64,000 nucleotides of DNA from Candidatus Nanohalarchaeota archaeon (GCA_022729235.1 JALDAJ010000001.1:864001-928000); one strand, 5' to 3'; shown: positions 1 to 64,000, numbered from the stretch's first letter. The notes: generated from the sequence alone by a model not told the origin. Made by a program: numbers and translations.

Positions 1-53
1 CCGAGCGTAACCAGTCCTACCAAGGACGTGCTCTACCGCTGAGCCAGCGGGGC
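1..53 (-). tRNA. tRNA-Thr(GGT), 5' exon plus start of a probable 37/38 intron; runs off the window
   Basis: Reverse complement reads GCCCCGC-TG-GCTC AGCGGTA GAGC-A-CGTCC-TT-GGT-A; the following sequence does not continue as a normal 3' half. Confidence 0.85.
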
Positions 54-193
54 AACGGTTGTTGGTCCGCTTCAGAAACTCTGGGTTTCGTCAGCGGGGC
101 GTGTATCTTGTTGATAGGTGGTAAGTTCTTTAAATTCGAAGGTTGTTGTTCAGTGTATCAGAATTTAAGTTTTGCCGTAAGCTGGTTCTCTGC

Positions 194-589
194 ATGACGG
201 ATGAGGGATTCCCGGATAGGGACGAGTTGTGTAGTTTTAATGAGTATCTCTTAGACGGGACTGAGTATCTGGAGGTCGTTGAAAGGTTGGAAAATACTGA
301 GTATGAGCGGGATGAAGTTGCGGAGGCTTTGAATGAACTGGCTGAGGACCCTGAGCTCTTGGAGTTCCTGAATGAGGTTAAAAGAGGGCATAATGATTGG
401 AAGCGTCTGTACGAGATTTACGGTCGCTCTTTTAATGATTACAGGAAGCGTCTGGAGTCATGTGGCATGATAAAGTCGATTGACAAGTGCGGCAGGGAAA
501 GAGATTTTGGGCTGACCTGGCTGTCTCGGAAGTATTTTGAACATCTTCAGAATTTCGATACGGATAGTTTGAGGAGTGCTTCGGATTAG
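194..589 (+). CDS. hypothetical protein, possible C-terminal winged helix
   Basis: Acidic ORF from ATG 194; RKRLESCGMIKS..RDFGLT resembles a wHTH wing. Confidence 0.6.
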   Translation: MTDEGFPDRDELCSFNEYLLDGTEYLEVVERLENTEYERDEVAEALNELAEDPELLEFLNEVKRGHNDWKRLYEIYGRSFNDYRKRLESCGMIKSIDKCGRERDFGLTWLSRKYFEHLQNFDTDSLRSASD

Positions 590-599
590 TTTCTGCTGG

Positions 600-1478
600 T
601 TACATCGCGACCAGTACTATGCCGGCTATCAGTATCAGCGATCCAAGGAGTTTCTGGAGTACGTGGGTTTCCCCGAAGATCTGACCGCCGGCTATTATTG
701 TCAGCGGTATCTGCACCTGGAGTACAGGGATTACCTTGCTTGCCTCCGCAAGTGATAGTGCGGTCAGTATGGATAGGTATGCTCCTGCACCGGCAAGCCC
801 TGCGACGCTGTAGACTATTTTCCGTGATGATAATTCGTTCCTGAATGTCTCGATGTGATCTCCGTTCCTGCCCTGGAGGTAGCCGTTGATAGCTATCGCC
901 ATGGTCAGGAGTATGAAAAACGTGTATACTTTGGGGTCAAGTGTCTGTGTAACGTACCGGTCTGTTACGGCTGCAACCCCGAATACAGCTGCTGATGCGA
1001 GAGACAGCTGTGCGCCTCTGTCTGTTTTCAGGTTGGTGAAGGGTTCCAGGAAGTGAGTCCTGTTTTCCAGGAGGACGATGTAGCTTCCCAGCGTTACAAG
1101 TATTATACCTGAGCCGAGGCTGAGTGTTATGACTTCGTGGAGTATTATAACTCCTAGTACGGCGACGAATACTGGCTGGAGACGGCTTAGAGGCATCGCG
1201 ATTGATAGGTCGGTTTTCTTGAGTCCGTGGTTGAGAGCGAGTATGCCGAATACGTTCGCCAGTCCTGAAAGCAGGATGAAAGGAGCGAACTGTGTTAAGG
1301 TATCAAGGTGTGTTGTGGAGATATAGTAGAGGAAAACGGGTAGGTAGAAAGCTGTGGATATCACGGCGTATATCGATGTGTAGGTTACTGCCGAGGTGTC
1401 CTCCATGACTTCCTTGCTAATCACTGCCACTGCTGCAAAAAGGATAGCTGCGATTAATGCGGTGTAGAACCAGAGCAT
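600..1478 (-). CDS. EamA/DMT family transporter
   Basis: About 10 hydrophobic segments in two repeats; LSRLQPVFVAVLGVIILHE motif. Confidence 0.9.
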   Translation of the reverse strand: MLWFYTALIAAILFAAVAVISKEVMEDTSAVTYTSIYAVISTAFYLPVFLYYISTTHLDTLTQFAPFILLSGLANVFGILALNHGLKKTDLSIAMPLSRLQPVFVAVLGVIILHEVITLSLGSGIILVTLGSYIVLLENRTHFLEPFTNLKTDRGAQLSLASAAVFGVAAVTDRYVTQTLDPKVYTFFILLTMAIAINGYLQGRNGDHIETFRNELSSRKIVYSVAGLAGAGAYLSILTALSLAEASKVIPVLQVQIPLTIIAGGQIFGETHVLQKLLGSLILIAGIVLVAM

Positions 1479-1510
1479 ATGACTTCTCTAGAAACTTGGC
1501 GTTGAAATAC

Positions 1511-1672
1511 TTATCCTGCGAACTGGTCGTTCTTCTTTCTCAGGTGAGGGTAGCCGCATTTCCTGCAGGATGTTTTCTCCGGGTTAGTGGTTCTGTTACG
1601 GGCGTTGCATCTCCTGCAGATGTAGATGTTTCCGAAAACCCTTTCTTCAGCTTCCTCGAATTTCTGGGCCAT
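1511..1672 (-). CDS. rpl40e: 50S ribosomal protein L40e
   Basis: Manual translation MAQKFEEAEERVFGNIYICRRCNARNRTTNPEKTSCRKCGYPHLRKKNDQFAG (53 aa); C4 Zn finger typical of L40e; GGTGA RBS; not in ORF track. Confidence 0.93.
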   Translation of the reverse strand: MAQKFEEAEERVFGNIYICRRCNARNRTTNPEKTSCRKCGYPHLRKKNDQFAG

Positions 1673-1710
1673 TAGATGTTCACCTTAGTTACCGTTGGCG
1701 GACTTTAACT

Positions 1711-2244
1711 TTAAGTAACCTTCAATACTTCTCTCACTGGTTCCAGGTACGGCTCCCGCATCTCCTCTCCGGATTCTTCCAGGTCTTGCAGGGTCCAGTA
1801 CCGTGCTTTTTCAGCATCATCGCCGGCATTAACTCCTCCTTCGACTTCTTCCTTACTTATGAGGTAGACAAGTACCAGGACGTAGCCTCTTCCAGGCTGT
1901 TCTATGAAAACTGTATCGAAAAGCTCTAATTCATCTGGATTAGCCTCAACCGAGGTTTCCTCTTTTAGCTCCCTGGCGGCTCCTTTCTCTGGTTCTTCAT
2001 CCTGCTCCAGGAAACCTGCAGGAATACTCCATTTACCCTTGTCCGGCTCGATTCCGCGTTTTATCAGGAGCGTCTCCTCGTTTCCAGTAACTACCACTCC
2101 TGCCGCAGGTTTGGGGTTCTGCCATATGACTTCTTCACAGGTCTCGCAGTAGAACCGTTTTCTGTCGTCTACGTACTTTGTCGACAGTTCAGAGCTGCAG
2201 AATGGGCAGAACCGCGGGGTTCCAGGACAGGATAGGTTGGTCAT
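1711..2244 (-). CDS. Nudix hydrolase with N-terminal Zn ribbon (ADP-ribose pyrophosphatase-like)
   Basis: FCPFC..CETC plus Nudix box GFLEQDEEPEKGAARELKEETS. Confidence 0.9.
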   Translation of the reverse strand: MTNLSCPGTPRFCPFCSSELSTKYVDDRKRFYCETCEEVIWQNPKPAAGVVVTGNEETLLIKRGIEPDKGKWSIPAGFLEQDEEPEKGAARELKEETSVEANPDELELFDTVFIEQPGRGYVLVLVYLISKEEVEGGVNAGDDAEKARYWTLQDLEESGEEMREPYLEPVREVLKVT

Positions 2245-2358
2245 GAGGGATTTTGAGGGAGTAGTGCTCTAATTTGTTTCTGTTACCTGTGGTGACATGT
2301 ATCATTGTTCGAATATGATGAACAGTATTTAAGGTTTGGTGTTTCTCCCAACCCGGAA

Positions 2359-2958
2359 ATGGCGAAAGAGTCAAGAGAGGTAGATGGAGAGGAAGTTTAC
2401 GGCGAGATAAACCCTGTTCGCGAGTACGAGGGTGTCGATGTCGAGCAGTTTGAGAGGATGACTGGCGCGCCTTACAGGCACTGGAAAATGCAGAGAGGAG
2501 TTCCCCATGATGGATCAAAGAATGAGACGGATAAATACGATATTGGCTTTCACGATATCGAAGATGTCTACCTTCTCGCAGTGCTCGGGAGGGATATGCT
2601 TGAAAGCTACGGCGATTCTGGTTTCGGTGATATCCTCGAGGTTTTTGAGAAGACAGACTTCGACAACCCGTACGATGAGATAGGTCACGAACTCAAGAGA
2701 GACAGGGGAGGGTACACCTTCCTGGACTGGATGGAGGAGGAACCTGTCCAGAGCCTTACAGAAAGCTACGGCTGGAAAACCCCCGGTCATTTCGACCAGA
2801 CAGTTCAACGTCTAGCCACATTTACTAATCATATTGACTCCGCGCTAGATGCTGAAGGTCCTTACAGCGAAGGAGTGCCTGCTGTACACCTTCAATCTTA
2901 CAGGCAGGGCGCACAACGGGCAGAAGAGCTTGTCCGGGAACTTGAAGACTTGGTGTAG
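2359..2958 (+). CDS. hypothetical protein
   Basis: Acidic ORF; likely ATG at 2359; no recognised motif. Confidence 0.65.
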   Translation: MAKESREVDGEEVYGEINPVREYEGVDVEQFERMTGAPYRHWKMQRGVPHDGSKNETDKYDIGFHDIEDVYLLAVLGRDMLESYGDSGFGDILEVFEKTDFDNPYDEIGHELKRDRGGYTFLDWMEEEPVQSLTESYGWKTPGHFDQTVQRLATFTNHIDSALDAEGPYSEGVPAVHLQSYRQGAQRAEELVRELEDLV

Positions 2959-2973
2959 TTGTAGAAACGAAGT

Positions 2974-3031
2974 CGCGGAACACAGCGTTTGAACCCGAAA
3001 CGCTGTTCGAGCACTTTTCGAATACGAAAAG
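2974..3031. repeat. degenerate copy of the tRNA-Asp 3' end plus hairpin-rich spacer
   Basis: 2974-2997 matches 3032-3055 at 19/24; hairpins ACAGCGTTT/AAACGCTGT and CTTTTCG/CGAAAAG. Confidence 0.65.
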
Positions 3032-3136
3032 CGCGGAGCGCGGGATTTGAACCCGCGTCCTCACCGCGCCGCCCATACAACAGACGTTGATATGGTTGAC
3101 AGGGTGAGATGATGGGCCGGACTACACCAGCTCCGC
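3032..3136 (-). tRNA. tRNA-Asp(GTC) with 30-nt intron (3067-3096) at 37/38
   Basis: Acceptor GCGGAGC/GCTCCGC; anticodon stem TCACC/GGTGA; T arm GCGGG-TTCAAAT-CCCGC; BHB with CTGT/GCGG central helix. Confidence 0.95.
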
Positions 3137-3210
3137 GTGAATCTGCAAACTGTAAATCGATATTTAACTGGAATTCTTTTAAACACTTAAGCCTCCAGAG
3201 GTTTGACAGG

Positions 3211-4461
3211 ATGTCAGAAAGATATGTTATAATCGGTGACGGTATCGCAGGAGCCGCGGCTGCAGAGACTATAAGAGAAGAACAGGGATACGCAGAGATC
3301 GCGGTCCTCACTGATGAGTCCGAGCCGCTTTACAACCGAATCATGCTGAAGACGTATATGAAAGGCAAGCTCCCGCTCCAGTACACGCGCGTCCACGATA
3401 AGAGCTGGTATGAGGAGAGAGACATAGAACTTGAGCTTGAGACCCGGGTCGTTGATGTTGATACGGAGGATAATACTGTCAGGACGGAGAGCGGCGACAC
3501 ATATGATTACGATAAACTGCTGGTCGCGACAGGCGGTTCACCGAGAAAGCTGCCGTGTGATGAGGGCTACGACAACGTTCACTACATGTGGACGATGGAC
3601 GACGCCAGGAAGATGCGAGAGGTCGCTGAAGAATCGGAGCGCGCTGTAGTTATCGGCGGAGGTCTTCTTGGAATCGACTTCGCGGTCGTCTTCGCAGAGC
3701 ACGGCGCGGACGTGGACTACCTCATACGCGGTGAGAACTGGTGGAGACGCGGTCTCGATAGAGAGGGTGCGGAGATAATCCACGAGAAGCTGGAGGAGAA
3801 AGGAGTCAACATAGTAACAAATACTGAGGTCGAGGAGTTTGAAACCGAAGATGGTGAGGTCACTGCCGCAGTCAGTAAAGAAGGGAAGCATTTCGAGTGC
3901 GACACTGTCGCGGTTGCTATCGGACAGACACCGAACAGCGACTTCATCAACGTGGAGAAGAACGATAGAGGGATGATCAAGACTGACAAGTACCTCCAGA
4001 CCTCTGAATCTAACATCTATGCGGCGGGAAACATGGTCGAGTACGACTCGCCCGTGTTCGAGCGCAGGCTCTGCAACGGCTCCTGGGACCACAGCGAAGA
4101 GATGGGAGAGACTGCCGCGCTTAACATGGTGGGCGCAGATTTCTCAGACGAGAAATCCTGCTCTGAGCAACAGTCTGGAGAAGACTGGTGCGGGCGAGAT
4201 GAGTTCGACTACGTCAACACCTACGGCGTCGGCCACTTCGATGTACAGTTCCTGGCGATCGGTGACTGGGATGGAGAGCCAGTTTCAAGAGACTATGATG
4301 CAGAGGGACACTACAGAAGGTTATTCTTCCGAGACGATAGACTGGTTGGCGCGGTTATGATAGGGTACACGAGAGGCCAGGAAGAAATCAGGAGGATGAT
4401 ACGGGAGAAGGAGAAGGTCGATGACAGGGAGAAACTTCTGGATAAGGATTATGGGAAGTGA
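3211..4461 (+). CDS. FAD/NAD(P)H-dependent oxidoreductase (ferredoxin/rubredoxin reductase-like)
   Basis: GDGIAG, ATGG, GGGLLG and T..SNIYAAG motifs; start at 3211 because the longer ORF overlaps the tRNA. Confidence 0.92.
   Translation: MSERYVIIGDGIAGAAAAETIREEQGYAEIAVLTDESEPLYNRIMLKTYMKGKLPLQYTRVHDKSWYEERDIELELETRVVDVDTEDNTVRTESGDTYDYDKLLVATGGSPRKLPCDEGYDNVHYMWTMDDARKMREVAEESERAVVIGGGLLGIDFAVVFAEHGADVDYLIRGENWWRRGLDREGAEIIHEKLEEKGVNIVTNTEVEEFETEDGEVTAAVSKEGKHFECDTVAVAIGQTPNSDFINVEKNDRGMIKTDKYLQTSESNIYAAGNMVEYDSPVFERRLCNGSWDHSEEMGETAALNMVGADFSDEKSCSEQQSGEDWCGRDEFDYVNTYGVGHFDVQFLAIGDWDGEPVSRDYDAEGHYRRLFFRDDRLVGAVMIGYTRGQEEIRRMIREKEKVDDREKLLDKDYGK
4127..4200. repeat. three-hairpin palindromic insert, in-frame in the oxidoreductase gene
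   Basis: GATTTCTC/GAGAAATC, TGCTC/GAGCA and CAGTCT/AGACTG hairpins between imperfect direct repeats about 60 nt apart. Confidence 0.65.
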
Positions 4462-4549
4462 AGATTTTTGAACGTAGTAATGATTCTTGTACACGAACAA
4501 AGATGTTGTTACCAATAAGTTAATAAATAATTTGTTGTGGTTATATTGT

Positions 4550-5170
4550 ATGGAACTTTCCTCGCTGGATTCTCGTAAGAAGTATACGGAAGAAGATCTG
4601 ACTACATATTATCATGGCGTCAGCTGTGCCTCATGTATAGAAGGAATTTTAGATGAGGGAGCATTGGTATCCAAGAACAGGGGGGAAAGCATAGGCTATG
4701 ACATTATGGTTACACACCTCCATGAAGACATAATCAGGCACGCTGGCTCGAATATCACGAAAGTTAATCTGAGCGATGCTGAAGCTGTTAAATCCTATGT
4801 AGAAGAGCATAATGAAGAATTAATGGAGGCAGGAACCTGCTATACAAAGTGGCTTATGGATGAGTCTGTAGAGTACGGAAGAGGTTTAGATTTTAAGAAT
4901 GATCTTGTTTGGTTAGCGAGGGTTAAAGAAGAAGCGAATAACTATTCTGCTACAGAAGAAGTATGTAATAAGAGGTCAGGAGGTATTTTCGAGTTATCTC
5001 TACCTGAGGGAGATGTACTGAATATGGGGATAAGAGGAGGAGTTCCTGGCGACGTACCCTTAGAGTTCGCCGATGTACTCTATCTTGAAAACATGAATGA
5101 GGAAGAGGGCGAAGAAATATGGCTGGAGTTCGTAAGCTCCAGATATGATGTGAGGATTAAACGGATTTAG
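4550..5170 (+). CDS. hypothetical protein, possible ADP-ribosyltransferase (ART) fold
   Basis: YYHG..IEGILDEGALVS, VWLA..EANNY, GGIFEL, VPGDVPLEF; AT-richer than neighbours. Confidence 0.5.
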   Translation: MELSSLDSRKKYTEEDLTTYYHGVSCASCIEGILDEGALVSKNRGESIGYDIMVTHLHEDIIRHAGSNITKVNLSDAEAVKSYVEEHNEELMEAGTCYTKWLMDESVEYGRGLDFKNDLVWLARVKEEANNYSATEEVCNKRSGGIFELSLPEGDVLNMGIRGGVPGDVPLEFADVLYLENMNEEEGEEIWLEFVSSRYDVRIKRI

Positions 5171-5174
5171 GAGA

Positions 5175-6161
5175 CTACTCCACTTCATCCAGTGTGTCCA
5201 GTGCTCTTGGACTTACCAGTGCAAGGTCCTGGAAGTCCTTGGTCATTCTGGGGCAGGCGCAGTTGACGTAGATGTCGATTCCGTAACCGCGGTAGTCTGA
5301 TTCGAAGATGCGGTCTTCGACGAATAAGTAGACGTCCTTGCCGTGTTTCTCCAGTTTCTCCTTCGCTATTTCTACGGCGCGCATGTAGTTCTGGCCTTTC
5401 TTCGATGAGGTGATGATTCCCCACTTCTGCTTGTCCTTGTACTTCATGACGCGGGCGATTTCCGCCTTCATCTCGTCGTCCAGTGAGTTCGGTGGCTCGA
5501 CCCAGATATGTTTCTCGTAGGGATCGACCACGTACACCTTCTTGCCGGTCTCCGATACCTGCGAGGGATGGAAGTGTCCCGAGCCGAGGAAGACGAACGC
5601 GTCGACTTTCTCCGCGATGTTGTGCGCGGCGCCTGCGTCGCATCCGAGCACCTGTCCGGGTTCCGAGGTTCGTAGACCTGTCTTACCTTCCACGACATCA
5701 TAACCCTTGTCTTCAAGGAACTCTCTGGCGGGTTCGGCGCGGTCCATGTACTGTGTGACGCCGACAAGCCCGAGTTTATCCCCCTCGATCTCATCGTAAT
5801 GCTCCTCCAGGACACTCATTATATCTCGGTCCTCGCGGTAAGGAAGGTAGTAGACGTCCGCGTCCATCATGTCCGCTCCTTCAGGGTGGAGGAACCGTGT
5901 GTGTCCGATGTGTATGAGTGCGTCCGCGTCCATCCTCTTCGCTTTCTCATCTGCGATACCGCAGGCGCCGAATGTTGATGCGCCGACGATGACCGGTTCT
6001 ATATCATGTTTTCTAAGCCTGTCAGCGTACTCTATAATCTGCGGTTTGATGCCGTCAGGACCCTGTAACCCGATGCGGTTGTAATCCTTTTCTCTGACCT
6101 CTTCCAGGACTTCTTCAAAAGTCTCGTAGTTAAACTTTTCCCGCTCTTTTTGTTCTGGCAT
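5175..6161 (-). CDS. dph2: diphthamide biosynthesis enzyme Dph2
   Basis: GLQGPDG, FGAC, HIGH, GQVLGC, GSGHFH, KKGQ and ACPR motifs with three Fe-S cysteines. Confidence 0.95.
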   Translation of the reverse strand: MPEQKEREKFNYETFEEVLEEVREKDYNRIGLQGPDGIKPQIIEYADRLRKHDIEPVIVGASTFGACGIADEKAKRMDADALIHIGHTRFLHPEGADMMDADVYYLPYREDRDIMSVLEEHYDEIEGDKLGLVGVTQYMDRAEPAREFLEDKGYDVVEGKTGLRTSEPGQVLGCDAGAAHNIAEKVDAFVFLGSGHFHPSQVSETGKKVYVVDPYEKHIWVEPPNSLDDEMKAEIARVMKYKDKQKWGIITSSKKGQNYMRAVEIAKEKLEKHGKDVYLFVEDRIFESDYRGYGIDIYVNCACPRMTKDFQDLALVSPRALDTLDEVE

Positions 6162-6186
6162 ACTGTCTTTATAAGCCGCAAGCTTT

Positions 6187-7704
6187 TTACTTGGAAAGCT
6201 CTCTCAACTGCTTAAGAATAAATCTCCGTTCCTCCCGCTCCACAACTTTCTCCAGCTGCTCCAGGTTTCTTGAGGTTCCGAAGACATCGAAACCTGCGCT
6301 CACTGCCGCGCGGATTATCTCTGGTTCCGGATAGTCGACAAGAAGTATCTTCAGGTCTGCATCAAGATACGTTATCGCCTCTTCAAGCCCTTCTCTTCCA
6401 AGCTTCCTCGCATCGAGCACTGCTTTTTCGCCTTCGAAGCCAAATATTTCGCCGTAGCTGGTTAGATATCCCGAGCTCGGTATGGTGTCTGCTCTAGCGT
6501 TTCTGTCCGTCACTGCGTACCGCGATCTTGAGAACGGAGGTGTCATGTAAATCCCGTTACCGGAGTCTATGGGAAGTACTTCTGATGCTGTTCCAGCGAC
6601 CTTTCCGTGTAGGTCTTCCGGTTCATTGGTCTCTCCTGTTACTGTCACCTGGCGGGGTTCGAGTGATACGTGCTGTCCCTGTTCCAGCTCCTCTCTAAAA
6701 CTGAACACTGCGGGTTTCTCTCTACTCCTGGCGAGCTGTGCATGTGTGGATGTGTAACCTCCTTTTTTCGATATAACAGCTTCAGGATACTTGTCCGGTG
6801 ACACCGTCTCCTCTGAATACGCTATTTCTCTCCCGATCTCTCCTTCTATTTCTCCTTCTGATACTCGTATCCCTTCCAGAGACAGGGATGTTGTTCCGAA
6901 CGGATTCACGTGCCCTGTTTCGGATGCATCGACTACGTAGAAACTTCCCCTCTTGTATACGAACTTCACGTCCACGTTTTCCTGTTCAAGTGACTGGAAG
7001 AGCTGTATGACTTCTTCATCGCTGAACGGCGGTTCAGGTCTAACAGTCTTCTTCTCATGTTTCCCGTTCATGTTATTTCTCTCGACTGCCACCTGTTTCT
7101 CCGGAATCCGTCTTTCTTCAACCCGGTTTCCTACCAGGTACATCGCCGGTGTTGTAACGCCTTCCTCTATAGATGCTCCCAGTCCCTCGACTGTTTCAAG
7201 CAGGCTATAGTTGCCGAAGTAAGATGTGATAGCGGCACCGCTGTATCCTGGCTCCACCATCTGCTGGACTATTACTGCGGGATAATCTTGCTCTGTTTCT
7301 ACCTGGTAATAGGAGGCTATTACTTCTTTTAACGCGTCTTCTAGTCCTGAAGCTCCAACGTTCAACCGGTAGTCGAACACGCCTTCCCTGTCGTCCGATA
7401 CTCTCAAAGACACTCGCTGACCGTTCCGTTGTCCTCCGACCAGGTTTCTCGCTTTCCCGGACGCCTCGCGTACCTCGGAGCTCATACCTATCTCATCGTA
7501 GGCTTTCTCGACTTTTTTCCAGGTACTACCTGAGAACTGTTTGTTGACAACTTCTTCTGATGAATCTGCTTCGCCTATCAGCTCTCTAACATCTGTTCGT
7601 GTTATGGTGAAGAAATTAGGTACATTCAGGCTCTCTACGGAATCCAGTCTCGCGGCTTTTCCGCCTGATTCCTCACGGGTTACCTCTCCTTTCCACTCTA
7701 CCAT
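6187..7704 (-). CDS. shortened, degenerate PEP synthase/pyruvate dikinase-like protein
   Basis: GGKA, VPNFF, AVIVQQMV and GLGA motifs; swivel-domain-like GGYTSTHAQLAR; only 505 aa. Confidence 0.75.
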   Translation of the reverse strand: MVEWKGEVTREESGGKAARLDSVESLNVPNFFTITRTDVRELIGEADSSEEVVNKQFSGSTWKKVEKAYDEIGMSSEVREASGKARNLVGGQRNGQRVSLRVSDDREGVFDYRLNVGASGLEDALKEVIASYYQVETEQDYPAVIVQQMVEPGYSGAAITSYFGNYSLLETVEGLGASIEEGVTTPAMYLVGNRVEERRIPEKQVAVERNNMNGKHEKKTVRPEPPFSDEEVIQLFQSLEQENVDVKFVYKRGSFYVVDASETGHVNPFGTTSLSLEGIRVSEGEIEGEIGREIAYSEETVSPDKYPEAVISKKGGYTSTHAQLARSREKPAVFSFREELEQGQHVSLEPRQVTVTGETNEPEDLHGKVAGTASEVLPIDSGNGIYMTPPFSRSRYAVTDRNARADTIPSSGYLTSYGEIFGFEGEKAVLDARKLGREGLEEAITYLDADLKILLVDYPEPEIIRAAVSAGFDVFGTSRNLEQLEKVVEREERRFILKQLRELSK

Positions 7705-7768
7705 AGTTACAGTATTCTGTTTATTTCCTAATTAAACCCTTCCTCCAATATGATTCTGGGGGAGGAAG

Positions 7769-8185
7769 ATGTCGGAGGCGGAAAAGTGGCCATTGTACCA
7801 GGACGGGAGAGAAAGGTTTCTAGCCCGTATCCTGGGATTAGAGGATGATTTGAACCATTCCCGGTTTTTCATCGAGGCGGTTGACCGTGTACCTATCTGG
7901 CTAGATAATGAAGGTGTTAAAGTATCAACATACCATCCTGACAGTATAAAGAAAGTGATGGAAGGAATTGCCGGGGAGCGAGGGACCGAGGTCGAACTAC
8001 CTGGTGACTGGAATGATTATAAGGCGGATATGGGTGCGGCTCTATCCGGTATTAACGAGTTAACAGATGATGACGCTCTAGAAGAGATATCTACCTATGG
8101 GCGTAACCATAAGCGCTACCGGGGCAATATCGGTAAAGAAGAACTGATGGAGATAAGAGATGATGTTGAAAGGTACTTTCTCTAG
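7769..8185 (+). CDS. hypothetical protein
   Basis: Acidic ORF with GGAGG RBS. Confidence 0.65.
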   Translation: MSEAEKWPLYQDGRERFLARILGLEDDLNHSRFFIEAVDRVPIWLDNEGVKVSTYHPDSIKKVMEGIAGERGTEVELPGDWNDYKADMGAALSGINELTDDDALEEISTYGRNHKRYRGNIGKEELMEIRDDVERYFL

Positions 8186-8188
8186 GTA

Positions 8189-8713
8189 TTACTTATCCAT
8201 CTTGACCCTGAATCCGACAGGCAGCTTCTTTCCAGCCCTGTCAAGCGCCTTCCGTGCCTCTGGAACGTTCTCTTCATCGACTCTTATTCGGAAAATTACC
8301 TGGTCATCGTCAACAAGTGATGCCCTCCCGGTTGGGCGACCGAAAGGCTTTCTCATACCCTCGTAGTACCTGTCTGCGCCCGCGACCCCTGCAAGAGGGT
8401 GGTACCTTAGTACGTGGTGAGGGTAAGGCAGAAGTTTCATGTGGTAGTCTTCTTCCATGTCAAGCTCCTTACTTAGGTAAGAGTTCGCCGCAATCCTTGC
8501 AGCTTCCAGCGCCTCCGATCTGATGGCGCACCCTTCTTCGATGTGTAGAACAACTGCAGTCTCGAAGTCCTTGTTCTTGGCGCCCTGCTCGTACTGTGTA
8601 ATCCTTGGCGCAGGTGCTCCTGTAACATAGTTATCTTTATCGCTGGTCTGGGACTGCCTCGTATAAGGTTGACCGGGCTTGTCCCTGTAGATACGTGCTG
8701 GTCTATCTCCCAT
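8189..8713 (-). CDS. rpl10e: 50S ribosomal protein L10e (uL16)
   Basis: RPARIYR, ALEAARIAAN, YPHHVLR, GADR..GMRKPFGRP, KKLP. Confidence 0.97.
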   Translation of the reverse strand: MGDRPARIYRDKPGQPYTRQSQTSDKDNYVTGAPAPRITQYEQGAKNKDFETAVVLHIEEGCAIRSEALEAARIAANSYLSKELDMEEDYHMKLLPYPHHVLRYHPLAGVAGADRYYEGMRKPFGRPTGRASLVDDDQVIFRIRVDEENVPEARKALDRAGKKLPVGFRVKMDK

Positions 8714-8774
8714 TTTTGATAAACACCTTACAGAGAAGGTCTGACTTAAGTTTTAAATAGGGCTTGGCTATAGT

Positions 8775-9242
8775 CTATCCAAGAATCTCTGCTTGTCTGA
8801 AATCATTTGCATCCAGTGCCTCGGGCAGAGTTACATCTTCCTCGTCCAGTACATCCTGTAAAGTTCTTTCTATTATCGGCATCTCCTCGTTAATTCCGAT
8901 GAATCTCAGTAATGCTTCTTCATAGTCTCTCTGGGCTTCTATCATCGATGCGAAATCAACTACCTGTCTTTCATCCAGTTTTAATTCGTCCTTTGTCTGA
9001 GTGTAATGATGTGGATCTTCTCTATCTGATTTTATTTCTCCGTAAACTAGAGATCTTGCTGAGACATCGTTCATTTGCTGGTAAATTTCATACCCTTCCC
9101 GTAGAGGGTCTAACACCATATCCGTGTCATAATCCTCATCAATAACTTTATTCAGTCCATCATGTATTTCTCTAACATAGCCGTACATCTCATCCTTCAG
9201 GGTAAGCAACTCTCTTGAGAATTCCTTTTCAGGATCAGACAT
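8775..9242 (-). CDS. hypothetical protein
   Basis: Acidic helical ORF; AT-rich. Confidence 0.65.
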   Translation of the reverse strand: MSDPEKEFSRELLTLKDEMYGYVREIHDGLNKVIDEDYDTDMVLDPLREGYEIYQQMNDVSARSLVYGEIKSDREDPHHYTQTKDELKLDERQVVDFASMIEAQRDYEEALLRFIGINEEMPIIERTLQDVLDEEDVTLPEALDANDFRQAEILG

Positions 9243-9346
9243 ACTCCAACAATAGGTTGTTATTTTTAAATAGTAAATCTAGGATCTGTCTTTAGTATGA
9301 CTCAGATAATCTGTTTTCTAGAAAGTAACATTTTGGACTGCATACC

Positions 9347-9481
9347 CTACCGTGCCTTGTTCATGTGTTTCATGCAGAACTGGTGGCAGTAGCCTTCGCC
9401 TGTCTCGTAAAAATCAGCTTTCATGCGGACAATACTGCCGCAGAGTATGCAGTCTCCTATAGGTAATGATGATTCTTTCAT
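9347..9481 (-). CDS. small Zn-finger protein (44 aa)
   Basis: Manual translation MKESSLPIGDCILCGSIVRMKADFYETGEGYCHQFCMKHMNKAR; CxxC..HxxC; G-rich RBS-like tract upstream; not in ORF track. Confidence 0.65.
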   Translation of the reverse strand: MKESSLPIGDCILCGSIVRMKADFYETGEGYCHQFCMKHMNKAR

Positions 9482-9585
9482 CCCCCTTCCCCCGGCACAA
9501 GGTTATCGGTGCTTCATTAAAAAGGTGTGTTTACTTGAGTGGTGCTTCAATCGATATTTTAAATTCCGGAGAACTGATTTGGTAC

Positions 9586-10845
9586 GTGAAGTCGCTGAAA
9601 ATATACCAGATAGGGCTCGGAAGTTTTGGACGTCACGGCTTTGAGAAGCTGGTGGAGATGCATAACCACCTGGAAGAGGTAGATGTAGAGCTGAAAGGTG
9701 TCTGTGAAAGAGATTTTGACAGGTTAGAGGAGGCACAAAAATTTGCCGAGGCGAACGGTATCGATATCGAGACGTTTCACAGCGTAGAGGAGATGTACGA
9801 CGCGGCAGAAGAAGAGAGTGGAAAAGTGATGTTCTACGGTGCAGGTCCTGCAGACGTTCACGCCCATCACATATACGAGTCACTGCAGAGAGGGTTTTTC
9901 CACCTGGCGGAGAAACCGCCGTCGATGACGAGAGAACAGCACCTGAGGGAGAAGGAGCTTTCGAAGGAGCGCGATGTGTTCTACAAGGTTGACTTCGTTG
10001 AGAGAGAAAACCCTGTCGTGAAAAAAGCACTTGACCTGCTTGAAGGCGAGGACATCGAATCGATAAAGGTTTTCAGGGAGAGTAGCATCGGTGCGCAGAA
10101 AGTCCTTCAGCCAGTGGAAAGGCAGGGTGTTAAAGGAGGGGATATACTTGACAAGATGGTTCACGAGGTATACGTCCTGGACTTCCTTGAGGCTGCAGGT
10201 ATGGAGCCGGAACTGGAGCTGGAGGAGGCTGTATCTCCTTACTTCATGCCTAAAACTCCAGGGTCAGAAAAACTGATGTCGGTCAACGGTAGTGTACTGG
10301 AGGATATCAGTGAAAAGACGGCGACGGGTAGAACCCATGCTGTGTTCCAGGCAGGTGATGTCGACGTAGAGTTTTACTCGAGCTGGTTAGGTGTTAGTGA
10401 GGAGGCAAAGAGCGCCGCGGAAAGAGTGGAAGACCTTGTGGAAGAATCAGTTATTGATAGGAGTCACAGAGGTGCCGGTGACAAAGCGTTCGTTGACGAG
10501 GAGGCACGTTTCTTCGTGGTGGAGGGTACCCGGGAACTAGCAGGAGACATGCTTCACGGAAACCTTTACGATCTTGATTCAGGTCAGCAGATCGAGGTCC
10601 CTGATCTTCTCCACGATCAGCTCTACCGTGTCGTGGAAAAGGCAGTATTATCTGCAGTGGGTAAAGATGTAGATCACGAGGTCACGGAAAAGGAAATCGA
10701 TATTTTCATGAACGCAGTGTTTGACGTGAAAGAGAGAGTGGTTGAAAACGCGGACGGGTTCATGGATGAGCTTGAGCGCGCCAATAGAAGGCTTAAAGAG
10801 ATGATTATAGAGGATTTAAAGATGGAGGAAGGGGTGACAGCATGA
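9586..10845 (+). CDS. Gfo/Idh/MocA-family oxidoreductase-like protein
   Basis: IGLGSFG Rossmann motif, AEKP, ERENP, GGDILDKMVHE; probable GTG start. Confidence 0.8.
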   Translation: MKSLKIYQIGLGSFGRHGFEKLVEMHNHLEEVDVELKGVCERDFDRLEEAQKFAEANGIDIETFHSVEEMYDAAEEESGKVMFYGAGPADVHAHHIYESLQRGFFHLAEKPPSMTREQHLREKELSKERDVFYKVDFVERENPVVKKALDLLEGEDIESIKVFRESSIGAQKVLQPVERQGVKGGDILDKMVHEVYVLDFLEAAGMEPELELEEAVSPYFMPKTPGSEKLMSVNGSVLEDISEKTATGRTHAVFQAGDVDVEFYSSWLGVSEEAKSAAERVEDLVEESVIDRSHRGAGDKAFVDEEARFFVVEGTRELAGDMLHGNLYDLDSGQQIEVPDLLHDQLYRVVEKAVLSAVGKDVDHEVTEKEIDIFMNAVFDVKERVVENADGFMDELERANRRLKEMIIEDLKMEEGVTA

Positions 10846-11936
10846 AAGCAGTTATACCGGTTGCGGCGAAGAAAGAGTCTCTTTTCCCGTTCTCGGAGTC
10901 CAGACCAGTAGGTTTGATGCCGGTGGTAGGTAAGCCGCTGGTAAGCCATCTGATATCTGCGCTCCAGGAAGTAGGTGTTGACGATATCTACCTGGTTACG
11001 AACTACATGGAGGAGCAGTTCGAGGAAGTTTTCGATGAGTACACTAATGTCAACCTGATAACCCAGGAAGAACTGAACGGTACAGCTGCAGCGGTCAACT
11101 GCTGTGACTTTATAGATGAAGAGTTTTTCGTTGTCAACGGTGATGTGATGGTCTCCCAGCGCGACCTGGAGAGTCTTCTTGAGAAACACAATAACTCGGG
11201 AGACGGGGTTACCCTGCTTGCAACAGACCAGAGAAAGCCGGAGAAGTTTGGTGTCCTGAGCATAACCAATGACCGTGTCAAATCGATAGAGGAGAAACCT
11301 GAAGAGGCGGAAAACCCGCTTGTAAACACTGGTATCTATGTTTTTGATCCAGAGATATTTGATTATATTCAGAGACTTGAAAACGACTACCTTAGTTTAA
11401 CAGATGCTGTCGCAGGGATGATCGGTGACAGCGAGGGGCGTTTTGAGCTTATCCAGGATTACTGGTTCGATATAAACTCACCCCGGAAGCTGTGGGAGGC
11501 GGACAAGATAAAACGAGATCACGATACCAGGGGAGTTCACGGGGAAGCAGATATCAGTGAAAACGCGGAGGTAGGTGATAACGTAGTCATAGAGAAAGGT
11601 GCAGAGGTCAGACCCGGATCTGTTATAGAAGGAAGCTACATTGGTGAAAACGCGGTTATAGGACCGAACACAGTCGTCAAAGGGTCAACGGTTTCAAGAA
11701 ACAGCGACCTTGAGGAGTGCAGTGTTTCCAACTCACTCCTGTTCGAACGCACCGCCCTGAAGGCGTTCACCTCGATTGAGCAGTGTATACTTGGAGAAGA
11801 GGTTGAGGTCGAGCCCGGGACGGTTATACGGGAATCGTTTATCGGTCCACGCAGTTTTATCGAGATGAACAACTCTATACGGAACGTGGAATTCGTTCCT
11901 GATGCAAGAACAGATCTTGGTGAAATCAGTAAGTAA
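10842..11936 (+). CDS. GlmU-like nucleotidyltransferase plus beta-helix, with degenerate signature loop
   Basis: MKAVIPVAAKKESLFP, GTAAA, VNGD, EEKP, NTGIY, hexapeptide repeats; GxGTR missing. Confidence 0.85.
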   Translation: MKAVIPVAAKKESLFPFSESRPVGLMPVVGKPLVSHLISALQEVGVDDIYLVTNYMEEQFEEVFDEYTNVNLITQEELNGTAAAVNCCDFIDEEFFVVNGDVMVSQRDLESLLEKHNNSGDGVTLLATDQRKPEKFGVLSITNDRVKSIEEKPEEAENPLVNTGIYVFDPEIFDYIQRLENDYLSLTDAVAGMIGDSEGRFELIQDYWFDINSPRKLWEADKIKRDHDTRGVHGEADISENAEVGDNVVIEKGAEVRPGSVIEGSYIGENAVIGPNTVVKGSTVSRNSDLEECSVSNSLLFERTALKAFTSIEQCILGEEVEVEPGTVIRESFIGPRSFIEMNNSIRNVEFVPDARTDLGEISK

Positions 11937-12022
11937 TCCTGTATGTTAAACTTTTCTGTTGTTCTACACATTTGTCGTTCTGTATGGCATCATATGAAGT
12001 AGAATAGATATTTTAGACCTGC

Positions 12023-13477
12023 ATGGAACTCAAGGTCCGTGAAGGGGAGAGTAAAGAGGTTAAATCAGCTATTGATGGCGCAGATATCTGGTTAACCCCG
12101 GAGGTTAAGAATCAGGTAGCAGAGATAGAAAATAGTTATCCTTATTACTGGGGTGACGGAGAGCTCAAGGAAGCAGTTTTCCGGGTTTCGCACCAGATTC
12201 ATGGTTTCCTTGAGATGGATCGGGTAGACCCCGGGAGCAATGATATACTTGTTGCGACAGACTTTGACGGTCCAGTGAATATCCTGGATTCTACAGTTTT
12301 AGAGCAGTTGCCAGGAGATAATCGTCCCGGTGATGTCAACATGCATCCCGGGTTCCAGGAAGCGTGGGAGTTTATTCCTTATGAGACCAGTGTTTTGACC
12401 TCGGTGATATCCAACAGGAGTGTTCCTTACCTCCAGTACTGGTCAGATAACCATCTCGGCGACTTCCTTGGCTCAAGACTGACCCTGGTAGGTGAGGGGG
12501 GAGCAACTTATACGGAGGGACTGGCTGACAGTGTCTCGTCCGCGGTGGAGCTGGAAAACATTCATTTTACATCTATGCCTGATATCTCCGTTACAGATAC
12601 CCTTTACAGGGAAGGAGAGGGTATAGATATCAGTGAAAGGGTGGGGCTGGAAAGAGAAATATACCGCAGGGCAGCGGATGAAGGTCGGAAGATAGTATCT
12701 GCCCGGAAGTTCTCCCCTGAGATGGTAACCGTCAGCTTTGAAGGTTCAGGTCTTAACCTGGAAGAGGAAAGAACTGGTATCTGGAACAGTGATTTCTATG
12801 CAGAAACGTACGGAGACATATCAATAGAGGAGTTATGGGACTTTATATCTGATTTTGAAGAAGGAGAGTTTTACCGCCTTGGGAGCACAGATGCTATAGT
12901 ATTCAGGGACAGTTACGAGAGCGCTAAAACTCTTAGCAGGGTCCTGAATTACAAGCCCGCTGAACTCCGGTTTGACAGACCTAATGAAGGACTTCTTGAA
13001 AAAATTCCGGGGAAACAGGTAGAGAGCCCGGAGAATTATCTGATGTTCACCACTCATCCCATGGCTGATGAAGATTACACGTTTAAGGATGCCAGAGAGG
13101 ACCTAGAAGCTGCGGCACGCTGTTACAGGGAAAGAACAGGGAATGAAGTAGAACTGGTTCATAACACAGACTGGTGGACCGATTATATTCTCGGCGAAAA
13201 AACAGGTAAGGAAAGTTCAACAGAGGAACTCCTGGAAAATCACCCAAGATTCCGTCCTGAAAACACTGTTATCTTTTATATGGGGGACAAGTCTACGGAC
13301 GTCTATACCGGAGATAGATCTTACTTTTTCGCACAGGAAGGAAAACCTGCTGAAGACGCAGCCAGGGACAAAGGTACTCGATACGGTGTAGCAGAGACCT
13401 CTGTGGACTACGCACTAGGAATCGCGGATTTGATGTACCACGTAGGTGTGACTGATGACTCAGAGAGCGGTTCCTGA
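12023..13477 (+). CDS. HAD-superfamily hydrolase-like protein with large cap
   Basis: ATDFDGP (motif I), SNR (II), GKE (III), GDKSTD (IV). Confidence 0.65.
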   Translation: MELKVREGESKEVKSAIDGADIWLTPEVKNQVAEIENSYPYYWGDGELKEAVFRVSHQIHGFLEMDRVDPGSNDILVATDFDGPVNILDSTVLEQLPGDNRPGDVNMHPGFQEAWEFIPYETSVLTSVISNRSVPYLQYWSDNHLGDFLGSRLTLVGEGGATYTEGLADSVSSAVELENIHFTSMPDISVTDTLYREGEGIDISERVGLEREIYRRAADEGRKIVSARKFSPEMVTVSFEGSGLNLEEERTGIWNSDFYAETYGDISIEELWDFISDFEEGEFYRLGSTDAIVFRDSYESAKTLSRVLNYKPAELRFDRPNEGLLEKIPGKQVESPENYLMFTTHPMADEDYTFKDAREDLEAAARCYRERTGNEVELVHNTDWWTDYILGEKTGKESSTEELLENHPRFRPENTVIFYMGDKSTDVYTGDRSYFFAQEGKPAEDAARDKGTRYGVAETSVDYALGIADLMYHVGVTDDSESGS

Positions 13478-13517
13478 CCTAAAGACATAAAGAAGTAATG
13501 AAGATAATTTTTCGGTG

Positions 13518-14708
13518 ATGAAAGCCGTTATCCTCGCTGCGGGTAAAGGGACTCGTATGAGACCTCTCACAGAGGATACACCTAAACCTCTTCTACCGGT
13601 TGCAGGAAAACCTATAATCCGGCATACAGTTGATCTTTTAGAAGGACACGTAGAGGAGATAATCGTTGTAGCGGGGTACGAGAAACAGCAGGTAGAGGAC
13701 TTTTTCTCCAGTGATTCGTATGTTCGGGTGGTAGAACAGGAAGAACCTCTTGGAACCGCTGACGCAGCATTGACTGCCCAGGACTACGTGGATGGGAAGA
13801 CGCTGGTGATTAATGGCGATGATATCTACCGGGTTGACATGGAGGGAATAAGAACGGTGGACAGAGGCGTCATTGCTTCAGAAGTAGACGACCCGGAGAG
13901 TTATGGGGTAATCAGTGCTGAGGACGGACAGGTTAAAGGTATAGAAGAAAAACCGGATAATCCTGGTTCAAACCTGGTGAATACAGGGTTCTACATCGTA
14001 CAAGAGGATTTTTTCGAGTTACTTGAAAAAGTGGAAGAGTCGGAAAGAGGAGAGTACGAGATAACACGTGCTTTAAACCAGTATATCAAGAGCTACGGCG
14101 TCGAAGTTGTAGAGGCGGAGAACTGGTTTCCCTGCAGCTATCCGTGGCAACTTATCGAAGCAAACGAGCAACTGATGGATAGGCTGGAGGGCAGGATTGA
14201 AGGCGAGGTAGATAGGTCTGCCTCGGTAAATGGTGAAGTAGTAATAGAAGAAAACGCCGTTATCCAAGAAAACACGGTTATAGACGGACCTGCCATCATA
14301 AAAACAGGGGCTGAGATCGGTCCAAACGCGCATATCCGGCAAGGAACAGTACTTCACAACAATGTTAATGTCGGTAACGGCTCTGAGGTAAAGAATTCGG
14401 TGGTGATGGAGGACTCCTCACTACCGCACCTGAACTATATTGGAGACAGCTACGTAGGCAGAAATACCAACATCGGGGGAGGCACGATAACAGCTAATAT
14501 CCGCCACGATAATAAGGAGGTCATGATGGAGGTCAAGGACAGCCTTATGGAAACGGGTAGAGAGAAACTGGGGGCGGTTATAGGTCCGGGGGCTAAAATC
14601 GGTGTAAACTGCTCTATCAATCCTGGCAGGATAATCGGTTACGAAACAACGGTGGCGCCGGGAACAGTGGTTAAGAAGAATATTATTCCCGGGGCAGAAA
14701 AACGATGA
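13518..14708 (+). CDS. glmU: bifunctional sugar-1-phosphate nucleotidyltransferase/acetyltransferase (archaeal GlmU)
   Basis: LAAGKGTRMRPL..PKPL, EEKP, SERGEYEI, HLNYIGDS, TANIRHD. Confidence 0.92.
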   Translation: MKAVILAAGKGTRMRPLTEDTPKPLLPVAGKPIIRHTVDLLEGHVEEIIVVAGYEKQQVEDFFSSDSYVRVVEQEEPLGTADAALTAQDYVDGKTLVINGDDIYRVDMEGIRTVDRGVIASEVDDPESYGVISAEDGQVKGIEEKPDNPGSNLVNTGFYIVQEDFFELLEKVEESERGEYEITRALNQYIKSYGVEVVEAENWFPCSYPWQLIEANEQLMDRLEGRIEGEVDRSASVNGEVVIEENAVIQENTVIDGPAIIKTGAEIGPNAHIRQGTVLHNNVNVGNGSEVKNSVVMEDSSLPHLNYIGDSYVGRNTNIGGGTITANIRHDNKEVMMEVKDSLMETGREKLGAVIGPGAKIGVNCSINPGRIIGYETTVAPGTVVKKNIIPGAEKR

Positions 14709-15202
14709 AGATAGGTATTGACTTTGACCGCGTACTTTTCAAGACAGAAGAATTCAAGGAGTTCCTGGAACAAAAAATCCCGGGATTCATAGGAGCATAT
14801 CCTGAAGAAGGTGTTTACAATCCTGGTAGACATGCGGAAAGCCTTGGTATAGAAAAAGAAGAGATAATGGACGCGCTCGGGAACGCTGACAGGTTTATCA
14901 GGGATGATGCTTCAGAACTCAGGGAGCTCAGACCAGGTCATGAACTTGTACTTGTAAGCCGTGGAGACCCGGCGTTCCAGGGCAGGAAAATCACTAACTC
15001 AGGGGTATGCGAGCTATTCGATGCAGTGGTTGTCATAAAGGACGGACCAAAGGACAGGATTGATATCGACTTCCTGGTAGATGATGCCGATTTCGAACAT
15101 GAAAGAGCTGATGTACCCGGTTTCAGATTCGATATGAGAAGGCACAGTGTTAGAGATATAGTTGAGAAGGTGAGAGAGCTTGAAGCCAGAAAAAGTGTTT
15201 AA
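14705..15202 (+). CDS. small HAD-superfamily phosphatase-like protein
   Basis: IGIDFDRVL, LVSRG, FLVDD. Confidence 0.7.
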   Translation: MKIGIDFDRVLFKTEEFKEFLEQKIPGFIGAYPEEGVYNPGRHAESLGIEKEEIMDALGNADRFIRDDASELRELRPGHELVLVSRGDPAFQGRKITNSGVCELFDAVVVIKDGPKDRIDIDFLVDDADFEHERADVPGFRFDMRRHSVRDIVEKVRELEARKSV

Positions 15203-16505
15203 ACGGTACGACATCCGCGGGAACTACCCTGGTGAAATCGATGAAGAATTTGCAGAACTACTGGGTAGAGCCATCGGAACCTTCTCAAGGCAAGAGTACT
15301 CGAGTAAAGTAGTTGTTGGAAGAGACAGCAAGAAAAGCTCTTTACCTCTTAAAAAGGCGTTCGTTGAGGGTTTAAGGGGTGCGGGCGTTGATGTTCTGGA
15401 CGCTGGTACAGGACCGACCGACTACGTAGCATTAGCGGGACGGGAAAATAAGTCTGTATCAGTCCAGATAACCTCGTCCCACTTACCTCTTGACACCAAC
15501 GGCTTCAAGTTCATGTACCCAGAAGGCAACGGCTTCCTGAACCCGGATCTTTACGAGGTCCAGGATTTGTTCCGGGAAAGAGACTTCAAGAGCGGAACGG
15601 GAAAGGTTGAAGATGTATCGGGAGAGTCCTATGAAAGATACTTCGAGGAAGTAAAACAATTTTTCCACCAGTACTTTGACTCCATTGACAGGAAGGTCGT
15701 GGTTGATACGCTAGGAGGTGCTGCAAACGGTTTTCTGCCGGAACTTCTCGAAGAACTCGGCGCTGAAGTCGTAGATATTGCCGCGGAGAAAGACGCGGAT
15801 GAACCCTACGTTGATCCTCCGAACCCGGAGCCGGGAGAACTGGAGTACGTAGCGGAGCGTGTTGAAGAGGAGAACGCTGATATCGCGCTCGCAACCGATA
15901 TGGACGCGGACAGGGTCGCGGTCTACTATGGTGAAGAGTGGTTAACAGGAGACCAGCTTTTCGCGGTTCTCGCGGGACTGATGACTCCTGAAAAAGTTGT
16001 AGCCTCAGTAGATACCTCTACCTTGCTTGAAGAAGTTGTGCAGGGTAAGGATGGAGAAGTATACTATACCCGGGTAGGAGATCCGTTTGTCGCGGATAAA
16101 GCTCTTGAAGAGGATGCGGTACTTGCTGGAGAGCCAAACAACCATTACTGTTTTCCCGGTTTCGTCCCATACAACTCTGGCACACTTACTGGGCTTTTAC
16201 TCTCCGCGGCAGACCTGGAGAATCTTCTCGAAGAAGTTCCAAATCGCTCTACAGGACGTACCAGTCTGGAGGTTGAGGACAATAAGGTCAAAGAGGATGT
16301 CATGCAGGATATAGAGAATGAGGTCAGAGAGGAACATGAGATGATTTCCGACCTGGACGGTGTGAAGTTCAGGAAGGAAGGTGCAACTGTTCTTGCCCGA
16401 CCGTCCTCCCGCTCACCTGTTATACGGGTAGCAGTTGAGGCTCAGAGTAGAGAGGACGTGGAGAATGTTCTGGGAGAGGTCAGGGAGCTTGTCCGGAACC
16501 AATAA
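15180..16505 (+). CDS. phosphomannomutase/phosphoglucomutase family protein
   Basis: FKRYDIRG, TSSHLP..NGFK, DMDADR, VGD, GE motifs; TTG start overlapping the previous gene. Confidence 0.92.
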   Translation: MKPEKVFKRYDIRGNYPGEIDEEFAELLGRAIGTFSRQEYSSKVVVGRDSKKSSLPLKKAFVEGLRGAGVDVLDAGTGPTDYVALAGRENKSVSVQITSSHLPLDTNGFKFMYPEGNGFLNPDLYEVQDLFRERDFKSGTGKVEDVSGESYERYFEEVKQFFHQYFDSIDRKVVVDTLGGAANGFLPELLEELGAEVVDIAAEKDADEPYVDPPNPEPGELEYVAERVEEENADIALATDMDADRVAVYYGEEWLTGDQLFAVLAGLMTPEKVVASVDTSTLLEEVVQGKDGEVYYTRVGDPFVADKALEEDAVLAGEPNNHYCFPGFVPYNSGTLTGLLLSAADLENLLEEVPNRSTGRTSLEVEDNKVKEDVMQDIENEVREEHEMISDLDGVKFRKEGATVLARPSSRSPVIRVAVEAQSREDVENVLGEVRELVRNQ

Positions 16506-16530
16506 AACTTGGTCTGAGAAATCATTCCCT

Positions 16531-16746
16531 ATGAGCGATACACTTCACAGTTTCTCTGAAGGACCCTATGACCTCCTGAATTACTCGATTGAGACAAACA
16601 ATGGAAAAGTGGTGATTGAAGTCAACAACGGCGGTCTAGGAAGACTGCCTATCGAGAACATGGAAACAGTCGAACAACTGAGAGAGGCACTCGAAAAGGT
16701 AGAGGCTCACTTCAAAGAACTGAAGAGAAGACAGGAAGAGCTTTAG
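16531..16746 (+). CDS. small hypothetical protein
   Basis: ATG 16531, 71 aa, acidic, directly after the mutase gene. Confidence 0.6.
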   Translation: MSDTLHSFSEGPYDLLNYSIETNNGKVVIEVNNGGLGRLPIENMETVEQLREALEKVEAHFKELKRRQEEL

Positions 16747-16840
16747 TAAATCTTCCTCAAAATGTTTCATGTTTCTGGTCAGGATTTCCAATTGCTCTTT
16801 TTGGCAGTTACAGCGATACAGGTGTCGTGGAAAGTCAGTA
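16747..16840 (-). pseudogene. remnant of a PIN-domain (VapC-like) gene
   Basis: LTFHDTCIAVTAK, then a frameshift in an A run, then EQLEILTRNMKHFE; matches the VapC C-terminal D..IA.TA....L.T.N..HF pattern. Confidence 0.6.
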
Positions 16841-16877
16841 CAATTCCAAAAATAAGAGAAGAAAAAGAGTAAAGATG

Positions 16878-16911
16878 AAGGCTTCGAGACGTTTTAAACG
16901 TCTCTTGCCTT
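16878..16911 (-). terminator. hairpin over the histone stop codon, followed by a pyrimidine tract
   Basis: GAGACGTTT/AAACGTCTC inverted repeat extended by AAGGC/GCCTT; T-rich run downstream on minus strand. Confidence 0.5.
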
Positions 16912-17061
16912 GCAGGTTCTGCGTCCGTTGTCTTCTGCTCTTTCTACGGCTCTGTTGATGAGTCTTTTGACTTCATCGTCTAGAGCGTCGTAGAAGTCGC
17001 TTCCGACGTTTACGCCAGATGCGGCGTCACGGACGCCTGATTTCTTTAGAACGTCTACCAT
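16894..17061 (-). CDS. small histone-fold protein (DUF1931-like, face-to-face type)
   Basis: Manual translation MVDVLKKSGVRDAASGVNVGSDFYDALDDEVKRLINRAVERAEDNGRRTCKARDV; RA..N.R.T...RD histone signature; GGTGA RBS; not in ORF track. Confidence 0.9.
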   Translation of the reverse strand: MVDVLKKSGVRDAASGVNVGSDFYDALDDEVKRLINRAVERAEDNGRRTCKARDV

Positions 17062-17250
17062 GGTTGATTCACCAATTAGCTATTGTGTGGCTTCTTTTTT
17101 ATAGGGAGGGGGTTTCCGGGCTTTAAACAACCTAGTCTCGGTCTCTACTACCGGTTTTGTTATTTCAAGTCGATGAAAAATAAACCTTAAAAAGGGGATA
17201 ATAGCCGTTATCAGCCATTAATAAAGGTTTTCTTTATATAGCGCTTTTTT

Positions 17251-17268
17251 GTTCGGTTTGAACCGAAC
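17251..17268. promoter_or_regulatory. palindromic operator GTTCGG-N6-CCGAAC
   Basis: GTTCGGTTTGAACCGAAC upstream of the ArsR gene; second copy at 25912. Confidence 0.6.
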
Positions 17269-17310
17269 CGGACTTGTTAAAATAAAAAGTACTTTCCATC
17301 ATTTTTAGCC

Positions 17311-17850
17311 ATGGAGCTTGATTTCAAAACTGTCAAGGCACTTTCTTCTCCTACCAGGATAAGGATACTTAACCAGGTCCTCGAGCAGGAGTCTACCCCG
17401 ACCGCGCTGAGTGAGAACCTGGACCGGAGCAAGTCAACTGTTTCCTCCCATCTTGACACGCTCGTAGACGCAGATCTCGTGGAGAAGGATAAGGAGGAAG
17501 GACGCAGGAGGGTGATTTACAGACCTACTGGGAAGGCGGAGGACATAGTACGGGGAAAGGAGAAAAGAGTCAAGTTCAGCCTCGCCTCATCTTTCGTGTC
17601 TGCCTTCGCCGGGGTTGCTCTTGTAGGGAGTCAGGTTGTTGACTATACATCAGGGACTGTTGAAGACAGGGCGTACCTCCAGGAGGATTCTCCTGGTGTC
17701 ATGGCTGAGACTGCAGAAACTGCTCCTGCAGGAGGTCAGGAGTTTTTACTTGATCCTTCAACCGCGGTTCTTGCCTTCGGTCTGTTCTTCATCACTGTCT
17801 CCGCCCTTGCCCTCATATATGGTCTGGTTATGAGGCGGATAGGACGGTGA
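17311..17850 (+). CDS. membrane-anchored ArsR-family transcriptional regulator
   Basis: ALSSPTRIRIL..SKSTVSSHL..L..ADLV wHTH followed by two hydrophobic helices. Confidence 0.88.
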   Translation: MELDFKTVKALSSPTRIRILNQVLEQESTPTALSENLDRSKSTVSSHLDTLVDADLVEKDKEEGRRRVIYRPTGKAEDIVRGKEKRVKFSLASSFVSAFAGVALVGSQVVDYTSGTVEDRAYLQEDSPGVMAETAETAPAGGQEFLLDPSTAVLAFGLFFITVSALALIYGLVMRRIGR

Positions 17851-17944
17851 CTGGCAAAGGTATTAAACTTTTCAACATCAATGTTTCTAACGTGTTAAAG
17901 TGAGAAACAACACCAACTATCTCGGACTTGCTCTGTGACTTCAA

Positions 17945-18391
17945 ATGGCATCTTGTAAACTATGTGGACAGGACGCGGATTCTCTAAAAAAGGTTAAAAT
18001 CGAGGGAGCAACGCTCAAGGTCTGCGACTCGTGCTCGGATATGGGCGAGGAAGTAGGGACTTCGAAGAAGAGAAAAAAGAAGACAAGAAGCAGGTCTGCC
18101 AGACCAAGGTCTGAAAAGGTCCTGGTGAACGATTACGGGTCCCGGATTAAGGAGGCGCGTGAAGAAGAGGGGATATCCATCAAGGAACTCGCTGATGAAT
18201 TAAATGAAAAAGTCTCGCTCCTCAGCAAGCTTGAAAAAGAAGATCTTAAGCCGGATAACTCACTTGCGAAGAAGATCGAGGATAGGTTAGGAATTGATCT
18301 CTACACAACGCCCACGGTTCATGACCACGACGCACCGAGTTCGGACAGCAGGAAAGCTACTCTTGGAGACGTTGCGGAAGTAAAGGACTAG
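17945..18391 (+). CDS. mbf1: archaeal multiprotein bridging factor aMBF1
   Basis: CKLCG..IEGA.L.VCDSC Zn ribbon, Cro-type HTH, TLGD tail. Confidence 0.93.
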   Translation: MASCKLCGQDADSLKKVKIEGATLKVCDSCSDMGEEVGTSKKRKKKTRSRSARPRSEKVLVNDYGSRIKEAREEEGISIKELADELNEKVSLLSKLEKEDLKPDNSLAKKIEDRLGIDLYTTPTVHDHDAPSSDSRKATLGDVAEVKD

Positions 18392-18852
18392 AGCCTGAAC
18401 TCCTGGTCAAGTAACAGGTGAGAGATTAATCCCAGACCCAGGGCTGTACCCGGGACTGCAGAACCGAGAAGGTAGACCCCGATGACAACTACCAGACTTG
18501 ACAGGGTCACGCAGAAACTGAGGGTATGGGTTATACCGCGGTGCTTTATCTTCACCGCGTCCAGGAGAAGATAGACTGCTACAAGAGCCAGTATGGATGC
18601 AGCGAAACGGTACACGATATCCGCAGGGATAAAGAGCAATAAGAACAGGCCAGCAGATATACTTGTCATCGCCTTCACCGAGCGGTGGACGTAAGCGTTC
18701 TTGTTATCGATGTCAGGCAGGACAGAACCTATGAAAACAAGTATGACCGAGATAACAGCTTCACTGCTCGTGATATCTACCTCACCCAGGACATAAACTG
18801 TTACAGCAGCCAGCAGGAAACCGAACAAAACGTGCTCATGGAAGTCTCCCAT
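18388..18852 (-). CDS. membrane-bound metal-dependent hydrolase (YdjM-like)
   Basis: H..F, LPDID, HRGITH, SHLLLD motifs. Confidence 0.88.
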   Translation of the reverse strand: MGDFHEHVLFGFLLAAVTVYVLGEVDITSSEAVISVILVFIGSVLPDIDNKNAYVHRSVKAMTSISAGLFLLLFIPADIVYRFAASILALVAVYLLLDAVKIKHRGITHTLSFCVTLSSLVVVIGVYLLGSAVPGTALGLGLISHLLLDQEFRL

Positions 18853-18890
18853 CAAAAAAACTATACGTCACGCCGCTTAAAGTTACTTAT

Positions 18891-19775
18891 CTAACAACAG
18901 CCACAGCCGCTGTCAGGTTTACCATTACACGCCGCTCTCAGTCCGTGAAGTACAGCCTCTTCTTCAAGCGTACATTTCTCGACTTCAGGAGCCTCATTAG
19001 CTATCTGTTCCTTTATACCTGGTAAAATAGGTTCGATCACTTCTTCGGGATGGTTTAGTGCGACCGCGCCACCGAGGACGATTTTCTCTGGGTTGTACAG
19101 GTTGACCAGGTTAGCGAACGCTTTCGCATTGATTTCATTCATCCTCTCAAGCGTTTTTTCCGCCGCTTTATCGCCGTTACCTGCTTTTTCAAAAACCTGT
19201 CTTGCGTCCCTGAAGTCTTCTCCCGTAGTTTTTTCCGCGGTTCTTGGAAGACTGTTCCCTGAGCAGTAAGCCTCCCAGTGGTCCTCCCCTCCACACCCGC
19301 AGTCCCTGCTGTCCTCGCCGACCTGCATGTGCCCGACCTCTCCGAAGTTACCGTTCCAACCCTCAACAAGGTTCCCATCGACTATGAGGCCGGCACCGAT
19401 ACCGCTGGAGATTGTGACGTAGAGAAGATTATCGACACTGTGATCGCCATAATAGTATTCTCCCAGAACTGCGGCGGTACAGTCATTTACAATCCGGACA
19501 TCCCCAAACGCTTCCAGTGGTCGCTTGATCTGCACCTCCTCCAGATCGATATTCGGCGGGTAGAACACTCCCCTATCCCGGTCAAGAGGTCCGGCAGCCG
19601 CGACAGCAACACGGTCAATATCATTTATCTTGCCATTTGAAAGCGTCTTTTCCAGGCAGGCTCCCATGTCTTCAAGGAATTCCTGGCTTTTCACCTCTTT
19701 AACTATCTCGAAGTCGCCGTTACCAACGCCTATCAACGTATTAGTGCCGCCTATATCGACGCATAGAAACGCCAT
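18891..19775 (-). CDS. ROK-family sugar kinase (glucokinase)
   Basis: DIGGT, NDC, SGIGAG, GEVGH, CGCG..H.E Zn motif. Confidence 0.93.
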   Translation of the reverse strand: MAFLCVDIGGTNTLIGVGNGDFEIVKEVKSQEFLEDMGACLEKTLSNGKINDIDRVAVAAAGPLDRDRGVFYPPNIDLEEVQIKRPLEAFGDVRIVNDCTAAVLGEYYYGDHSVDNLLYVTISSGIGAGLIVDGNLVEGWNGNFGEVGHMQVGEDSRDCGCGGEDHWEAYCSGNSLPRTAEKTTGEDFRDARQVFEKAGNGDKAAEKTLERMNEINAKAFANLVNLYNPEKIVLGGAVALNHPEEVIEPILPGIKEQIANEAPEVEKCTLEEEAVLHGLRAACNGKPDSGCGCC

Positions 19776-19834
19776 ATTACAGAGTAATACATACGTCTTT
19801 TTGTATCCTTCTGTACTGCCCCGAATTTAAGGCT

Positions 19835-20341
19835 CTAGGGCGCCAGTTCGAGTTGTCCTGAGCCGTCCAAGGTGTAAAGATACTCACTGTCCATGTCGAA
19901 ATGGTCGAGGTTATCTGGGTACACGCCCCACTTTGTGAAGATATCAGGTTTGTATCCCATCTCTTCAAACTCTAGTCCCGCGTCCAGAAATCGTCCTGTC
20001 TCGCGGACGTTATCAGTGTCGTGGAAGTCGTCGTTGTAGACGCATACAACATAGGTATCCCGGCTGCTTGAAGATTTGGATGTAGAACACTTGGCGCCTG
20101 AAAGCATGTTCTGCTCTACTACCCAGTCCAACACTTTTTCGTACTCTCTATCTATGTCCGATTCGTCTATCTTGATAACCCACTTGCCAGAGGTTAAACC
20201 AGACGGTCTGTAAAGACTGGATTGCATCCAGATATAGTCGGCGCGGAACTCGTCCGTTGGGTCTAGAGCTACATCTCTATCTATGAATGTTTCCCCAGAA
20301 GGGTTTCTGGATACCAGATGCATGTTGAAGAGGTCTTCCAT
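19835..20341 (-). CDS. DUF1917/BLES03-like protein (eIF4E-like fold)
   Basis: SGKW, AKCST, VVCVY.DDF.D..NV, YKPD.FT..G.Y. Confidence 0.7.
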   Translation of the reverse strand: MEDLFNMHLVSRNPSGETFIDRDVALDPTDEFRADYIWMQSSLYRPSGLTSGKWVIKIDESDIDREYEKVLDWVVEQNMLSGAKCSTSKSSSSRDTYVVCVYNDDFHDTDNVRETGRFLDAGLEFEEMGYKPDIFTKWGVYPDNLDHFDMDSEYLYTLDGSGQLELAP

Positions 20342-20571
20342 CTTAATCCCACATCCGTACCACGCAGATTTAAAAGAGTCTATTGCCTATCGACGGATAA
20401 CGTGATTACAATGCAGGGTGGATACTTTCACTTCGGAAACAGATTTGCAACCAGGTAAAATCTCTCTAAACAGTTCTAACTCTAGCTCTGATTCTTCTCA
20501 AGGCTTCTCGAAAAAGGGAAGCCAGAAACGAAGCTCCTCAAGTCGCTTCTTGAGTTCACCTTCAACTGAGG

Positions 20572-20817
20572 GTGAATGCGTTCACGTTCTCGGCAACGCT
20601 TGACTCGAAAGGACGCATCACTGTACCGTCGAGGATTAGGAAACGATTGAACCTCGGGAAAGGCGATGAGATTTCTCTCTCGCTCAGCTCCACGCAGGTA
20701 GTCGTGGAAGAAGTCGGCAGTTACCGGGAAGCGCTTGAGTTCATCAACTCGCTTGACTCAGTGAAGAGCTTCTCTTACGAAGACGGAGTAGTCGAGGTGA
20801 CCATCAGTGACAGGTGA
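20572..20817 (+). CDS. AbrB/MazE/SpoVT-family DNA-binding protein
   Basis: LDSKGRITVPSRIRKRLNLGKGD. Confidence 0.85.
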   Translation: MNAFTFSATLDSKGRITVPSRIRKRLNLGKGDEISLSLSSTQVVVEEVGSYREALEFINSLDSVKSFSYEDGVVEVTISDR

Positions 20818-21572
20818 GTATGTTCATCGGTGTCCCAGAGAAAGGTAGAAATGCGGGTATGGCTCTAAGAGAAGAACTTCCTCCTGGCTATGATGTAGAC
20901 TTTCTGCTCGATGTTTTGAATGGCGGAGGTAAGAATTTTGCTAGGAGAGGAGCAGATATCAACTGGGTTGCCGAAGCGGTTGCAGAGCTTGATTGTGTAG
21001 AATTTAGAGATACAGGAAGTCCGTTTCCAAGACCGATATTCACACAGATTCAGCTTGACGGAAAACTAATCACCTCATATGAGGAGAATCCTCTAGAGAA
21101 GGATTTCGATCGTTTCTATCAGGGGTTAGACCAGATAGTAGAAGAAGACTGTTCAGTAAACAGAATTTGCGAAAAATCCTTTGAGGATCTGGCAAAGGAG
21201 ATAGCCGAAGAAGAGAACTATCTGCTCGAGGATTTTTACGGCAAAGAAGTCAAGTGGGGAGTCATGAACACCGATCTTGACGCTGAGCCGGAAGCAGTTC
21301 TTATGCCGGAAAACTTTCCCAACCTGGGGATAGCAGCAGTTGATAAATACTGGGATAAAATTCCCAAGTATCTCCGTTTCGAGGATTATACAGGTGGCAA
21401 CGGGATAGATACATGGGACGAAGAAGAGATTCTGGCTAATACATCAGAGGAAGTAGCCGGAGTCTATATGTTCGTCTCAGGTAAAACTGCCGAAGATGCT
21501 GGGCTCGAATACGAAGCTCTTCCTGGTTTCAACAGTCGGCTCGGAAGATTCGAGGTGATGGAGAATGAATAG
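20814..21572 (+). CDS. hypothetical protein
   Basis: Acidic ORF overlapping the AbrB stop; start 20814 or 20820. Confidence 0.65.
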   Translation: MSMFIGVPEKGRNAGMALREELPPGYDVDFLLDVLNGGGKNFARRGADINWVAEAVAELDCVEFRDTGSPFPRPIFTQIQLDGKLITSYEENPLEKDFDRFYQGLDQIVEEDCSVNRICEKSFEDLAKEIAEEENYLLEDFYGKEVKWGVMNTDLDAEPEAVLMPENFPNLGIAAVDKYWDKIPKYLRFEDYTGGNGIDTWDEEEILANTSEEVAGVYMFVSGKTAEDAGLEYEALPGFNSRLGRFEVMENE

Positions 21573-21626
21573 CTTCAAAACCGCTTTAAAACCTCGCAGG
21601 AAAAAACCTGATAGGAGAACGATAAA

Positions 21627-22928
21627 ATGACTGAGATAACTTCGCTTAAAGGATTCTATGACAGGTACCCGGACGATTGGGCGAGCTGGAAAAAACTGAT
21701 AGAAGTAGTGGACGAGACAGCTGAAGAGTTCGGGTTCAGGCAGATAGACACACCAAATGTAGAAAAGGCGGACCTGTACCGAGTCAAGTCGGGTGAGGAA
21801 CTGATGGAGCAGATGTACAACTTCGAGGACAAGGGCGGGAGAGAGGTATCGCTTATACCCGAGCAAACTCCTACACGTGCACGTTTAGTCCAGCAGAGGA
21901 AGGACCTGAAGACGCCGATAAAGTGGTACGACACCTCGAAAAGGTGGAGATACGAGAACGTCCAGAAAGGTCGTGACAGAGAGTTTTTCCAGGGCGACTT
22001 CGACATATTCGGCATCGAAAGTGTCGAAGCTGACGCCGAAGTCATAGCCGCCGCAGCGACGATATACCAGAAACTTGGTATCGAGGACCGCGTAGAGTTC
22101 CTTATCAACGACCGAAAGCTGCTTGAATCCATGCTTGAATCCCAGGGAGTCGAGAACACGGAGGAAGTCATGAGAGAGGTAATCGACGACAAGGAAAAGA
22201 TGACCCGCGAAGAGTTCCTCGACGAGCTTGAGGAACGAGACCTTACCTCCGACCAGGCGGAAAAAGTCGATGAACTGACCTCTATATCTGGTCCTATAGC
22301 GGATACTATAGACGAGGTTAAGGAGAAAGCTCCTGAAGAAGCCCGGGAATCCGTTGAGAGGATGGTGAGCCTGGCGGAAGCGCTGGAAGCTTACGGTGTT
22401 GCAGATGTTTGCATGCTCGACCTATCGATAGCGAGAGGTCTCGCATACTATACGGGTCTGGTCTTCGAGGCGTTTGATGCGGAGGGAGAACTCCGCGCTC
22501 TGTTCGGAGGCGGGCGTTACGATGAGCTTGTCGGAATGTTCGGTTCACGCGAGGTACCTGCTGTTGGGTTCGCGTTCGGATACTCTACAACTGTGGAGCT
22601 CCTCAAGAAGGAGGACCGGTGGCCTCTGAAGGAGGTCGAGACCGATGTCTACGTGCTGAGCGTATCCGAGTCAGTGCGAGACCGCGCCCTTGAGTATGCG
22701 AAGGAGTTGAGGGAGGAAGGCCTAGTCGTCGAGACCGATCTCTCAGGAAGAGGTTTCGGAGGTCAGCTGGACTACGCGGACTCTATAAATGCCGAACGCG
22801 TTTTAATCGTGGGCGAGCGAGACCTAGAGAACGGAGAGGTCACTATGAAGCACATGGACACAGGAGAAGAAGAACAGCTGGATGAAGATGGAGTAGTTGA
22901 GCACCTGGAGTCAGAGAGCTTCCTCTAG
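21627..22928 (+). CDS. hisS: histidine--tRNA ligase
   Basis: KGFYD, PEQT, WRYE..Q.GR.REF.Q, RGLAYYTG, GGGRYD. Confidence 0.97.
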   Translation: MTEITSLKGFYDRYPDDWASWKKLIEVVDETAEEFGFRQIDTPNVEKADLYRVKSGEELMEQMYNFEDKGGREVSLIPEQTPTRARLVQQRKDLKTPIKWYDTSKRWRYENVQKGRDREFFQGDFDIFGIESVEADAEVIAAAATIYQKLGIEDRVEFLINDRKLLESMLESQGVENTEEVMREVIDDKEKMTREEFLDELEERDLTSDQAEKVDELTSISGPIADTIDEVKEKAPEEARESVERMVSLAEALEAYGVADVCMLDLSIARGLAYYTGLVFEAFDAEGELRALFGGGRYDELVGMFGSREVPAVGFAFGYSTTVELLKKEDRWPLKEVETDVYVLSVSESVRDRALEYAKELREEGLVVETDLSGRGFGGQLDYADSINAERVLIVGERDLENGEVTMKHMDTGEEEQLDEDGVVEHLESESFL

Positions 22929-23308
22929 CTGAACTCTCCTAGACCTCTCTGCTGCTGTTTTTTCTCCTCCATGTAGAAGTTGTACTCGCGGGCGATCCAT
23001 CTGGTAACGAGGTTGACAACTGACTCGACCTGGCTGTCGGTGAGTTCCTTGCCCTCTGGCACCCGGTGTGACCTGTTCAGATCTTTCCTGGACGCGGCGT
23101 TGCAGGCGTGCATCGCCTTGTAGACAGGGTTACCGCCTAGAGGAGTCTGCTTCCCATCGTTCTCCGGCTGTCTCCTCAGCTTCTTCTCCACCATTCTCCG
23201 TGCCTGCTCCCTGATACCGTCTATACCTACTTCCTGTATCAGCTCCACGTCCTTATCATCCAGTCTCGGCCTGGAAACGTCTCTTCCCGGGAGTTTAAGT
23301 CTGCGCAT
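22925..23308 (-). CDS. DUF4186-family protein
   Basis: NDGKQTP..G.PVY.A.HA, G.ELT and WI motifs. Confidence 0.75.
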   Translation of the reverse strand: MRRLKLPGRDVSRPRLDDKDVELIQEVGIDGIREQARRMVEKKLRRQPENDGKQTPLGGNPVYKAMHACNAASRKDLNRSHRVPEGKELTDSQVESVVNLVTRWIAREYNFYMEEKKQQQRGLGEFS

Positions 23309-23353
23309 AGTTCATAACTCAGAATTCGAAAGTTTTAAGAATAGGATTTTGTT

Positions 23354-24025
23354 TCAGAATCTTTCGTATGCTGTATCCTGACCGTCTTCTCTTTCATCGA
23401 GCCCTCTCTCATGTATTTCCTGGATTTGGTCGTGCACTAACCTTTTCATCTCTTCTCTTATCTCAGGATTTGGAACTTCACCGGTACTGAGAAAGCTCTG
23501 TATACTTTCATGCATATCTGATAGAAAGTCTTCCAGTCCGTCCACATCTGCAGATACTGAATCTGTTCTTATGCTTTCTACTTCCCTGTAACTGCTCTCG
23601 ATCCAGTTATCGATTTTCCTCAGTTCTTCTTCTGATTTCTCAGAGATTGAACCAGCGATCCTCTCGTATCTCTCTAGTTCCTTTATTCTGTTCTCTAGCC
23701 AGGGCTTATGGTTGTTCTTCAAACGTTCTAGTTCTTGATATGCTTTTCTGGCCACAAGATCAGAACCTATAAGAATAGCAATAATCTCCTCAATCTCACG
23801 CCACTCAGCGCCAAGAAATTCCAGGGTCACGTGTATGTCTTTATTTTCCAGTTCTTCAGTTCTTGATACTATATTTCTCCATCTCCCATCAAGACTCGAG
23901 TCTATAGAACCATTTTCTCCCCGTAAGTGCTCAATGAGGCTTTCTGCGGTGAGAAGATAACTCTTTGCCTCATCCCACTGGTTTTTCACTTCATCGACAG
24001 GGTTATCGGAATTTATTGAATTCAT
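23354..24025 (-). CDS. hypothetical helical/coiled-coil protein
   Basis: Acidic, helix-rich ORF. Confidence 0.65.
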   Translation of the reverse strand: MNSINSDNPVDEVKNQWDEAKSYLLTAESLIEHLRGENGSIDSSLDGRWRNIVSRTEELENKDIHVTLEFLGAEWREIEEIIAILIGSDLVARKAYQELERLKNNHKPWLENRIKELERYERIAGSISEKSEEELRKIDNWIESSYREVESIRTDSVSADVDGLEDFLSDMHESIQSFLSTGEVPNPEIREEMKRLVHDQIQEIHERGLDEREDGQDTAYERF

Positions 24026-24089
24026 AATTCATCCACGACGATTTTGATATCAGTGACAGGTAAAAAGTCTTCCCAGATGAAAGGTTAAT

Positions 24090-25286
24090 ATGCCATACAA
24101 AATCGGTCTTGTCGGTAAACCCTCGGTCGGGAAGTCAACGTTCTTCAACGCTGCAACGATGAATGATATAGAGGAGGGTGCGTACCCTTTCACCACTATT
24201 GATCCCTCAGTGGGCGAGGCGTATGTCCGTGTGAGATGTGCCGCACCTGATTTTGATGAGAAGTGTGACCCGAACTTCGGTTTCTGTGAGGACGGTAAGC
24301 GTTTTGTTCCCGTCAAGCTCGTGGATGTTGCAGGACTGATTCCTGGTGCGCACGAGGGTAAAGGGCTGGGTAACAAGTTCCTGACAGATCTCAACGAGGC
24401 GGATGTACTGGTACACATAGTAGACTTTTCCGGTAAGACGGATATCGAAGGTGAGCCTACAGAGGGGCACGACCCGCGTGAAGACATCGATTTCCTGGAG
24501 GAGGAGCTGGACATGTGGTACCTGGAGATACTGGAGAAAGGTATCGAGCGCTTTGAAGGGAAACAGAGGCAGCCGGACGTAAAACTAGAGGAAGAACTCG
24601 CGGAGCAGATGTCTGCGTTCAAGACTAACAAGAACGAGATAAAACAGCTGATACTTAGAGAAGACCTTGAACTCGACCCGGATACATGGGACGAGGATGA
24701 CAGGAAGGATCTTGCTCGTGCCATAAGGAAGGCGACCAAGCCGATGATAATCGCCGCGAACAAGATGGATACGGAAGAGGCGCGGGAGAACTACGAGGAG
24801 ATAACCAGCGACCCGGAGTACGAGGATTTAGCTATAGTTACCAGTAGCGCCCACGCCGAGAAAGCCTTGAAGAACGCGTCGGAGCAGGGTGTGATCGATT
24901 ACACGCCGGGTGACGAGGATTTTGAGATAACAGGTGAGGTCTCCAGTGAGCAGGAAGAAGGTCTGGAGGAGATCCGGGAGTTCATGCAGGATTATGGCGG
25001 GACAGGGGTACAGGAAGCTCTCGAGAAAGCGCTGTTTGACGAGCTAGGTGTCATCGCTGTCTTCCCTGGCGGCGCTGACGGTTTAGGTGACGAGCACGGC
25101 AACATACTGCCTGACTGCTTCCTGGTTCCTGAAGGCGCGACTGCCGAAGACTTCGCCTACGAGATTCACTCCGACATCGGAGAGGGTTTTCTGCACGCTA
25201 TCGATTGCCGCGACAACCGGCAGATAGGTGCTTCGCAGGAACTTGAGCACCGGGATGTAATCGAAATAGTGTCGTCTAACCAGTAG
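24090..25286 (+). CDS. ychF: Obg-family ATPase/GTPase YchF
   Basis: GKPSVGKST, YPFTT, DVAGL, GLGNKFL, NKMD, C-terminal TGS domain. Confidence 0.95.
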   Translation: MPYKIGLVGKPSVGKSTFFNAATMNDIEEGAYPFTTIDPSVGEAYVRVRCAAPDFDEKCDPNFGFCEDGKRFVPVKLVDVAGLIPGAHEGKGLGNKFLTDLNEADVLVHIVDFSGKTDIEGEPTEGHDPREDIDFLEEELDMWYLEILEKGIERFEGKQRQPDVKLEEELAEQMSAFKTNKNEIKQLILREDLELDPDTWDEDDRKDLARAIRKATKPMIIAANKMDTEEARENYEEITSDPEYEDLAIVTSSAHAEKALKNASEQGVIDYTPGDEDFEITGEVSSEQEEGLEEIREFMQDYGGTGVQEALEKALFDELGVIAVFPGGADGLGDEHGNILPDCFLVPEGATAEDFAYEIHSDIGEGFLHAIDCRDNRQIGASQELEHRDVIEIVSSNQ

Positions 25287-25309
25287 GAAAAATAGAAAGA
25301 AAAAGAGGT

Positions 25310-25867
25310 TTAGAAGAGGTTTCTGAGCCAGTTGAAGAATGAGCTGAAGACTCCCTGTGTTTCGTCGCCGTTGTCTTCACCGTTTGATCCGTCGTACTCG
25401 TGCTCAATGGTTTCAACTCTTTCACCGTCGTGTTCGACGTGGAGCTGGAACCCTTCATCTGTCTCGAAGCTGGCCTGGTACTCGATAATTCCTACACACT
25501 GCATACATACTTCTCCTTCTTCAAGGTCGCTCTCGGTCACTACGTTCATCGTGTAGACGCCGTATCCTTCGTCAGTCACTTCGTGGTCAACTGTGTAGCA
25601 CGGGTTTGGTGTCTGGATGAAACCAGTGAAGTGGACTCCCATTATTTCTTCATCATCAGGTTCTGTAGTGTATACCCCGTAGTCATCCACTCCTTCTTCC
25701 TCGTTGCTCATACAGGTAGCGTTGACAAGTTCAAGTGAAGCCTGCCAGCCCTGTTCCTGCACTCCAGTGATAGCCGCCTCATCTTCTCCCGGTTCCGGTC
25801 CTCCGACTACTGCGGTGGAGAGACCTACCAGCATCAGGACGGATGCGATGTAGATAAGTTTTCTCAT
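25310..25867 (-). CDS. secreted protein with TPNPCY and CMQC motifs
   Basis: N-terminal signal peptide, four Cys, amphipathic C-terminus FSSFFNWLRNLF. Confidence 0.75.
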   Translation of the reverse strand: MRKLIYIASVLMLVGLSTAVVGGPEPGEDEAAITGVQEQGWQASLELVNATCMSNEEEGVDDYGVYTTEPDDEEIMGVHFTGFIQTPNPCYTVDHEVTDEGYGVYTMNVVTESDLEEGEVCMQCVGIIEYQASFETDEGFQLHVEHDGERVETIEHEYDGSNGEDNGDETQGVFSSFFNWLRNLF

Positions 25868-25911
25868 ATCCCTAAGAAGGAAGATTACAGCTTAAATAAA
25901 GAGATGTAGAT

Positions 25912-25929
25912 GTTCGGATATAACCGAAC
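25912..25929. promoter_or_regulatory. palindromic operator GTTCGG-N6-CCGAAC (second copy)
   Basis: GTTCGGATATAACCGAAC between divergent secreted-protein and sulfatase genes. Confidence 0.6.
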
Positions 25930-25976
25930 CTTTATTGTCCGATAGAAAATTAAGATTCCCCTTCACCTTTCAGAAC

Positions 25977-27317
25977 ATGAATGTCCTGGTAATCGATATA
26001 GATTCTCTCCGCCCCGACCACGTAGGATGCTATGGCTATGAGAAAGAGACCACACCAAACATCGACTCGCTCGCGGAGGACGCGGTAGTCTTTGAGAACG
26101 CTTACGCGGCGAGTTCTCCCTCGCTACCGTCCCGCGCCTCCTTCATCTCTGGACGGTATTCTGTGAGCCACGGAGTCGTTTCCCATGGTCCTGAAGCGGA
26201 AAGACTGGAGTCGCCGAAGGTTATGCCCCCGGAAGAGTTGAAAGACTGGGACGGCGACATGAGGGACTGGATGACTCTTCCAGAACTGTTCTTCGAGAAC
26301 CGTGTAAAGACCGCCGCAGTCAGTTCTGAACCGAGGCACCCTGCTTCGTGGATAAACCAGGAGTGGCACGAGTTCTACCAGCCCCAGGAGCCGGAGGGTG
26401 AGATGGAGACTCATGGGACTGTACGGGGTGAAGAGGTAGCTGATTTAGCCGTTGATTTCCTGGAGCGACAGCAGGAGGATTTCTTTCTCTACGTGCAGTT
26501 CTGGGATCCTCACATCCCCTGTAAACGCAGTGATGAGGAGATAGAGAGGTTTATTGATGGGCTTCCGAGCTACCTGGATGCGGAAGAGCTTGAGTTCGGA
26601 GACGGCTGGAACTCTCCTCACGTACTGGATATAGAGAGCTCGGGGGATGTGGAGAGGATAATCGCAGGGTATGATGCGGAGATAAGATATGCTGACAGAC
26701 AGGTCGGACGGCTGGTAGAGAAGCTGAAACAGCAGGGTATCTACGATGAGACAGTTATCGTTCTTGTAGGCGACCACGGTGAAGAGTTCGGGGAGAACGG
26801 TGTCTATCGGGAGCACTGGAGTGTCTACGAGGGTACACAGAGGATACCGATGATAGTGAAGCCTCTAGAAGAGGTGGATGATGAGAGAAAAGATGAGCTG
26901 GTGACGAATATAGATATCGCACCTACCCTTGCCGATTACGCCGGACTGGAGAAGCCGGATAAGTGGCAGGGAAGCTCTCTTAAGCCACTGGTAGAAGATA
27001 AGGCTCGGGAATGGCGTGATTTTGTGGTGGTTGACCACGGGCTCTACACTGTCCAGCGCGCGATTATAACCAGCGATGGCTGGAAACTGGTCAAAACTCT
27101 GCATCCGGGCGCGAGAGATATACCCGGAGAACAGCTGTTTAACCTTGACAGTGACCGGTACGATCAGAATGATGTTTCTGCGGAAGAAACTGGTAGAGTA
27201 GAAGAGCTTGAGGAAAGAATGGCTGACTGGGTCGAAAACAACTGCACGCTTGATAGAGACCCGCTGGAAAGGCTGTCAGAGAAGGGTCCTGTCGCCTACC
27301 GCTACTTCAAGGATTAA
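25977..27317 (+). CDS. sulfatase (Ser-type SxPxR)
   Basis: DSLRPDH, SLPSRAS..SG, DPH, YD.EI, DHGE. Confidence 0.92.
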   Translation: MNVLVIDIDSLRPDHVGCYGYEKETTPNIDSLAEDAVVFENAYAASSPSLPSRASFISGRYSVSHGVVSHGPEAERLESPKVMPPEELKDWDGDMRDWMTLPELFFENRVKTAAVSSEPRHPASWINQEWHEFYQPQEPEGEMETHGTVRGEEVADLAVDFLERQQEDFFLYVQFWDPHIPCKRSDEEIERFIDGLPSYLDAEELEFGDGWNSPHVLDIESSGDVERIIAGYDAEIRYADRQVGRLVEKLKQQGIYDETVIVLVGDHGEEFGENGVYREHWSVYEGTQRIPMIVKPLEEVDDERKDELVTNIDIAPTLADYAGLEKPDKWQGSSLKPLVEDKAREWRDFVVVDHGLYTVQRAIITSDGWKLVKTLHPGARDIPGEQLFNLDSDRYDQNDVSAEETGRVEELEERMADWVENNCTLDRDPLERLSEKGPVAYRYFKD

Positions 27318-27325
27318 GGGGGTTA

Positions 27326-27517
27326 CTAGTCGATTTCTTCTATCCGTTCCTTTATAGCCTGTTCATCCACCTCTATACCTGCCGGTTCCACGTCGGTCTC
27401 ATGCTGTAACCCGTGCTGGTTCGCGTAGTGCATCTGGGCTACACGTATGATTCCCTTCTCGCTGTCGGCTTCTATGACCTCTCCGCAGAGCCGGCACACG
27501 TACCTGTAGGAAGTCAT
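27326..27517 (-). CDS. small Zn-binding protein (DUF1059-like)
   Basis: CRLCG..H....H. Confidence 0.7.
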   Translation of the reverse strand: MTSYRYVCRLCGEVIEADSEKGIIRVAQMHYANQHGLQHETDVEPAGIEVDEQAIKERIEEID

Positions 27518-27651
27518 CTCCAACAGGCGGATAATGTCTGCCAGGGGTTAAAAGCAAGACTGTACCGCTCCGAAATGTAGCGTCGGCATGCGACTAGCCT
27601 ATAAAAGTAACGGTCTAATCATACAGTATAAAAGAGGATTTGTTTGTACAG

Positions 27652-28785
27652 ATGAGTTTTGAAGAAATCGGAATTTCTAAAGATACAGTTTCCAGGCTTG
27701 AAAAGCAGGGTATAACAGAACCAACGGAGGTCCAGGAGCGGTCAATTCCCAAGATATTCGAGGGATACGATGTCCTGGTGGAGTCGGAGACCGGCTCAGG
27801 TAAGACGCTAGCGTTCTCGCTACCGGTTATCGAAGAAGTCTCCGGCGACGAAACGCAGGCATTGATTCTCTCGCCGACCAGAGAGCTTGCGAAGCAGATA
27901 TCGGAGGAGATAGACCTTGCATCAGGCGACAATGTTGAGACAGTTACTATCTACGGCGGGGTCTCGTACGGTCCGCAGGTACAGGGTGCGAAGACGGCGA
28001 ACATCGTGGTCGGTACGCCGGGGCGTGTGCTTGACCTCCTGAAGCAGAGAAAGCTTGATGTGTCTGGAATCGAGTATTTTGCGCTTGATGAGGCGGACAG
28101 GATGCTGGACATGGGTTTCCAGGATGAACTGGAGGCTATCATCGACTTTCTACCAGACAAGAGACAGAACCTGTTGTTCGGCGCGACCATACCCCGCGAC
28201 CTGAAGGAGCTATGCAAGAAGTATAACATGACCCCGGGTATCATCCGGGTCGAGAGAAAGAAACACACCCGCAACCTGAGCGAGAAATATATCGATACCA
28301 AGAGGGATAAGAAGCTATCAACACTCTATACTTTACTCAAGGACAGGGAGCGCGACCTTTCACTCGTGTTCTGCCGGACCAAGGCTACCACCAGGTGGCT
28401 CGCGGACAAGCTCCGGAAGAACGGTGTTGATGCACAGGAGCTTAACGGTGACATGTCCCAGCACAAGCGTGAAGAGATGATGGAAAGGTTTGAGAACGGA
28501 GAGATAAAGGTGATAGTCGCTACAGATGTCGCGGCTAGAGGTCTCCACGTTGACAACGTCTCCCATGTTTTCAATTACGATGTTCCCGACACATTCGACA
28601 CTTACACCCACAGAATTGGTAGAGCGGGTAGACAGGGAGAAGAAGGAGAGGCAATCACCCTGCTTGAAAGTGATGACCACCGGAAATGGCGGCAGATAAA
28701 GAAAAAGAAGAAGCAGTCAAAGGATGATACAAAGATTGAAAGGATGGACAAGGACCAGCTTGACCTGGAAAAGGTCAGGACCTAG
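27652..28785 (+). CDS. DEAD-box RNA helicase
   Basis: Q motif, TGSGKT, PTRELA, TPGR, DEAD, GAT, ARGL, HRIGRAGR. Confidence 0.96.
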   Translation: MSFEEIGISKDTVSRLEKQGITEPTEVQERSIPKIFEGYDVLVESETGSGKTLAFSLPVIEEVSGDETQALILSPTRELAKQISEEIDLASGDNVETVTIYGGVSYGPQVQGAKTANIVVGTPGRVLDLLKQRKLDVSGIEYFALDEADRMLDMGFQDELEAIIDFLPDKRQNLLFGATIPRDLKELCKKYNMTPGIIRVERKKHTRNLSEKYIDTKRDKKLSTLYTLLKDRERDLSLVFCRTKATTRWLADKLRKNGVDAQELNGDMSQHKREEMMERFENGEIKVIVATDVAARGLHVDNVSHVFNYDVPDTFDTYTHRIGRAGRQGEEGEAITLLESDDHRKWRQIKKKKKQSKDDTKIERMDKDQLDLEKVRT

Positions 28786-28815
28786 GTACCGTAAATCTGG
28801 TACTTTTTTACCTTC

Positions 28816-29280
28816 CTACAATGGTGGTGAATACGTTTCTACCAGCTTGTAACCCAGTTCACTAGCCTCGTCCAGTATCGAGTCCATATCCGATGTAGTC
28901 TCGCCTATTTCTCCAGATGCGGTAAAAGGTATGCCGGTTCCATGGGGTCCGAAGTACGTGGGCTCTATTTCACTGTAGGCGTGATCCCTGGCTTCTTCAA
29001 GATTAGCCTGTTCTCCCTCACGTCCAGTTACAGGCATATCCAGCGAAGCACACCAGTCATCTTCGTTCCCATCGAACCTTACTCTCAGGGTAGGAGCCAT
29101 GAATCCGAAATCTCCGTTTAGTATAAGGTATATTTCCGGGGTGTTCTCCTCCTGGTACTGTTCCACCCACTCATCGACCTGGTCGTAGAAAGGTTCTTCT
29201 CCCACACATTGGTTATATCGCCAGTCATTACTTTTATTGAGACTGCAAATTAACTCCCTTACTTCTTCGGAATCGTCCAT
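28816..29280 (-). CDS. hypothetical protein
   Basis: Acidic ORF from ATG 29280. Confidence 0.6.
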   Translation of the reverse strand: MDDSEEVRELICSLNKSNDWRYNQCVGEEPFYDQVDEWVEQYQEENTPEIYLILNGDFGFMAPTLRVRFDGNEDDWCASLDMPVTGREGEQANLEEARDHAYSEIEPTYFGPHGTGIPFTASGEIGETTSDMDSILDEASELGYKLVETYSPPL

Positions 29281-29401
29281 AACTATTGAATCAAGATTAA
29301 AAACGAATAAATATGTGGTCAAGCACACATAATCCTGTTGAGAAATCACCGGTTAAAGCTTTATACACCGGGATAACCGTATTACTTACGTGGAAGCGTA
29401 G

Positions 29402-30403
29402 ATGAACAGGGTAGTAAACGTTGGCGATGACGAGAAGGAGAGTTCTATGGACACGGATATGGAGGAGTTAAAGGAAAGACTCTACAAGAGCATTGGACTG
29501 GCGTTTATTGCCGTTATTTCTCATACAGTTTCTGCTTTCGGTCATATAACTACGGCTGCGATTAAGATATGGCGTATATCTGTGAAGTCCTTGGTTAAAG
29601 CGTCAGGATATGTTTCACAGGCTTTAAAGAGAGTTTCTGGAATACTGCCGGGTAAAATTAGAGAGGTATTCGATAACATAGAAAGAGAGACGGATACAAT
29701 CTTGAGGCTGTCCTCCATCTTTCTAGGAGTTGCTATTCTGTCATTCTCACTGACAGCTTTCCTTGGACTCAATTTTTACTCTTCTATGACCTCGCAGGAA
29801 GCCTACGTCTCTATGGTTAACACAACCCATGATTCCGGGGACACTATCGCCTACGGAGACCGCAGCTGGTACGGGGATACGTGTGATGTATCACGTGTTA
29901 TATCCTCAGTTGAAGTTCCCTGTGACACACTAGCTGGCGGAATGGATTCTGTTATAGGTTACGTCGCGGATCAGAAGGACGTTGACAGGGAGGAAGTACT
30001 GGTTGATGTCGCGGAGAGAGCTTATGCAGACTCAAATATCGCTTCTAAGCATCAAGCCTCTGTTACTCTTATGCCGGGCGCAGTGGCTCTTGCTGCTATC
30101 TCGGCACTGATAATTTCATACCGGTCCCGGAATGTTCTCGAGGTATTCAAGAGAGTGGGTAGCGCCAACATCATCTCAGGTTTCCTGCTGTTCGCGCTGA
30201 AGTCTCTTCTACCATATAATATAGTCGATACCGCTGCACACTACACACTGGGATCTTCAAACGTGGTAGTCCTCGCCAACAGTATCTCCCTAGTTCAACC
30301 CTTCCGAGCCCAGCTCTTTATCCTGGACGTGGTCGCGATATTCCTTACTTTCTCAGGGTCAATCCTTGTACTATCCGCTTACTATCTTGAGCATAAATAC
30401 TAG
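29402..30403 (+). CDS. hypothetical membrane protein
   Basis: Several hydrophobic segments around an acidic loop. Confidence 0.7.
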   Translation: MNRVVNVGDDEKESSMDTDMEELKERLYKSIGLAFIAVISHTVSAFGHITTAAIKIWRISVKSLVKASGYVSQALKRVSGILPGKIREVFDNIERETDTILRLSSIFLGVAILSFSLTAFLGLNFYSSMTSQEAYVSMVNTTHDSGDTIAYGDRSWYGDTCDVSRVISSVEVPCDTLAGGMDSVIGYVADQKDVDREEVLVDVAERAYADSNIASKHQASVTLMPGAVALAAISALIISYRSRNVLEVFKRVGSANIISGFLLFALKSLLPYNIVDTAAHYTLGSSNVVVLANSISLVQPFRAQLFILDVVAIFLTFSGSILVLSAYYLEHKY

Positions 30404-30759
30404 CCCTGGCGTCTCATATCCTCCAGTAAGTCCTCTTTCAACTCCTGGTACTCTTCCTCGGTAATCGCATCTTTATCTCTTAGCTCAGCGAGTCGTTCCA
30501 GCTCCGAAAGTTTGCGGTCATCAAGTAGACCTGTATAACCTCCCCATACCGCAACGAGGTAGACGAGCGCGCCCACGAAGTTGAAAACAAGTATCACGAC
30601 CGCCCAGAGAAGCTTTTCTTCCACGCTCATACTTTCTCTTTTCACAAGAAGATCATAGAACGCGTAGACTATTACTGCCAGCGCGGCGATTGATGCTAGC
30701 ACACCTAACAGGGTTATCAATGCAAAAGTGCCTAAAGCAAACATTTCTCCGGGGAACAT
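30400..30759 (-). CDS. PLDc_N plus SHOCT membrane protein
   Basis: EKLLW..VIL.FN..GAL.YL and LERL.EL....AITEEEY..LK..LL. Confidence 0.85.
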   Translation of the reverse strand: MFPGEMFALGTFALITLLGVLASIAALAVIVYAFYDLLVKRESMSVEEKLLWAVVILVFNFVGALVYLVAVWGGYTGLLDDRKLSELERLAELRDKDAITEEEYQELKEDLLEDMRRQG

Positions 30760-30810
30760 ACAGTAAGTTAGTTCAGCCAGAGTTATAACTTTTAAATCGG
30801 GACAGAGAGG

Positions 30811-31467
30811 TCAGACGGGTTTTCTAAACTCTACTTTCTCCATAAGCCTCCGGATAGCGGATTTGAACACTTCATGAGTCTCCTTGTGATCGTGGATAAG
30901 GATTATGTCTGCTGAATCTGTGTTAAGACCCTTCATGTTTCCCGGTTCGTCCTCATCCATCCGTTCCAGTACTTCTTCCCTGCTGTCGATTTCGTACTCC
31001 TTGACATCGAATGTCCAGAACCAGTCAACTTTGTCTCTGCATTTTTCATCGTACCATCCATACGTGATTCCCGGGAAGCCAGGCTTGCTGTACCCCTGCT
31101 CTCTTAGAAAACTCTGCAGCTCTTCTTCTTTCTCACCGCCCCTGTTACCGAACGGGAACCGGAAGAACTTTCCTGGTCTATCCACTCCTGCTCTCTCATA
31201 GAGCTTATCAATGAGTTCGTCAGTCCTCCTGATCTCTTCCTCCGCCTTCTCCAGACTGATATCTGAGAACTTAGGGTGGCTGTAGGCGTGGTTCCCGATG
31301 ATGAATCCCTCTCTTATCGCCTTGACAACAATCTCTGGTCGTTCCTCAAGGTAGTGCCCCTCGCAGAAGAACACTGCAGGGACATCATTGGAGATAAGAA
31401 GCTCTAGCTTGTCCTCGAATACAGGCGAGGGCGCGTCATCGATTGTCAGGTAAGCGGTCTTTGTCAT
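30811..31467 (-). CDS. polysaccharide deacetylase (NodB/CE4)
   Basis: LTIDDAP, GNHAYSH, FRFPFG, IILIHD. Confidence 0.92.
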   Translation of the reverse strand: MTKTAYLTIDDAPSPVFEDKLELLISNDVPAVFFCEGHYLEERPEIVVKAIREGFIIGNHAYSHPKFSDISLEKAEEEIRRTDELIDKLYERAGVDRPGKFFRFPFGNRGGEKEEELQSFLREQGYSKPGFPGITYGWYDEKCRDKVDWFWTFDVKEYEIDSREEVLERMDEDEPGNMKGLNTDSADIILIHDHKETHEVFKSAIRRLMEKVEFRKPV

Positions 31468-32031
31468 TCAAGACAACTCTTTCTCGTAGATTGTGTTCGC
31501 TTCGAAGGCGTTGAAATTTTCTTTCAGCTCGTTTCTGGTTCCTGCGCTGTAGTTATCGAACTCTACGTACAGGAACTTTATCTCAGAGCCGATATCGCGT
31601 TCATCGACTAATCTTTCCTCCTTCCTGTAGTTTTCAGGCAAATCACTCCTGTTCACCTGCAGAAGTATCTTCTCGGGTCGGTAACCGCAGCGCCTGTAAA
31701 ACTCTTCCACATTATCCGCTGTCGCCACACTAACTCTGTCCGAGTAATTCCGTGCCTGTTTTTCAAAGAACTCCAGTATGCTTTTTCCAAATCCTTCTCC
31801 CCGGTAATCCTCTCTGACCGCGATGGATTCAAGTATAACTTCACCGTCTCTCACGGTTCCGGATGCCTCTCCTATCAGTTCTTTACTATCTCTGCATACG
31901 ACAAAAAGCTCCGGCCACTTCTCGTATTTCTCCCTGAACTCTTCAAGTGAATCATCTCTCTCCGTGTACTTCTTCTCGAACTCCAGCAATTTCTCGAGTT
32001 CTTCACTATTTGCGGTACGGGTTTCGACCAT
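31468..32031 (-). CDS. GNAT-family acetyltransferase
   Basis: IAVREDYRGEGFG and FYRRCGY. Confidence 0.88.
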   Translation of the reverse strand: MVETRTANSEELEKLLEFEKKYTERDDSLEEFREKYEKWPELFVVCRDSKELIGEASGTVRDGEVILESIAVREDYRGEGFGKSILEFFEKQARNYSDRVSVATADNVEEFYRRCGYRPEKILLQVNRSDLPENYRKEERLVDERDIGSEIKFLYVEFDNYSAGTRNELKENFNAFEANTIYEKELS

Positions 32032-32154
32032 AACCGTGTATAGGATGCGATGTTCTTACATCTAGCGCAAGAACCCTGTTGAGACAAGAAAAAATCCTTA
32101 TCTACCTTTTAAAGCTTGGGTTCTATCGGTTGCTATCAAAGGAGGTGTTTAATT

Positions 32155-32349
32155 TTGAAAGGTACAGTAAAATTCTTCCATGACAGGAAGAACTACGGTT
32201 TCATCGAGACAGACGAAATGGACGACGACGTATTCTTCCACAAGGAAGAAATGGACGACGATCTACACGTAGAAGAAGGAACTGAAGTCGAATTCGAACA
32301 AGAAGAAGGCGACCGTGGACCAAAAGCAGTCAACGTCACAGAAGCGTAA
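32155..32349 (+). CDS. csp: cold-shock domain protein
   Basis: KGTVKFF..KNYGFI, DVFFH, GPKAVNV; TTG start after GGAGGTG RBS. Confidence 0.95.
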   Translation: MKGTVKFFHDRKNYGFIETDEMDDDVFFHKEEMDDDLHVEEGTEVEFEQEEGDRGPKAVNVTEA

Positions 32350-32372
32350 GCCCCCTGGGTTTAAGCTTCTGG
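32340..32372 (+). terminator. 3' hairpin of csp
   Basis: AGAAGC-TAAGCCC/GGGTTTA-GCTTCT stem spanning the stop codon. Confidence 0.45.
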
Positions 32373-32399
32373 ATACATATCAACCCATATTTTCTCTCA

Positions 32400-33095
32400 T
32401 TATTCTACCCGGTTCTCCATAATATCCAGGAACTCCGGGTCATACTCTTCATCAACATGTTTGACATTCCACAGTCCTGAATCTCTTACCTTTTCCCCGG
32501 GACTGTAGTTGCCGAGCCATTCCCCTGGTCTCTCATCGATATTGTACTCTGTACCCAGGTTGCTCAAAAGGGCGACAGCATTCCTCTGGATTACACCCCG
32601 TTCACTTTTCGAGCTAGGACGGTCATCTACTTCCATCCACAGCACCTGTAGCTCTCCAAGGAACTCACTGACCTTCTCCTCCAACTCATGCTCCTCGTCC
32701 CGTGTACCAGTTTCCGCAGAGCTGTTCCAGTCAGGGTAACGTTCTTCCAGACCATCTCTCTCAATGATAGCCTCACCTACCAGTCTCCGGAGTGCAGAGT
32801 TCCGGTGGTTTCCACCACCCGCGTAGTCGCCGGTAGTAGCACCTCTTATCTTCCTCAGACTGTCCCAGAGCGTTGTATCAGTTCCCTGGCTCAGCATATG
32901 CGTGCCGACGTGAGTAACCCGTAACTGGCTGGAGTCCTCACGCGTCTCGTCCGGCGCGCAGAGAAAGTAAACACCTCTTTCCGGCCACTTCATATCGCTG
33001 TCACATTCACCTAGCTCCCTGAAACTACCGCACTTCCTCTCTTTTAGTCGCTGAAGAATACTGTAGAAAAGGTTAACATCTTCCTCTCGAGTCAT
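32400..33095 (-). CDS. conserved hypothetical protein, GIY-YIG-like
   Basis: RGVYF..THVGT, GGNHR.S, GLWN motifs. Confidence 0.6.
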   Translation of the reverse strand: MTREEDVNLFYSILQRLKERKCGSFRELGECDSDMKWPERGVYFLCAPDETREDSSQLRVTHVGTHMLSQGTDTTLWDSLRKIRGATTGDYAGGGNHRNSALRRLVGEAIIERDGLEERYPDWNSSAETGTRDEEHELEEKVSEFLGELQVLWMEVDDRPSSKSERGVIQRNAVALLSNLGTEYNIDERPGEWLGNYSPGEKVRDSGLWNVKHVDEEYDPEFLDIMENRVE

Positions 33096-33180
33096 ACAAC
33101 AAACTGGACACAGCCCGTATAAAGAGATTTCCCAGCATCCTTACCAAACCAATAAAGTATTTACTTTACTACATACTTCT

Positions 33181-33801
33181 GTGGCACAGTCAACATATAC
33201 GGGACAGGATTTTCTGGATGCCTTAGAAGATTTCTCAGGAGCAAATGATAATCTCGAGAGCGCAGCATTTAAGCTAGAGGTGCGTATAGATCACTTCAAG
33301 GAAACCAAGGATTACCACCGGTTAGATAAGGGCATCAACGAACTTACAGGTGCATTGACGGAGATGTGTGATGAGTTCAGGAAAGTCAATAGGATACTGT
33401 CAGGAACGTCTTCTACTGTAGACATGGACCCGCATGACATTATAACCTCTGGCTCCGTCAGAGTCAGAGGCATCAGTAGGCTCGAGGGTGTTGTAAAAGG
33501 AATACACAAGCTCGCATCAGAGTTTGAAAACTATCCTCACAACGTGGATTTCGAGGGCGTGGACTACAGTATTATATGTCCTGCAGTTGCAGGGTTCTAC
33601 AGCCCGCAGAATGTCAACGAAGAATGGGTACAGCTCGGTTATACATACGAGAAGATTGCAAATAATGAAGTCTTGCTCCGAGCCCAACCTACAGCAGGCA
33701 GGACGCCTGTTCAGCGACTCTATGACGAGGACAATGAATTCTACCGTAGCCAGGCTACAGTTATAGAGAGCCAGATGTCGCCAGAAACAGTTGCTGATTA
33801 A
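33181..33801 (+). CDS. hypothetical protein
   Basis: 206-aa ORF with GTG start. Confidence 0.6.
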   Translation: MAQSTYTGQDFLDALEDFSGANDNLESAAFKLEVRIDHFKETKDYHRLDKGINELTGALTEMCDEFRKVNRILSGTSSTVDMDPHDIITSGSVRVRGISRLEGVVKGIHKLASEFENYPHNVDFEGVDYSIICPAVAGFYSPQNVNEEWVQLGYTYEKIANNEVLLRAQPTAGRTPVQRLYDEDNEFYRSQATVIESQMSPETVAD

Positions 33802-34051
33802 AATTACTTCTGTAATCTAAAACCACTTGACGTCAGCCGCCAAATACACGGCGACCTCCAAGACATCTTCCAGAAGATAAACCTGACTCCCGCAACTTCT
33901 GCATGGAACAACTCCCACAGTATTCGTCCTGAAAAGAAGGATTTGGAGCGGCAGAACAGTTAAATCTCTTATAGATACATCTAAGAATGTGAGAACGAGT
34001 CAGGACGAGAGAAGGGTGAACCTAGGGCAGGGACCTCTGCATTACCACCTT

Positions 34052-34438
34052 ATGACCATACCTGACCTCCTTGAAAGCGAATACGACCACTACGACATAG
34101 ATGCTAACCCGCCCTACATCAGGACTGAACCCGTCCTCTCGGGAGAAGAGGTCGACGGCTACTCGATCGAACATTGGGTTGAAAGGGAACTCGAGGTGAG
34201 CATGACTGACTCTCCTATCCGTAACCGCGAGGTCATACTATCCGGTCTGGACAGGAAAGATGGCTTAGACTGGGAAAGGATACTCTCGATAAGAATGGAG
34301 AGCAGAGAGATGGATGCCGAACAAGAAGTTTTCGTGTACGGCTTTACCCTGGACCTCCAGTTCATCATGGCAGACTATGACGAACTAGACTCAGATAGAC
34401 AGGGAGGAACCGGTATATGGGAGTACAGAACCACATAG
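34052..34438 (+). CDS. hypothetical protein
   Basis: Acidic ORF; start uncertain (33989 or 34052). Confidence 0.55.
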   Translation: MTIPDLLESEYDHYDIDANPPYIRTEPVLSGEEVDGYSIEHWVERELEVSMTDSPIRNREVILSGLDRKDGLDWERILSIRMESREMDAEQEVFVYGFTLDLQFIMADYDELDSDRQGGTGIWEYRTT

Positions 34439-34471
34439 ACAGGAACCAGGAAGATCAAGAGAGTGACTTCC

Positions 34472-35026
34472 CTACAACGTGTAAGAAAGCATAAGCACTG
34501 CCATCAGCATCATCCCAAAGTTTTCCACAAGAGTAACCTTTGTCAGCGGGACGTTGAAAACATCCCCGAGACATGCACAAGGCACTTCGTTTCCGTGAAG
34601 AATCTCATTCAGAACACCTACACCTCCGACACCCATCAGGAAGATAGTGGAGATATATGCCGCGACTTCAAGGTTCACGGAGGAACCGGAAAACACGATG
34701 AAGATAAAGAGCAGTCCCAGTCCGATTTCAAGGAAAGGATAAACCGTCGCATAAAAATCGCTTCTCGCCGCCAGCAAGTCATAGCTCTTGAAAGCCCCCC
34801 TGAAACCCTCCATGTTGTAAACCTTGAAACCTCCAAAAGTCAGGAAGAACATCGCCATCAAAGTCTTACCGATCTCCATGACCGCGTACTCACCACGCAA
34901 CACCGAGATAACCGCGGTTGAAACAAAAACAAAACCGAAAACACCCAACAGAGGTGCAAGTTCCTCCAACTTCTTGAAAACTTTCCTGCTCACATAACTG
35001 CTTTCTGCAGACACCGCTAAAAACAT
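34472..35026 (-). CDS. MauE/DoxX-family membrane protein
   Basis: F.GFK..N..GF..AF..YDL.A, YPFLE, CACLG..FNVP...T.VEN; start uncertain. Confidence 0.85.
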   Translation of the reverse strand: MFLAVSAESSYVSRKVFKKLEELAPLLGVFGFVFVSTAVISVLRGEYAVMEIGKTLMAMFFLTFGGFKVYNMEGFRGAFKSYDLLAARSDFYATVYPFLEIGLGLLFIFIVFSGSSVNLEVAAYISTIFLMGVGGVGVLNEILHGNEVPCACLGDVFNVPLTKVTLVENFGMMLMAVLMLSYTL

Positions 35027-35115
35027 TTTGATTCCCGTAGAAGCTAGTGTCAGACATCCCTAAGAAAAGATCGCTTCCGCTCCAAAGAAAAACAGTATCC
35101 TGACAACCTATATCA

Positions 35116-35655
35116 CTACAATCCCAGTTTCTCCCTGCGCGCCATCCCAAAACTTGTAACATCCTCTGCTAACACTTCGACATCACATTCAAACAGTTCG
35201 GGAAACACGGCGTGAATCTGGTCCGCAACAATGGCGTTGTACTCAAAGCTCTGGCGGTCGCTGAAAACCGAGAAACCTGTTTCGTCTTCTGGAAAACCTG
35301 GAAACGGTTCATCTCTCGCATAGAAACCCATGTTCTTCGTAGCTCCCTTGATAACCGGTACATCCCATTCATCACTGTAACTGGTAGGGTACACTCTTTC
35401 AAACTCTAGCCGTTGCTCGTCCTCCGCGACGTAAACCCGGGGAACCCAGAAAGAGCTTTCAAAAGTCTCAATCAACTCCTCCATGCTTCCAACAGCAGAA
35501 GAGTAAGCCGTGAAACCTCCTGGCTCCCAGTGAACCACGACCTTGTTTCCCTCGTAACTGAAAGTCCCTTCAACACACTCCTGATCATTACACGAACGGC
35601 GGGCACTCATCAAGGTCTGGAACTCGTAAAGAAGATCATCATCCTCTACCGCCAT
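35116..35655 (-). CDS. hypothetical protein
   Basis: Acidic 179-aa ORF. Confidence 0.65.
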   Translation of the reverse strand: MAVEDDDLLYEFQTLMSARRSCNDQECVEGTFSYEGNKVVVHWEPGGFTAYSSAVGSMEELIETFESSFWVPRVYVAEDEQRLEFERVYPTSYSDEWDVPVIKGATKNMGFYARDEPFPGFPEDETGFSVFSDRQSFEYNAIVADQIHAVFPELFECDVEVLAEDVTSFGMARREKLGL

Positions 35656-35707
35656 AAAAACCCTTTTTTGAGTAAAACTTTAAACCAGACTCGGCGAGAA
35701 CCCCTAC

Positions 35708-35940
35708 ATGAAACAACTCCTCCAGGAGTTAAACCAGCTGGACGAAATCAAGGCGGTCAAGAAGTTCAACGACCGCGTCCTCAAGATACAGTTATTCACC
35801 CGCGACATCAAGGGAAGCGACGCGGTAGAAATCCGCGGCGACATCCAAAGCATCTCCCAGAAACTCATCCGCCGGCTCAACGACGCCGCACGAAAACGAC
35901 CTGGAGGACTACGCCAGGATAATGGAGAGGGAGTTATAGT
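35708..35940 (+). pseudogene. probably truncated hypothetical gene
   Basis: Coding-like C-ending codons to about 35900, then the frame runs antisense into the next gene. Confidence 0.4.
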
Positions 35941-37113
35941 CTATTCAAGTTCACTCTCAATGTATTCTACTGCTCTATGTAATACTTCCGGGCTCCATGC
36001 ACCAGTTGTCAGTGCGTAGGTAGATCTATCATCATAATCTACCCGGTCCATAAGCACATTTCCTGCAGCATATGAAGATTCCTTAAATGCGTCATAGAGG
36101 CTCATGCTGCTGTTTTCTACCGTTTGTTCTGCCACAAATTCAGGGTATGACTGGGATAGAACGCTTACGGCTGAGTCAATCTCACCTCGTCTCTCTTGCT
36201 CCTTTACAAACTGTATAAAGGCGCTCCTAGAATTCATGTTGTTTTGAGAGTTATGCCGTAGTATATCAACTCCTTCTTGGGTTACAGGAAGTACATCACC
36301 GTACTCTTCAAGGAATTCCAGCGCCTTTTTGTCACATCTCTTGGCTATACCCTCTATATGTGCCTGTGTAGTAGGTGACCTCGTTACTCTCGGATTAAAC
36401 CTCGGGAATCTGATGCCCTCTGAGTTCGTCTGGTGCACTCCGTGACCTAGTACTTCGTGGAAGTAAGTCCTTATAATATTTGTCGCGTCTACTGTTACTT
36501 CTCCATTATCTTTCAGAACATCGAAGTAATCCTCGCTCATCCTGACCTCGTTATGCTCTCCGTTCCAGCTTGCTCTCTGCTCTCTGTTCGCAGGAATAGA
36601 TACCACATCATACGAGAAGTCATCAGGGAATATGTCATTTTCACGTGCATATTCGTCAACTATCTCCTTAATAATCTGCAGTTCCTCCTTCAAATCAACC
36701 TCTAAATCAGACCTACGAGGATCTACTTTGCTCCGACTTGATGACCTCCAGCTTGACTCATACTCACTTTCGAAATCATACTCCAAGGTATCTTTTCTCA
36801 GTCTGTCATAAGTTCCTTCTCCATGTACCGTATCAACTGCCTCCGGAACCGTAGTATCCGATTTCAGAGTCATGAAATCAGCCATCTCTCTAATAGCATC
36901 TATCCTGTAATCAAGCTCATCCACAACCAGCTCCTCGAACTCGCTATCAGTTTCAACTCCGGAAAGCTGGTTATCGAAGCTATCTAGCTCATCAGCCAAA
37001 CGATCATAACCCACGGGATTAACAGTGCTACTCAGGAAGGCCTCGGTCCTCTTACCCACCATCTCAAAACCATCAACCACTTCCTGAAGCTCATCCGAAA
37101 TCTCAACTTCCAT
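35941..37113 (-). CDS. hypothetical protein with DUF885-like metallopeptidase motif
   Basis: FHEVLGHGVH followed by a downstream EG. Confidence 0.6.
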   Translation of the reverse strand: MEVEISDELQEVVDGFEMVGKRTEAFLSSTVNPVGYDRLADELDSFDNQLSGVETDSEFEELVVDELDYRIDAIREMADFMTLKSDTTVPEAVDTVHGEGTYDRLRKDTLEYDFESEYESSWRSSSRSKVDPRRSDLEVDLKEELQIIKEIVDEYARENDIFPDDFSYDVVSIPANREQRASWNGEHNEVRMSEDYFDVLKDNGEVTVDATNIIRTYFHEVLGHGVHQTNSEGIRFPRFNPRVTRSPTTQAHIEGIAKRCDKKALEFLEEYGDVLPVTQEGVDILRHNSQNNMNSRSAFIQFVKEQERRGEIDSAVSVLSQSYPEFVAEQTVENSSMSLYDAFKESSYAAGNVLMDRVDYDDRSTYALTTGAWSPEVLHRAVEYIESELE

Positions 37114-37163
37114 ATTGTCACTTACAAGAATAAACAATTTAAAATCAGGGTCGGAACTGGATC

Positions 37164-37186
37164 GACCGCCCCCAGAAACAGTACCA
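37164..37186. repeat. 23-bp motif GACCGC-N4-AGAAACAGTACCA, copy 1
   Basis: 21/23 identical to 38608-38630. Confidence 0.65.
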
Positions 37187-37344
37187 AGAGACTAATTTAG
37201 GTTATGATTCTTCTGTAACGGATAGGAAGAGTAGAGGTCATAAACCAGGGCACTATCAAGTGAGTTTGGAGAATTATAACTTGAACTTTTCCGCTGGTAG
37301 AATACGCACAGCTCTATGGAGAAAAACTGTAGAGGGGCAGGAAG

Positions 37345-38562
37345 TTACAGCGAATATGTATCAGTTTTAGGGTCATAAGTTACTATTCTTCCTTGTCGAA
37401 GATCAGTCTCTCTTAACTCCATGAGCGTCTCTCCTGTTTTTCTCAGGGCGTATGTAGATTTGGTTATATCCATGCCATCGTCAAGCGCGAAGTTTGCAAG
37501 CTTTTTTGCCAGATCTATATAACTTGTCTCACCATTTTTCTCAAGATGCTTTATTGCTTGATCAGCAAGCGTTTCAACCTGGCTATCAGGTTCGTAATTG
37601 TTCTCACAGGTGTTATATACTATATCCTTCGAGACTTCTGCTGGTGTATCTTCAGTTATTTTCTCATAGCCATCTTCGAACACAAACTCGCCGAACTCGT
37701 GGACTGCGTCAAGCAGTTCATCGCCTTTCTCAGTTCGATGATACTCGGTGAACGCGCCGGGTTCGACATCAACTACCAAGTCATACTCTTCAAGAGTATC
37801 GAGATTCCAAGCTATATTCTGTATGTCAACGATTCTCTGTATCTCGGAGAAAGATCTGCCCTCGGCCCCTTCAAGTACCTGAAGAGTTCCTGCTGAACCA
37901 GAGCCTATACTATCCCAGTAATCCTCGTCCAGAACGCTTAGTAAATCTTCCTCCTCCAGATGTCCCAGTCCATCTCTTACCCACTCGCCTTCATCCGTCA
38001 GCGTTCTTCCGCCCCCGTCTCTTTCCACCAACTCGAGATTCTCAAACCGGTAAAAAGACTGCGCCGTGAAACTATCGTACGTGCGCTCATCGATATCTCT
38101 GCGGTCGAAATTGTCCTCATCAAGTTCAAATATAATTTCTCTCCGTTCAGGGACTGTAAACGGGCTGAGTACTTCCAGATAATCGCCAAATACCTCTCTG
38201 TCTGTACATCGCTCATCTTCAGAATCATCCGTCTTCTCCTCAAGCCTGCGGAAAATGTCCGCGATATCCTCCTTGCTACCGGGGTCTTCCAAACTACTGA
38301 ACAGGTTAACCAGTCCACCTGGCGCAGAATACTCTGAATACCCCGTGGTCTCATCTTCCTTAATGAGCACTCCCATGTCACAGAGCCGTCCCCTGACTCC
38401 TGATACGGACACAGGGTGGTAACCAAGTTCCTCGGCTAACTCGGCGTTAGTTTTATCGGGATTCAGGAGCGTATTTTCAAGAACTACTAGCTCTGGACGC
38501 GAAAGCTCTGGAACACTTTCTAAATCAGCCGTCTCTGCCTGAGAACTCTCTGTAGCCACCAT
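37345..38562 (-). CDS. multi-winged-helix protein
   Basis: About four wHTH-like units (AELAEELG..L.DMGVL; LVER..LTDEG; FSEI..L.EYDLV..TEKG; SYIDLA..YSL). Confidence 0.65.
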   Translation of the reverse strand: MVATESSQAETADLESVPELSRPELVVLENTLLNPDKTNAELAEELGYHPVSVSGVRGRLCDMGVLIKEDETTGYSEYSAPGGLVNLFSSLEDPGSKEDIADIFRRLEEKTDDSEDERCTDREVFGDYLEVLSPFTVPERREIIFELDEDNFDRRDIDERTYDSFTAQSFYRFENLELVERDGGGRTLTDEGEWVRDGLGHLEEEDLLSVLDEDYWDSIGSGSAGTLQVLEGAEGRSFSEIQRIVDIQNIAWNLDTLEEYDLVVDVEPGAFTEYHRTEKGDELLDAVHEFGEFVFEDGYEKITEDTPAEVSKDIVYNTCENNYEPDSQVETLADQAIKHLEKNGETSYIDLAKKLANFALDDGMDITKSTYALRKTGETLMELRETDLRQGRIVTYDPKTDTYSL

Positions 38563-38607
38563 AGACTCACAGTATTTACTAAAATATATAATAATCCGGA
38601 GAAACCA

Positions 38608-38630
38608 GACCGCTCACAGAAACAGTACCA
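38608..38630. repeat. 23-bp motif, copy 2
   Basis: GACCGCTCACAGAAACAGTACCA. Confidence 0.65.
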
Positions 38631-38734
38631 GGAAATCACAAGGTCCTATGGCAGAGTATTATTAGGTTAGTGTGAAGGGGTAGAGTTTGCCGTGGATAAA
38701 AAGAGGTTTAACTCTACTTGTATGAAATGGCTTT

Positions 38735-39448
38735 ATGGGCTTTGAAGGACTGAAAGCACTGGTTACAGGAGGCTCCAACGGTATAGGAGCAGCCATAGGC
38801 AAAATGCTCGTTGAAGAAGGTGCCGAGGTTATAGTCTTCGACCAGGAGGAGCCCGGGTACGAGGCCGAGTACCACTCAGTTGATGTAAGAGACCACAGCC
38901 AGATAGAGGAAGCCTTCGGACAGATAGAAGAACTCGATATACTCGTGAACAACGCCGGCGTCTACGAACAGGTCCTGACCGAGAACACCGAGCCGGAGCA
39001 GCTGGACAAGATGGTCGACACCAACTTCAAAGGATACTACACTGTCGCCAAGCACGCCCTGCCGTTGCTGAAGGAAAACGAGGGCTCGATAGTCAACATC
39101 TCTTCAGGACTCGGGGAAAGCCCCGAACCTTACTCCCCTGCCTACTCCGCGACCAAAGCGGCGATCAACTCGCTTACAGACGCCTGGGCACAGAAGTACG
39201 CCTCCGACAACATCCGCGTCAACGCGGTGCTTCCAGGACCTATCCACACCGACATGCTGCACGGTGCTTTCGACAGCGAGGAAGAACTCGACGAGTACCG
39301 CGAACTCAACCCGCTCGGCAAGATAGGAGAACCGGAAGACGTCGCCCGCGCAGTCCTCTACCTCGCCGACCCCGGAAACGACTTTGTAACAGGAGCGAAA
39401 CTACCAGTCGACGGCGGAGAATCAGTAGGAACGGTATACACGGAATGA
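38735..39448 (+). CDS. short-chain dehydrogenase/reductase
   Basis: TGGSNGIG, NNAG, YSATK, PG.I.T, VDGG. Confidence 0.95.
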   Translation: MGFEGLKALVTGGSNGIGAAIGKMLVEEGAEVIVFDQEEPGYEAEYHSVDVRDHSQIEEAFGQIEELDILVNNAGVYEQVLTENTEPEQLDKMVDTNFKGYYTVAKHALPLLKENEGSIVNISSGLGESPEPYSPAYSATKAAINSLTDAWAQKYASDNIRVNAVLPGPIHTDMLHGAFDSEEELDEYRELNPLGKIGEPEDVARAVLYLADPGNDFVTGAKLPVDGGESVGTVYTE

Positions 39449-39698
39449 CAGGATGAAGACTCTTCTACTTCTAGTCCAGAAAGGTATCGTCCTTGAAGTA
39501 AAATTAGAATATTGACGAGTAGAATGGCTAAGTTTATCCATAACTGCGGGTTTTGACAAACCATCTTGAGTAGGCAAACTATTTACTCGCCTTAAAAATA
39601 GGTAGGGTGATTTCTCAGATTTCATTTCAACTCAATTTTGCCGGAACTACTGGAACAGCCTCCATTCAACCTTTTAAACAGGAAATCAACTGTTCTAC

Positions 39699-40538
39699 AT
39701 GTCCGAAACAGAGTGTCCAACCTGCGGCAAGTCGGACTTCAGCGATGAAAGCTACATGAAGAGACATCACAAGCTGATTCATGGAGAGAGCCTTCGGCAG
39801 AAATACGAGTGCTCAATTGGAGGATGCAATAATAAATCGTACAATCCGAAATTCTGCAGTCAGGAATGTCTTGGGAAGGCTCGCAGGGCGTATGAGTTCG
39901 GAACTTGTGAAGCACCAGAATGTGACAATGAGACTTACAAGCAGAAATACTGCTCAAACAATTGTGCAAACAAGAATAGTTGGAGGTACAGGGACAACGC
40001 TGCCAAACGGGAAGAAGTAAGGCGAAAATTGTCGGAAATGAGAAAAGGTAAGAAGAACCCTTTTTATGGCGAGACGCACTCTGATGAAGTGAGGGCACAG
40101 ATTTCTGAATCAATAGGCGGAGAAAATCACCCGCACTATGGCGTAACTGGAAAAGATCATCCCAGTTATGGAAAAGTTTCTGGATTGAAACTCCAAACTG
40201 TCGAAGAAACTGGTCATACGGTTAGGTCTAACTGGGAGAAAGAGATCGACCTGATGCTCCATAACGCTGGTATCAACTACGAATACGAGTCAAGGACTTT
40301 TGAGTTGTCAGATGAGCTTACATACACACCGGACTTTATTGTAGAAGATGTAATAATAGAGGTCAAAGGGTGGCCGGATGATAAGTCAAAGCGAAGAGCC
40401 CGGCTTTTTATGCAAGGTTTCTCCCAGTATACCTATCTTGTGATTGGAAATAAGCTTCCATGCGATATATTTATCAAATGGAAAAATAGAGATAGGCTCT
40501 TAGGCATTTTAGAAAAATCGATAGAAAAAGAGAAATAA
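39699..40538 (+). CDS. Zn-finger/NUMOD3/PD-(D/E)XK endonuclease (free-standing homing endonuclease-like)
   Basis: C2H2 finger, two FCS/YCS..C fingers, NPFYGETHSDE repeats, RSNWE..YEYE..YTPDF..IEVKG. Confidence 0.8.
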   Translation: MSETECPTCGKSDFSDESYMKRHHKLIHGESLRQKYECSIGGCNNKSYNPKFCSQECLGKARRAYEFGTCEAPECDNETYKQKYCSNNCANKNSWRYRDNAAKREEVRRKLSEMRKGKKNPFYGETHSDEVRAQISESIGGENHPHYGVTGKDHPSYGKVSGLKLQTVEETGHTVRSNWEKEIDLMLHNAGINYEYESRTFELSDELTYTPDFIVEDVIIEVKGWPDDKSKRRARLFMQGFSQYTYLVIGNKLPCDIFIKWKNRDRLLGILEKSIEKEK

Positions 40539-40565
40539 GAAAGTGGTGTTAGAGGTAGAGCACCT

Positions 40566-43493
40566 CTAACATTTTGAATAGCCACAACCTGGACACTTCT
40601 TGCAGCCTTCGATGATGGCGAGCATGCCTCCGCAGTCCGGGCATTCTGGTGTTGTGCCGTCTTTGACGAGTTCGGCGGCGTCTGCCTGTTGCTCTACTTC
40701 TGTCTTGCCGGCGTTCTGTGTCTTGGTGTCGTCTTCTTGTTCGAACTCGTCCACTGTCTGCTGTGGTGCGTTTCCGCCTTCGAGGTGGCGTTTGAATGCT
40801 TCGGCGATGGCGTCGGGGACTGAGTGGATCTGTGTTCCCTGGTCCCAGGCAATCTGTGGTGAGCGGATATCGTCCAGTTGCTTAATGACTTCTTCCGCTG
40901 ATGCTCCGCTTCTCAGTGCGAGCGAGGTCATGCGTCCTAGTGCCTGTGTGAAGCTCTGGGTGTATCCTCCGCTCTTGCCAAGGTTTGCGAATACTTCGAA
41001 CGGTCCGTAGCCTTCGGCGTCGTTGATGGTGACGAATAGGTCGCCGTAGGCGGTCTCTATTTCCTGTGTGGTGCCGGAGACCTGTTTCGGTCGTTCCTTG
41101 ACTCCGCGGTCCTGTCCCATGGAGGTGTGTCCGCCGTTGCCTTCTGTGTCGGCTTCTACTCCTTCCTGTGTTATCTCCTGGTCAAGCCCTTCTTCCCTGA
41201 CTTCGAGGTCTGTCTGTGATGCGACTTCTTCGAACTCGTTGCTCTGCAGTAGGGATTCTGCTCCGCCGAATTCTTCGACGATTTCGTGGAGCATGTCGAC
41301 CTTGTCCATGTCGGTGAGCTGGTTGTCAGCGTTCTGTTTCATGACTTCTGTCTCGCGTGTTCCATCTCTGTACACGGTCATGCCTTTGATTCCCTTGTCG
41401 TACGCCCTCATGTATGCGTCGCGTACATCCTGTTTGGATGCGTCGTTTGGGAAGTTGCAGGTCTTGCTGATGCCGGAGTGGTTGTGCTCCTGGAATGCTG
41501 CCTGGATGTCGACGTGTTCCTCTGGTTTGACTCTATCAGAGGTGACGAAGAGTTCCTTCATCGCTGGCGGTAGGACGTCGTTGCTTAACGAGTCGACTCC
41601 TTCCCATTCGTTGTTCCGCATCTTCTCCTCTACTTCTTCACGTACCTGGTCGACGTCGATGCCGTTGGCTTCCAGCGCTTTGATGAAGTAGTCGTCGAAC
41701 TCGACGAGCATGTCCTCGCCCTGGATGTCCTTGGCGACGTTCTTAAAGTAGGCGACCTGGAAGATCGGTTCGCATCCTCCTGAGGTGTTGCCTATCATGC
41801 TCGTGGTCCCGGTGGGTGCGATGGTAACCGTGTTGTGGTTTCTCATCTCCAGTCCGTCTTCGAAATCTTCAGCGTCGTATCCGCCGCTCATCTTGTGGAA
41901 CCATTCCTCATACTCGGTTGGTTCAGCCCACTTGGATTTCTCCCATTCTCCGAACGTTCCTCTCACGTCCGCGAGCCTGTGGCTTTCCTCGACGGAGAAC
42001 CTTGTGATTAGTCTCTGGATTTCTTTTGCGGCTGCCTGTGATTCTTCAGAGCCGTACCGGATTCCGAGCTGGACAAGCATCTGTGCGAATCCCATGAGTC
42101 CTAACCCGACTTTTCTCATCTCACTGACTTTTTCCTCGATTTCTTCGAGAGGGAAGTCGCTCATCGTCACGACGTTGTCGAGGAACCGTGTCCCGATTTT
42201 TGCGATTCTTTCGAGTTCGTCAACCTTCATGGCTTCCTGGACGTACTCCTGCATCGCGATGTCGAGTTCTTCCTCGTCGCTGTACTCGATGTCGTGTTCA
42301 GCGCACCATTCGTGGAAGTTGAGTCCCATGCCGTCGCCCTGGTCCTCTACCAGTAGCGAGAGGTTGATGTGTCCGAGGTTGCATGCCTCGTAGTTTTCAA
42401 GCGGTTGCTCCGCACAAGGGTTAGTTGCTTCCATGCGGTGTTCCGGGTGTTTTTCGACGTCGAATGAGTGCTTGTCGTTCGCCTCGTCGTAGACGTAGAA
42501 TCCTGGTTCTCCGTTTCTCCAGGCACCGTCGACCAGGGTCTCCCAGATGAACCTTGCCGGGAGCGTCATCTCTTCGCCCGGTTCGAGTTCTATGTCGAAC
42601 TCTTCGATTTCTTCGCCGAAAGTCTGCGCGAAGTCTCTCCAGAAGTTGTCATCCTTGCCCTGGTCGCTTCCGGATGCTTCAGGGTACCAGTCTTCGTCGC
42701 TGTTGTAGAACTCCGCGGTCTTTTCAGTTACGGTGTGTGGTTCGTTGTCGGAAGGATTGACAAGTGTGTATTCTTCATCGTTCTTCACCGCCTCCATGAA
42801 GTCGTGTGTTAAGCCAACTGAAATGTTGAAGTTGGATAGGTTGCCTTCCTTTCTCTTCGAGGTTATGAACCGGAGTACGTCAGGGTGATCGATGCGCATG
42901 ATTCCCATCTGTGCGCCCCTTCTTTTTCCGCCCTGTTTGATTGTTCCGCACATGGTGTCGAAGACCTGCTGGAAAGTCATCGGTCCGGAGGCGATTCCTC
43001 CTGTCGATGAAACGGCGTCTCCTTTAGGTCGTAGCAGGTGGAATGGGTATCCTACGCCTCCTCCTGTCTGGAAGATGTTCGCCGCGTCGTGTACCGCTCC
43101 GAAGATCGAGTCCATGTCGTCCTCCGGGTGTACCACGAAGCACGCGCTCAACTGCTGGAGTTCTGCTCCCGCGTTCATCAGTGTCGGCGAGTTAGGCATG
43201 AACTTCAGGTTGGTCATCAGTTCGTAGAACTGTTTCCACGACTTCTCATAGTCTACGTCATCGTATTCTTTATCCGGCTGCGCCACATTCTTTGCTACAC
43301 GTTCGAACATCTCCTCCGGAGTCTCCGTCAAGTTGCCGTCCCTGTCTTTGAGGAGGTATCGTGCGGGCAGTATCCGTTCGTACGCGTTCTCCGTCAGTCG
43401 TTCTTCTACTGTGTCACCTGTCACACGTTTGACAGGTAGCTGGAATTCAGATTTTGAGGAAACATCGTTGGTTTCGGTAACAGTGTCAGTCAT
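40566..43493 (-). CDS. nrdJ: class II (adenosylcobalamin-dependent) ribonucleotide reductase with C-terminal TSCPD/Zn-ribbon
   Basis: [44 protein letters not shown]. Confidence 0.96.
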
Positions 43494-43569
43494 TTGTGGT
43501 AATCCCCCATTGAGTATGATTCGAAAGTTGATGTGTTGGAACTTTGATGTGAATTATGAGTTGTGATTA

Positions 43570-44010
43570 TCATTTTTCTTGTAACGCCTCGACTTCTTCC
43601 TGGAATGATTCAGCGTTTTCGAACGAGTCGTATACGGATGCGAACCTGATATAGGCGACCTCGTTCCGCCTCTTTAATTCCTGCTTCACGAGTTCTCCTA
43701 TCTCCTCCGTGGTGACTTCTTTCCGATCCATTACCTGTCTTTTAACATCCTCGACTGTTGACTCGATGTCGTCTTCTTCAAGAGGAGTTTTTTCGGCAGC
43801 CTTCTCGATACCGTCTCGTATTTTCTCTTCATCGAACTCCATGATGTCACCGGAGCGCTTTGTTACCTGGATGTCGTATTTCTCCACGGTTTCGTAAGTA
43901 GTGAACCGTCTATCGCAGTCACTGCATTCACGTCTCCTCCTGATTCTTTCACTGGATTCCCGTGTGTCAACGACGTTGGTCGAGCATTTTCCACAGTATG
44001 GGCATTTCAT
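43570..44010 (-). CDS. nrdR: transcriptional repressor NrdR
   Basis: MKCPYC..IRRRREC..C..RFTTYE, ATP cone, VAYIRFASVY. Confidence 0.96.
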   Translation of the reverse strand: MKCPYCGKCSTNVVDTRESSERIRRRRECSDCDRRFTTYETVEKYDIQVTKRSGDIMEFDEEKIRDGIEKAAEKTPLEEDDIESTVEDVKRQVMDRKEVTTEEIGELVKQELKRRNEVAYIRFASVYDSFENAESFQEEVEALQEK

Positions 44011-44054
44011 GCGATATACTTACCTCTAGCTGCTTATACGGACTTATGCACCAT

Positions 44055-44103
44055 CCACTACATGTTGGGGAGAATCTATCCCCTTCCCCCGCATATGTCG
44101 TGC
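44055..44103. promoter_or_regulatory. tandem NrdR boxes
   Basis: CCACTACATGTTGGGG (44055-44070) and CCCGCATATGTCGTGC (44088-44103) fit acaCwAtATaTwGtgt; 33 bp apart; downstream of TTTATAA. Confidence 0.65.
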
Positions 44104-44269
44104 TTTCGCAATCCGAGTTTTGTCTCTGGTACTTATAAACTCTGCCATGTTGAAATCGCGTGAACTGTGTAATCAAGAAGAACATATTCGATACTCAATT
44201 TATGTTGTAACTTCTAGATAACAACACTTATTTAAAGAGGCATGAGTAATGTTACTTTAAGGTGACAAA

Positions 44270-44404
44270 ATGGGATACGGACTAGGTGCAGACACGGCTC
44301 AAGATGTACTCAATCAGACTGCGGAAGCTTCCAGTACTATAGACGATACAGTCTATACGCTTGAGGAGAAGTGTTTTGATCCAGAAGACATGTTAGGGGA
44401 GTAA
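44270..44404 (+). CDS. small acidic hypothetical protein (44 aa)
   Basis: MGYGLGADTAQDVLNQTAEASSTIDDTVYTLEEKCFDPEDMLGE; TATA-like TATTTAAA, AGGTGA RBS, pyrimidine-rich terminator; not in ORF track. Confidence 0.6.
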   Translation: MGYGLGADTAQDVLNQTAEASSTIDDTVYTLEEKCFDPEDMLGE

Positions 44405-44459
44405 GTCTCTCCTTTTTCTCTCCTTCTTATTTTTCAAACTTGGCTATAAGTGATAATAT

Positions 44460-46259
44460 ATGACAGACGAAATCGTACCCGATACATCGATACTTATCGA
44501 CGGTAAGCTTTCCGGGCTCGCGGAAGATGGCGAGCTGGATGGAGCTGTAGTGATACCTGAGTTTGTTGTCGATGAGTTAGAGAACCAGGCGAACCGCGGA
44601 CTCGAGGTAGGTTACGCAGGGATAGAGGAGATCAAGAGGATACGAGAGCTTGCGGAGGAGAAAGGTTTTGACCTATCCTTCACCGGTAGACGTCCGACAC
44701 AGGAGGAGATAGATCTGGCGTCCAGTGGTAGAATCGATGCGTTGATAAGAGATATAGCCGAGGAAAGAGACGCCACTCTTTACACAGGCGACATCGTCCA
44801 GGGGAAGATGGCTGAGGCGAAGGGTATCGAGGTAAGAGTATTTGAGAAGGAGCGGGTTGAGAGGTTTCCGCTTGAAGACTACTTTGACGAAGAGACTATG
44901 TCTGTTCACCTGAAGCAGGGAAGCGTCCCAAAAGCTAAGAGAGGACTGCCCGGGGAGTTCGGGCTTGAAGACATCGGCGACGAGGAGATGACAAGGGACG
45001 ATATAGAGAGGATAATACAAGATACTATAGAAACCGCGGAGACCTCGGATGAGGGACTTATCGAGCTTGAGAAAGAAGGTGCCACAGTAATCCAGCTGGG
45101 GCGTTACAGGATAGCTATCTCGCGTCCTCCTTTCTCCGAGGCGCCGGAAGTTACCGCGGTGCGCCCGGTCGCGAAGGTAGGGCTAGAGGACTACGACCTG
45201 TCAGACAAGCTCCTTAACAGGCTGGAAGAGACTGCGGAAGGGATACTCATCTCTGGTGCGCCAGGACACGGTAAATCTACGTTCGCACAGGCGCTGGTCG
45301 AGTACTACGAGGATCAGGGCAATATCATGAAGACAATGGAGAAACCCCGCGACCTGGATGTCGGACCTGACATCACCCAGTACGCGGCGCTTGAGGATGA
45401 GATGGAGAACACTGGCGACTTCCTCCTGCTTGTCAGACCTGACTACACTGTTTACGATGAGGTCAGAAAAACCAGTGACTTCGAAGTCTACAGCGACATG
45501 AGGATGGCAGGAGTCGGGATGATCGGAGTGGTCCACGCATCAGAAGCTGTCGATGCCGTCCAGCGTTTAATCGGTCGTGTTGAGATGGGAATGATACCGC
45601 AGATAGTTGATACAGTAATCCACATCGAGAACGCATCGGTCGCGAAGGTCTACAAACTGGAGCTGACTGTCAAGGTTCCGGAGGGTATGACAGAAGCAGA
45701 TCTTGCCCGACCAGTTGTGCTCATCAGCGACCTCGGAACGGGTGAACCAGAGTACGAAATATACACTTACGGAGAGGAGACAGTCGTCCTCCCCATCGAC
45801 GGCGACAGAGAAATCTCCGGCACGCAAAAACTGGCTCAGGATCAGCTTGAACACGTTTTACAGGCGAGAGGTATCGACGATGCACGCATCGAGTTCATCT
45901 CCGACGACCATATCAGACTTCTAGTGGACGAGGAAGAAATCCCTCACATTATAGGACACGGCGGGGAAAACATCGACCAGCTAGAGGAAGAACTCGGACT
46001 CAGTATAACAGTCGAGCCACGGACAGGTACCCTGAAGAGCGAAGTCAGCGGTTACGGCGTTGAGGAACGCGGTAACTCGGTGATAATCAGTGTTGGAGAG
46101 GACATGTCCGGGAAAGAGGTCGATGTCTACGACGGCGACGAATTCCTGTTAACCGCGACCGTTGGAAAGACTGGTGAAGTGTCTGTCACCAAGCAGAGCG
46201 ATCTTGCGTCCAGAATTCTTGGGGCGTCAGAGAGCGGGAAGCTGGAAGTAAGGGTCTAA
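44460..46259 (+). CDS. PINA ATPase (PIN + P-loop ATPase + KH)
   Basis: VPDTS PIN start, GAPGHGKST, RPDYT.YDE.R, GVVHA, IIGHGG KH motif. Confidence 0.93.
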   Translation: MTDEIVPDTSILIDGKLSGLAEDGELDGAVVIPEFVVDELENQANRGLEVGYAGIEEIKRIRELAEEKGFDLSFTGRRPTQEEIDLASSGRIDALIRDIAEERDATLYTGDIVQGKMAEAKGIEVRVFEKERVERFPLEDYFDEETMSVHLKQGSVPKAKRGLPGEFGLEDIGDEEMTRDDIERIIQDTIETAETSDEGLIELEKEGATVIQLGRYRIAISRPPFSEAPEVTAVRPVAKVGLEDYDLSDKLLNRLEETAEGILISGAPGHGKSTFAQALVEYYEDQGNIMKTMEKPRDLDVGPDITQYAALEDEMENTGDFLLLVRPDYTVYDEVRKTSDFEVYSDMRMAGVGMIGVVHASEAVDAVQRLIGRVEMGMIPQIVDTVIHIENASVAKVYKLELTVKVPEGMTEADLARPVVLISDLGTGEPEYEIYTYGEETVVLPIDGDREISGTQKLAQDQLEHVLQARGIDDARIEFISDDHIRLLVDEEEIPHIIGHGGENIDQLEEELGLSITVEPRTGTLKSEVSGYGVEERGNSVIISVGEDMSGKEVDVYDGDEFLLTATVGKTGEVSVTKQSDLASRILGASESGKLEVRV

Positions 46260-47017
46260 GATAGTTTAGCAAGATCGACTTCGTCGGAAATACAGTATGA
46301 GTTATGTCCGCCGCGACCATCTTTCTTGAGCATACCTGCTTGTGTTAAGTCATCAAGCTTGTCCAACGCTCCAGAGTTAGTTTGATTCAGGTAGTCGGCG
46401 ACATCGCTAGTATGTGCTTCTCCTCCCTGCTGCTGGATGTAATCCATAATGTCTCCACCATATGGTATTTCTCTTGCGAAAAACTGCTCAGGTCTCTCCA
46501 CGAGTTGAATCAATTCCCTCTCTGATAAGTAAAGGGTTTTACTTCCGTGGACATCGATAAATTCCAGGAGTTCTTGAGTTTCCGGGACGCATCTTAATAT
46601 TCCGTGTCCACAGTACTCTATCTTTTCCACCTCCTCAGGCAAGCGCTGGGCGAGAAGATTTGAAGCTCTTCTCGAGTGACCGTCAGCCCTGATACCGAAT
46701 TCGATGTAAGGTCGGTCAGTTATGAAGTCAAGATCCTCTACGGTTATCTCGGCAGAGTAAGTCACTTTTCCCGAGTTATTCCTGCCAAAAAAGTTATCAG
46801 GAAACTCGGCAGTATACTCGATGTAGTCTTCTCCTCTAGACGTTACTTGAGGTCCAAATTCATCAAAGTCTCCCATATTGCCACGGAGCTCTTTCTCAGC
46901 GAGTTCCGTTAAGTTCTCCCAGGCAGGAGGTAAAAGTTCACGAGTGAAATCCTGCCAGGGGGCAATCCTGATTATATCCTTGGAGATACGCTCCTTCAAG
47001 ACTTCAAACCGGGGCAT
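46256..47017 (-). CDS. hypothetical protein with C-terminal winged helix
   Basis: HTSDVADYL......L..L..L...G.L. Confidence 0.65.
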   Translation of the reverse strand: MPRFEVLKERISKDIIRIAPWQDFTRELLPPAWENLTELAEKELRGNMGDFDEFGPQVTSRGEDYIEYTAEFPDNFFGRNNSGKVTYSAEITVEDLDFITDRPYIEFGIRADGHSRRASNLLAQRLPEEVEKIEYCGHGILRCVPETQELLEFIDVHGSKTLYLSERELIQLVERPEQFFAREIPYGGDIMDYIQQQGGEAHTSDVADYLNQTNSGALDKLDDLTQAGMLKKDGRGGHNSYCISDEVDLAKLS

Positions 47018-47058
47018 AAGACAAGATATAAAGCCAAGAATTATTAGATTTTCTAGAT

Positions 47059-48219
47059 GTGAGACAGCTCCAGGTAACGGTTCCGAAAAAGTTCAAGAGT
47101 GATACGGAGGATATCCTCGAAGGATACTCCAGCGACATCTCTTCGAGTGAGGTGGAGAAGGATGATAGAAAGGCCGTTGAGTTCACTGTTTCTGTTGAGT
47201 CGGAGGATATAGATGAACTAACTGAAGAACTGAAGGATATCGAGGACCTGGAGTCCGGTGAGCTTTCTATCCGTGTCCAGGAGCAGGAGTCTCTTATCAA
47301 GAAAGGTCAGAAGACCAAGGGCTCGGGTTCTGCATTGTCACAGGAGGAGCTTTACTCTAAGGCGCAGGAGGCAGCCGTGTTCAACAACGCACAGTGGGGA
47401 CTGATAGCAGTTGCTTCTGCTATCGCCGCGTATGGCTTGGCTCTGGATAATGTTATTGTTGTAGTCGGTGCGATGATGCTTGCGCCGATACTTGCCCCGC
47501 TGGTTTCCAACACGATTTCTCTCGTAGTTGGAGACCGGTCATTGATGAAAGACTCTCTTTTCTCGGGAGGTATAAGTGTTCTCGTGGTGATAGCGGTATC
47601 ATTTATCGCTGTAACCCCGTTCCCTGTAGGTATGAACTCCACGCTGGAGATGGTCGTGTCTTCGAGTGTTCTTGGAGTCCTGCTATCGCTCCTGGTCGGT
47701 TCCGCCGCAGCATTATCGTTTGCAACAGGATATAGAGACCAGATAGCTGGAGTTGCAGTGGCTATCGCGATTGTTCCTCCGCTTGCCGCGGTCGGTATAG
47801 GGCTTAACATGCAAAATTTCCTGCTCTCTGTCCAGGCAGCTACCGTGGCATCGATGAATATCCTTGCGGTTCTGGTTTCAGGATTCCTGACATTCAAAAT
47901 CCTTGGTCTTAAGCCTTCAACTTACTACCGACAGGAGCAGGCTGAAAAGATGAAATACGTGGTTCCAGCGGCGTTAATCCTTTTTGGACTGCTCGCCGCT
48001 CCATTAATATATTCTTCATACAACAGCTACCAGGAGCATGTTTCCCAGCAGGAGGTAAGGGATGTGGCAGAAGACTTTTTCGGGGAAGACCTGCTGGAAG
48101 TAAGAGTTGATGGTTCATCGATGACTATCATCGTCATGGGGGAACAAGACACTGAGAAGTTCAGAACGCAGTTATCAGCGGAACAAGAAGTAGAAATCCG
48201 GCAACTCAGTACCGAGTAG
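47059..48219 (+). CDS. TIGR00341/DUF389 membrane protein
   Basis: VVGAMMLAP and AGVAVAIAIVPP. Confidence 0.9.
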   Translation: MRQLQVTVPKKFKSDTEDILEGYSSDISSSEVEKDDRKAVEFTVSVESEDIDELTEELKDIEDLESGELSIRVQEQESLIKKGQKTKGSGSALSQEELYSKAQEAAVFNNAQWGLIAVASAIAAYGLALDNVIVVVGAMMLAPILAPLVSNTISLVVGDRSLMKDSLFSGGISVLVVIAVSFIAVTPFPVGMNSTLEMVVSSSVLGVLLSLLVGSAAALSFATGYRDQIAGVAVAIAIVPPLAAVGIGLNMQNFLLSVQAATVASMNILAVLVSGFLTFKILGLKPSTYYRQEQAEKMKYVVPAALILFGLLAAPLIYSSYNSYQEHVSQQEVRDVAEDFFGEDLLEVRVDGSSMTIIVMGEQDTEKFRTQLSAEQEVEIRQLSTE

Positions 48220-48250
48220 TTATTTAAAAAAGCATCGGGAACGCTTTAGT

Positions 48251-48610
48251 ATGACTATGGGAGAGCTTATCCTCGCAGTTAACACGGCGGGGACTTTGGC
48301 TATCGGAGCTATCTGTTTCTTCATAGTCTACACCACCTTCAAGGGTATAGAAGACAGCAAGATACAGGAGTTCTCCCGGCGTTTCATGATGGCTATCGCC
48401 GTTTTAATCCTGTACGTGTCGTATCTAATGACATACGAGGCATTCTTCCCTGACTCCACAATCGCGCAGTACCCGCTCTACATCATACTGATTTTCGTCT
48501 TTATCTACATGATATACGCGGCGATAGCGTTTGAGAAAGTCGCGGAGTCATACGGTATCTCCCAGGATGCCAAGCTTGAGAAGATGGAGCAAGAAGAGAT
48601 AGGTAAATAA
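48251..48610 (+). CDS. small membrane protein
   Basis: Three hydrophobic helices. Confidence 0.7.
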   Translation: MTMGELILAVNTAGTLAIGAICFFIVYTTFKGIEDSKIQEFSRRFMMAIAVLILYVSYLMTYEAFFPDSTIAQYPLYIILIFVFIYMIYAAIAFEKVAESYGISQDAKLEKMEQEEIGK

Positions 48611-48701
48611 GTTCAAAGGATATATTCCGCCATCTAAGAAGCTTCCCAGCCATCCTTACCTCTTCATATAGAGAGTAAAATTTAGTGGAAAGAGGAGTTT
48701 T

Positions 48702-49871
48702 TCAGCGGTGCTCTGTGCGTTTCTCGTGCTCCTTCCTGATGATGGTGTTGAGCTGGTTAAGTGCCTCATCAAGCGTGTCAAGTAACTCCCATCCTTCCTC
48801 ATCAACCGAGGTAACACCGTACTCGCTTACGAGCTGCATCTCAAGTTCCCAGCGGTGTTTCTTGCCATCTTTCTCCTTCTTCCTGACCCGGAGCTTGAGC
48901 TCTTCAGGTCTCTTCAGTTTTCTTCCTAGCGACCCTCTCAGCTGGTTTCTTATCTTGTTATGAAGCGCGGCTTTCTCTTCTGGCAGGTCTACCCCTGTCA
49001 GCTGGACAAGTATCGTCTGCTGTTCCGCAAGTTCTGCGAGGTGGTCAACAAGGTCTTTCAATGTGATTATTTCCTCTGGGTACCCGTCTTCGACAAAGAT
49101 TATCTCATCCTCGTCCTCTTCCTGCATCTTCTGGATAGCTTCCGTCCCAGTCATGTGCTCCTCGCTCGTGGAAACGCTGTTCTGCATCAGTTGATCGACC
49201 GTTATCTCGGACATCTTGTCCTTTTCCTTCCCGCCTGCGATGTTCACTTCTTCCGTACCTTCTCTCCTTCCTGAGGTCCCGCCAGCAGACTGGCGCTCTC
49301 TCTTGATCATCATCCTGAGAACGTCAACACTGTCGAGCTTCCCTGTTAACTCTCCATCATCAATAACGGGTAGACGGGAGATATTGTTGTCAAGCATGGC
49401 GTGTCGTGCCTGGTCAATAAGATCATCTTCTTCGACCATGACAACGTTGAAGTTTGCGAACCTGCTGGTGGAGACATCTCCTAGTTCTTCAACTTCTCCA
49501 AGGATTTCAAGAAACTCCTGGTCGCCGATGACCCCGGCAAGTTTGTCGCCGTTGAGTGAGACCAGCATCTTCCGGCCCGAGTTAATCCTCAGGTCTGAAA
49601 GCTCAACCAGGTTATCCCCGGTCTCGAACTCCGGCGGCTGGTGCATCATCTTTTCCGGCGCGGTTATCTCGGGGTTGAACTGTACAAATCTTACAAGCTC
49701 CCGGTAACCTACCGCGCCTGCGAAGTCTCCGTTCTCATCGACTACAGGAATAACTCTCAGCTCATGCTCCTCCATCCTGTTCTTTATCTGCGACACTGAC
49801 TCCTCAGTAGAGGCTGTCAATGGGTCGGTGTTCATGACTTCTTCTGCAGAAATCTCGAACGCGGACCTCAT
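48702..49871 (-). CDS. four-CBS-domain protein with C-terminal HPF/RaiA-like domain
   Basis: IPVVD..G, ISRLPVID.G repeats; C-terminal beta-alpha-beta3-alpha ending GWELLDTLDEALNQL. Confidence 0.8.
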   Translation of the reverse strand: MRSAFEISAEEVMNTDPLTASTEESVSQIKNRMEEHELRVIPVVDENGDFAGAVGYRELVRFVQFNPEITAPEKMMHQPPEFETGDNLVELSDLRINSGRKMLVSLNGDKLAGVIGDQEFLEILGEVEELGDVSTSRFANFNVVMVEEDDLIDQARHAMLDNNISRLPVIDDGELTGKLDSVDVLRMMIKRERQSAGGTSGRREGTEEVNIAGGKEKDKMSEITVDQLMQNSVSTSEEHMTGTEAIQKMQEEDEDEIIFVEDGYPEEIITLKDLVDHLAELAEQQTILVQLTGVDLPEEKAALHNKIRNQLRGSLGRKLKRPEELKLRVRKKEKDGKKHRWELEMQLVSEYGVTSVDEEGWELLDTLDEALNQLNTIIRKEHEKRTEHR

Positions 49872-49874
49872 ACC

Positions 49875-50384
49875 TTAATTTCCTCCGTTAACCAGGTACT
49901 TGTCGGCTTTATCATCCATGTCTATGAAATTATCCGCTGCTTCCCTTAACTCTTTGGCGCTTGACCGGCCGAAGCTCATGACTTCAACACGGCATCCGCG
50001 AGCCTTGAGGTGGTCGACAAGTGAGGCAAAATCCCCGTCACCTGTAACCAGGACCACGGTGTCAAGCTTCTGAGCCTGTTCTATCATGTCGATAGTCATT
50101 CCAAGGTCCCAGTCACCCTTCTTCTGTCCGCCGTAGAACTCCTTGAGTTCCTTGATCTTGACCTCATAACCTATCCTTCGGAGAGCTTCAAAGAAATCCT
50201 CCTCGTCAGGCGTATCAGCCTTGATAACGTAGGCACTTGCTCTTATGAGCTTGCGGTTCATCACCGCTGAGTCAAGCAGTTTTGAGAAATCTACTTTTGC
50301 ATCGTAAAGGTTTTTTGCGCTGTAGTACATGTTTTGGACGTCGACGTATACGCCGACTCTCTGATCTTTATGTATATCTGACAT
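49875..50384 (-). CDS. NYN domain protein (LabA/DUF88)
   Basis: VYVDVQN, KGDWD, VTGDGDF, EL..AAD.F. Confidence 0.92.
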   Translation of the reverse strand: MSDIHKDQRVGVYVDVQNMYYSAKNLYDAKVDFSKLLDSAVMNRKLIRASAYVIKADTPDEEDFFEALRRIGYEVKIKELKEFYGGQKKGDWDLGMTIDMIEQAQKLDTVVLVTGDGDFASLVDHLKARGCRVEVMSFGRSSAKELREAADNFIDMDDKADKYLVNGGN

Positions 50385-50509
50385 CTTTTTCACCAAAAGA
50401 AAAGCCGAACTGTAATCGACTTTATACATGTACGAAACCGGGGAACACACTTAAAAGCGTACCCTATCGCTCAAAGAGTTTTTAACAACTTTTATGTGGT
50501 AAAGTGTAT

Positions 50510-50851
50510 ATGAACGAGGATGGACTTACGCGGAGGGAAGTTTTTACTGCAATCGTCGCTCCTGTAGCCGCTATAGGCTCAGGTTGTTTAGAAGAGGAGT
50601 GGGAGGAAACAAGGCTGGAACTAGAAGAAGATAATAGTTCTCACAGTGAAACAGTTAACGATACTGAATACAATTTTACCTATAGTAACTTAGATGATTA
50701 CAGTTTAGAAATCACAGTTTATGCAAATGGAACAGAATTCTTTAATGACGAAATATTCTCTAATGAGATCATTTATCCAGGAGGTAGTGAAGAAGTACGT
50801 ATTCAGTACGATTCTGAGGACGGAGCACTGTACATAGAAACACGAAGTTGA
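50510..50851 (+). CDS. Tat-exported lipoprotein
   Basis: TRREVF twin-arginine motif, GSGC lipobox, several N-x-S/T sequons. Confidence 0.75.
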   Translation: MNEDGLTRREVFTAIVAPVAAIGSGCLEEEWEETRLELEEDNSSHSETVNDTEYNFTYSNLDDYSLEITVYANGTEFFNDEIFSNEIIYPGGSEEVRIQYDSEDGALYIETRS

Positions 50852-50853
50852 AC

Positions 50854-51762
50854 TTATGTTCTGCGCCTAAACCACTCCATGATAGCTCCGGTCACACCCT
50901 GTCTGATGAAGTAGAACATGGAGACGTACATGACTGCCTCTCCCGACATCTGTGAGGCGATGAAGAGCGCGATCGCGATTCCTTTCGAGCCGGAGGCGAA
51001 CCCTAGGGCGCGGGCTTCCGGTTCCATGAATCCTGATACACGGGACAGGAAGTAACCAGCACCGAAAGTGAAAAGGACGAACCCTGCCATCAATGCCGCG
51101 CCAAGTCCGATATTTTGGAGAAAAGCGAGTCCGTGTGTGTTGTATACCAGCCGGAACTGGACGAGCATAACAAGTATTATCAGCCAGAGACCAACTTTGG
51201 AGAAGTGGTGCCTGAGGTCATCAAACAGGACGTTCTCGAACCTCTGGGCGAAAATACCCAGTGCGAGCGGTCCTGCCAGGAAGAGAAGGTTATCAACCGC
51301 GATTTCTGTGACGTCAAGCCCTATATCGAATCCTGTCAGTAGTAAAGGGATTAGCAGGAAAGCGAGTAAAAGAGATGTTCCGCCGACTATCAGCGCAAGC
51401 TCTCCCTTACCCTTGCTCAGGTTGGAGAATACTACAGGCGAGCCCATCGCCGCGGATGAAACACCTATAGCGATGAATGCCTGTCCCAGGGCTCCGCCCA
51501 CCATGTGGTAGACGCCGAACGCGGTTAGCGGGGCGAGGATGAACACAACAGCCCACCCCAGGGCGACCTCTCTCTTGTGGTGCGCACACTTCTTCATGCT
51601 ATCTATGTCCAGGTGAAGTCCTATCAGGAAGAAAAGTACAGATATCAGCGCGGTAAATAGTGCGTTAGACACGATGCTGCCGGAGACGTAGTATGCAACA
51701 GCTCCCGCCACAACTACTATGCCGAGGAACTCAAGATCCAGCTTTATCCCGTGTGTGGGCAT
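50854..51762 (-). CDS. bile acid:sodium symporter family transporter
   Basis: About 9-10 TM helices; FF.IGL, P...F, KG...LA, RAL.F..G.K. Confidence 0.8.
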   Translation of the reverse strand: MPTHGIKLDLEFLGIVVVAGAVAYYVSGSIVSNALFTALISVLFFLIGLHLDIDSMKKCAHHKREVALGWAVVFILAPLTAFGVYHMVGGALGQAFIAIGVSSAAMGSPVVFSNLSKGKGELALIVGGTSLLLAFLLIPLLLTGFDIGLDVTEIAVDNLLFLAGPLALGIFAQRFENVLFDDLRHHFSKVGLWLIILVMLVQFRLVYNTHGLAFLQNIGLGAALMAGFVLFTFGAGYFLSRVSGFMEPEARALGFASGSKGIAIALFIASQMSGEAVMYVSMFYFIRQGVTGAIMEWFRRRT

Positions 51763-51854
51763 AGAGAATCCTTGCCCTCACCTGTTTATTATAGTTAGCA
51801 GACAGATCAAGGTGATGTCTGTGCAGTCAAAAAACAGGTATTTTAGACAATATA

Positions 51855-51901
51855 TTTGATTTAAAACCTGTAAACCGGTGTATCTTTTCATTTAAATCAA
51901 A
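51855..51901. promoter_or_regulatory. 11-bp perfect inverted repeat in a divergent promoter region
   Basis: TTTGATTTAAA-N25-TTTAAATCAAA. Confidence 0.45.
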
Positions 51902-51933
51902 CTAATCTTTTTTACCAACTGAAAGGTGATATA

Positions 51934-52290
51934 ATGAATGGAAATTCGGATAAAACACATAGACGCCCGGAAAACCGTGTAAGTGAAATATTTGATGCGC
52001 TTTCATCAGGGACACGTAGACATACACTTGACTACCTTAGAGACTGGGAACAGAGCATTCACAGGGCAGATATAGCACGGCAGATAGAAGACAGGTTGAA
52101 AGAAGATGTTGAAGAAATCAATGTGCGTCTCGGACACGTACACCTCCCGATGCTGGATGACATAGGTGCCGTCGACTATGATAGAGACATGGAAGACGCC
52201 CGATACCAGGGCGACGACCTTATCGAAGAGGCGCTAGACATCGCTCTCCAGCTTGAAGAACAGGTTGGTGACAGGACAGACTATCTTTGA
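51934..52290 (+). CDS. haloarchaeal-type winged-helix protein (DUF7344-like)
   Basis: FDALS..RR..L..L and L.H.HLP.L...G.V.YD. Confidence 0.85.
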   Translation: MNGNSDKTHRRPENRVSEIFDALSSGTRRHTLDYLRDWEQSIHRADIARQIEDRLKEDVEEINVRLGHVHLPMLDDIGAVDYDRDMEDARYQGDDLIEEALDIALQLEEQVGDRTDYL

Positions 52291-52346
52291 TGTAGCCCTG
52301 CACCAGGAAAACATTAATAAGTGCTACCAAGTAATAACAACATATT

Positions 52347-53603
52347 ATGACTGAAGAACGTACTAGTTCACGGAGACATTTTATGAAAACAGCTGCTGGT
52401 GCAGCAGCACTTCTAGCAGGATGTAATACGTCCGGAGATACAGAGACACAGAGTGAATCAGACGACGTAGATATGGATGGAGTCAACGAGAACCTGGACC
52501 CCCAAGAAGACGGGCAGCATGAAGAACTAGCAGATACTGAAACTGTTGAAGATGCTATCGAGGAATACAGTGAACATGTTTCAGATAACTACGATGGAAT
52601 TGAAGGAAAAGAACTGGTAAGTCTTACTGATACAGGATCCTATAACAGGCAGTCACTGAAAGTAGATGTCAAGCTGGATGAAGTGTTTGATGCAGCAGAC
52701 ATTGACATCGATGAGCTGAACGCCTACGAGATTCTGAAATCGAGAGACATGGATCACTTCGCTGATCACGTGGGATCCACGATTAGAGAGGACTTCATAG
52801 ATCCGCTTCTGGATATTACAGGCGAATATGCGAGCACTGAGCATGATAATGACGAAGGATATGCGTTCTTTTCGCTTAGAATGCACTCCGCTGACGACAC
52901 GGAGTTCGGACTTACGGTTAACGCCGATACCCTTGATGAGGTAAGCAACGAACTGGAACAGGCTGAAAACGAAAACTCGGTGGTAGAAGACCTTGTTCAG
53001 GAACACACGGGCGCCACAGCACCCAAAGAAATGCGTGATGGCAGAATATTCATCCCTGAGGGTATGAGGAGAACAGTGGAAATCAACGGAGCGGAGACTG
53101 AGATATACATTGAGGATGTGACCAGAGACGATAATGGAACCGGATGGGCGTACGTGGATATCAATAATCGAGGGGAAGATGACGATGGTCATATACTTAC
53201 GGCCGAGGGCAGCAACCGTCTCGTTGGATGCAGCTGGCTGGAGAAAGACGAGGTCTCTATCAACCCAGATCCTTACAGCGACGGTGTCTGGTTCGAACTG
53301 GACCAGGACTCTTTAAGCGAGTACCACGGCGAGTGCGCCTGCGACCCCAAGAACGATCATCTGGCGACAGGTCAAGAGGAGACCTATACCGTGGGACACC
53401 AGGAAACGACCGCTGAAGTCGTCGCGGTCGATGAAAGCGATGAGGCGTTAATAAGGATAGACGGCGAACTTGCCTATATCGAGGAGGGAGAAACGTATAA
53501 CACTGATAACGGCTTCAGCTACAGGGCAGAAAATATATTCGACATGGAGCACGAAGAAGGAGTCGTAGAGCTCGCCGTCGCCGAGGACGAGTGCTACGAG
53601 TAA
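52347..53603 (+). CDS. Tat-exported acidic lipoprotein
   Basis: SRRHFMK and LAGC lipobox; repeated beta-rich C-terminal modules. Confidence 0.82.
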   Translation: MTEERTSSRRHFMKTAAGAAALLAGCNTSGDTETQSESDDVDMDGVNENLDPQEDGQHEELADTETVEDAIEEYSEHVSDNYDGIEGKELVSLTDTGSYNRQSLKVDVKLDEVFDAADIDIDELNAYEILKSRDMDHFADHVGSTIREDFIDPLLDITGEYASTEHDNDEGYAFFSLRMHSADDTEFGLTVNADTLDEVSNELEQAENENSVVEDLVQEHTGATAPKEMRDGRIFIPEGMRRTVEINGAETEIYIEDVTRDDNGTGWAYVDINNRGEDDDGHILTAEGSNRLVGCSWLEKDEVSINPDPYSDGVWFELDQDSLSEYHGECACDPKNDHLATGQEETYTVGHQETTAEVVAVDESDEALIRIDGELAYIEEGETYNTDNGFSYRAENIFDMEHEEGVVELAVAEDECYE

Positions 53604-53616
53604 ATCTCTCTCGTTC

Positions 53617-54459
53617 TTAGTCCCTCAACTCTCTTATCTTCTCTATATTCTCTTTATAGCTCTTCCCGTCGCTTGTAGGCGTTTCAAGCATCATGGGTAG
53701 GTCTTCAAACTGTTCCGCGTTGATAACGTTCCTGAACCCTTTTTCTCCTATATTACCTTCTCCGATATGTTCGTGGTTGTCTTTTTCACTGCCCTTTTCA
53801 TCCTTTGAATCGTTGAGGTGCAGGACCTTCACCCGTTCAAGTCCGATGTCCTCCTCGATTTCCTGCAACATGTCCCGGAAACCTTTCTCCTCCCTGAGTT
53901 CATAACCGGCGGCGTGGGCGTGGCAGGTGTCGATGCAGACACCGATTTTTTCATCCGGTGTGTCCGCGGAGTCTATCATCTCCCGTAGTTCTCCGAACGT
54001 TTTTCCGAGCGTTGTACCCTTTCCGGCAGTGTTCTCAAGCAGAAGCGTGACGCTTTCCGGGATGTCAAGGGAGTCGATACCTTCCGCGATACGTTCGATA
54101 CCGTTTTCGCGACCACTCCCCGTGTGTGCGCCAGGGTGGAAAACAATGTATTTGACGCCAAGTTTTTCAGCAGCGTCCAGTTCGTCCTGGAGGCAGTTAA
54201 CTGACTTCTCGAACAGGTCGTCTTTCGGTGTTGCCAGGTTGACGAGGTATGTCGAGTGGATTACATATGGCTTCTGATCATTATCCGCCATGAGTTCCTG
54301 GAAATTTTCGCCTTCTTCATCGCTGTATTCCGCGACTTTCCAGCCCCGCGGACTCCCTGCGAATATCTGTCCGCAGTTACCGCCGACTTCTTTCTGTCTT
54401 TCGATTGCTTTTTCAACTCCACCAGAAACCGAAACGTGTGCACCTACTCTGAAAGTCAT
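53617..54459 (-). CDS. nfo: endonuclease IV
   Basis: GAHVS, H..YL.NL, FHPG, ENTAG, DTCH, HLNDS, D.H..IG.G. Confidence 0.96.
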   Translation of the reverse strand: MTFRVGAHVSVSGGVEKAIERQKEVGGNCGQIFAGSPRGWKVAEYSDEEGENFQELMADNDQKPYVIHSTYLVNLATPKDDLFEKSVNCLQDELDAAEKLGVKYIVFHPGAHTGSGRENGIERIAEGIDSLDIPESVTLLLENTAGKGTTLGKTFGELREMIDSADTPDEKIGVCIDTCHAHAAGYELREEKGFRDMLQEIEEDIGLERVKVLHLNDSKDEKGSEKDNHEHIGEGNIGEKGFRNVINAEQFEDLPMMLETPTSDGKSYKENIEKIRELRD

Positions 54460-54596
54460 GGAACTGTTTTGGACAGGAGCTTCAAAAACTGTTTTGGTGA
54501 CCTACTTCTCGACTATATCTCCCCTGATATTCTCGTCAATGTCTGTAGTTCAGGGGAATCGAAAGAAATTAAATTTCTGCCTGAATTTCCTAGTTT

Positions 54597-55511
54597 ATGG
54601 TTTTGATATCTGATTTTATTTTATTTGCTATTTTAGCTTCTGTTTTCTGGGCTGTTTCACTTGTAATTAAAAAAGACGTTATATCTAACAGAATCGATAG
54701 TTCAGTAACAGTTGCCTTAATCGCCGGTGTAACCAGTTTTCTCGTCTCTCTTTCGCTGCTTTTAACCGGTAATATAGCGTTTCCAAGTCTCTACTTGTTT
54801 GGAGTTCTAGTATTCAGTGGCGTACTATATATGGGAGGTGTACTTGGATTGTTTGAGGCTATGAAAATAGGAGAGGTTTCACGTCTTTCTTCCATGACAA
54901 AACTTTCCTCCGTTTTTACCCTTGTTCTCGCCACAATTTTTCTGAACGAATACTTTACTCTTCAGAAATATGCAGGCATCACGATGATTATCGGAGGTGC
55001 CGTGATGGTATCTTCAGAGGATTTTGGCCGTGAGTTCTTTGATTTGAAGGCTAATCGTGCTTTCTGGACGATGTTTGTCTCCATGTTTTCTATCGGAGCC
55101 AGCTGGGTTGTCATGAAGTATGCTACTGAACTATCCAGTTACTGGAACGTGTTTTTCTGGTCCCGGCTCGGTGTTGCCATGACTGCGCTATTAGTGCTTT
55201 TGTATCCTCCTGTACGTTCACCGGTCTTTGGAGTTATCAGAAATTTCCGGGTTAAGAGACCTGACTTCATAGCAGTAGCCGAGGTTGCGAACACGTCAGG
55301 AGTCTTCCTGAACACTTTGGCATTAAGCCTAGGACCTGTTTCTCTAGTAGCGGCTGCATCTTCTACAACACCGCTGTTTGTATTATCAATTGTCATACTT
55401 CTGACTTTGATTAAGAAAAAAAGTTTCAGGGATGACATAGGTAGGAAACCGTTTCTGATGAAGATTTCTGCTGCTACCATGGTAGTTATCGGTATTTATC
55501 TGATAAGCTAA
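54597..55511 (+). CDS. EamA/DMT family transporter
   Basis: About 10 TM helices in two repeats; LATIFLNE. Confidence 0.9.
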   Translation: MVLISDFILFAILASVFWAVSLVIKKDVISNRIDSSVTVALIAGVTSFLVSLSLLLTGNIAFPSLYLFGVLVFSGVLYMGGVLGLFEAMKIGEVSRLSSMTKLSSVFTLVLATIFLNEYFTLQKYAGITMIIGGAVMVSSEDFGREFFDLKANRAFWTMFVSMFSIGASWVVMKYATELSSYWNVFFWSRLGVAMTALLVLLYPPVRSPVFGVIRNFRVKRPDFIAVAEVANTSGVFLNTLALSLGPVSLVAAASSTTPLFVLSIVILLTLIKKKSFRDDIGRKPFLMKISAATMVVIGIYLIS

Positions 55512-55542
55512 TAACGCAGGGGAAAAAATAAGGGGGTGATAG

Positions 55543-55698
55543 TTAATGAGTGTCCTCGATGCCCTGACGGATCTCGTCTTCTTCCAGCTCCATTTCGTGT
55601 TCTTCGCGGGCATGGCTCTGTACTATGTCAACGAGTTCGTTTTCTCTATCAGCCACAGGTTCCGCACCGCACACAGGGCAGGTGAATGCTACTGCCAT
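55543..55698 (-). CDS. small Zn-binding protein (DUF1059-like)
   Basis: Manual translation MAVAFTCPVCGAEPVADRENELVDIVQSHAREEHEMELEEDEIRQGIEDTH; GAGGTG RBS; not in ORF track. Confidence 0.8.
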   Translation of the reverse strand: MAVAFTCPVCGAEPVADRENELVDIVQSHAREEHEMELEEDEIRQGIEDTH

Positions 55699-55765
55699 TT
55701 TCAACACCTCTCACTGTAGAGTCAAGCTCGTTTAAAATAAGCACTGCTATAGAGGACTGTATCAT

Positions 55766-56326
55766 TCACGTGTCGTGGTCCTGGTAAGGCTCCCCATACT
55801 TGTCGCTGAGCAGGTTGACCGCTGCCTTTGTTCCGTCTCCCATCGCGAACGCGGTCTGATAAACCCAGTAACGGATCAGTCCTGCAGCGTAGAGACCGCC
55901 CATGACCTTGTTGTCCTCATCTGTGACGATGTGCCTGTCCATCCAGTACGGACCTTCCTTACTCTCTTCAAACTCCACGTCAAGAGGCTTAAGGTAGTCA
56001 GTCATACCCGCACTTGCCAGGACAACGTACTCAGCCTCATATTCATTTTCTTCAGCAGTCACTAGAAAGCCGTTATCCGTCTTCTCCAGTTTCTCGACCT
56101 TTTCCTCACGGAACTCGCCATTGAAATCCTCCAGTTTTTCTCTTCCGTTCCTGAGAAGCTCCTGTCCAGCGATATAGTCATGACCGACCAGGTTCTGGAT
56201 GTTGGAAGTGTTGTAGACCAGACTCTCATCGGAGTCAAGAACAAGTGTGTCCTCGCCGGCTTTTGCAGTGTAGACAGCAGCCTGTAACCCGGCGATACCG
56301 CCACCGATAACGACTACATCTTTCAT
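55766..56326 (-). CDS. short thioredoxin-reductase-like flavoprotein
   Basis: GGGIAG, LASAG, GLYAAG, Q..A.GDG..AA; no NADPH domain. Confidence 0.85.
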   Translation of the reverse strand: MKDVVVIGGGIAGLQAAVYTAKAGEDTLVLDSDESLVYNTSNIQNLVGHDYIAGQELLRNGREKLEDFNGEFREEKVEKLEKTDNGFLVTAEENEYEAEYVVLASAGMTDYLKPLDVEFEESKEGPYWMDRHIVTDEDNKVMGGLYAAGLIRYWVYQTAFAMGDGTKAAVNLLSDKYGEPYQDHDT

Positions 56327-56374
56327 ACAAAGTAATAGAGATAGAAAAAATAAGAAATGAAGGGCTGTATAGCC

Positions 56375-56977
56375 CTAATGTATTTCGACTATGTCCTGGT
56401 AGCGCTCCTGTACGCTTGACCAGTCGACTACGTCGAAGAAGTTGTCGATGAAGTCTCCGCGGTCAGGTCCGTAGTCGTGGTAGTAGCTGTGCTCCCAGAC
56501 GTCGAGCGCGAGTACCGGGTGTGCGCCCCAGACTGCTCCCTGGTCGTGCTTGTCGACGACCACGTTGTGCAGCTCGTCGCTGTACGGTATGTAGACGAGT
56601 AGCGCCCAGCCTCCTGCAGCCTTCGCAGCTTCTACAAACTCCTGTTTCCAGTTCTCGTAGGAGCCGAACTCTTCCTCGATACGTTCCCTGAGCTCGCCTT
56701 CAGGCTCTCCTCCACCACTTGCGGACATGGAGTTCCAGAACACGTCGTGCAGGATGTTCCCACAGAAGTTGTGCGTGAAACTTCTCAGGATAGAGCCGGT
56801 CCCGGAGAAGTCGCCTGACTCCCGCTGGTTTTCCAGGTCTTCCTCCGCCTGGTTCCACCCGTTGACGTACCCCTGGTGGTGTGTCTTGTGGTGCCAGTTT
56901 ACTACCTGTTCGGATATCGCAGGTTCGAGAGCGTCTTCATCGTATGGAAGTTCTATAAGTCTTTGTTGTTCTGTCAT
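56375..56977 (-). CDS. sod: Fe/Mn superoxide dismutase
   Basis: LPY..ALEP, HH..HH..YV, LH..FW, DVWEHSYY. Confidence 0.97.
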   Translation of the reverse strand: MTEQQRLIELPYDEDALEPAISEQVVNWHHKTHHQGYVNGWNQAEEDLENQRESGDFSGTGSILRSFTHNFCGNILHDVFWNSMSASGGGEPEGELRERIEEEFGSYENWKQEFVEAAKAAGGWALLVYIPYSDELHNVVVDKHDQGAVWGAHPVLALDVWEHSYYHDYGPDRGDFIDNFFDVVDWSSVQERYQDIVEIH

Positions 56978-57095
56978 TGTAGAATTCACCTTAAAATGTA
57001 ATGCGGGAGCTACGTTAAACTGTTTTTGGAGTCTTCTCTGGATAGAAATAAAAATAGAAAGAAATGTGGTGGTAAACCCTTAAGGAGGCTCAGGT

Positions 57096-57776
57096 TTACT
57101 CTTCTTCGGTTTCTTCCTCAGTTTGCTCTCCGAGTTCCTCTTCCAGTTCTTCTTCATCTATCTCTGGCTGCTGCATCCCCTGTTCCTGCATCATTTCCAT
57201 CTGCTGGATAGCCTGGTCAATATTCTCTCCCTGAGGGAATAGGATTTCTCCATCCGGTGAAACGTACATCTCTACGGTCTGGGTATCTATCTCTCCTTCC
57301 ATCGTCTGTCCCTCCATCGATATCTCTGCCAGCCACATACCGTTTCTCTCGGTAACTGCCTCTACCTGTACATCTTCAAGCTGATCCATTCCTGAAGCAG
57401 CATCCGCATACGCCTGTACTGATTCCTCTACATCACCGGGCGCCACCTCCGTATCCACACCATCTAATCCTGGAACGGACACGAAACTGGCGGCTACAAG
57501 ACCTGCAACAAGTCCTAGAACTAGACCTCCAACGAGGGCAGAACTAGGTGAGATCGAGCTGAGAAACATTTCGTCGACAGCTTCTTCTGCTCCTTCTTCC
57601 TTCATCTCTTCCTCAAGCCTTTTCTCGAGCCACTGCCTGACCGTTTTCCTATTCTTTCCTTCTGCTTCTGCCTCTAGAAGCCTCTCATAATCAGGATCTT
57701 CCAGCTCAAGGATCTCGTTTTTAGCCTCCTCTACAGTACCACTGAGAATGTCCTCGTAACTATCGTTATCAGCCAT
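57096..57776 (-). CDS. single-pass membrane protein
   Basis: Central TM helix, YVSPDG..LF motif, acidic tail. Confidence 0.75.
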   Translation of the reverse strand: MADNDSYEDILSGTVEEAKNEILELEDPDYERLLEAEAEGKNRKTVRQWLEKRLEEEMKEEGAEEAVDEMFLSSISPSSALVGGLVLGLVAGLVAASFVSVPGLDGVDTEVAPGDVEESVQAYADAASGMDQLEDVQVEAVTERNGMWLAEISMEGQTMEGEIDTQTVEMYVSPDGEILFPQGENIDQAIQQMEMMQEQGMQQPEIDEEELEEELGEQTEEETEEE

Positions 57777-57854
57777 GTTTCTACTTACTAGAAAGAATCT
57801 TTTAAAAACACCTGTGGACACACATGAGAAGAGACACTGAACGGAAAGGAGAGT

Positions 57855-57927
57855 TGGGGTGGGAGGGATTTGAGTCGAAGAAACAAGTTCTTCTCAATCA
57901 AATCGCTCCTGGAGCATATCTCTGATA
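57855..57927. repeat. exact 19-bp duplicate of the tRNA-Trp 3' end plus hairpin-rich spacer
   Basis: TGGGGTGGGAGGGATTTGA at 57855-57873 and 57928-57946. Confidence 0.85.
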
Positions 57928-58103
57928 TGGGGTGGGAGGGATTTGAACCCGCAACCTTCCGCTAGCTCCTGCAAGTTTTAATCATCGGAATCGAAGGCAA
58001 GCCTTCTCAAACCGACACGTCAGACGAGTCGGTGTTCCTCATACCTCCAAAGTTGGAAAACTGCTCTGGAGGCGGACGCTCTCCCAAGTTGAGCTACCAC
58101 CCC
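57928..58103 (-). tRNA. tRNA-Trp(CCA) with 102-nt intron (57964-58065)
   Basis: Acceptor GGGGTGG/CCACCCC; anticodon stem TCCGC/GCGGA; BHB with CTCC/GGAG helix. Confidence 0.95.
57964..58065 (-). ncRNA. intron-encoded box C/D-type guide for Cm34 of tRNA-Trp
   Basis: CTTTGGAGG is complementary to anticodon nt 31-39; the ATGA box places C34 at +5; K-turn partner ATGATTA. Confidence 0.7.
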
Positions 58104-58149
58104 TTTTAGTGGCTCTTAACAAGACGGGGTGCGGCAAGAGTTTAAAATG

Positions 58150-58440
58150 CTATCCTATCAGCGACAGCCTTGCCGCGGTTAATGAGGCGAAAAGCACCAC
58201 CATGAGCAGAGAGGTTACGGAGATAACATCAAGAAACCGTGTCCAGTCATCCTCCAGTTCTTTCGCCAGTCCTGCAGAAACAAACGCTATTGACGATAGA
58301 ACAGCCAGACCCATCATAGTGCCAGCAAAATTTACAGAGACCAGTAAAGATGCACCTGTCAGGAATGCGAATCCGTAGAATAGCGGTCGGGAAATCTCGA
58401 CAAGCATTTCCTGGCTTACATCAAGCTGGTCTTCTAACAT
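58150..58440 (-). CDS. small membrane protein
   Basis: Three hydrophobic segments. Confidence 0.6.
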   Translation of the reverse strand: MLEDQLDVSQEMLVEISRPLFYGFAFLTGASLLVSVNFAGTMMGLAVLSSIAFVSAGLAKELEDDWTRFLDVISVTSLLMVVLFASLTAARLSLIG

Positions 58441-58514
58441 GTTAGAGCCTTTGTAGCGCTCGTATTTAAAGAACAAGGTGGTTTTGTAACATTTCACATC
58501 TATGACGATAACAC

Positions 58515-59474
58515 GTGATAAAGGAGAAAGACGGGATACATCTAGAACTTGGTGAAAAAGTTGTCGCGGACAGCCGTAAAGCTGTTGGAGATATCAACAT
58601 AGTTTCTCACGCCCACTTCGACCACCTGCATCGAGGAGAGACAGAAGTGGTTTGCTCCGCGGAGACAGCGGGCATCGGCTCGGTGCGTTCAGGGAAGGAG
58701 ATAGAGTTTTCCGAAGATCACAACTCCGTTGAACTCCTGCCCTCTGGACACATAATCGGTTCCCGCGCCGCTCTTATAGAGGACGATAAAAGCATACTTT
58801 ACACCGGTGACGTTTCAACCCGTGACAGGTTCTATCTGGAAGGCTTTGAACCCGTGAACGCTGATATTCTCGTGGTGGAGACGACTTACGGCGTTCCCGC
58901 GTACAGTTTTCCTTCACAGGAAGAAATTATAGACGAGATAACAGGATGGGTACAGGACAATGAAAAACCTTTGCTACTGTTCGGATATTCGCTCGGTAAG
59001 GCGCAGAAGATACAGCATCACGTTCAGGAAGCAACCGACAGACCATTACTTGCTCACGGATCAGTAATAGAGATGAACCATGCAGTCGAGAAGTCAACTG
59101 ATCTCGAGTTCCGCGCGAAACCTTACGAGGGAAATAAGGACCTGTTCAAGGAAGAAGGTATACTGGTAGCTCCCCCGGGAAGCAGAAAAGCTGAGTGGGT
59201 GAAGCGGCTTGAGAATAAAAAGGAGGTATTAACCGCCGGTTTCTCGGGCTGGGCGGTCAACAACTCCATGGGCTACAGCCGGTACGACCGCGCGTTCCCG
59301 CTCAGCGACCACTGTGGGTTCGACGAACTTGTGGAGCTCGTGGAGAAGGTCGACCCGGAGCGAGTTTATACTCACCACGGGTTTGATGAAGCGTTCGCCA
59401 GCTACCTGAGAAAAGAACTGGGCATTCACGCGCGGGCGCTGAAGAAGAACCAGGCGACGCTGGAAGAGTTCTAA
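58515..59474 (+). CDS. metallo-beta-lactamase/beta-CASP nuclease
   Basis: SHAHFDH, GH..GS, YTGD, ETTYG, YSLGKAQ, LSDH, THHG. Confidence 0.92.
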   Translation: MIKEKDGIHLELGEKVVADSRKAVGDINIVSHAHFDHLHRGETEVVCSAETAGIGSVRSGKEIEFSEDHNSVELLPSGHIIGSRAALIEDDKSILYTGDVSTRDRFYLEGFEPVNADILVVETTYGVPAYSFPSQEEIIDEITGWVQDNEKPLLLFGYSLGKAQKIQHHVQEATDRPLLAHGSVIEMNHAVEKSTDLEFRAKPYEGNKDLFKEEGILVAPPGSRKAEWVKRLENKKEVLTAGFSGWAVNNSMGYSRYDRAFPLSDHCGFDELVELVEKVDPERVYTHHGFDEAFASYLRKELGIHARALKKNQATLEEF

Positions 59475-59535
59475 AAATAGGTTCAATTCATCTACAGGAG
59501 TTAATTTTATACCTCTAAACAGAACTATGCAGTAT

Positions 59536-59841
59536 ATGAGATTATCCAAAGAAGAAATCTTTGAACGTCTAGATGATGAAAGACCTGAACTTGAAGAGTT
59601 AGGCGTGGAAAAATTGGGAGTTTTCGGCTCTCAAGTAAGAGGAAACGCTGATGAAGAAAGCGACATTGATTTCCTAGTAATTTTCAAGGAGGAAGAAAAA
59701 ACGTACAGTAATTACATGGACTTGAAACGCTTCCTTGAGAACCTGTTTGATACAGAAATTGATCTCGCAACCCGTGAATCTCTCAAGCCGTCCATAGAAT
59801 CACGGGTACTTAACGAGGTAGAATATGCCAAGAAAGCATGA
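59536..59841 (+). CDS. minimal nucleotidyltransferase (MNT) antitoxin
   Basis: FGSQVRG...EESDIDFLV. Confidence 0.92.
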   Translation: MRLSKEEIFERLDDERPELEELGVEKLGVFGSQVRGNADEESDIDFLVIFKEEEKTYSNYMDLKRFLENLFDTEIDLATRESLKPSIESRVLNEVEYAKKA

Positions 59842-60163
59842 AGCCTATCTCGAGGATATTCTGGAATGTATAAAACGAGTTGAAAAGTATACCGAAGGAG
59901 CGGATTATGAAGAATTTTCCAATGATGAAAAGACAGTTGACGCAGTTCTGAAAAATCTTGAAAATATAGGAGAAGCCGTGAAAAACCTCCCGGAAGAGGT
60001 CAAAAACGAGCGTTCAGATCTAGAATGGAGTGATATTGCCGGTTTTCGAGACTTTATCACTCATCAATACTTCAGAGCTGATAAAGAAATAACTTGGGAC
60101 ATTGTCCAGAACGAGGTTCCCATCCTTAAACAGGCTGTCAGAGAGATCCAGAAGAACCAATAA
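59825..60163 (+). CDS. HEPN (DUF86) RNase toxin
   Basis: DAV..L..IGEA and RDFITHQY (Rx4HxY); overlaps the MNT gene. Confidence 0.92.
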   Translation: MPRKHEAYLEDILECIKRVEKYTEGADYEEFSNDEKTVDAVLKNLENIGEAVKNLPEEVKNERSDLEWSDIAGFRDFITHQYFRADKEITWDIVQNEVPILKQAVREIQKNQ

Positions 60164-60166
60164 CAT

Positions 60167-60386
60167 TACTCGATGTCATCTCCACTAAGTTTTGACTCGA
60201 TACTCTCAATTACCTGCGACTGTTCCTCAAGACGTTCCTCCACAACTTTTCTCGTACAATCAAAGTGGAACTTCTCAAGATTGTTTCTCAACCTTTCTTT
60301 TTCTGTTTCCCTGAACCAGTCGAGTGATTCCTGGCAAACTCTTCCCTCAGTCTTAACTTCAGTTCTTCAAGCTCGTTTTCTTCCAT
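60167..60386 (-). pseudogene. internally deleted, frameshifted paralogue of the adjacent HD gene
   Basis: MEENELEELKLRLREEFARNH joined out of frame to QESLDWFRETEKERL; exact 20-bp repeat with the HD gene 5' end. Confidence 0.55.
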
Positions 60387-60390
60387 CTTA

Positions 60391-60948
60391 TCACTTAATG
60401 TTTACGTCATCCATTTCGTCGAAAAGCTTCCAGAAACTGTCAAGCTCTTCGTGGTGCTTCCTACCTATTCTTCGACCGGTCTCTGTCTGCAACTTCTCAA
60501 AGCACTTCTCCTCGATTTCCCGAGTGTGCTCCAGCGACTCCCTGAAGCCTTTTTCTCGTGCACCCACATCACAAGCTATCTCGCGCATGATTCCGAACGG
60601 TCCGACCACCTGCAGCTTGTCCGCATCAAACACGACTTTCGCCTCGACTGTCTCTGCTTCGTCGATGTTCTCTAGTTCGGAACAGCGGACACAGTGAGCC
60701 AGTTCCTCTACCAGGTCTTCGTCAATACCTGTACTCTCTAGGAACTCTCTCACTTCACCGGCGTCATGAATCTGGTGGAGCGATGCTCCAAGCCTAACTA
60801 CTTCCCTGTCCGCTCCTTCTTTCTCCGCCAGGTATTCAGCGAGTTCAATCGTTCTCTCCATGTGCTCGATACCGTGGGTTTCATCGAGCTGTATGTAATG
60901 ATTCCTGGCAAACTCTTCGATTTCTTCAAGTTTTCCTTCCTCGACCAT
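60391..60948 (-). CDS. HD-domain protein
   Basis: H...H..R, SLHQI (HD changed to HQ), EAK.V.DADKL...G..G. Confidence 0.85.
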   Translation of the reverse strand: MVEEGKLEEIEEFARNHYIQLDETHGIEHMERTIELAEYLAEKEGADREVVRLGASLHQIHDAGEVREFLESTGIDEDLVEELAHCVRCSELENIDEAETVEAKVVFDADKLQVVGPFGIMREIACDVGAREKGFRESLEHTREIEEKCFEKLQTETGRRIGRKHHEELDSFWKLFDEMDDVNIK

Positions 60949-60949
60949 T

Positions 60950-61375
60950 CTATCCCCTGAAAAACAGTCCGTCCAGCTTTGCCTCCACAAACTTGTCTTC
61001 CCTGGAGTGGAAGAGCGGTCTTATATCCTCGATGCACCTTCGTCCTGTTGATGTGAGCTGGGCTCCAAACTCTTTTCTTGAAGCACGAACTACATCAACT
61101 TCCTCCTCCAGCGCCTGGGCTATCTCCCTGTTCTGTTCCTTTCCGTGTTCGTCGAAGTCGGTCAGTACTGCAACTCTTTTCGCACCACGGGACACGTCTT
61201 CCACGAGATCCTTGAGTTTCCGCTCCGCGGAGAGAAATATTTTGCCGTTGAATCCCAGCTGTTGCAGGACTTTCTTATCGCTGAAACCCTCGACGATTAT
61301 CGAGTCAACGTCCCTGTCGAGCCGTTCAACAACTTTTTCCAGTTCTTTTCTTTCCCTAAATTTTCTCTTTTCCAT
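60950..61375 (-). CDS. small Toprim-domain protein
   Basis: IIVEG.SD and LTDFD.HG. Confidence 0.9.
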   Translation of the reverse strand: MEKRKFRERKELEKVVERLDRDVDSIIVEGFSDKKVLQQLGFNGKIFLSAERKLKDLVEDVSRGAKRVAVLTDFDEHGKEQNREIAQALEEEVDVVRASRKEFGAQLTSTGRRCIEDIRPLFHSREDKFVEAKLDGLFFRG

Positions 61376-61409
61376 AACGAAGTTAACGCTTGCAAGACTT
61401 AAATCCTGT

Positions 61410-62015
61410 ATGGAGTCGAACAACGCGCTCGTTGACTACCTGGAAAGAGGAGACCACATCAGGACCGAGAGGGTTAGAGAAGCTTTCAGGTCTGTTGACA
61501 GGGAAAGATTTGTACCAGAGGAGCATAGCAACGATGCGTACAGCGATGTCCCGCTACCTATAGGTGAAGGTGCGACGATTTCCGCGCCCCACATGGTGGC
61601 TATTAACACCGAACTACTCGACGTGGGTGAGGGCGATACTGTCCTGGAAATCGGTTCCGGTTCCGGGTATCAGCTAGCTGTAATCGCGGAACTCACTAAC
61701 GCGGAGGTAGCGGGTGTTGAGAGGATAGAAGAATTGGTGGAGAGATCACGCGATGGACTGGAGCATTGGGAAAACGTGCGTGTAGTCCACGGGAATGGGC
61801 TGGACGCGGTTGAAGGAGAGTTCGACCGTATCCTGTTCTCATGCGGTATCGACACCTTTGATCTAGGGAAAGAGTACCTAGAAGACGACGGTATCATGGT
61901 GGCGCCGGTGAACGTGGACAGGGGGCAGATGCTTCAGAAGTACATCGATAGTGAGAGCAAGATTGAGAGCCATGGTCGTGTCAGGTTTGTGCCGTACCGC
62001 GACAAGCCGGTCTAG
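61410..62015 (+). CDS. pcm: protein-L-isoaspartate O-methyltransferase
   Basis: AY.D.PL.IG..TISAPHM, LEIGSGSGY, VRFVP; true start at 61410. Confidence 0.95.
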   Translation: MESNNALVDYLERGDHIRTERVREAFRSVDRERFVPEEHSNDAYSDVPLPIGEGATISAPHMVAINTELLDVGEGDTVLEIGSGSGYQLAVIAELTNAEVAGVERIEELVERSRDGLEHWENVRVVHGNGLDAVEGEFDRILFSCGIDTFDLGKEYLEDDGIMVAPVNVDRGQMLQKYIDSESKIESHGRVRFVPYRDKPV

Positions 62016-63223
62016 ACAGTCCTGCTCACTTTTCTTCCAACGACCGGGTTGACTGCTGACTGGTAGACGCTCCTGACTGCTTCTTTGAATGATTCAAGGG
62101 ATTCCTCGCCCTGGCTGTACTGTACCTCCAGTTCCGGTGTTATCTCTATGTTTTCACGGAACCTGTTGCCTATCATCTCACCTATCTCCCGGGTGTTGAG
62201 GAACTGGTCTTTCACACTGGAGGCTGCCTCCTCCGGCATCGCGACCTCGATGCTGTGTTCAACATCGTCCACGGATTCGACTCTCGCCCGGATTCCGATG
62301 CCTGCCCTATCCCTTATCTCAACGTAGCTGTCGCCGTATTCTCTCTCGACCGGTATCTTCGGGGTGAACAGTTCCAGGACTTCCTCGGGCGACACGATTC
62401 CTGCGGTCTCTCTTATATCCGACCTGAGCTCTCCGGGGCGGGAAAGGTAGTTTGAGTCACGCTCTGGGAAAGTATTGATAACAGTATAGTAAACCGGTCT
62501 TTCTACCTCCTCTATCCTGCTCTTTATCTCCTCTACCTTATCCTCTATCTCGTCCACTGAGTCCTCTGAGTAGGGTACGTCGAAGAGGAATATCTCGTTG
62601 CGCCTGCTGTGCTTCACCACCGCATCCACAGGGATGTTGTAGTCATATGAGTCTAGTGGAGGCTTCTCAAGTTCCAGTCCGACGAACTCTCTTTCCAGGT
62701 CTTCAAGTTTTTTGATACCGCGACTTACTCTTCTCTCGAAAGGCTTGATGCTGTTGAAAAGAAGTCTTGCCTGGCTGTGAGACAGTTGCTCTCTCTCCAC
62801 CATTTTAGCGACATCCCGGACTACTTTCTCCGTGTCCGTGTAGACCAGTTCGCGCTGGAGGAACTGGTGTAGTTTTGGAAAATCTACTTGCTCATATCCC
62901 TCTGGAGAAGCACCAGGAGTCGTTACAAATATACCTCTTATATCGTGCTCGGCAAGTTCAGAAAGTTCCAGTCCTACATCGACAGGGTTACCTTTTACCA
63001 TCCCGACATATTTTTCCATGCGTTCCAGGTCTTCACTGTCAACCTCGCCCTTGTTCTTCGCATCGATTATCCATATCTCTTTTTTGTTCTCCCTCGTTAC
63101 GCGGGCGAAACAGTCGGGGCGTGAATCGCTCAGGCTTCCAACGCGTTCAAAGAAGTCGAAGTAGCCCTGGTACTGCCTTAGAACGTCGAGAACATCTGTC
63201 TGGAACACGCTCCAGTCCGTCAT
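62012..63223 (-). CDS. protein with N-terminal PD-(D/E)XK restriction-endonuclease-like domain
   Basis: FQ..V, RPD, IIDAK, M.KY. Confidence 0.65.
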   Translation of the reverse strand: MTDWSVFQTDVLDVLRQYQGYFDFFERVGSLSDSRPDCFARVTRENKKEIWIIDAKNKGEVDSEDLERMEKYVGMVKGNPVDVGLELSELAEHDIRGIFVTTPGASPEGYEQVDFPKLHQFLQRELVYTDTEKVVRDVAKMVEREQLSHSQARLLFNSIKPFERRVSRGIKKLEDLEREFVGLELEKPPLDSYDYNIPVDAVVKHSRRNEIFLFDVPYSEDSVDEIEDKVEEIKSRIEEVERPVYYTVINTFPERDSNYLSRPGELRSDIRETAGIVSPEEVLELFTPKIPVEREYGDSYVEIRDRAGIGIRARVESVDDVEHSIEVAMPEEAASSVKDQFLNTREIGEMIGNRFRENIEITPELEVQYSQGEESLESFKEAVRSVYQSAVNPVVGRKVSRTV

Positions 63224-63278
63224 ACGAAAACCTCCGTTCGGCTTCGGTTTTCTCCAATCGGGATCTTGGGGAGAACCC

Positions 63279-64000
63279 TCATTCAACCACCTCGTAGTCG
63301 TCTATTTTTCCATCGCCGTCCATGTCGAGTCCCCGGATTATCCTGTAGAACCCCTTACCCCCTTCGTAACCATCTATTAGCTCTTCCAGGTTTTTGAATG
63401 CTCTTACCGCGCCTTCAGTACCACGGTTCCTGATACCTGCAACCAGGTAAATCGCTTTCCCAGGGTTTTCCGGGTTCGGTATCTTCTGGATTACGCCTAT
63501 AGAATCGCCTGAGTACGTGTTCTCCGGCGTCTGTAGTTCATGGTATGGAAAACTTTCTGTTGAGAAGCTGGCAGGGAAATGGTCGTTAAAGCGACGGGTT
63601 ACCGTGTTCGTCAGTAGTCCTCCGAGGAGAACCAGGTTTTTTCCAAAGGATTCTTCGCGGACTATCTCTGTATCAAAACATGTCTCGAGCCCGTCACATG
63701 TTCCAAAATTACCTAGTTTAGAGCCTATCTCTCCGGCTAGATGTCCATCTCTTGCCCTTACCTGGTGCTCGCCGTGCTGGTCCGGTGAACCCACCACTAT
63801 ATTTCCTTTAATGGCTCCTTTCTCCACGAGCGGGTCCAGGAACTCTTTCTTGTCGTCCGCCGGGGGCAACAGGGTTTTTTCTCCACCTGAACCCAGGTCC
63901 AGGAGATAACCGTGTGATGAGGGTCGGTAGAACGTTGCCATACCACCCGACTTTTTCTCCGTTCTGTCCTCCACTAACAAATCTGCTTCCTGAAGTTTCT
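63279..64000 (-). CDS. winged-helix regulator with S-layer-like C-terminal domain (5' end outside the window)
   Basis: Frame stays open to the window edge; IVVGSPD.HG, NL.L.GG...N, AG....GT..A. Confidence 0.75.
   Translation of the reverse strand, partial: KLQEADLLVEDRTEKKSGGMATFYRPSSHGYLLDLGSGGEKTLLPPADDKKEFLDPLVEKGAIKGNIVVGSPDQHGEHQVRARDGHLAGEIGSKLGNFGTCDGLETCFDTEIVREESFGKNLVLLGGLLTNTVTRRFNDHFPASFSTESFPYHELQTPENTYSGDSIGVIQKIPNPENPGKAIYLVAGIRNRGTEGAVRAFKNLEELIDGYEGGKGFYRIIRGLDMDGDGKIDDYEVVE

Follow-up and report, generated by a model that had tools for sequence, protein, structure and literature searches.

Palindromic micro-inserts beside spare copies of tRNA ends in a nanohaloarchaeal genome and its phylum

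The 1.03 Mb genome of a nanohaloarchaeon (G000) carries hairpin-bearing inserts of a few dozen bases flanked by repeats of the adjoining sequence, many of them at tRNA genes. We analysed four such loci in a window of 64,000 nt that lies within this genome and, on balance, regard them as belonging to a family of very small palindromic inserts that spans the phylum. The anatomy of the inserts, their excess over chance, their presence or absence among relatives, their distribution and their lack of co-occurrence with the enzymes tested were observed directly. The inserts are independent of the transcribed strand and of tRNAs, being found in both orientations and in mRNA spacers, rRNA flanks and coding sequence (CDS). 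The host is a salt-lake nano-archaeon with a 1-Mb symbiont genome.

Results

The recurring module, H1, measures about 20 nt and forms a hairpin made up of AGAA, a variable stem of 3-7 bp, a loop of 3-7 nt and TTCGA. Hairpins related to H1 were also found. Strict H1 matches numbered 44 in the host genome vs a mean of 2.85 and a maximum of 7 in 20 shuffles, so that a comparison of copy number with shuffled sequence, suggested by an earlier sequence-only reading of the window, came out well above chance; 19 of the 44 lay inside tRNAs or no more than 150 nt from one, in a zone comprising 1.4% of the genome. H1 was also present inside tRNA introns, in mRNA spacers and in rRNA flanks, in both orientations relative to transcription, and its copies in mRNA spacers were accompanied by duplicated stop/start overlaps (GTGGTGTAAAA, ATGA and AGATGAGTAA). 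Modules are arranged singly, nested within each other's loops (as in the introns of tRNA-Met and tRNA-Asn) or as cassettes of 37-115 nt. The sequence-only reading held that structure rather than sequence was conserved; we find the hairpin base AGAA...TTCGA and the element GGATTTGA conserved in sequence too, and a GAGCA core that it took to be common was unconfirmed as a feature of the family.

Cassettes at tRNA 3' ends follow the order tRNA end (X1), short spacer, T-loop complement GGATTTGA, H1 and an exact copy (X2) of the final 13-26 nt of the tRNA, and those at 5' ends are the mirror image of this layout. In some, GGATTTGA is extended into a tRNA-specific inverted copy; minimal cassettes lack the counterpart strand that could pair with the acceptor end. 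The state of X2 runs from perfect (Trp, 19/19; Lys, 21/21) to degraded (Asp, 18/23; Ser; Pro), the tRNA-Lys locus holds three copies of the end, and in tRNA-Phe of a congener (G001) a small hairpin sits within X2. Among 33 3' cassettes, a set that is biased because part of its loci were chosen by the pattern itself, 28 have an exact copy ending within 1 nt of the discriminator, with no more extension of the copy into the flank than chance would give, and most have an insert of 37-60 nt with a hairpin architecture in common. The 5' copies begin at -1 to +1 in 9 of 12 cases, and the inner edges of copies fall in the T stem/loop (T54 -4 to +7) or the D stem/loop (positions 13-18). The earlier idea of a target duplication, taken as the fixed product of a staggered cut, does not agree with repeats whose length runs from about 4 nt up to 26 nt and which end, at tRNAs, within 1 nt of the mature terminus; so sharp an edge is not what a plain staggered-cut duplication, or the survival of random insertions, would lead one to expect. 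Outside the window, tRNA-Gly-GCC has a cassette inside its D loop that must be spliced; a strict BHB scan there gave no match, the fold offering a relaxed motif only.

When an own-end copy was defined as at least 12/14 nt of a tRNA's own 3' or 5' end within the adjacent 150 nt, such copies were detected at 12 of the 35 tRNAs detectable in the host genome and 8 of 25 in a congener, vs 6/2292 mismatched tRNA/flank controls in the host (4/1146 and 2/1146) and 1/574 and 4/574 in the congener. Trp alone of the window tRNAs passes this threshold, the copies at Asp and Thr being weaker and decayed. A genome-wide search with 16-mer ends of the 35 tRNAs returned no distant 3'-end copy save a single one for Pro(GGG), 850 nt away, and matches among isoacceptors, whose ends are held in common.

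All four loci of the sequence-only reading (tRNA-Thr, tRNA-Asp, tRNA-Trp and a flavoprotein CDS) were present where it had placed them (Table 1). Default ARAGORN detected none of the three window tRNAs (0/3), Rfam detected tRNA-Asp and tRNA-Trp, and ARAGORN with introns allowed recovered all three; each has an intron, as do 20/35 tRNAs genome-wide. The tRNA-Thr(GGT) gene extends left past the window (genome 863906-864053; intron 76 nt), and the tRNA-Trp intron holds an H1 hairpin (57991-58007) and what we take to be C/D-box-like motifs. Folds of the four cassettes were more stable than those of shuffled sequences (z = -3.6, -2.7, -2.8 and -2.3).

At tRNA-Thr the 9-bp repeat CAGCGGGGC recurs with a period of 47, as described earlier; this copy had been said to lack a core, which proved incorrect, a hairpin core directly preceding the distal copy. 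Spacer positions 64-72 repeat the tRNA-Thr 5' end imperfectly in inverted form (6/9), CCGCU pairs with AGCGG around the hairpin in the fold, and on the tRNA strand the distal copy is preceded, at about 28 nt, by a TATA-like AATTTAAAGA. The period of 58 claimed for the Asp repeat stood, and its identity was corrected on recount from 19/24 to 18/23. The Asp hairpin at 2978-3008 has orthologues in two genomes (G004 and G014) and carries three stem changes that each affect both sides, so the covarying stems that had been sought are seen in an orthologous cassette. The Trp repeat is as claimed (19/19, period 73), and the insert between its copies is homologous to the tRNA-Lys insert of the same genome and the tRNA-Gly(CCC) insert of G029. 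The CDS repeats have a period of about 59, against a claimed value of about 60, and the insert contains two hairpins (4135-4161 and 4171-4187).

Table 1. Positions of the features at the four loci, counted from the first base of the window
Feature	Position	Strand	Basis
tRNA-Thr(GGT), 5' part	1..53	-	ARAGORN with introns allowed; sequence
Thr proximal copy, tRNA-Thr positions 1-9, GCCCCGCTG on tRNA strand	45..53	-	
Thr 5' cassette spacer	54..73	-	sequence; fold
Thr cassette H1-type hairpin AGAAACTCTGGGTTTCG	74..90	+	sequence; fold
Thr distal copy of tRNA-Thr 5' end, 9/9	92..100	-	
Asp X2, decayed copy of tRNA-Asp 3' end, 18/23	2974..2996	-	
Asp hairpin GAACAGCGTTTC-GGGTTC-AAACGCTGTGTTC	2978..3008	-	sequence; fold
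Asp hairpin CTTTTCGTATTCGAAAAG, immediately past tRNA-Asp	3014..3031	-	sequence; fold
Asp X1, T arm to discriminator	3032..3054	-	
tRNA-Asp(GTC), intron ~30 nt	3032..3136	-	Rfam 42.3 bits; ARAGORN
Flavoprotein gene, pyridine nucleotide-disulphide oxidoreductase	3208..4461	+	Pfam PF07992, E 2.9e-58
CDS left imperfect direct repeat TGGTGGGCGCAGAT	4127..4140	+	
In-frame 57-nt CDS insert ADFSDEKSCSEQQSGEDWC	4135..4191	+	orthologue alignment; fold
CDS right imperfect direct repeat TGGTGCGGGCGAGAT	4186..4200	+	
Trp X2, exact copy of tRNA-Trp 3' end, 19/19	57855..57873	-	
Trp 54-nt insert: leader TATCAGAGATATGCT, inverted arm, H1	57874..57927	-	sequence; fold
Trp insert H1 hairpin AGAAGAACTTGTTTCTTCGA	57875-57894	-	
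Trp insert inverted arm GGAGCGATTTGA	57898-57909	-	
Trp X1, final 19 nt of tRNA-Trp, T55 to discriminator	57928..57946	-	
tRNA-Trp(CCA), intron 102-106 nt	57928..58103	-	Rfam 45.7 bits; ARAGORN

Empty orthologous sites, which the sequence-only reading had proposed to look for, do exist: the tRNA-Trp copy was absent from all ten relatives examined (0/10, sites empty), and the flavoprotein insert, 19 aa in length, was missing from 12/13 aligned orthologues. At that position the flavoprotein of G004 contains an insert of 10 aa. The congener G001 has copies of 20-24 nt at Ala, Glu, Met, Tyr and Leu, sites that are empty or decayed in the host genome, and is without copies at Trp and Gly. Of the 29 genomes in which the tRNA-Tyr trailer could be read, 7 have a copy of 16-26 nt there, with decayed remnants in others. 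A 68-nt cassette present in G012 is missing at the aligned site in G045, where the 'empty' Tyr site may be a deletion, because it apparently retains the first bases of the inverted arm. These differences among relatives are ones of presence or absence, and any of them may reflect gain or loss. No within-species empty allele was seen, and two metagenome runs carry the filled Trp site (contigs only).

The same inserts recur at different genes. The Trp/Lys-type insert of the host is also found at Gly(CCC) in another family, and GGATTTGATAKCCTCC-AGAAAATCTNCGATTTTCG occurs at Lys, Pro, Tyr, Ala, Ser and Arg across different genera. H1 was detected in 51/70 genomes of the phylum, with none in the other 19, and the cassette pattern in 39/70, comprising 36 of the 51 genomes with H1 vs 3 of the 19 without; reversed-pattern controls in this survey gave 0 and 2 matches.

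The enzyme search took in Cas1, RVT_1, Y1_Tnp and TnpB. Y1-HUH enzymes (RAYT/TnpA; PF01797) were found in 4/70 genomes of the phylum, reverse transcriptases (RVT_1; PF00078) in 7/70, three of these seven being among the 39 cassette carriers, and Cas1 (PF01867) in 3/70, all with 0 in G000; TnpB was absent from G000 save for one sub-threshold match. Integrases in the host genome amount to two tyrosine recombinases in an ordinary defence/MCM island beside tRNA-Thr(GGT). The non-autonomous mobile micro-element of the sequence-only reading is thus upheld in part, as an insert family with target copies whose site shifts between tRNAs from genome to genome, and not in its expectation of a co-occurring HUH/TnpA, integrase or reverse transcriptase.

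Discussion

We lean towards an explanation of the cassettes as a DNA-level, non-autonomous family of palindromic micro-inserts with local copying of gene ends. Judging from the sequence patterns, a selfish or mutational insertion with no transposase of its own would act on DNA, would be neutral, and would land in or beside the T or D hairpin arms of tRNA genes, as well as at gene boundaries of other kinds. Inserts would survive only where the gene-end copy leaves the gene intact; their transcripts would form part of a leader, trailer, intron or spacer that ordinary RNA processing takes away, and deletions spanning the hairpin or running from repeat to repeat could later eliminate them. For the gene-end copy itself we favour template-switching or fold-back synthesis at hairpins as the putative source. 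A bolder version, which we think unlikely, is that an undescribed insertion process targets tRNA hairpin arms (T, D and anticodon), brings a hairpin and copies the stretch of tRNA that reaches from the hit arm to the exact mature terminus, and that the same insert may become an intron. Hits in the T or D arm would then leave a tRNA plus a spare end, and either decay of the proximal copy, as would apply to tRNA-Gly-GCC, or a hit in the anticodon loop would turn the insert into an intron.

The cassettes may instead be functional RNA structures, namely leader or trailer hairpins that have the tRNA end as their outer strand and act as processing, termination or stability signals. In variants of this view they mimic tRNA ends for recognition by RNase Z or RNase P, or bind a protein peculiar to the lineage; H1 would be general intergenic punctuation. 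Mature termini do bound the copies (28/33 within 1 nt at 3' ends and 9/12 at -1 to +1 at 5' ends), the H1 base is conserved in 51/70 genomes, H1 sits in transcribed non-coding stretches at gene boundaries, and the folds are stabler than shuffles. In the orthologous Asp hairpin, three pairs have also undergone compensatory change, and these both-sided changes together with the conserved hairpin base could reflect selection on RNA structure. However, congeners differ in cassette presence at the same tRNA, X2 decays freely at many loci, H1 occurs in either orientation relative to transcription and is lacking altogether from 19/70 genomes, minimal cassettes have no strand complementary to the acceptor end, and one copy lies in frame within a protein, for which reasons a functional role seems to us improbable.

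Insertion by way of RNA is less probable still. Here, fragments of tRNA ends, released by cleavage in the T or D loop, would be ligated to intron-derived hairpin RNAs and copied into DNA beside the gene, which suits outer edges that are RNA termini, inner edges in the T stem/loop and D stem/loop, and tRNA introns filled by the same hairpin modules; archaeal splicing, moreover, leaves ends joinable by tRNA ligase. Against this, there is no reverse transcriptase in the host and only 7/70 genomes have one, of which 3 carry cassettes, the junctions (first bases of each insert) lack a CCA complement, and CDS stop/start overlaps, where no RNA ends, bear cassettes too; we know of no route for RNA-derived integration of this kind. 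Integrase scars, that is attL/attR repeats in tRNA genes whose element has since been deleted to a few dozen bases, are very improbable, for although the repeats match the tRNA 3' part and end at the gene end like att repeats, and two tyrosine integrases with a defence/MCM island adjoin tRNA-Thr(GGT), the inserts (37-60 nt in most of 33) share a hairpin architecture and are no haphazard leftovers, copies at 5' ends and at CDS boundaries and the in-frame insert in a CDS are at odds with such an origin, and distant 3'-end copies are lacking genome-wide except for Pro(GGG) at 850 nt and isoacceptors.

Small palindromic repeats are known from bacteria and organelles. A full-text literature search, with subscription journals mostly outside it, returned no report of such palindromes in nanohaloarchaea or of tRNA genes with spare copies of their own ends. 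If the micro-insert reading holds, about one third of tRNA genes in a 1-Mb symbiont genome have remodelled borders, on which standard tRNA finders therefore fail, as default ARAGORN did in the window, and which can mislead the annotation of att sites and tRNA fragments. One module set would join the border cassettes, the nested intron hairpins and one cassette-derived D-loop intervening sequence, and the arrival of archaeal tRNA introns, called an open question in the portion of 10.64898/2026.10.13.758758 available to us, would thus become directly testable. Cassettes in 39/70 genomes without co-occurring reverse transcriptase, HUH enzyme or Cas1 would point to a new enzyme or to a polymerase template switch; the latter would be a polymerase process that copies gene ends at single-base precision. 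Should the arm-targeting process be true, nanohaloarchaea would reveal, in progress, the long-sought arrival route of archaeal tRNA introns. Hairpins beside spare tRNA ends may be a clue to the origin of both tiny inserts and tRNA introns.

Comparison with known systems

The REP/BIME sequences of bacteria, with their RAYT (Y1-HUH) transposases, are short extragenic palindromes in tens of copies without coding capacity. The nanohaloarchaeal inserts resemble them in coding for nothing and in having both orientations, positions in transcribed spacers at gene ends and tens of hairpins (44 H1 here), but differ in the lack of a Y1 transposase in the host (4/70 in the phylum), in an H1 base, AGAA...TTCGA, that is not the REP head, and in adjacent gene-end copies and elements in tRNA introns and CDS too. 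Cas1-type integration (casposons, CRISPR repeats) gives a long duplicated target and short inserts between repeats. Targets of at least 14 bp are likewise duplicated here, tRNA 3' ends are targeted and the three copies at tRNA-Lys resemble a mini-array, whereas Cas1 is missing from the host (3/70 in the phylum) and the inserts are one sequence family rather than captured spacers. Unlike MITEs, the inserts have no fixed-length target-site duplication, the flanking repeats ranging from about 4 to 26 nt, and the sole inverted pairing that stays constant is that of GGATTTGA and the T loop of the tRNA itself; as for a parent IS, G000 gave no Y1_Tnp or TnpB, the two transposase families searched. 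SINE-like retro-elements differ in that G000 has no reverse transcriptase.

Rickettsia palindromic elements (RPEs) insert into RNA genes as well as protein genes. They are bacterial, about 150 bp long, and insert in frame into protein genes, according to the accessible part of PMC10969869. Palindromes in the reduced genome of a host-dependent organism and in-frame insertion into a protein are shared, the 57-nt CDS insert being the one in-frame palindrome here, absent from 12/13 orthologues. Modules of about 20 nt and cassettes of 37-115 nt contrast with the ~150 bp of an RPE, and the association with tRNA ends and the end copying are not described for RPEs in the same part of that source (PMC10969869). 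Yeast mitochondrial GC clusters, as presented in the sections of PMC4478555 available to us, are mobile palindromes, about 40 nt long, for which no transposase is known and which show rapid turnover, merger, nesting and putative target duplications. Judged by those sections, small nested palindromes with turnover and flanking repeats and without a known transposase are common to both systems, but GC clusters are organellar and GC-rich in an AT-rich genome, and no tRNA-terminus copies are described for them there (PMC4478555).

Archaeal att duplications also show a tRNA-gene fragment repeated beside the gene and bounded by the gene end. In general, an att repeat corresponds to a tRNA gene's 3' part and ends with the gene. 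At tRNA-Thr of C. subterraneum, repeats flank a 1.8-kb recombinase-bearing element, as described in the part of PMC3293823 consulted. Here, in contrast, hairpins of 37-115 nt lie between the repeats, and 5' ends and CDS boundaries are affected too; no integrase element or remnant genes were found between the repeats, the integrases lying in a separate island. Work on Thermoproteales reportedly deals with archaeal BHB tRNA introns and proposes their transposition. Intervening sequences related to one another are found in several archaeal tRNAs and at several positions, as reported in the portions of 10.64898/2026.10.13.758758 and PMC11782384 seen by us. Direct repeats at the borders are a shared feature, canonical introns here hold the same hairpin modules, and the tRNA-Gly-GCC cassette lies in a D loop and needs splicing, whereas no splicing is called for at Thr, Asp and Trp, where the cassette is external to the mature tRNA.

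Results

Insert loci of the window

All four loci proposed in the sequence-only reading were found as described. On its own strand the tRNA-Trp gene ends in ...TCAAATCCCTCCCACCCCA, and the identical 19 nt are repeated after a further 54 nt; the tRNA-Asp sequence from T arm to 3' end is copied 58 nt downstream (18/23 identical), and the first 9 nt of tRNA-Thr recur 47 nt upstream. In a flavoprotein gene (Pyr_redox_2), an in-frame insert of 57 nt lies between imperfect repeats of 14-15 nt. Each of these cassettes, a hairpin insert between two copies of a flanking sequence, gives a nested-hairpin fold that is stabler than those of shuffled sequences (z -2.3 to -3.6). The Thr copy had been held to lack the core, but a hairpin core (AGAAACTCTGGGTTTCG) is present there. 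The shared GAGCA core stands at three loci and was not found to characterize the family at large.

The nanohaloarchaeal genome (G000) is a single contig of 1,027,595 bp with 48.5% G+C, in which the window covers bases 864001-928000; sequencing runs that contain the window sequence are labelled soda-lake metagenome, and none of those listed is an RNA run. Default ARAGORN found none of the window tRNAs, to which it is blind because the genes carry introns. With introns permitted, it returned 35 tRNAs for the whole genome, 20 of them with introns, and Rfam returned 32. Isoacceptors missing from G000 (e.g. Glu-CTC, Gln-CTG, Lys-CTT, Pro-CGG and Gly-CCC) are present in the congener G001 or other relatives. 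Further heavily interrupted tRNA genes are likely to be hidden from the finders in G000; the gene called Ala(AGC) by ARAGORN, whose G001 orthologue is called Asn(GTT), probably represents Asn(GTT) interrupted by a long intron.

Positions of features in the window and elsewhere on the G000 contig (C1)
Feature	Position	Strand	Remarks
tRNA-Thr(GGT)			ARAGORN with introns allowed; truncated by the left edge of the window
Hairpin core of the tRNA-Thr copy	window 74-90		
tRNA-Asp(GTC)	window 3032-3136	minus	Rfam; ARAGORN with introns allowed
Flavoprotein insert, codon position shared with G004	window 4135		
tRNA-Trp(CCA)	window 57928-58103	minus	Rfam; ARAGORN with introns allowed
tRNA-Gly(GCC)	C1:41395-41600		
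tRNA-Met	C1:92052-92328		intron 184 nt; nested hairpins homologous to those of the Asn/'Ala' intron
Asn/'Ala(AGC)' gene	C1:285340-285525		intron 112 nt; nested hairpins homologous to those of the tRNA-Met intron
Distant copy of tRNA-Pro(GGG) 3' end	C1:554774		exact, 16 nt; 850 nt downstream of the gene
tRNA-Lys(TTT)	C1:728050-728215		tandem 3'-end copies
tRNA-Gly(TCC) trailer	C1:822713-822860		
25-kb island	C1:838000-864100		directly beside tRNA-Thr(GGT) 3' end, just left of the window; MCM helicase, two tyrosine integrases, GmrSD, RadC, Eco57I-like methylase (1201 aa), PLD-SNF2 helicase (1245 aa)
tRNA-Ile	C1:992897-993029		anticodon TAT, 57-nt intron; unusual means of reading AUA

Copies of a tRNA's own end

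The terminal 14 nt of each tRNA were compared with the adjacent 150 nt, at a threshold of at least 12/14. Twelve of the 35 G000 tRNAs passed (8 at the 3' end and 4 at the 5' end), against 4/1146 and 2/1146 when a tRNA was paired with the flank of another; in G001 the figures were 8/25 and, for controls, 1/574 and 4/574. Only Trp among the window tRNAs passes this threshold, Asp and Thr having decayed or short copies in the same layout. Three tandem copies of the 3' end follow tRNA-Lys(TTT) (21/21, then 19/20, at spacings of 55 and 49 nt) and look like a miniature repeat-spacer array. In the tRNA-Gly(TCC) trailer the copied 3' end is not the gene's own but that of the GCC-type glycine tRNA (...CCCCGACGCCGCA), and another short copy, GACGCCGCA, comes after it. 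A genome-wide search for distant att copies, using the terminal 16 nt of each of the 35 tRNAs, yielded only Pro(GGG) and isoacceptors that share an end; the Pro(GGG) copy may be part of an undetected tRNA-Pro(CGG) or a classical att remnant.

The hairpin as a dispersed repeat

The hairpin module of many cassettes, here H1 (about 20 nt, AGAA-stem-loop-stem-TTCGA), shows the excess over shuffled sequence that was anticipated for a mobile family. Under a strict definition G000 has 44 copies, while 20 first-order shuffles averaged 2.85 and never exceeded 7; with at least four further stem pairs 38 copies remain, compared with 0.95. A relaxed GAA...TTC definition was too noisy (164 matches vs about 100 in shuffles) and was replaced by the strict one. 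Of the 44 copies, 5 lie in tRNA introns, 14 within 150 nt of a tRNA and 25 elsewhere; tRNAs and their 150-nt flanks make up 1.4% of the genome. Thirty non-tRNA loci, chosen by eye from a looser hairpin scan, lie in short intergenic spacers and beside the rRNA operon. Several of these are also flanked by gene-end copies: a stop codon with the ribosome-binding region of the next gene (GTGGTGTAAAA), a CDS 3' end (GAATGGGCGG...), a start region (AGATGAGTAA) and a duplicated stop/start overlap (ATGA). Hairpins also occur within other hairpins or copies. In the introns of tRNA-Met and the Asn/'Ala(AGC)' gene, an outer AGAAGATC...GATCTTCG hairpin encloses two inner ones in its loop, and a small hairpin lies within the spare end copy of G001 tRNA-Phe.

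Cassette anatomy and copy edges

Cassette structure was compared in 106 tRNA loci, with 3' copies of 13 nt or longer at 33 and 5' copies at 12; this sample, with its 33 cassettes, is biased because it was partly chosen by pattern. The order in 3' cassettes is the tRNA's own end (X1), 0-25 nt of spacer, the T-loop complement GGATTTGA (ATTCGA for tRNAs with TTCGAAT as T loop), a short linker, the hairpin AGAA-stem-loop-stem-TTCG(A) and the spare copy of the end (X2). In 5' cassettes the arrangement is mirrored and the hairpins vary more. A fixed polarity, with the exact copy on the TTCGA side, holds for most 3' cassettes and was rejected as a rule, since several 5' cassettes have other hairpins or the opposite order. 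We also rejected the idea that the inverted arm copies the whole target: complementarity specific to a cassette's own tRNA ranked within the top 10% of controls for only 8/33 cassettes and came strictly first in 3/33, and the arm is therefore mostly a generic T-loop complement. The smallest cassettes (37-40 nt) are near-identical at tRNA-Lys(CTT) of G005 and tRNA-Pro(CGG) of G046, and the window Trp insert has homologues in the first tRNA-Lys insert of G000 and in a tRNA-Gly(CCC) insert of a different family (G029).

In 28/33 cassettes the exact part of the 3' copy stops no more than 1 nt from the discriminator; the other five end earlier, at mismatches. Identity running on into the flank is at chance level (0 nt in 24, 1 in 5, 2 in 3 and 4 in 1). 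These copies start from 4 nt before to 7 nt after T54; 5' copies start at -1 to +1 in 9/12 and end at positions 13-18.

Turnover among relatives

Empty orthologous sites, a further expectation of the sequence-only reading, were found for two window loci. The tRNA-Trp copy occurs in none of ten relatives, including the congener, whose 3' end is identical, and an H1-like hairpin lies in the tRNA-Trp trailer of two of the ten. The flavoprotein insert is missing from 12 of 13 orthologues. One relative (G004) has a 30-nt in-frame insert (10 aa, ADLSGDNRGG) at the same codon position, and both inserts begin with GCAGATYTCTC; the G004 insert could go back to an old common insert that has since lost part of its length, or a hot spot could have been hit twice. 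The window Asp cassette is common to G004 and G014 (3/8 loci with tRNA-Asp), and its hairpin in G000 has three both-sided stem changes.

In G001, copies that match exactly over 20-24 nt accompany Ala(GGC), Glu(CTC), Met, Tyr and Leu(GAG), and Cys, Pro(CGG), Leu and Lys(CTT) carry 5' copies; G000 is without copies of this type at Ala, Met and Tyr (3'). Among 30 tRNA-Tyr loci, with a readable trailer in 29, exact 16-26-nt copies are found in seven genomes, each true to the T stem and acceptor of its own gene, which differ among the seven, with remnants in G000, G048 and G058 among others and nothing in the remaining genomes. Two relatives, G012 and G045, share about 82% identity in the sequence flanking a 68-nt cassette found in G012 only. 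As the G045 site keeps a few bases resembling the start of the inverted arm, it may reflect loss across the hairpin instead of a site that was never filled. The spacer after X1 may be native trailer, but this pair can also be read as a deletion footprint.

No joint skipping the cassette was seen in contigs of three sequencing runs compared with window 56500-59500. The filled Trp site was present with 0 differences in contigs of two runs, the third being without coverage; as the comparison covers contigs alone, and one of the runs may be the source, it has no bearing on rare empty alleles.

A possible obligatory insert in tRNA-Gly(GCC)

In G000 and G001, the proximal 5' copy of tRNA-Gly(GCC) is degenerate, and acceptor and D-stem strands able to pair are found only in the distal 5'-end copy. 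Folding of the 131-nt precursor gives a cloverleaf in which an extra 48 nt, bracketed by the repeat AGTGGCTAA, sit in the D loop; on this model they would have to be removed. In the minimum free energy fold the repeat copies pair (GGCU with GGCU) beside AA bulges, as a relaxed bulge-helix-bulge-like motif. A strict bulge-helix-bulge scan of the region gave two candidates, neither of which produced the expected tRNA. The modelled D-loop sequence looks like a 5' cassette turned obligatory intervening sequence. According to an Asgard tRNA intron preprint (10.64898/2026.10.13.758758), the arrival of introns is still an open question, and another report (PMC11782384) describes direct repeats at intron borders.

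Distribution and candidate enzymes

The cassette pattern GATTTGA-N10-40-TCAAATCC matched 39/70 genomes of the phylum, in three families (reversed control, 2 genomes), and the H1 pattern AGAARAYC-N3-5-GRTYTTCG matched 51/70 (0 control matches). The former occurred in 36/51 genomes with H1 and 3/19 without it; because the genomes are kin, this association is a description, not a test.

The proposed co-occurrence with an HUH enzyme or reverse transcriptase was not borne out. Models for Cas1, reverse transcriptase (RVT_1) and Y1-HUH transposase (Y1_Tnp) had no match in G000, and that for TnpB only a sub-threshold zinc-ribbon match. RVT_1 was present in 7/70 genomes of the phylum, Y1_Tnp in 4/70 and Cas1 in 3/70, of which 3, 2 and 2, respectively, were among the 39 cassette-bearing genomes. 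None of the three can be the general agent. G000 encodes two tyrosine recombinases (integrases, 365 and 461 aa). The 25-kb island is probably an ordinary integrated element with defence genes; a search for the tRNA-Thr end at a distance gave no match.

Discussion

Our results fit a family of DNA-level, non-autonomous palindromic inserts with fast turnover, tolerated where a whole gene remains. This reading accommodates the excess over chance, the sharing of inserts by unrelated tRNAs, the patchiness among close relatives and the decay series of the spare copies, as well as the occurrence of both orientations, nesting, and sites in spacers, introns and, in frame, a coding sequence. The direction of change at the cassettes, gain or loss, is one that we infer.

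A palindromic insert does not by itself account for the precise limits of the copied segment, which starts inside the T or D arm and stops exactly at the mature terminus. This pattern may have arisen because a ruler runs from the T loop, whose distance to position 73 is always 15 nt, or through selection for a mimic of the tRNA end. Copying from RNA fragments is a third possibility, against which the lack of reverse transcriptase speaks.

As palindromic inserts, the nanohaloarchaeal hairpins have one of their closest parallels in REP elements. The palindromic elements of Rickettsia (PMC10969869) and the GC clusters of yeast mitochondria (PMC4478555) are likewise among the closest parallels.
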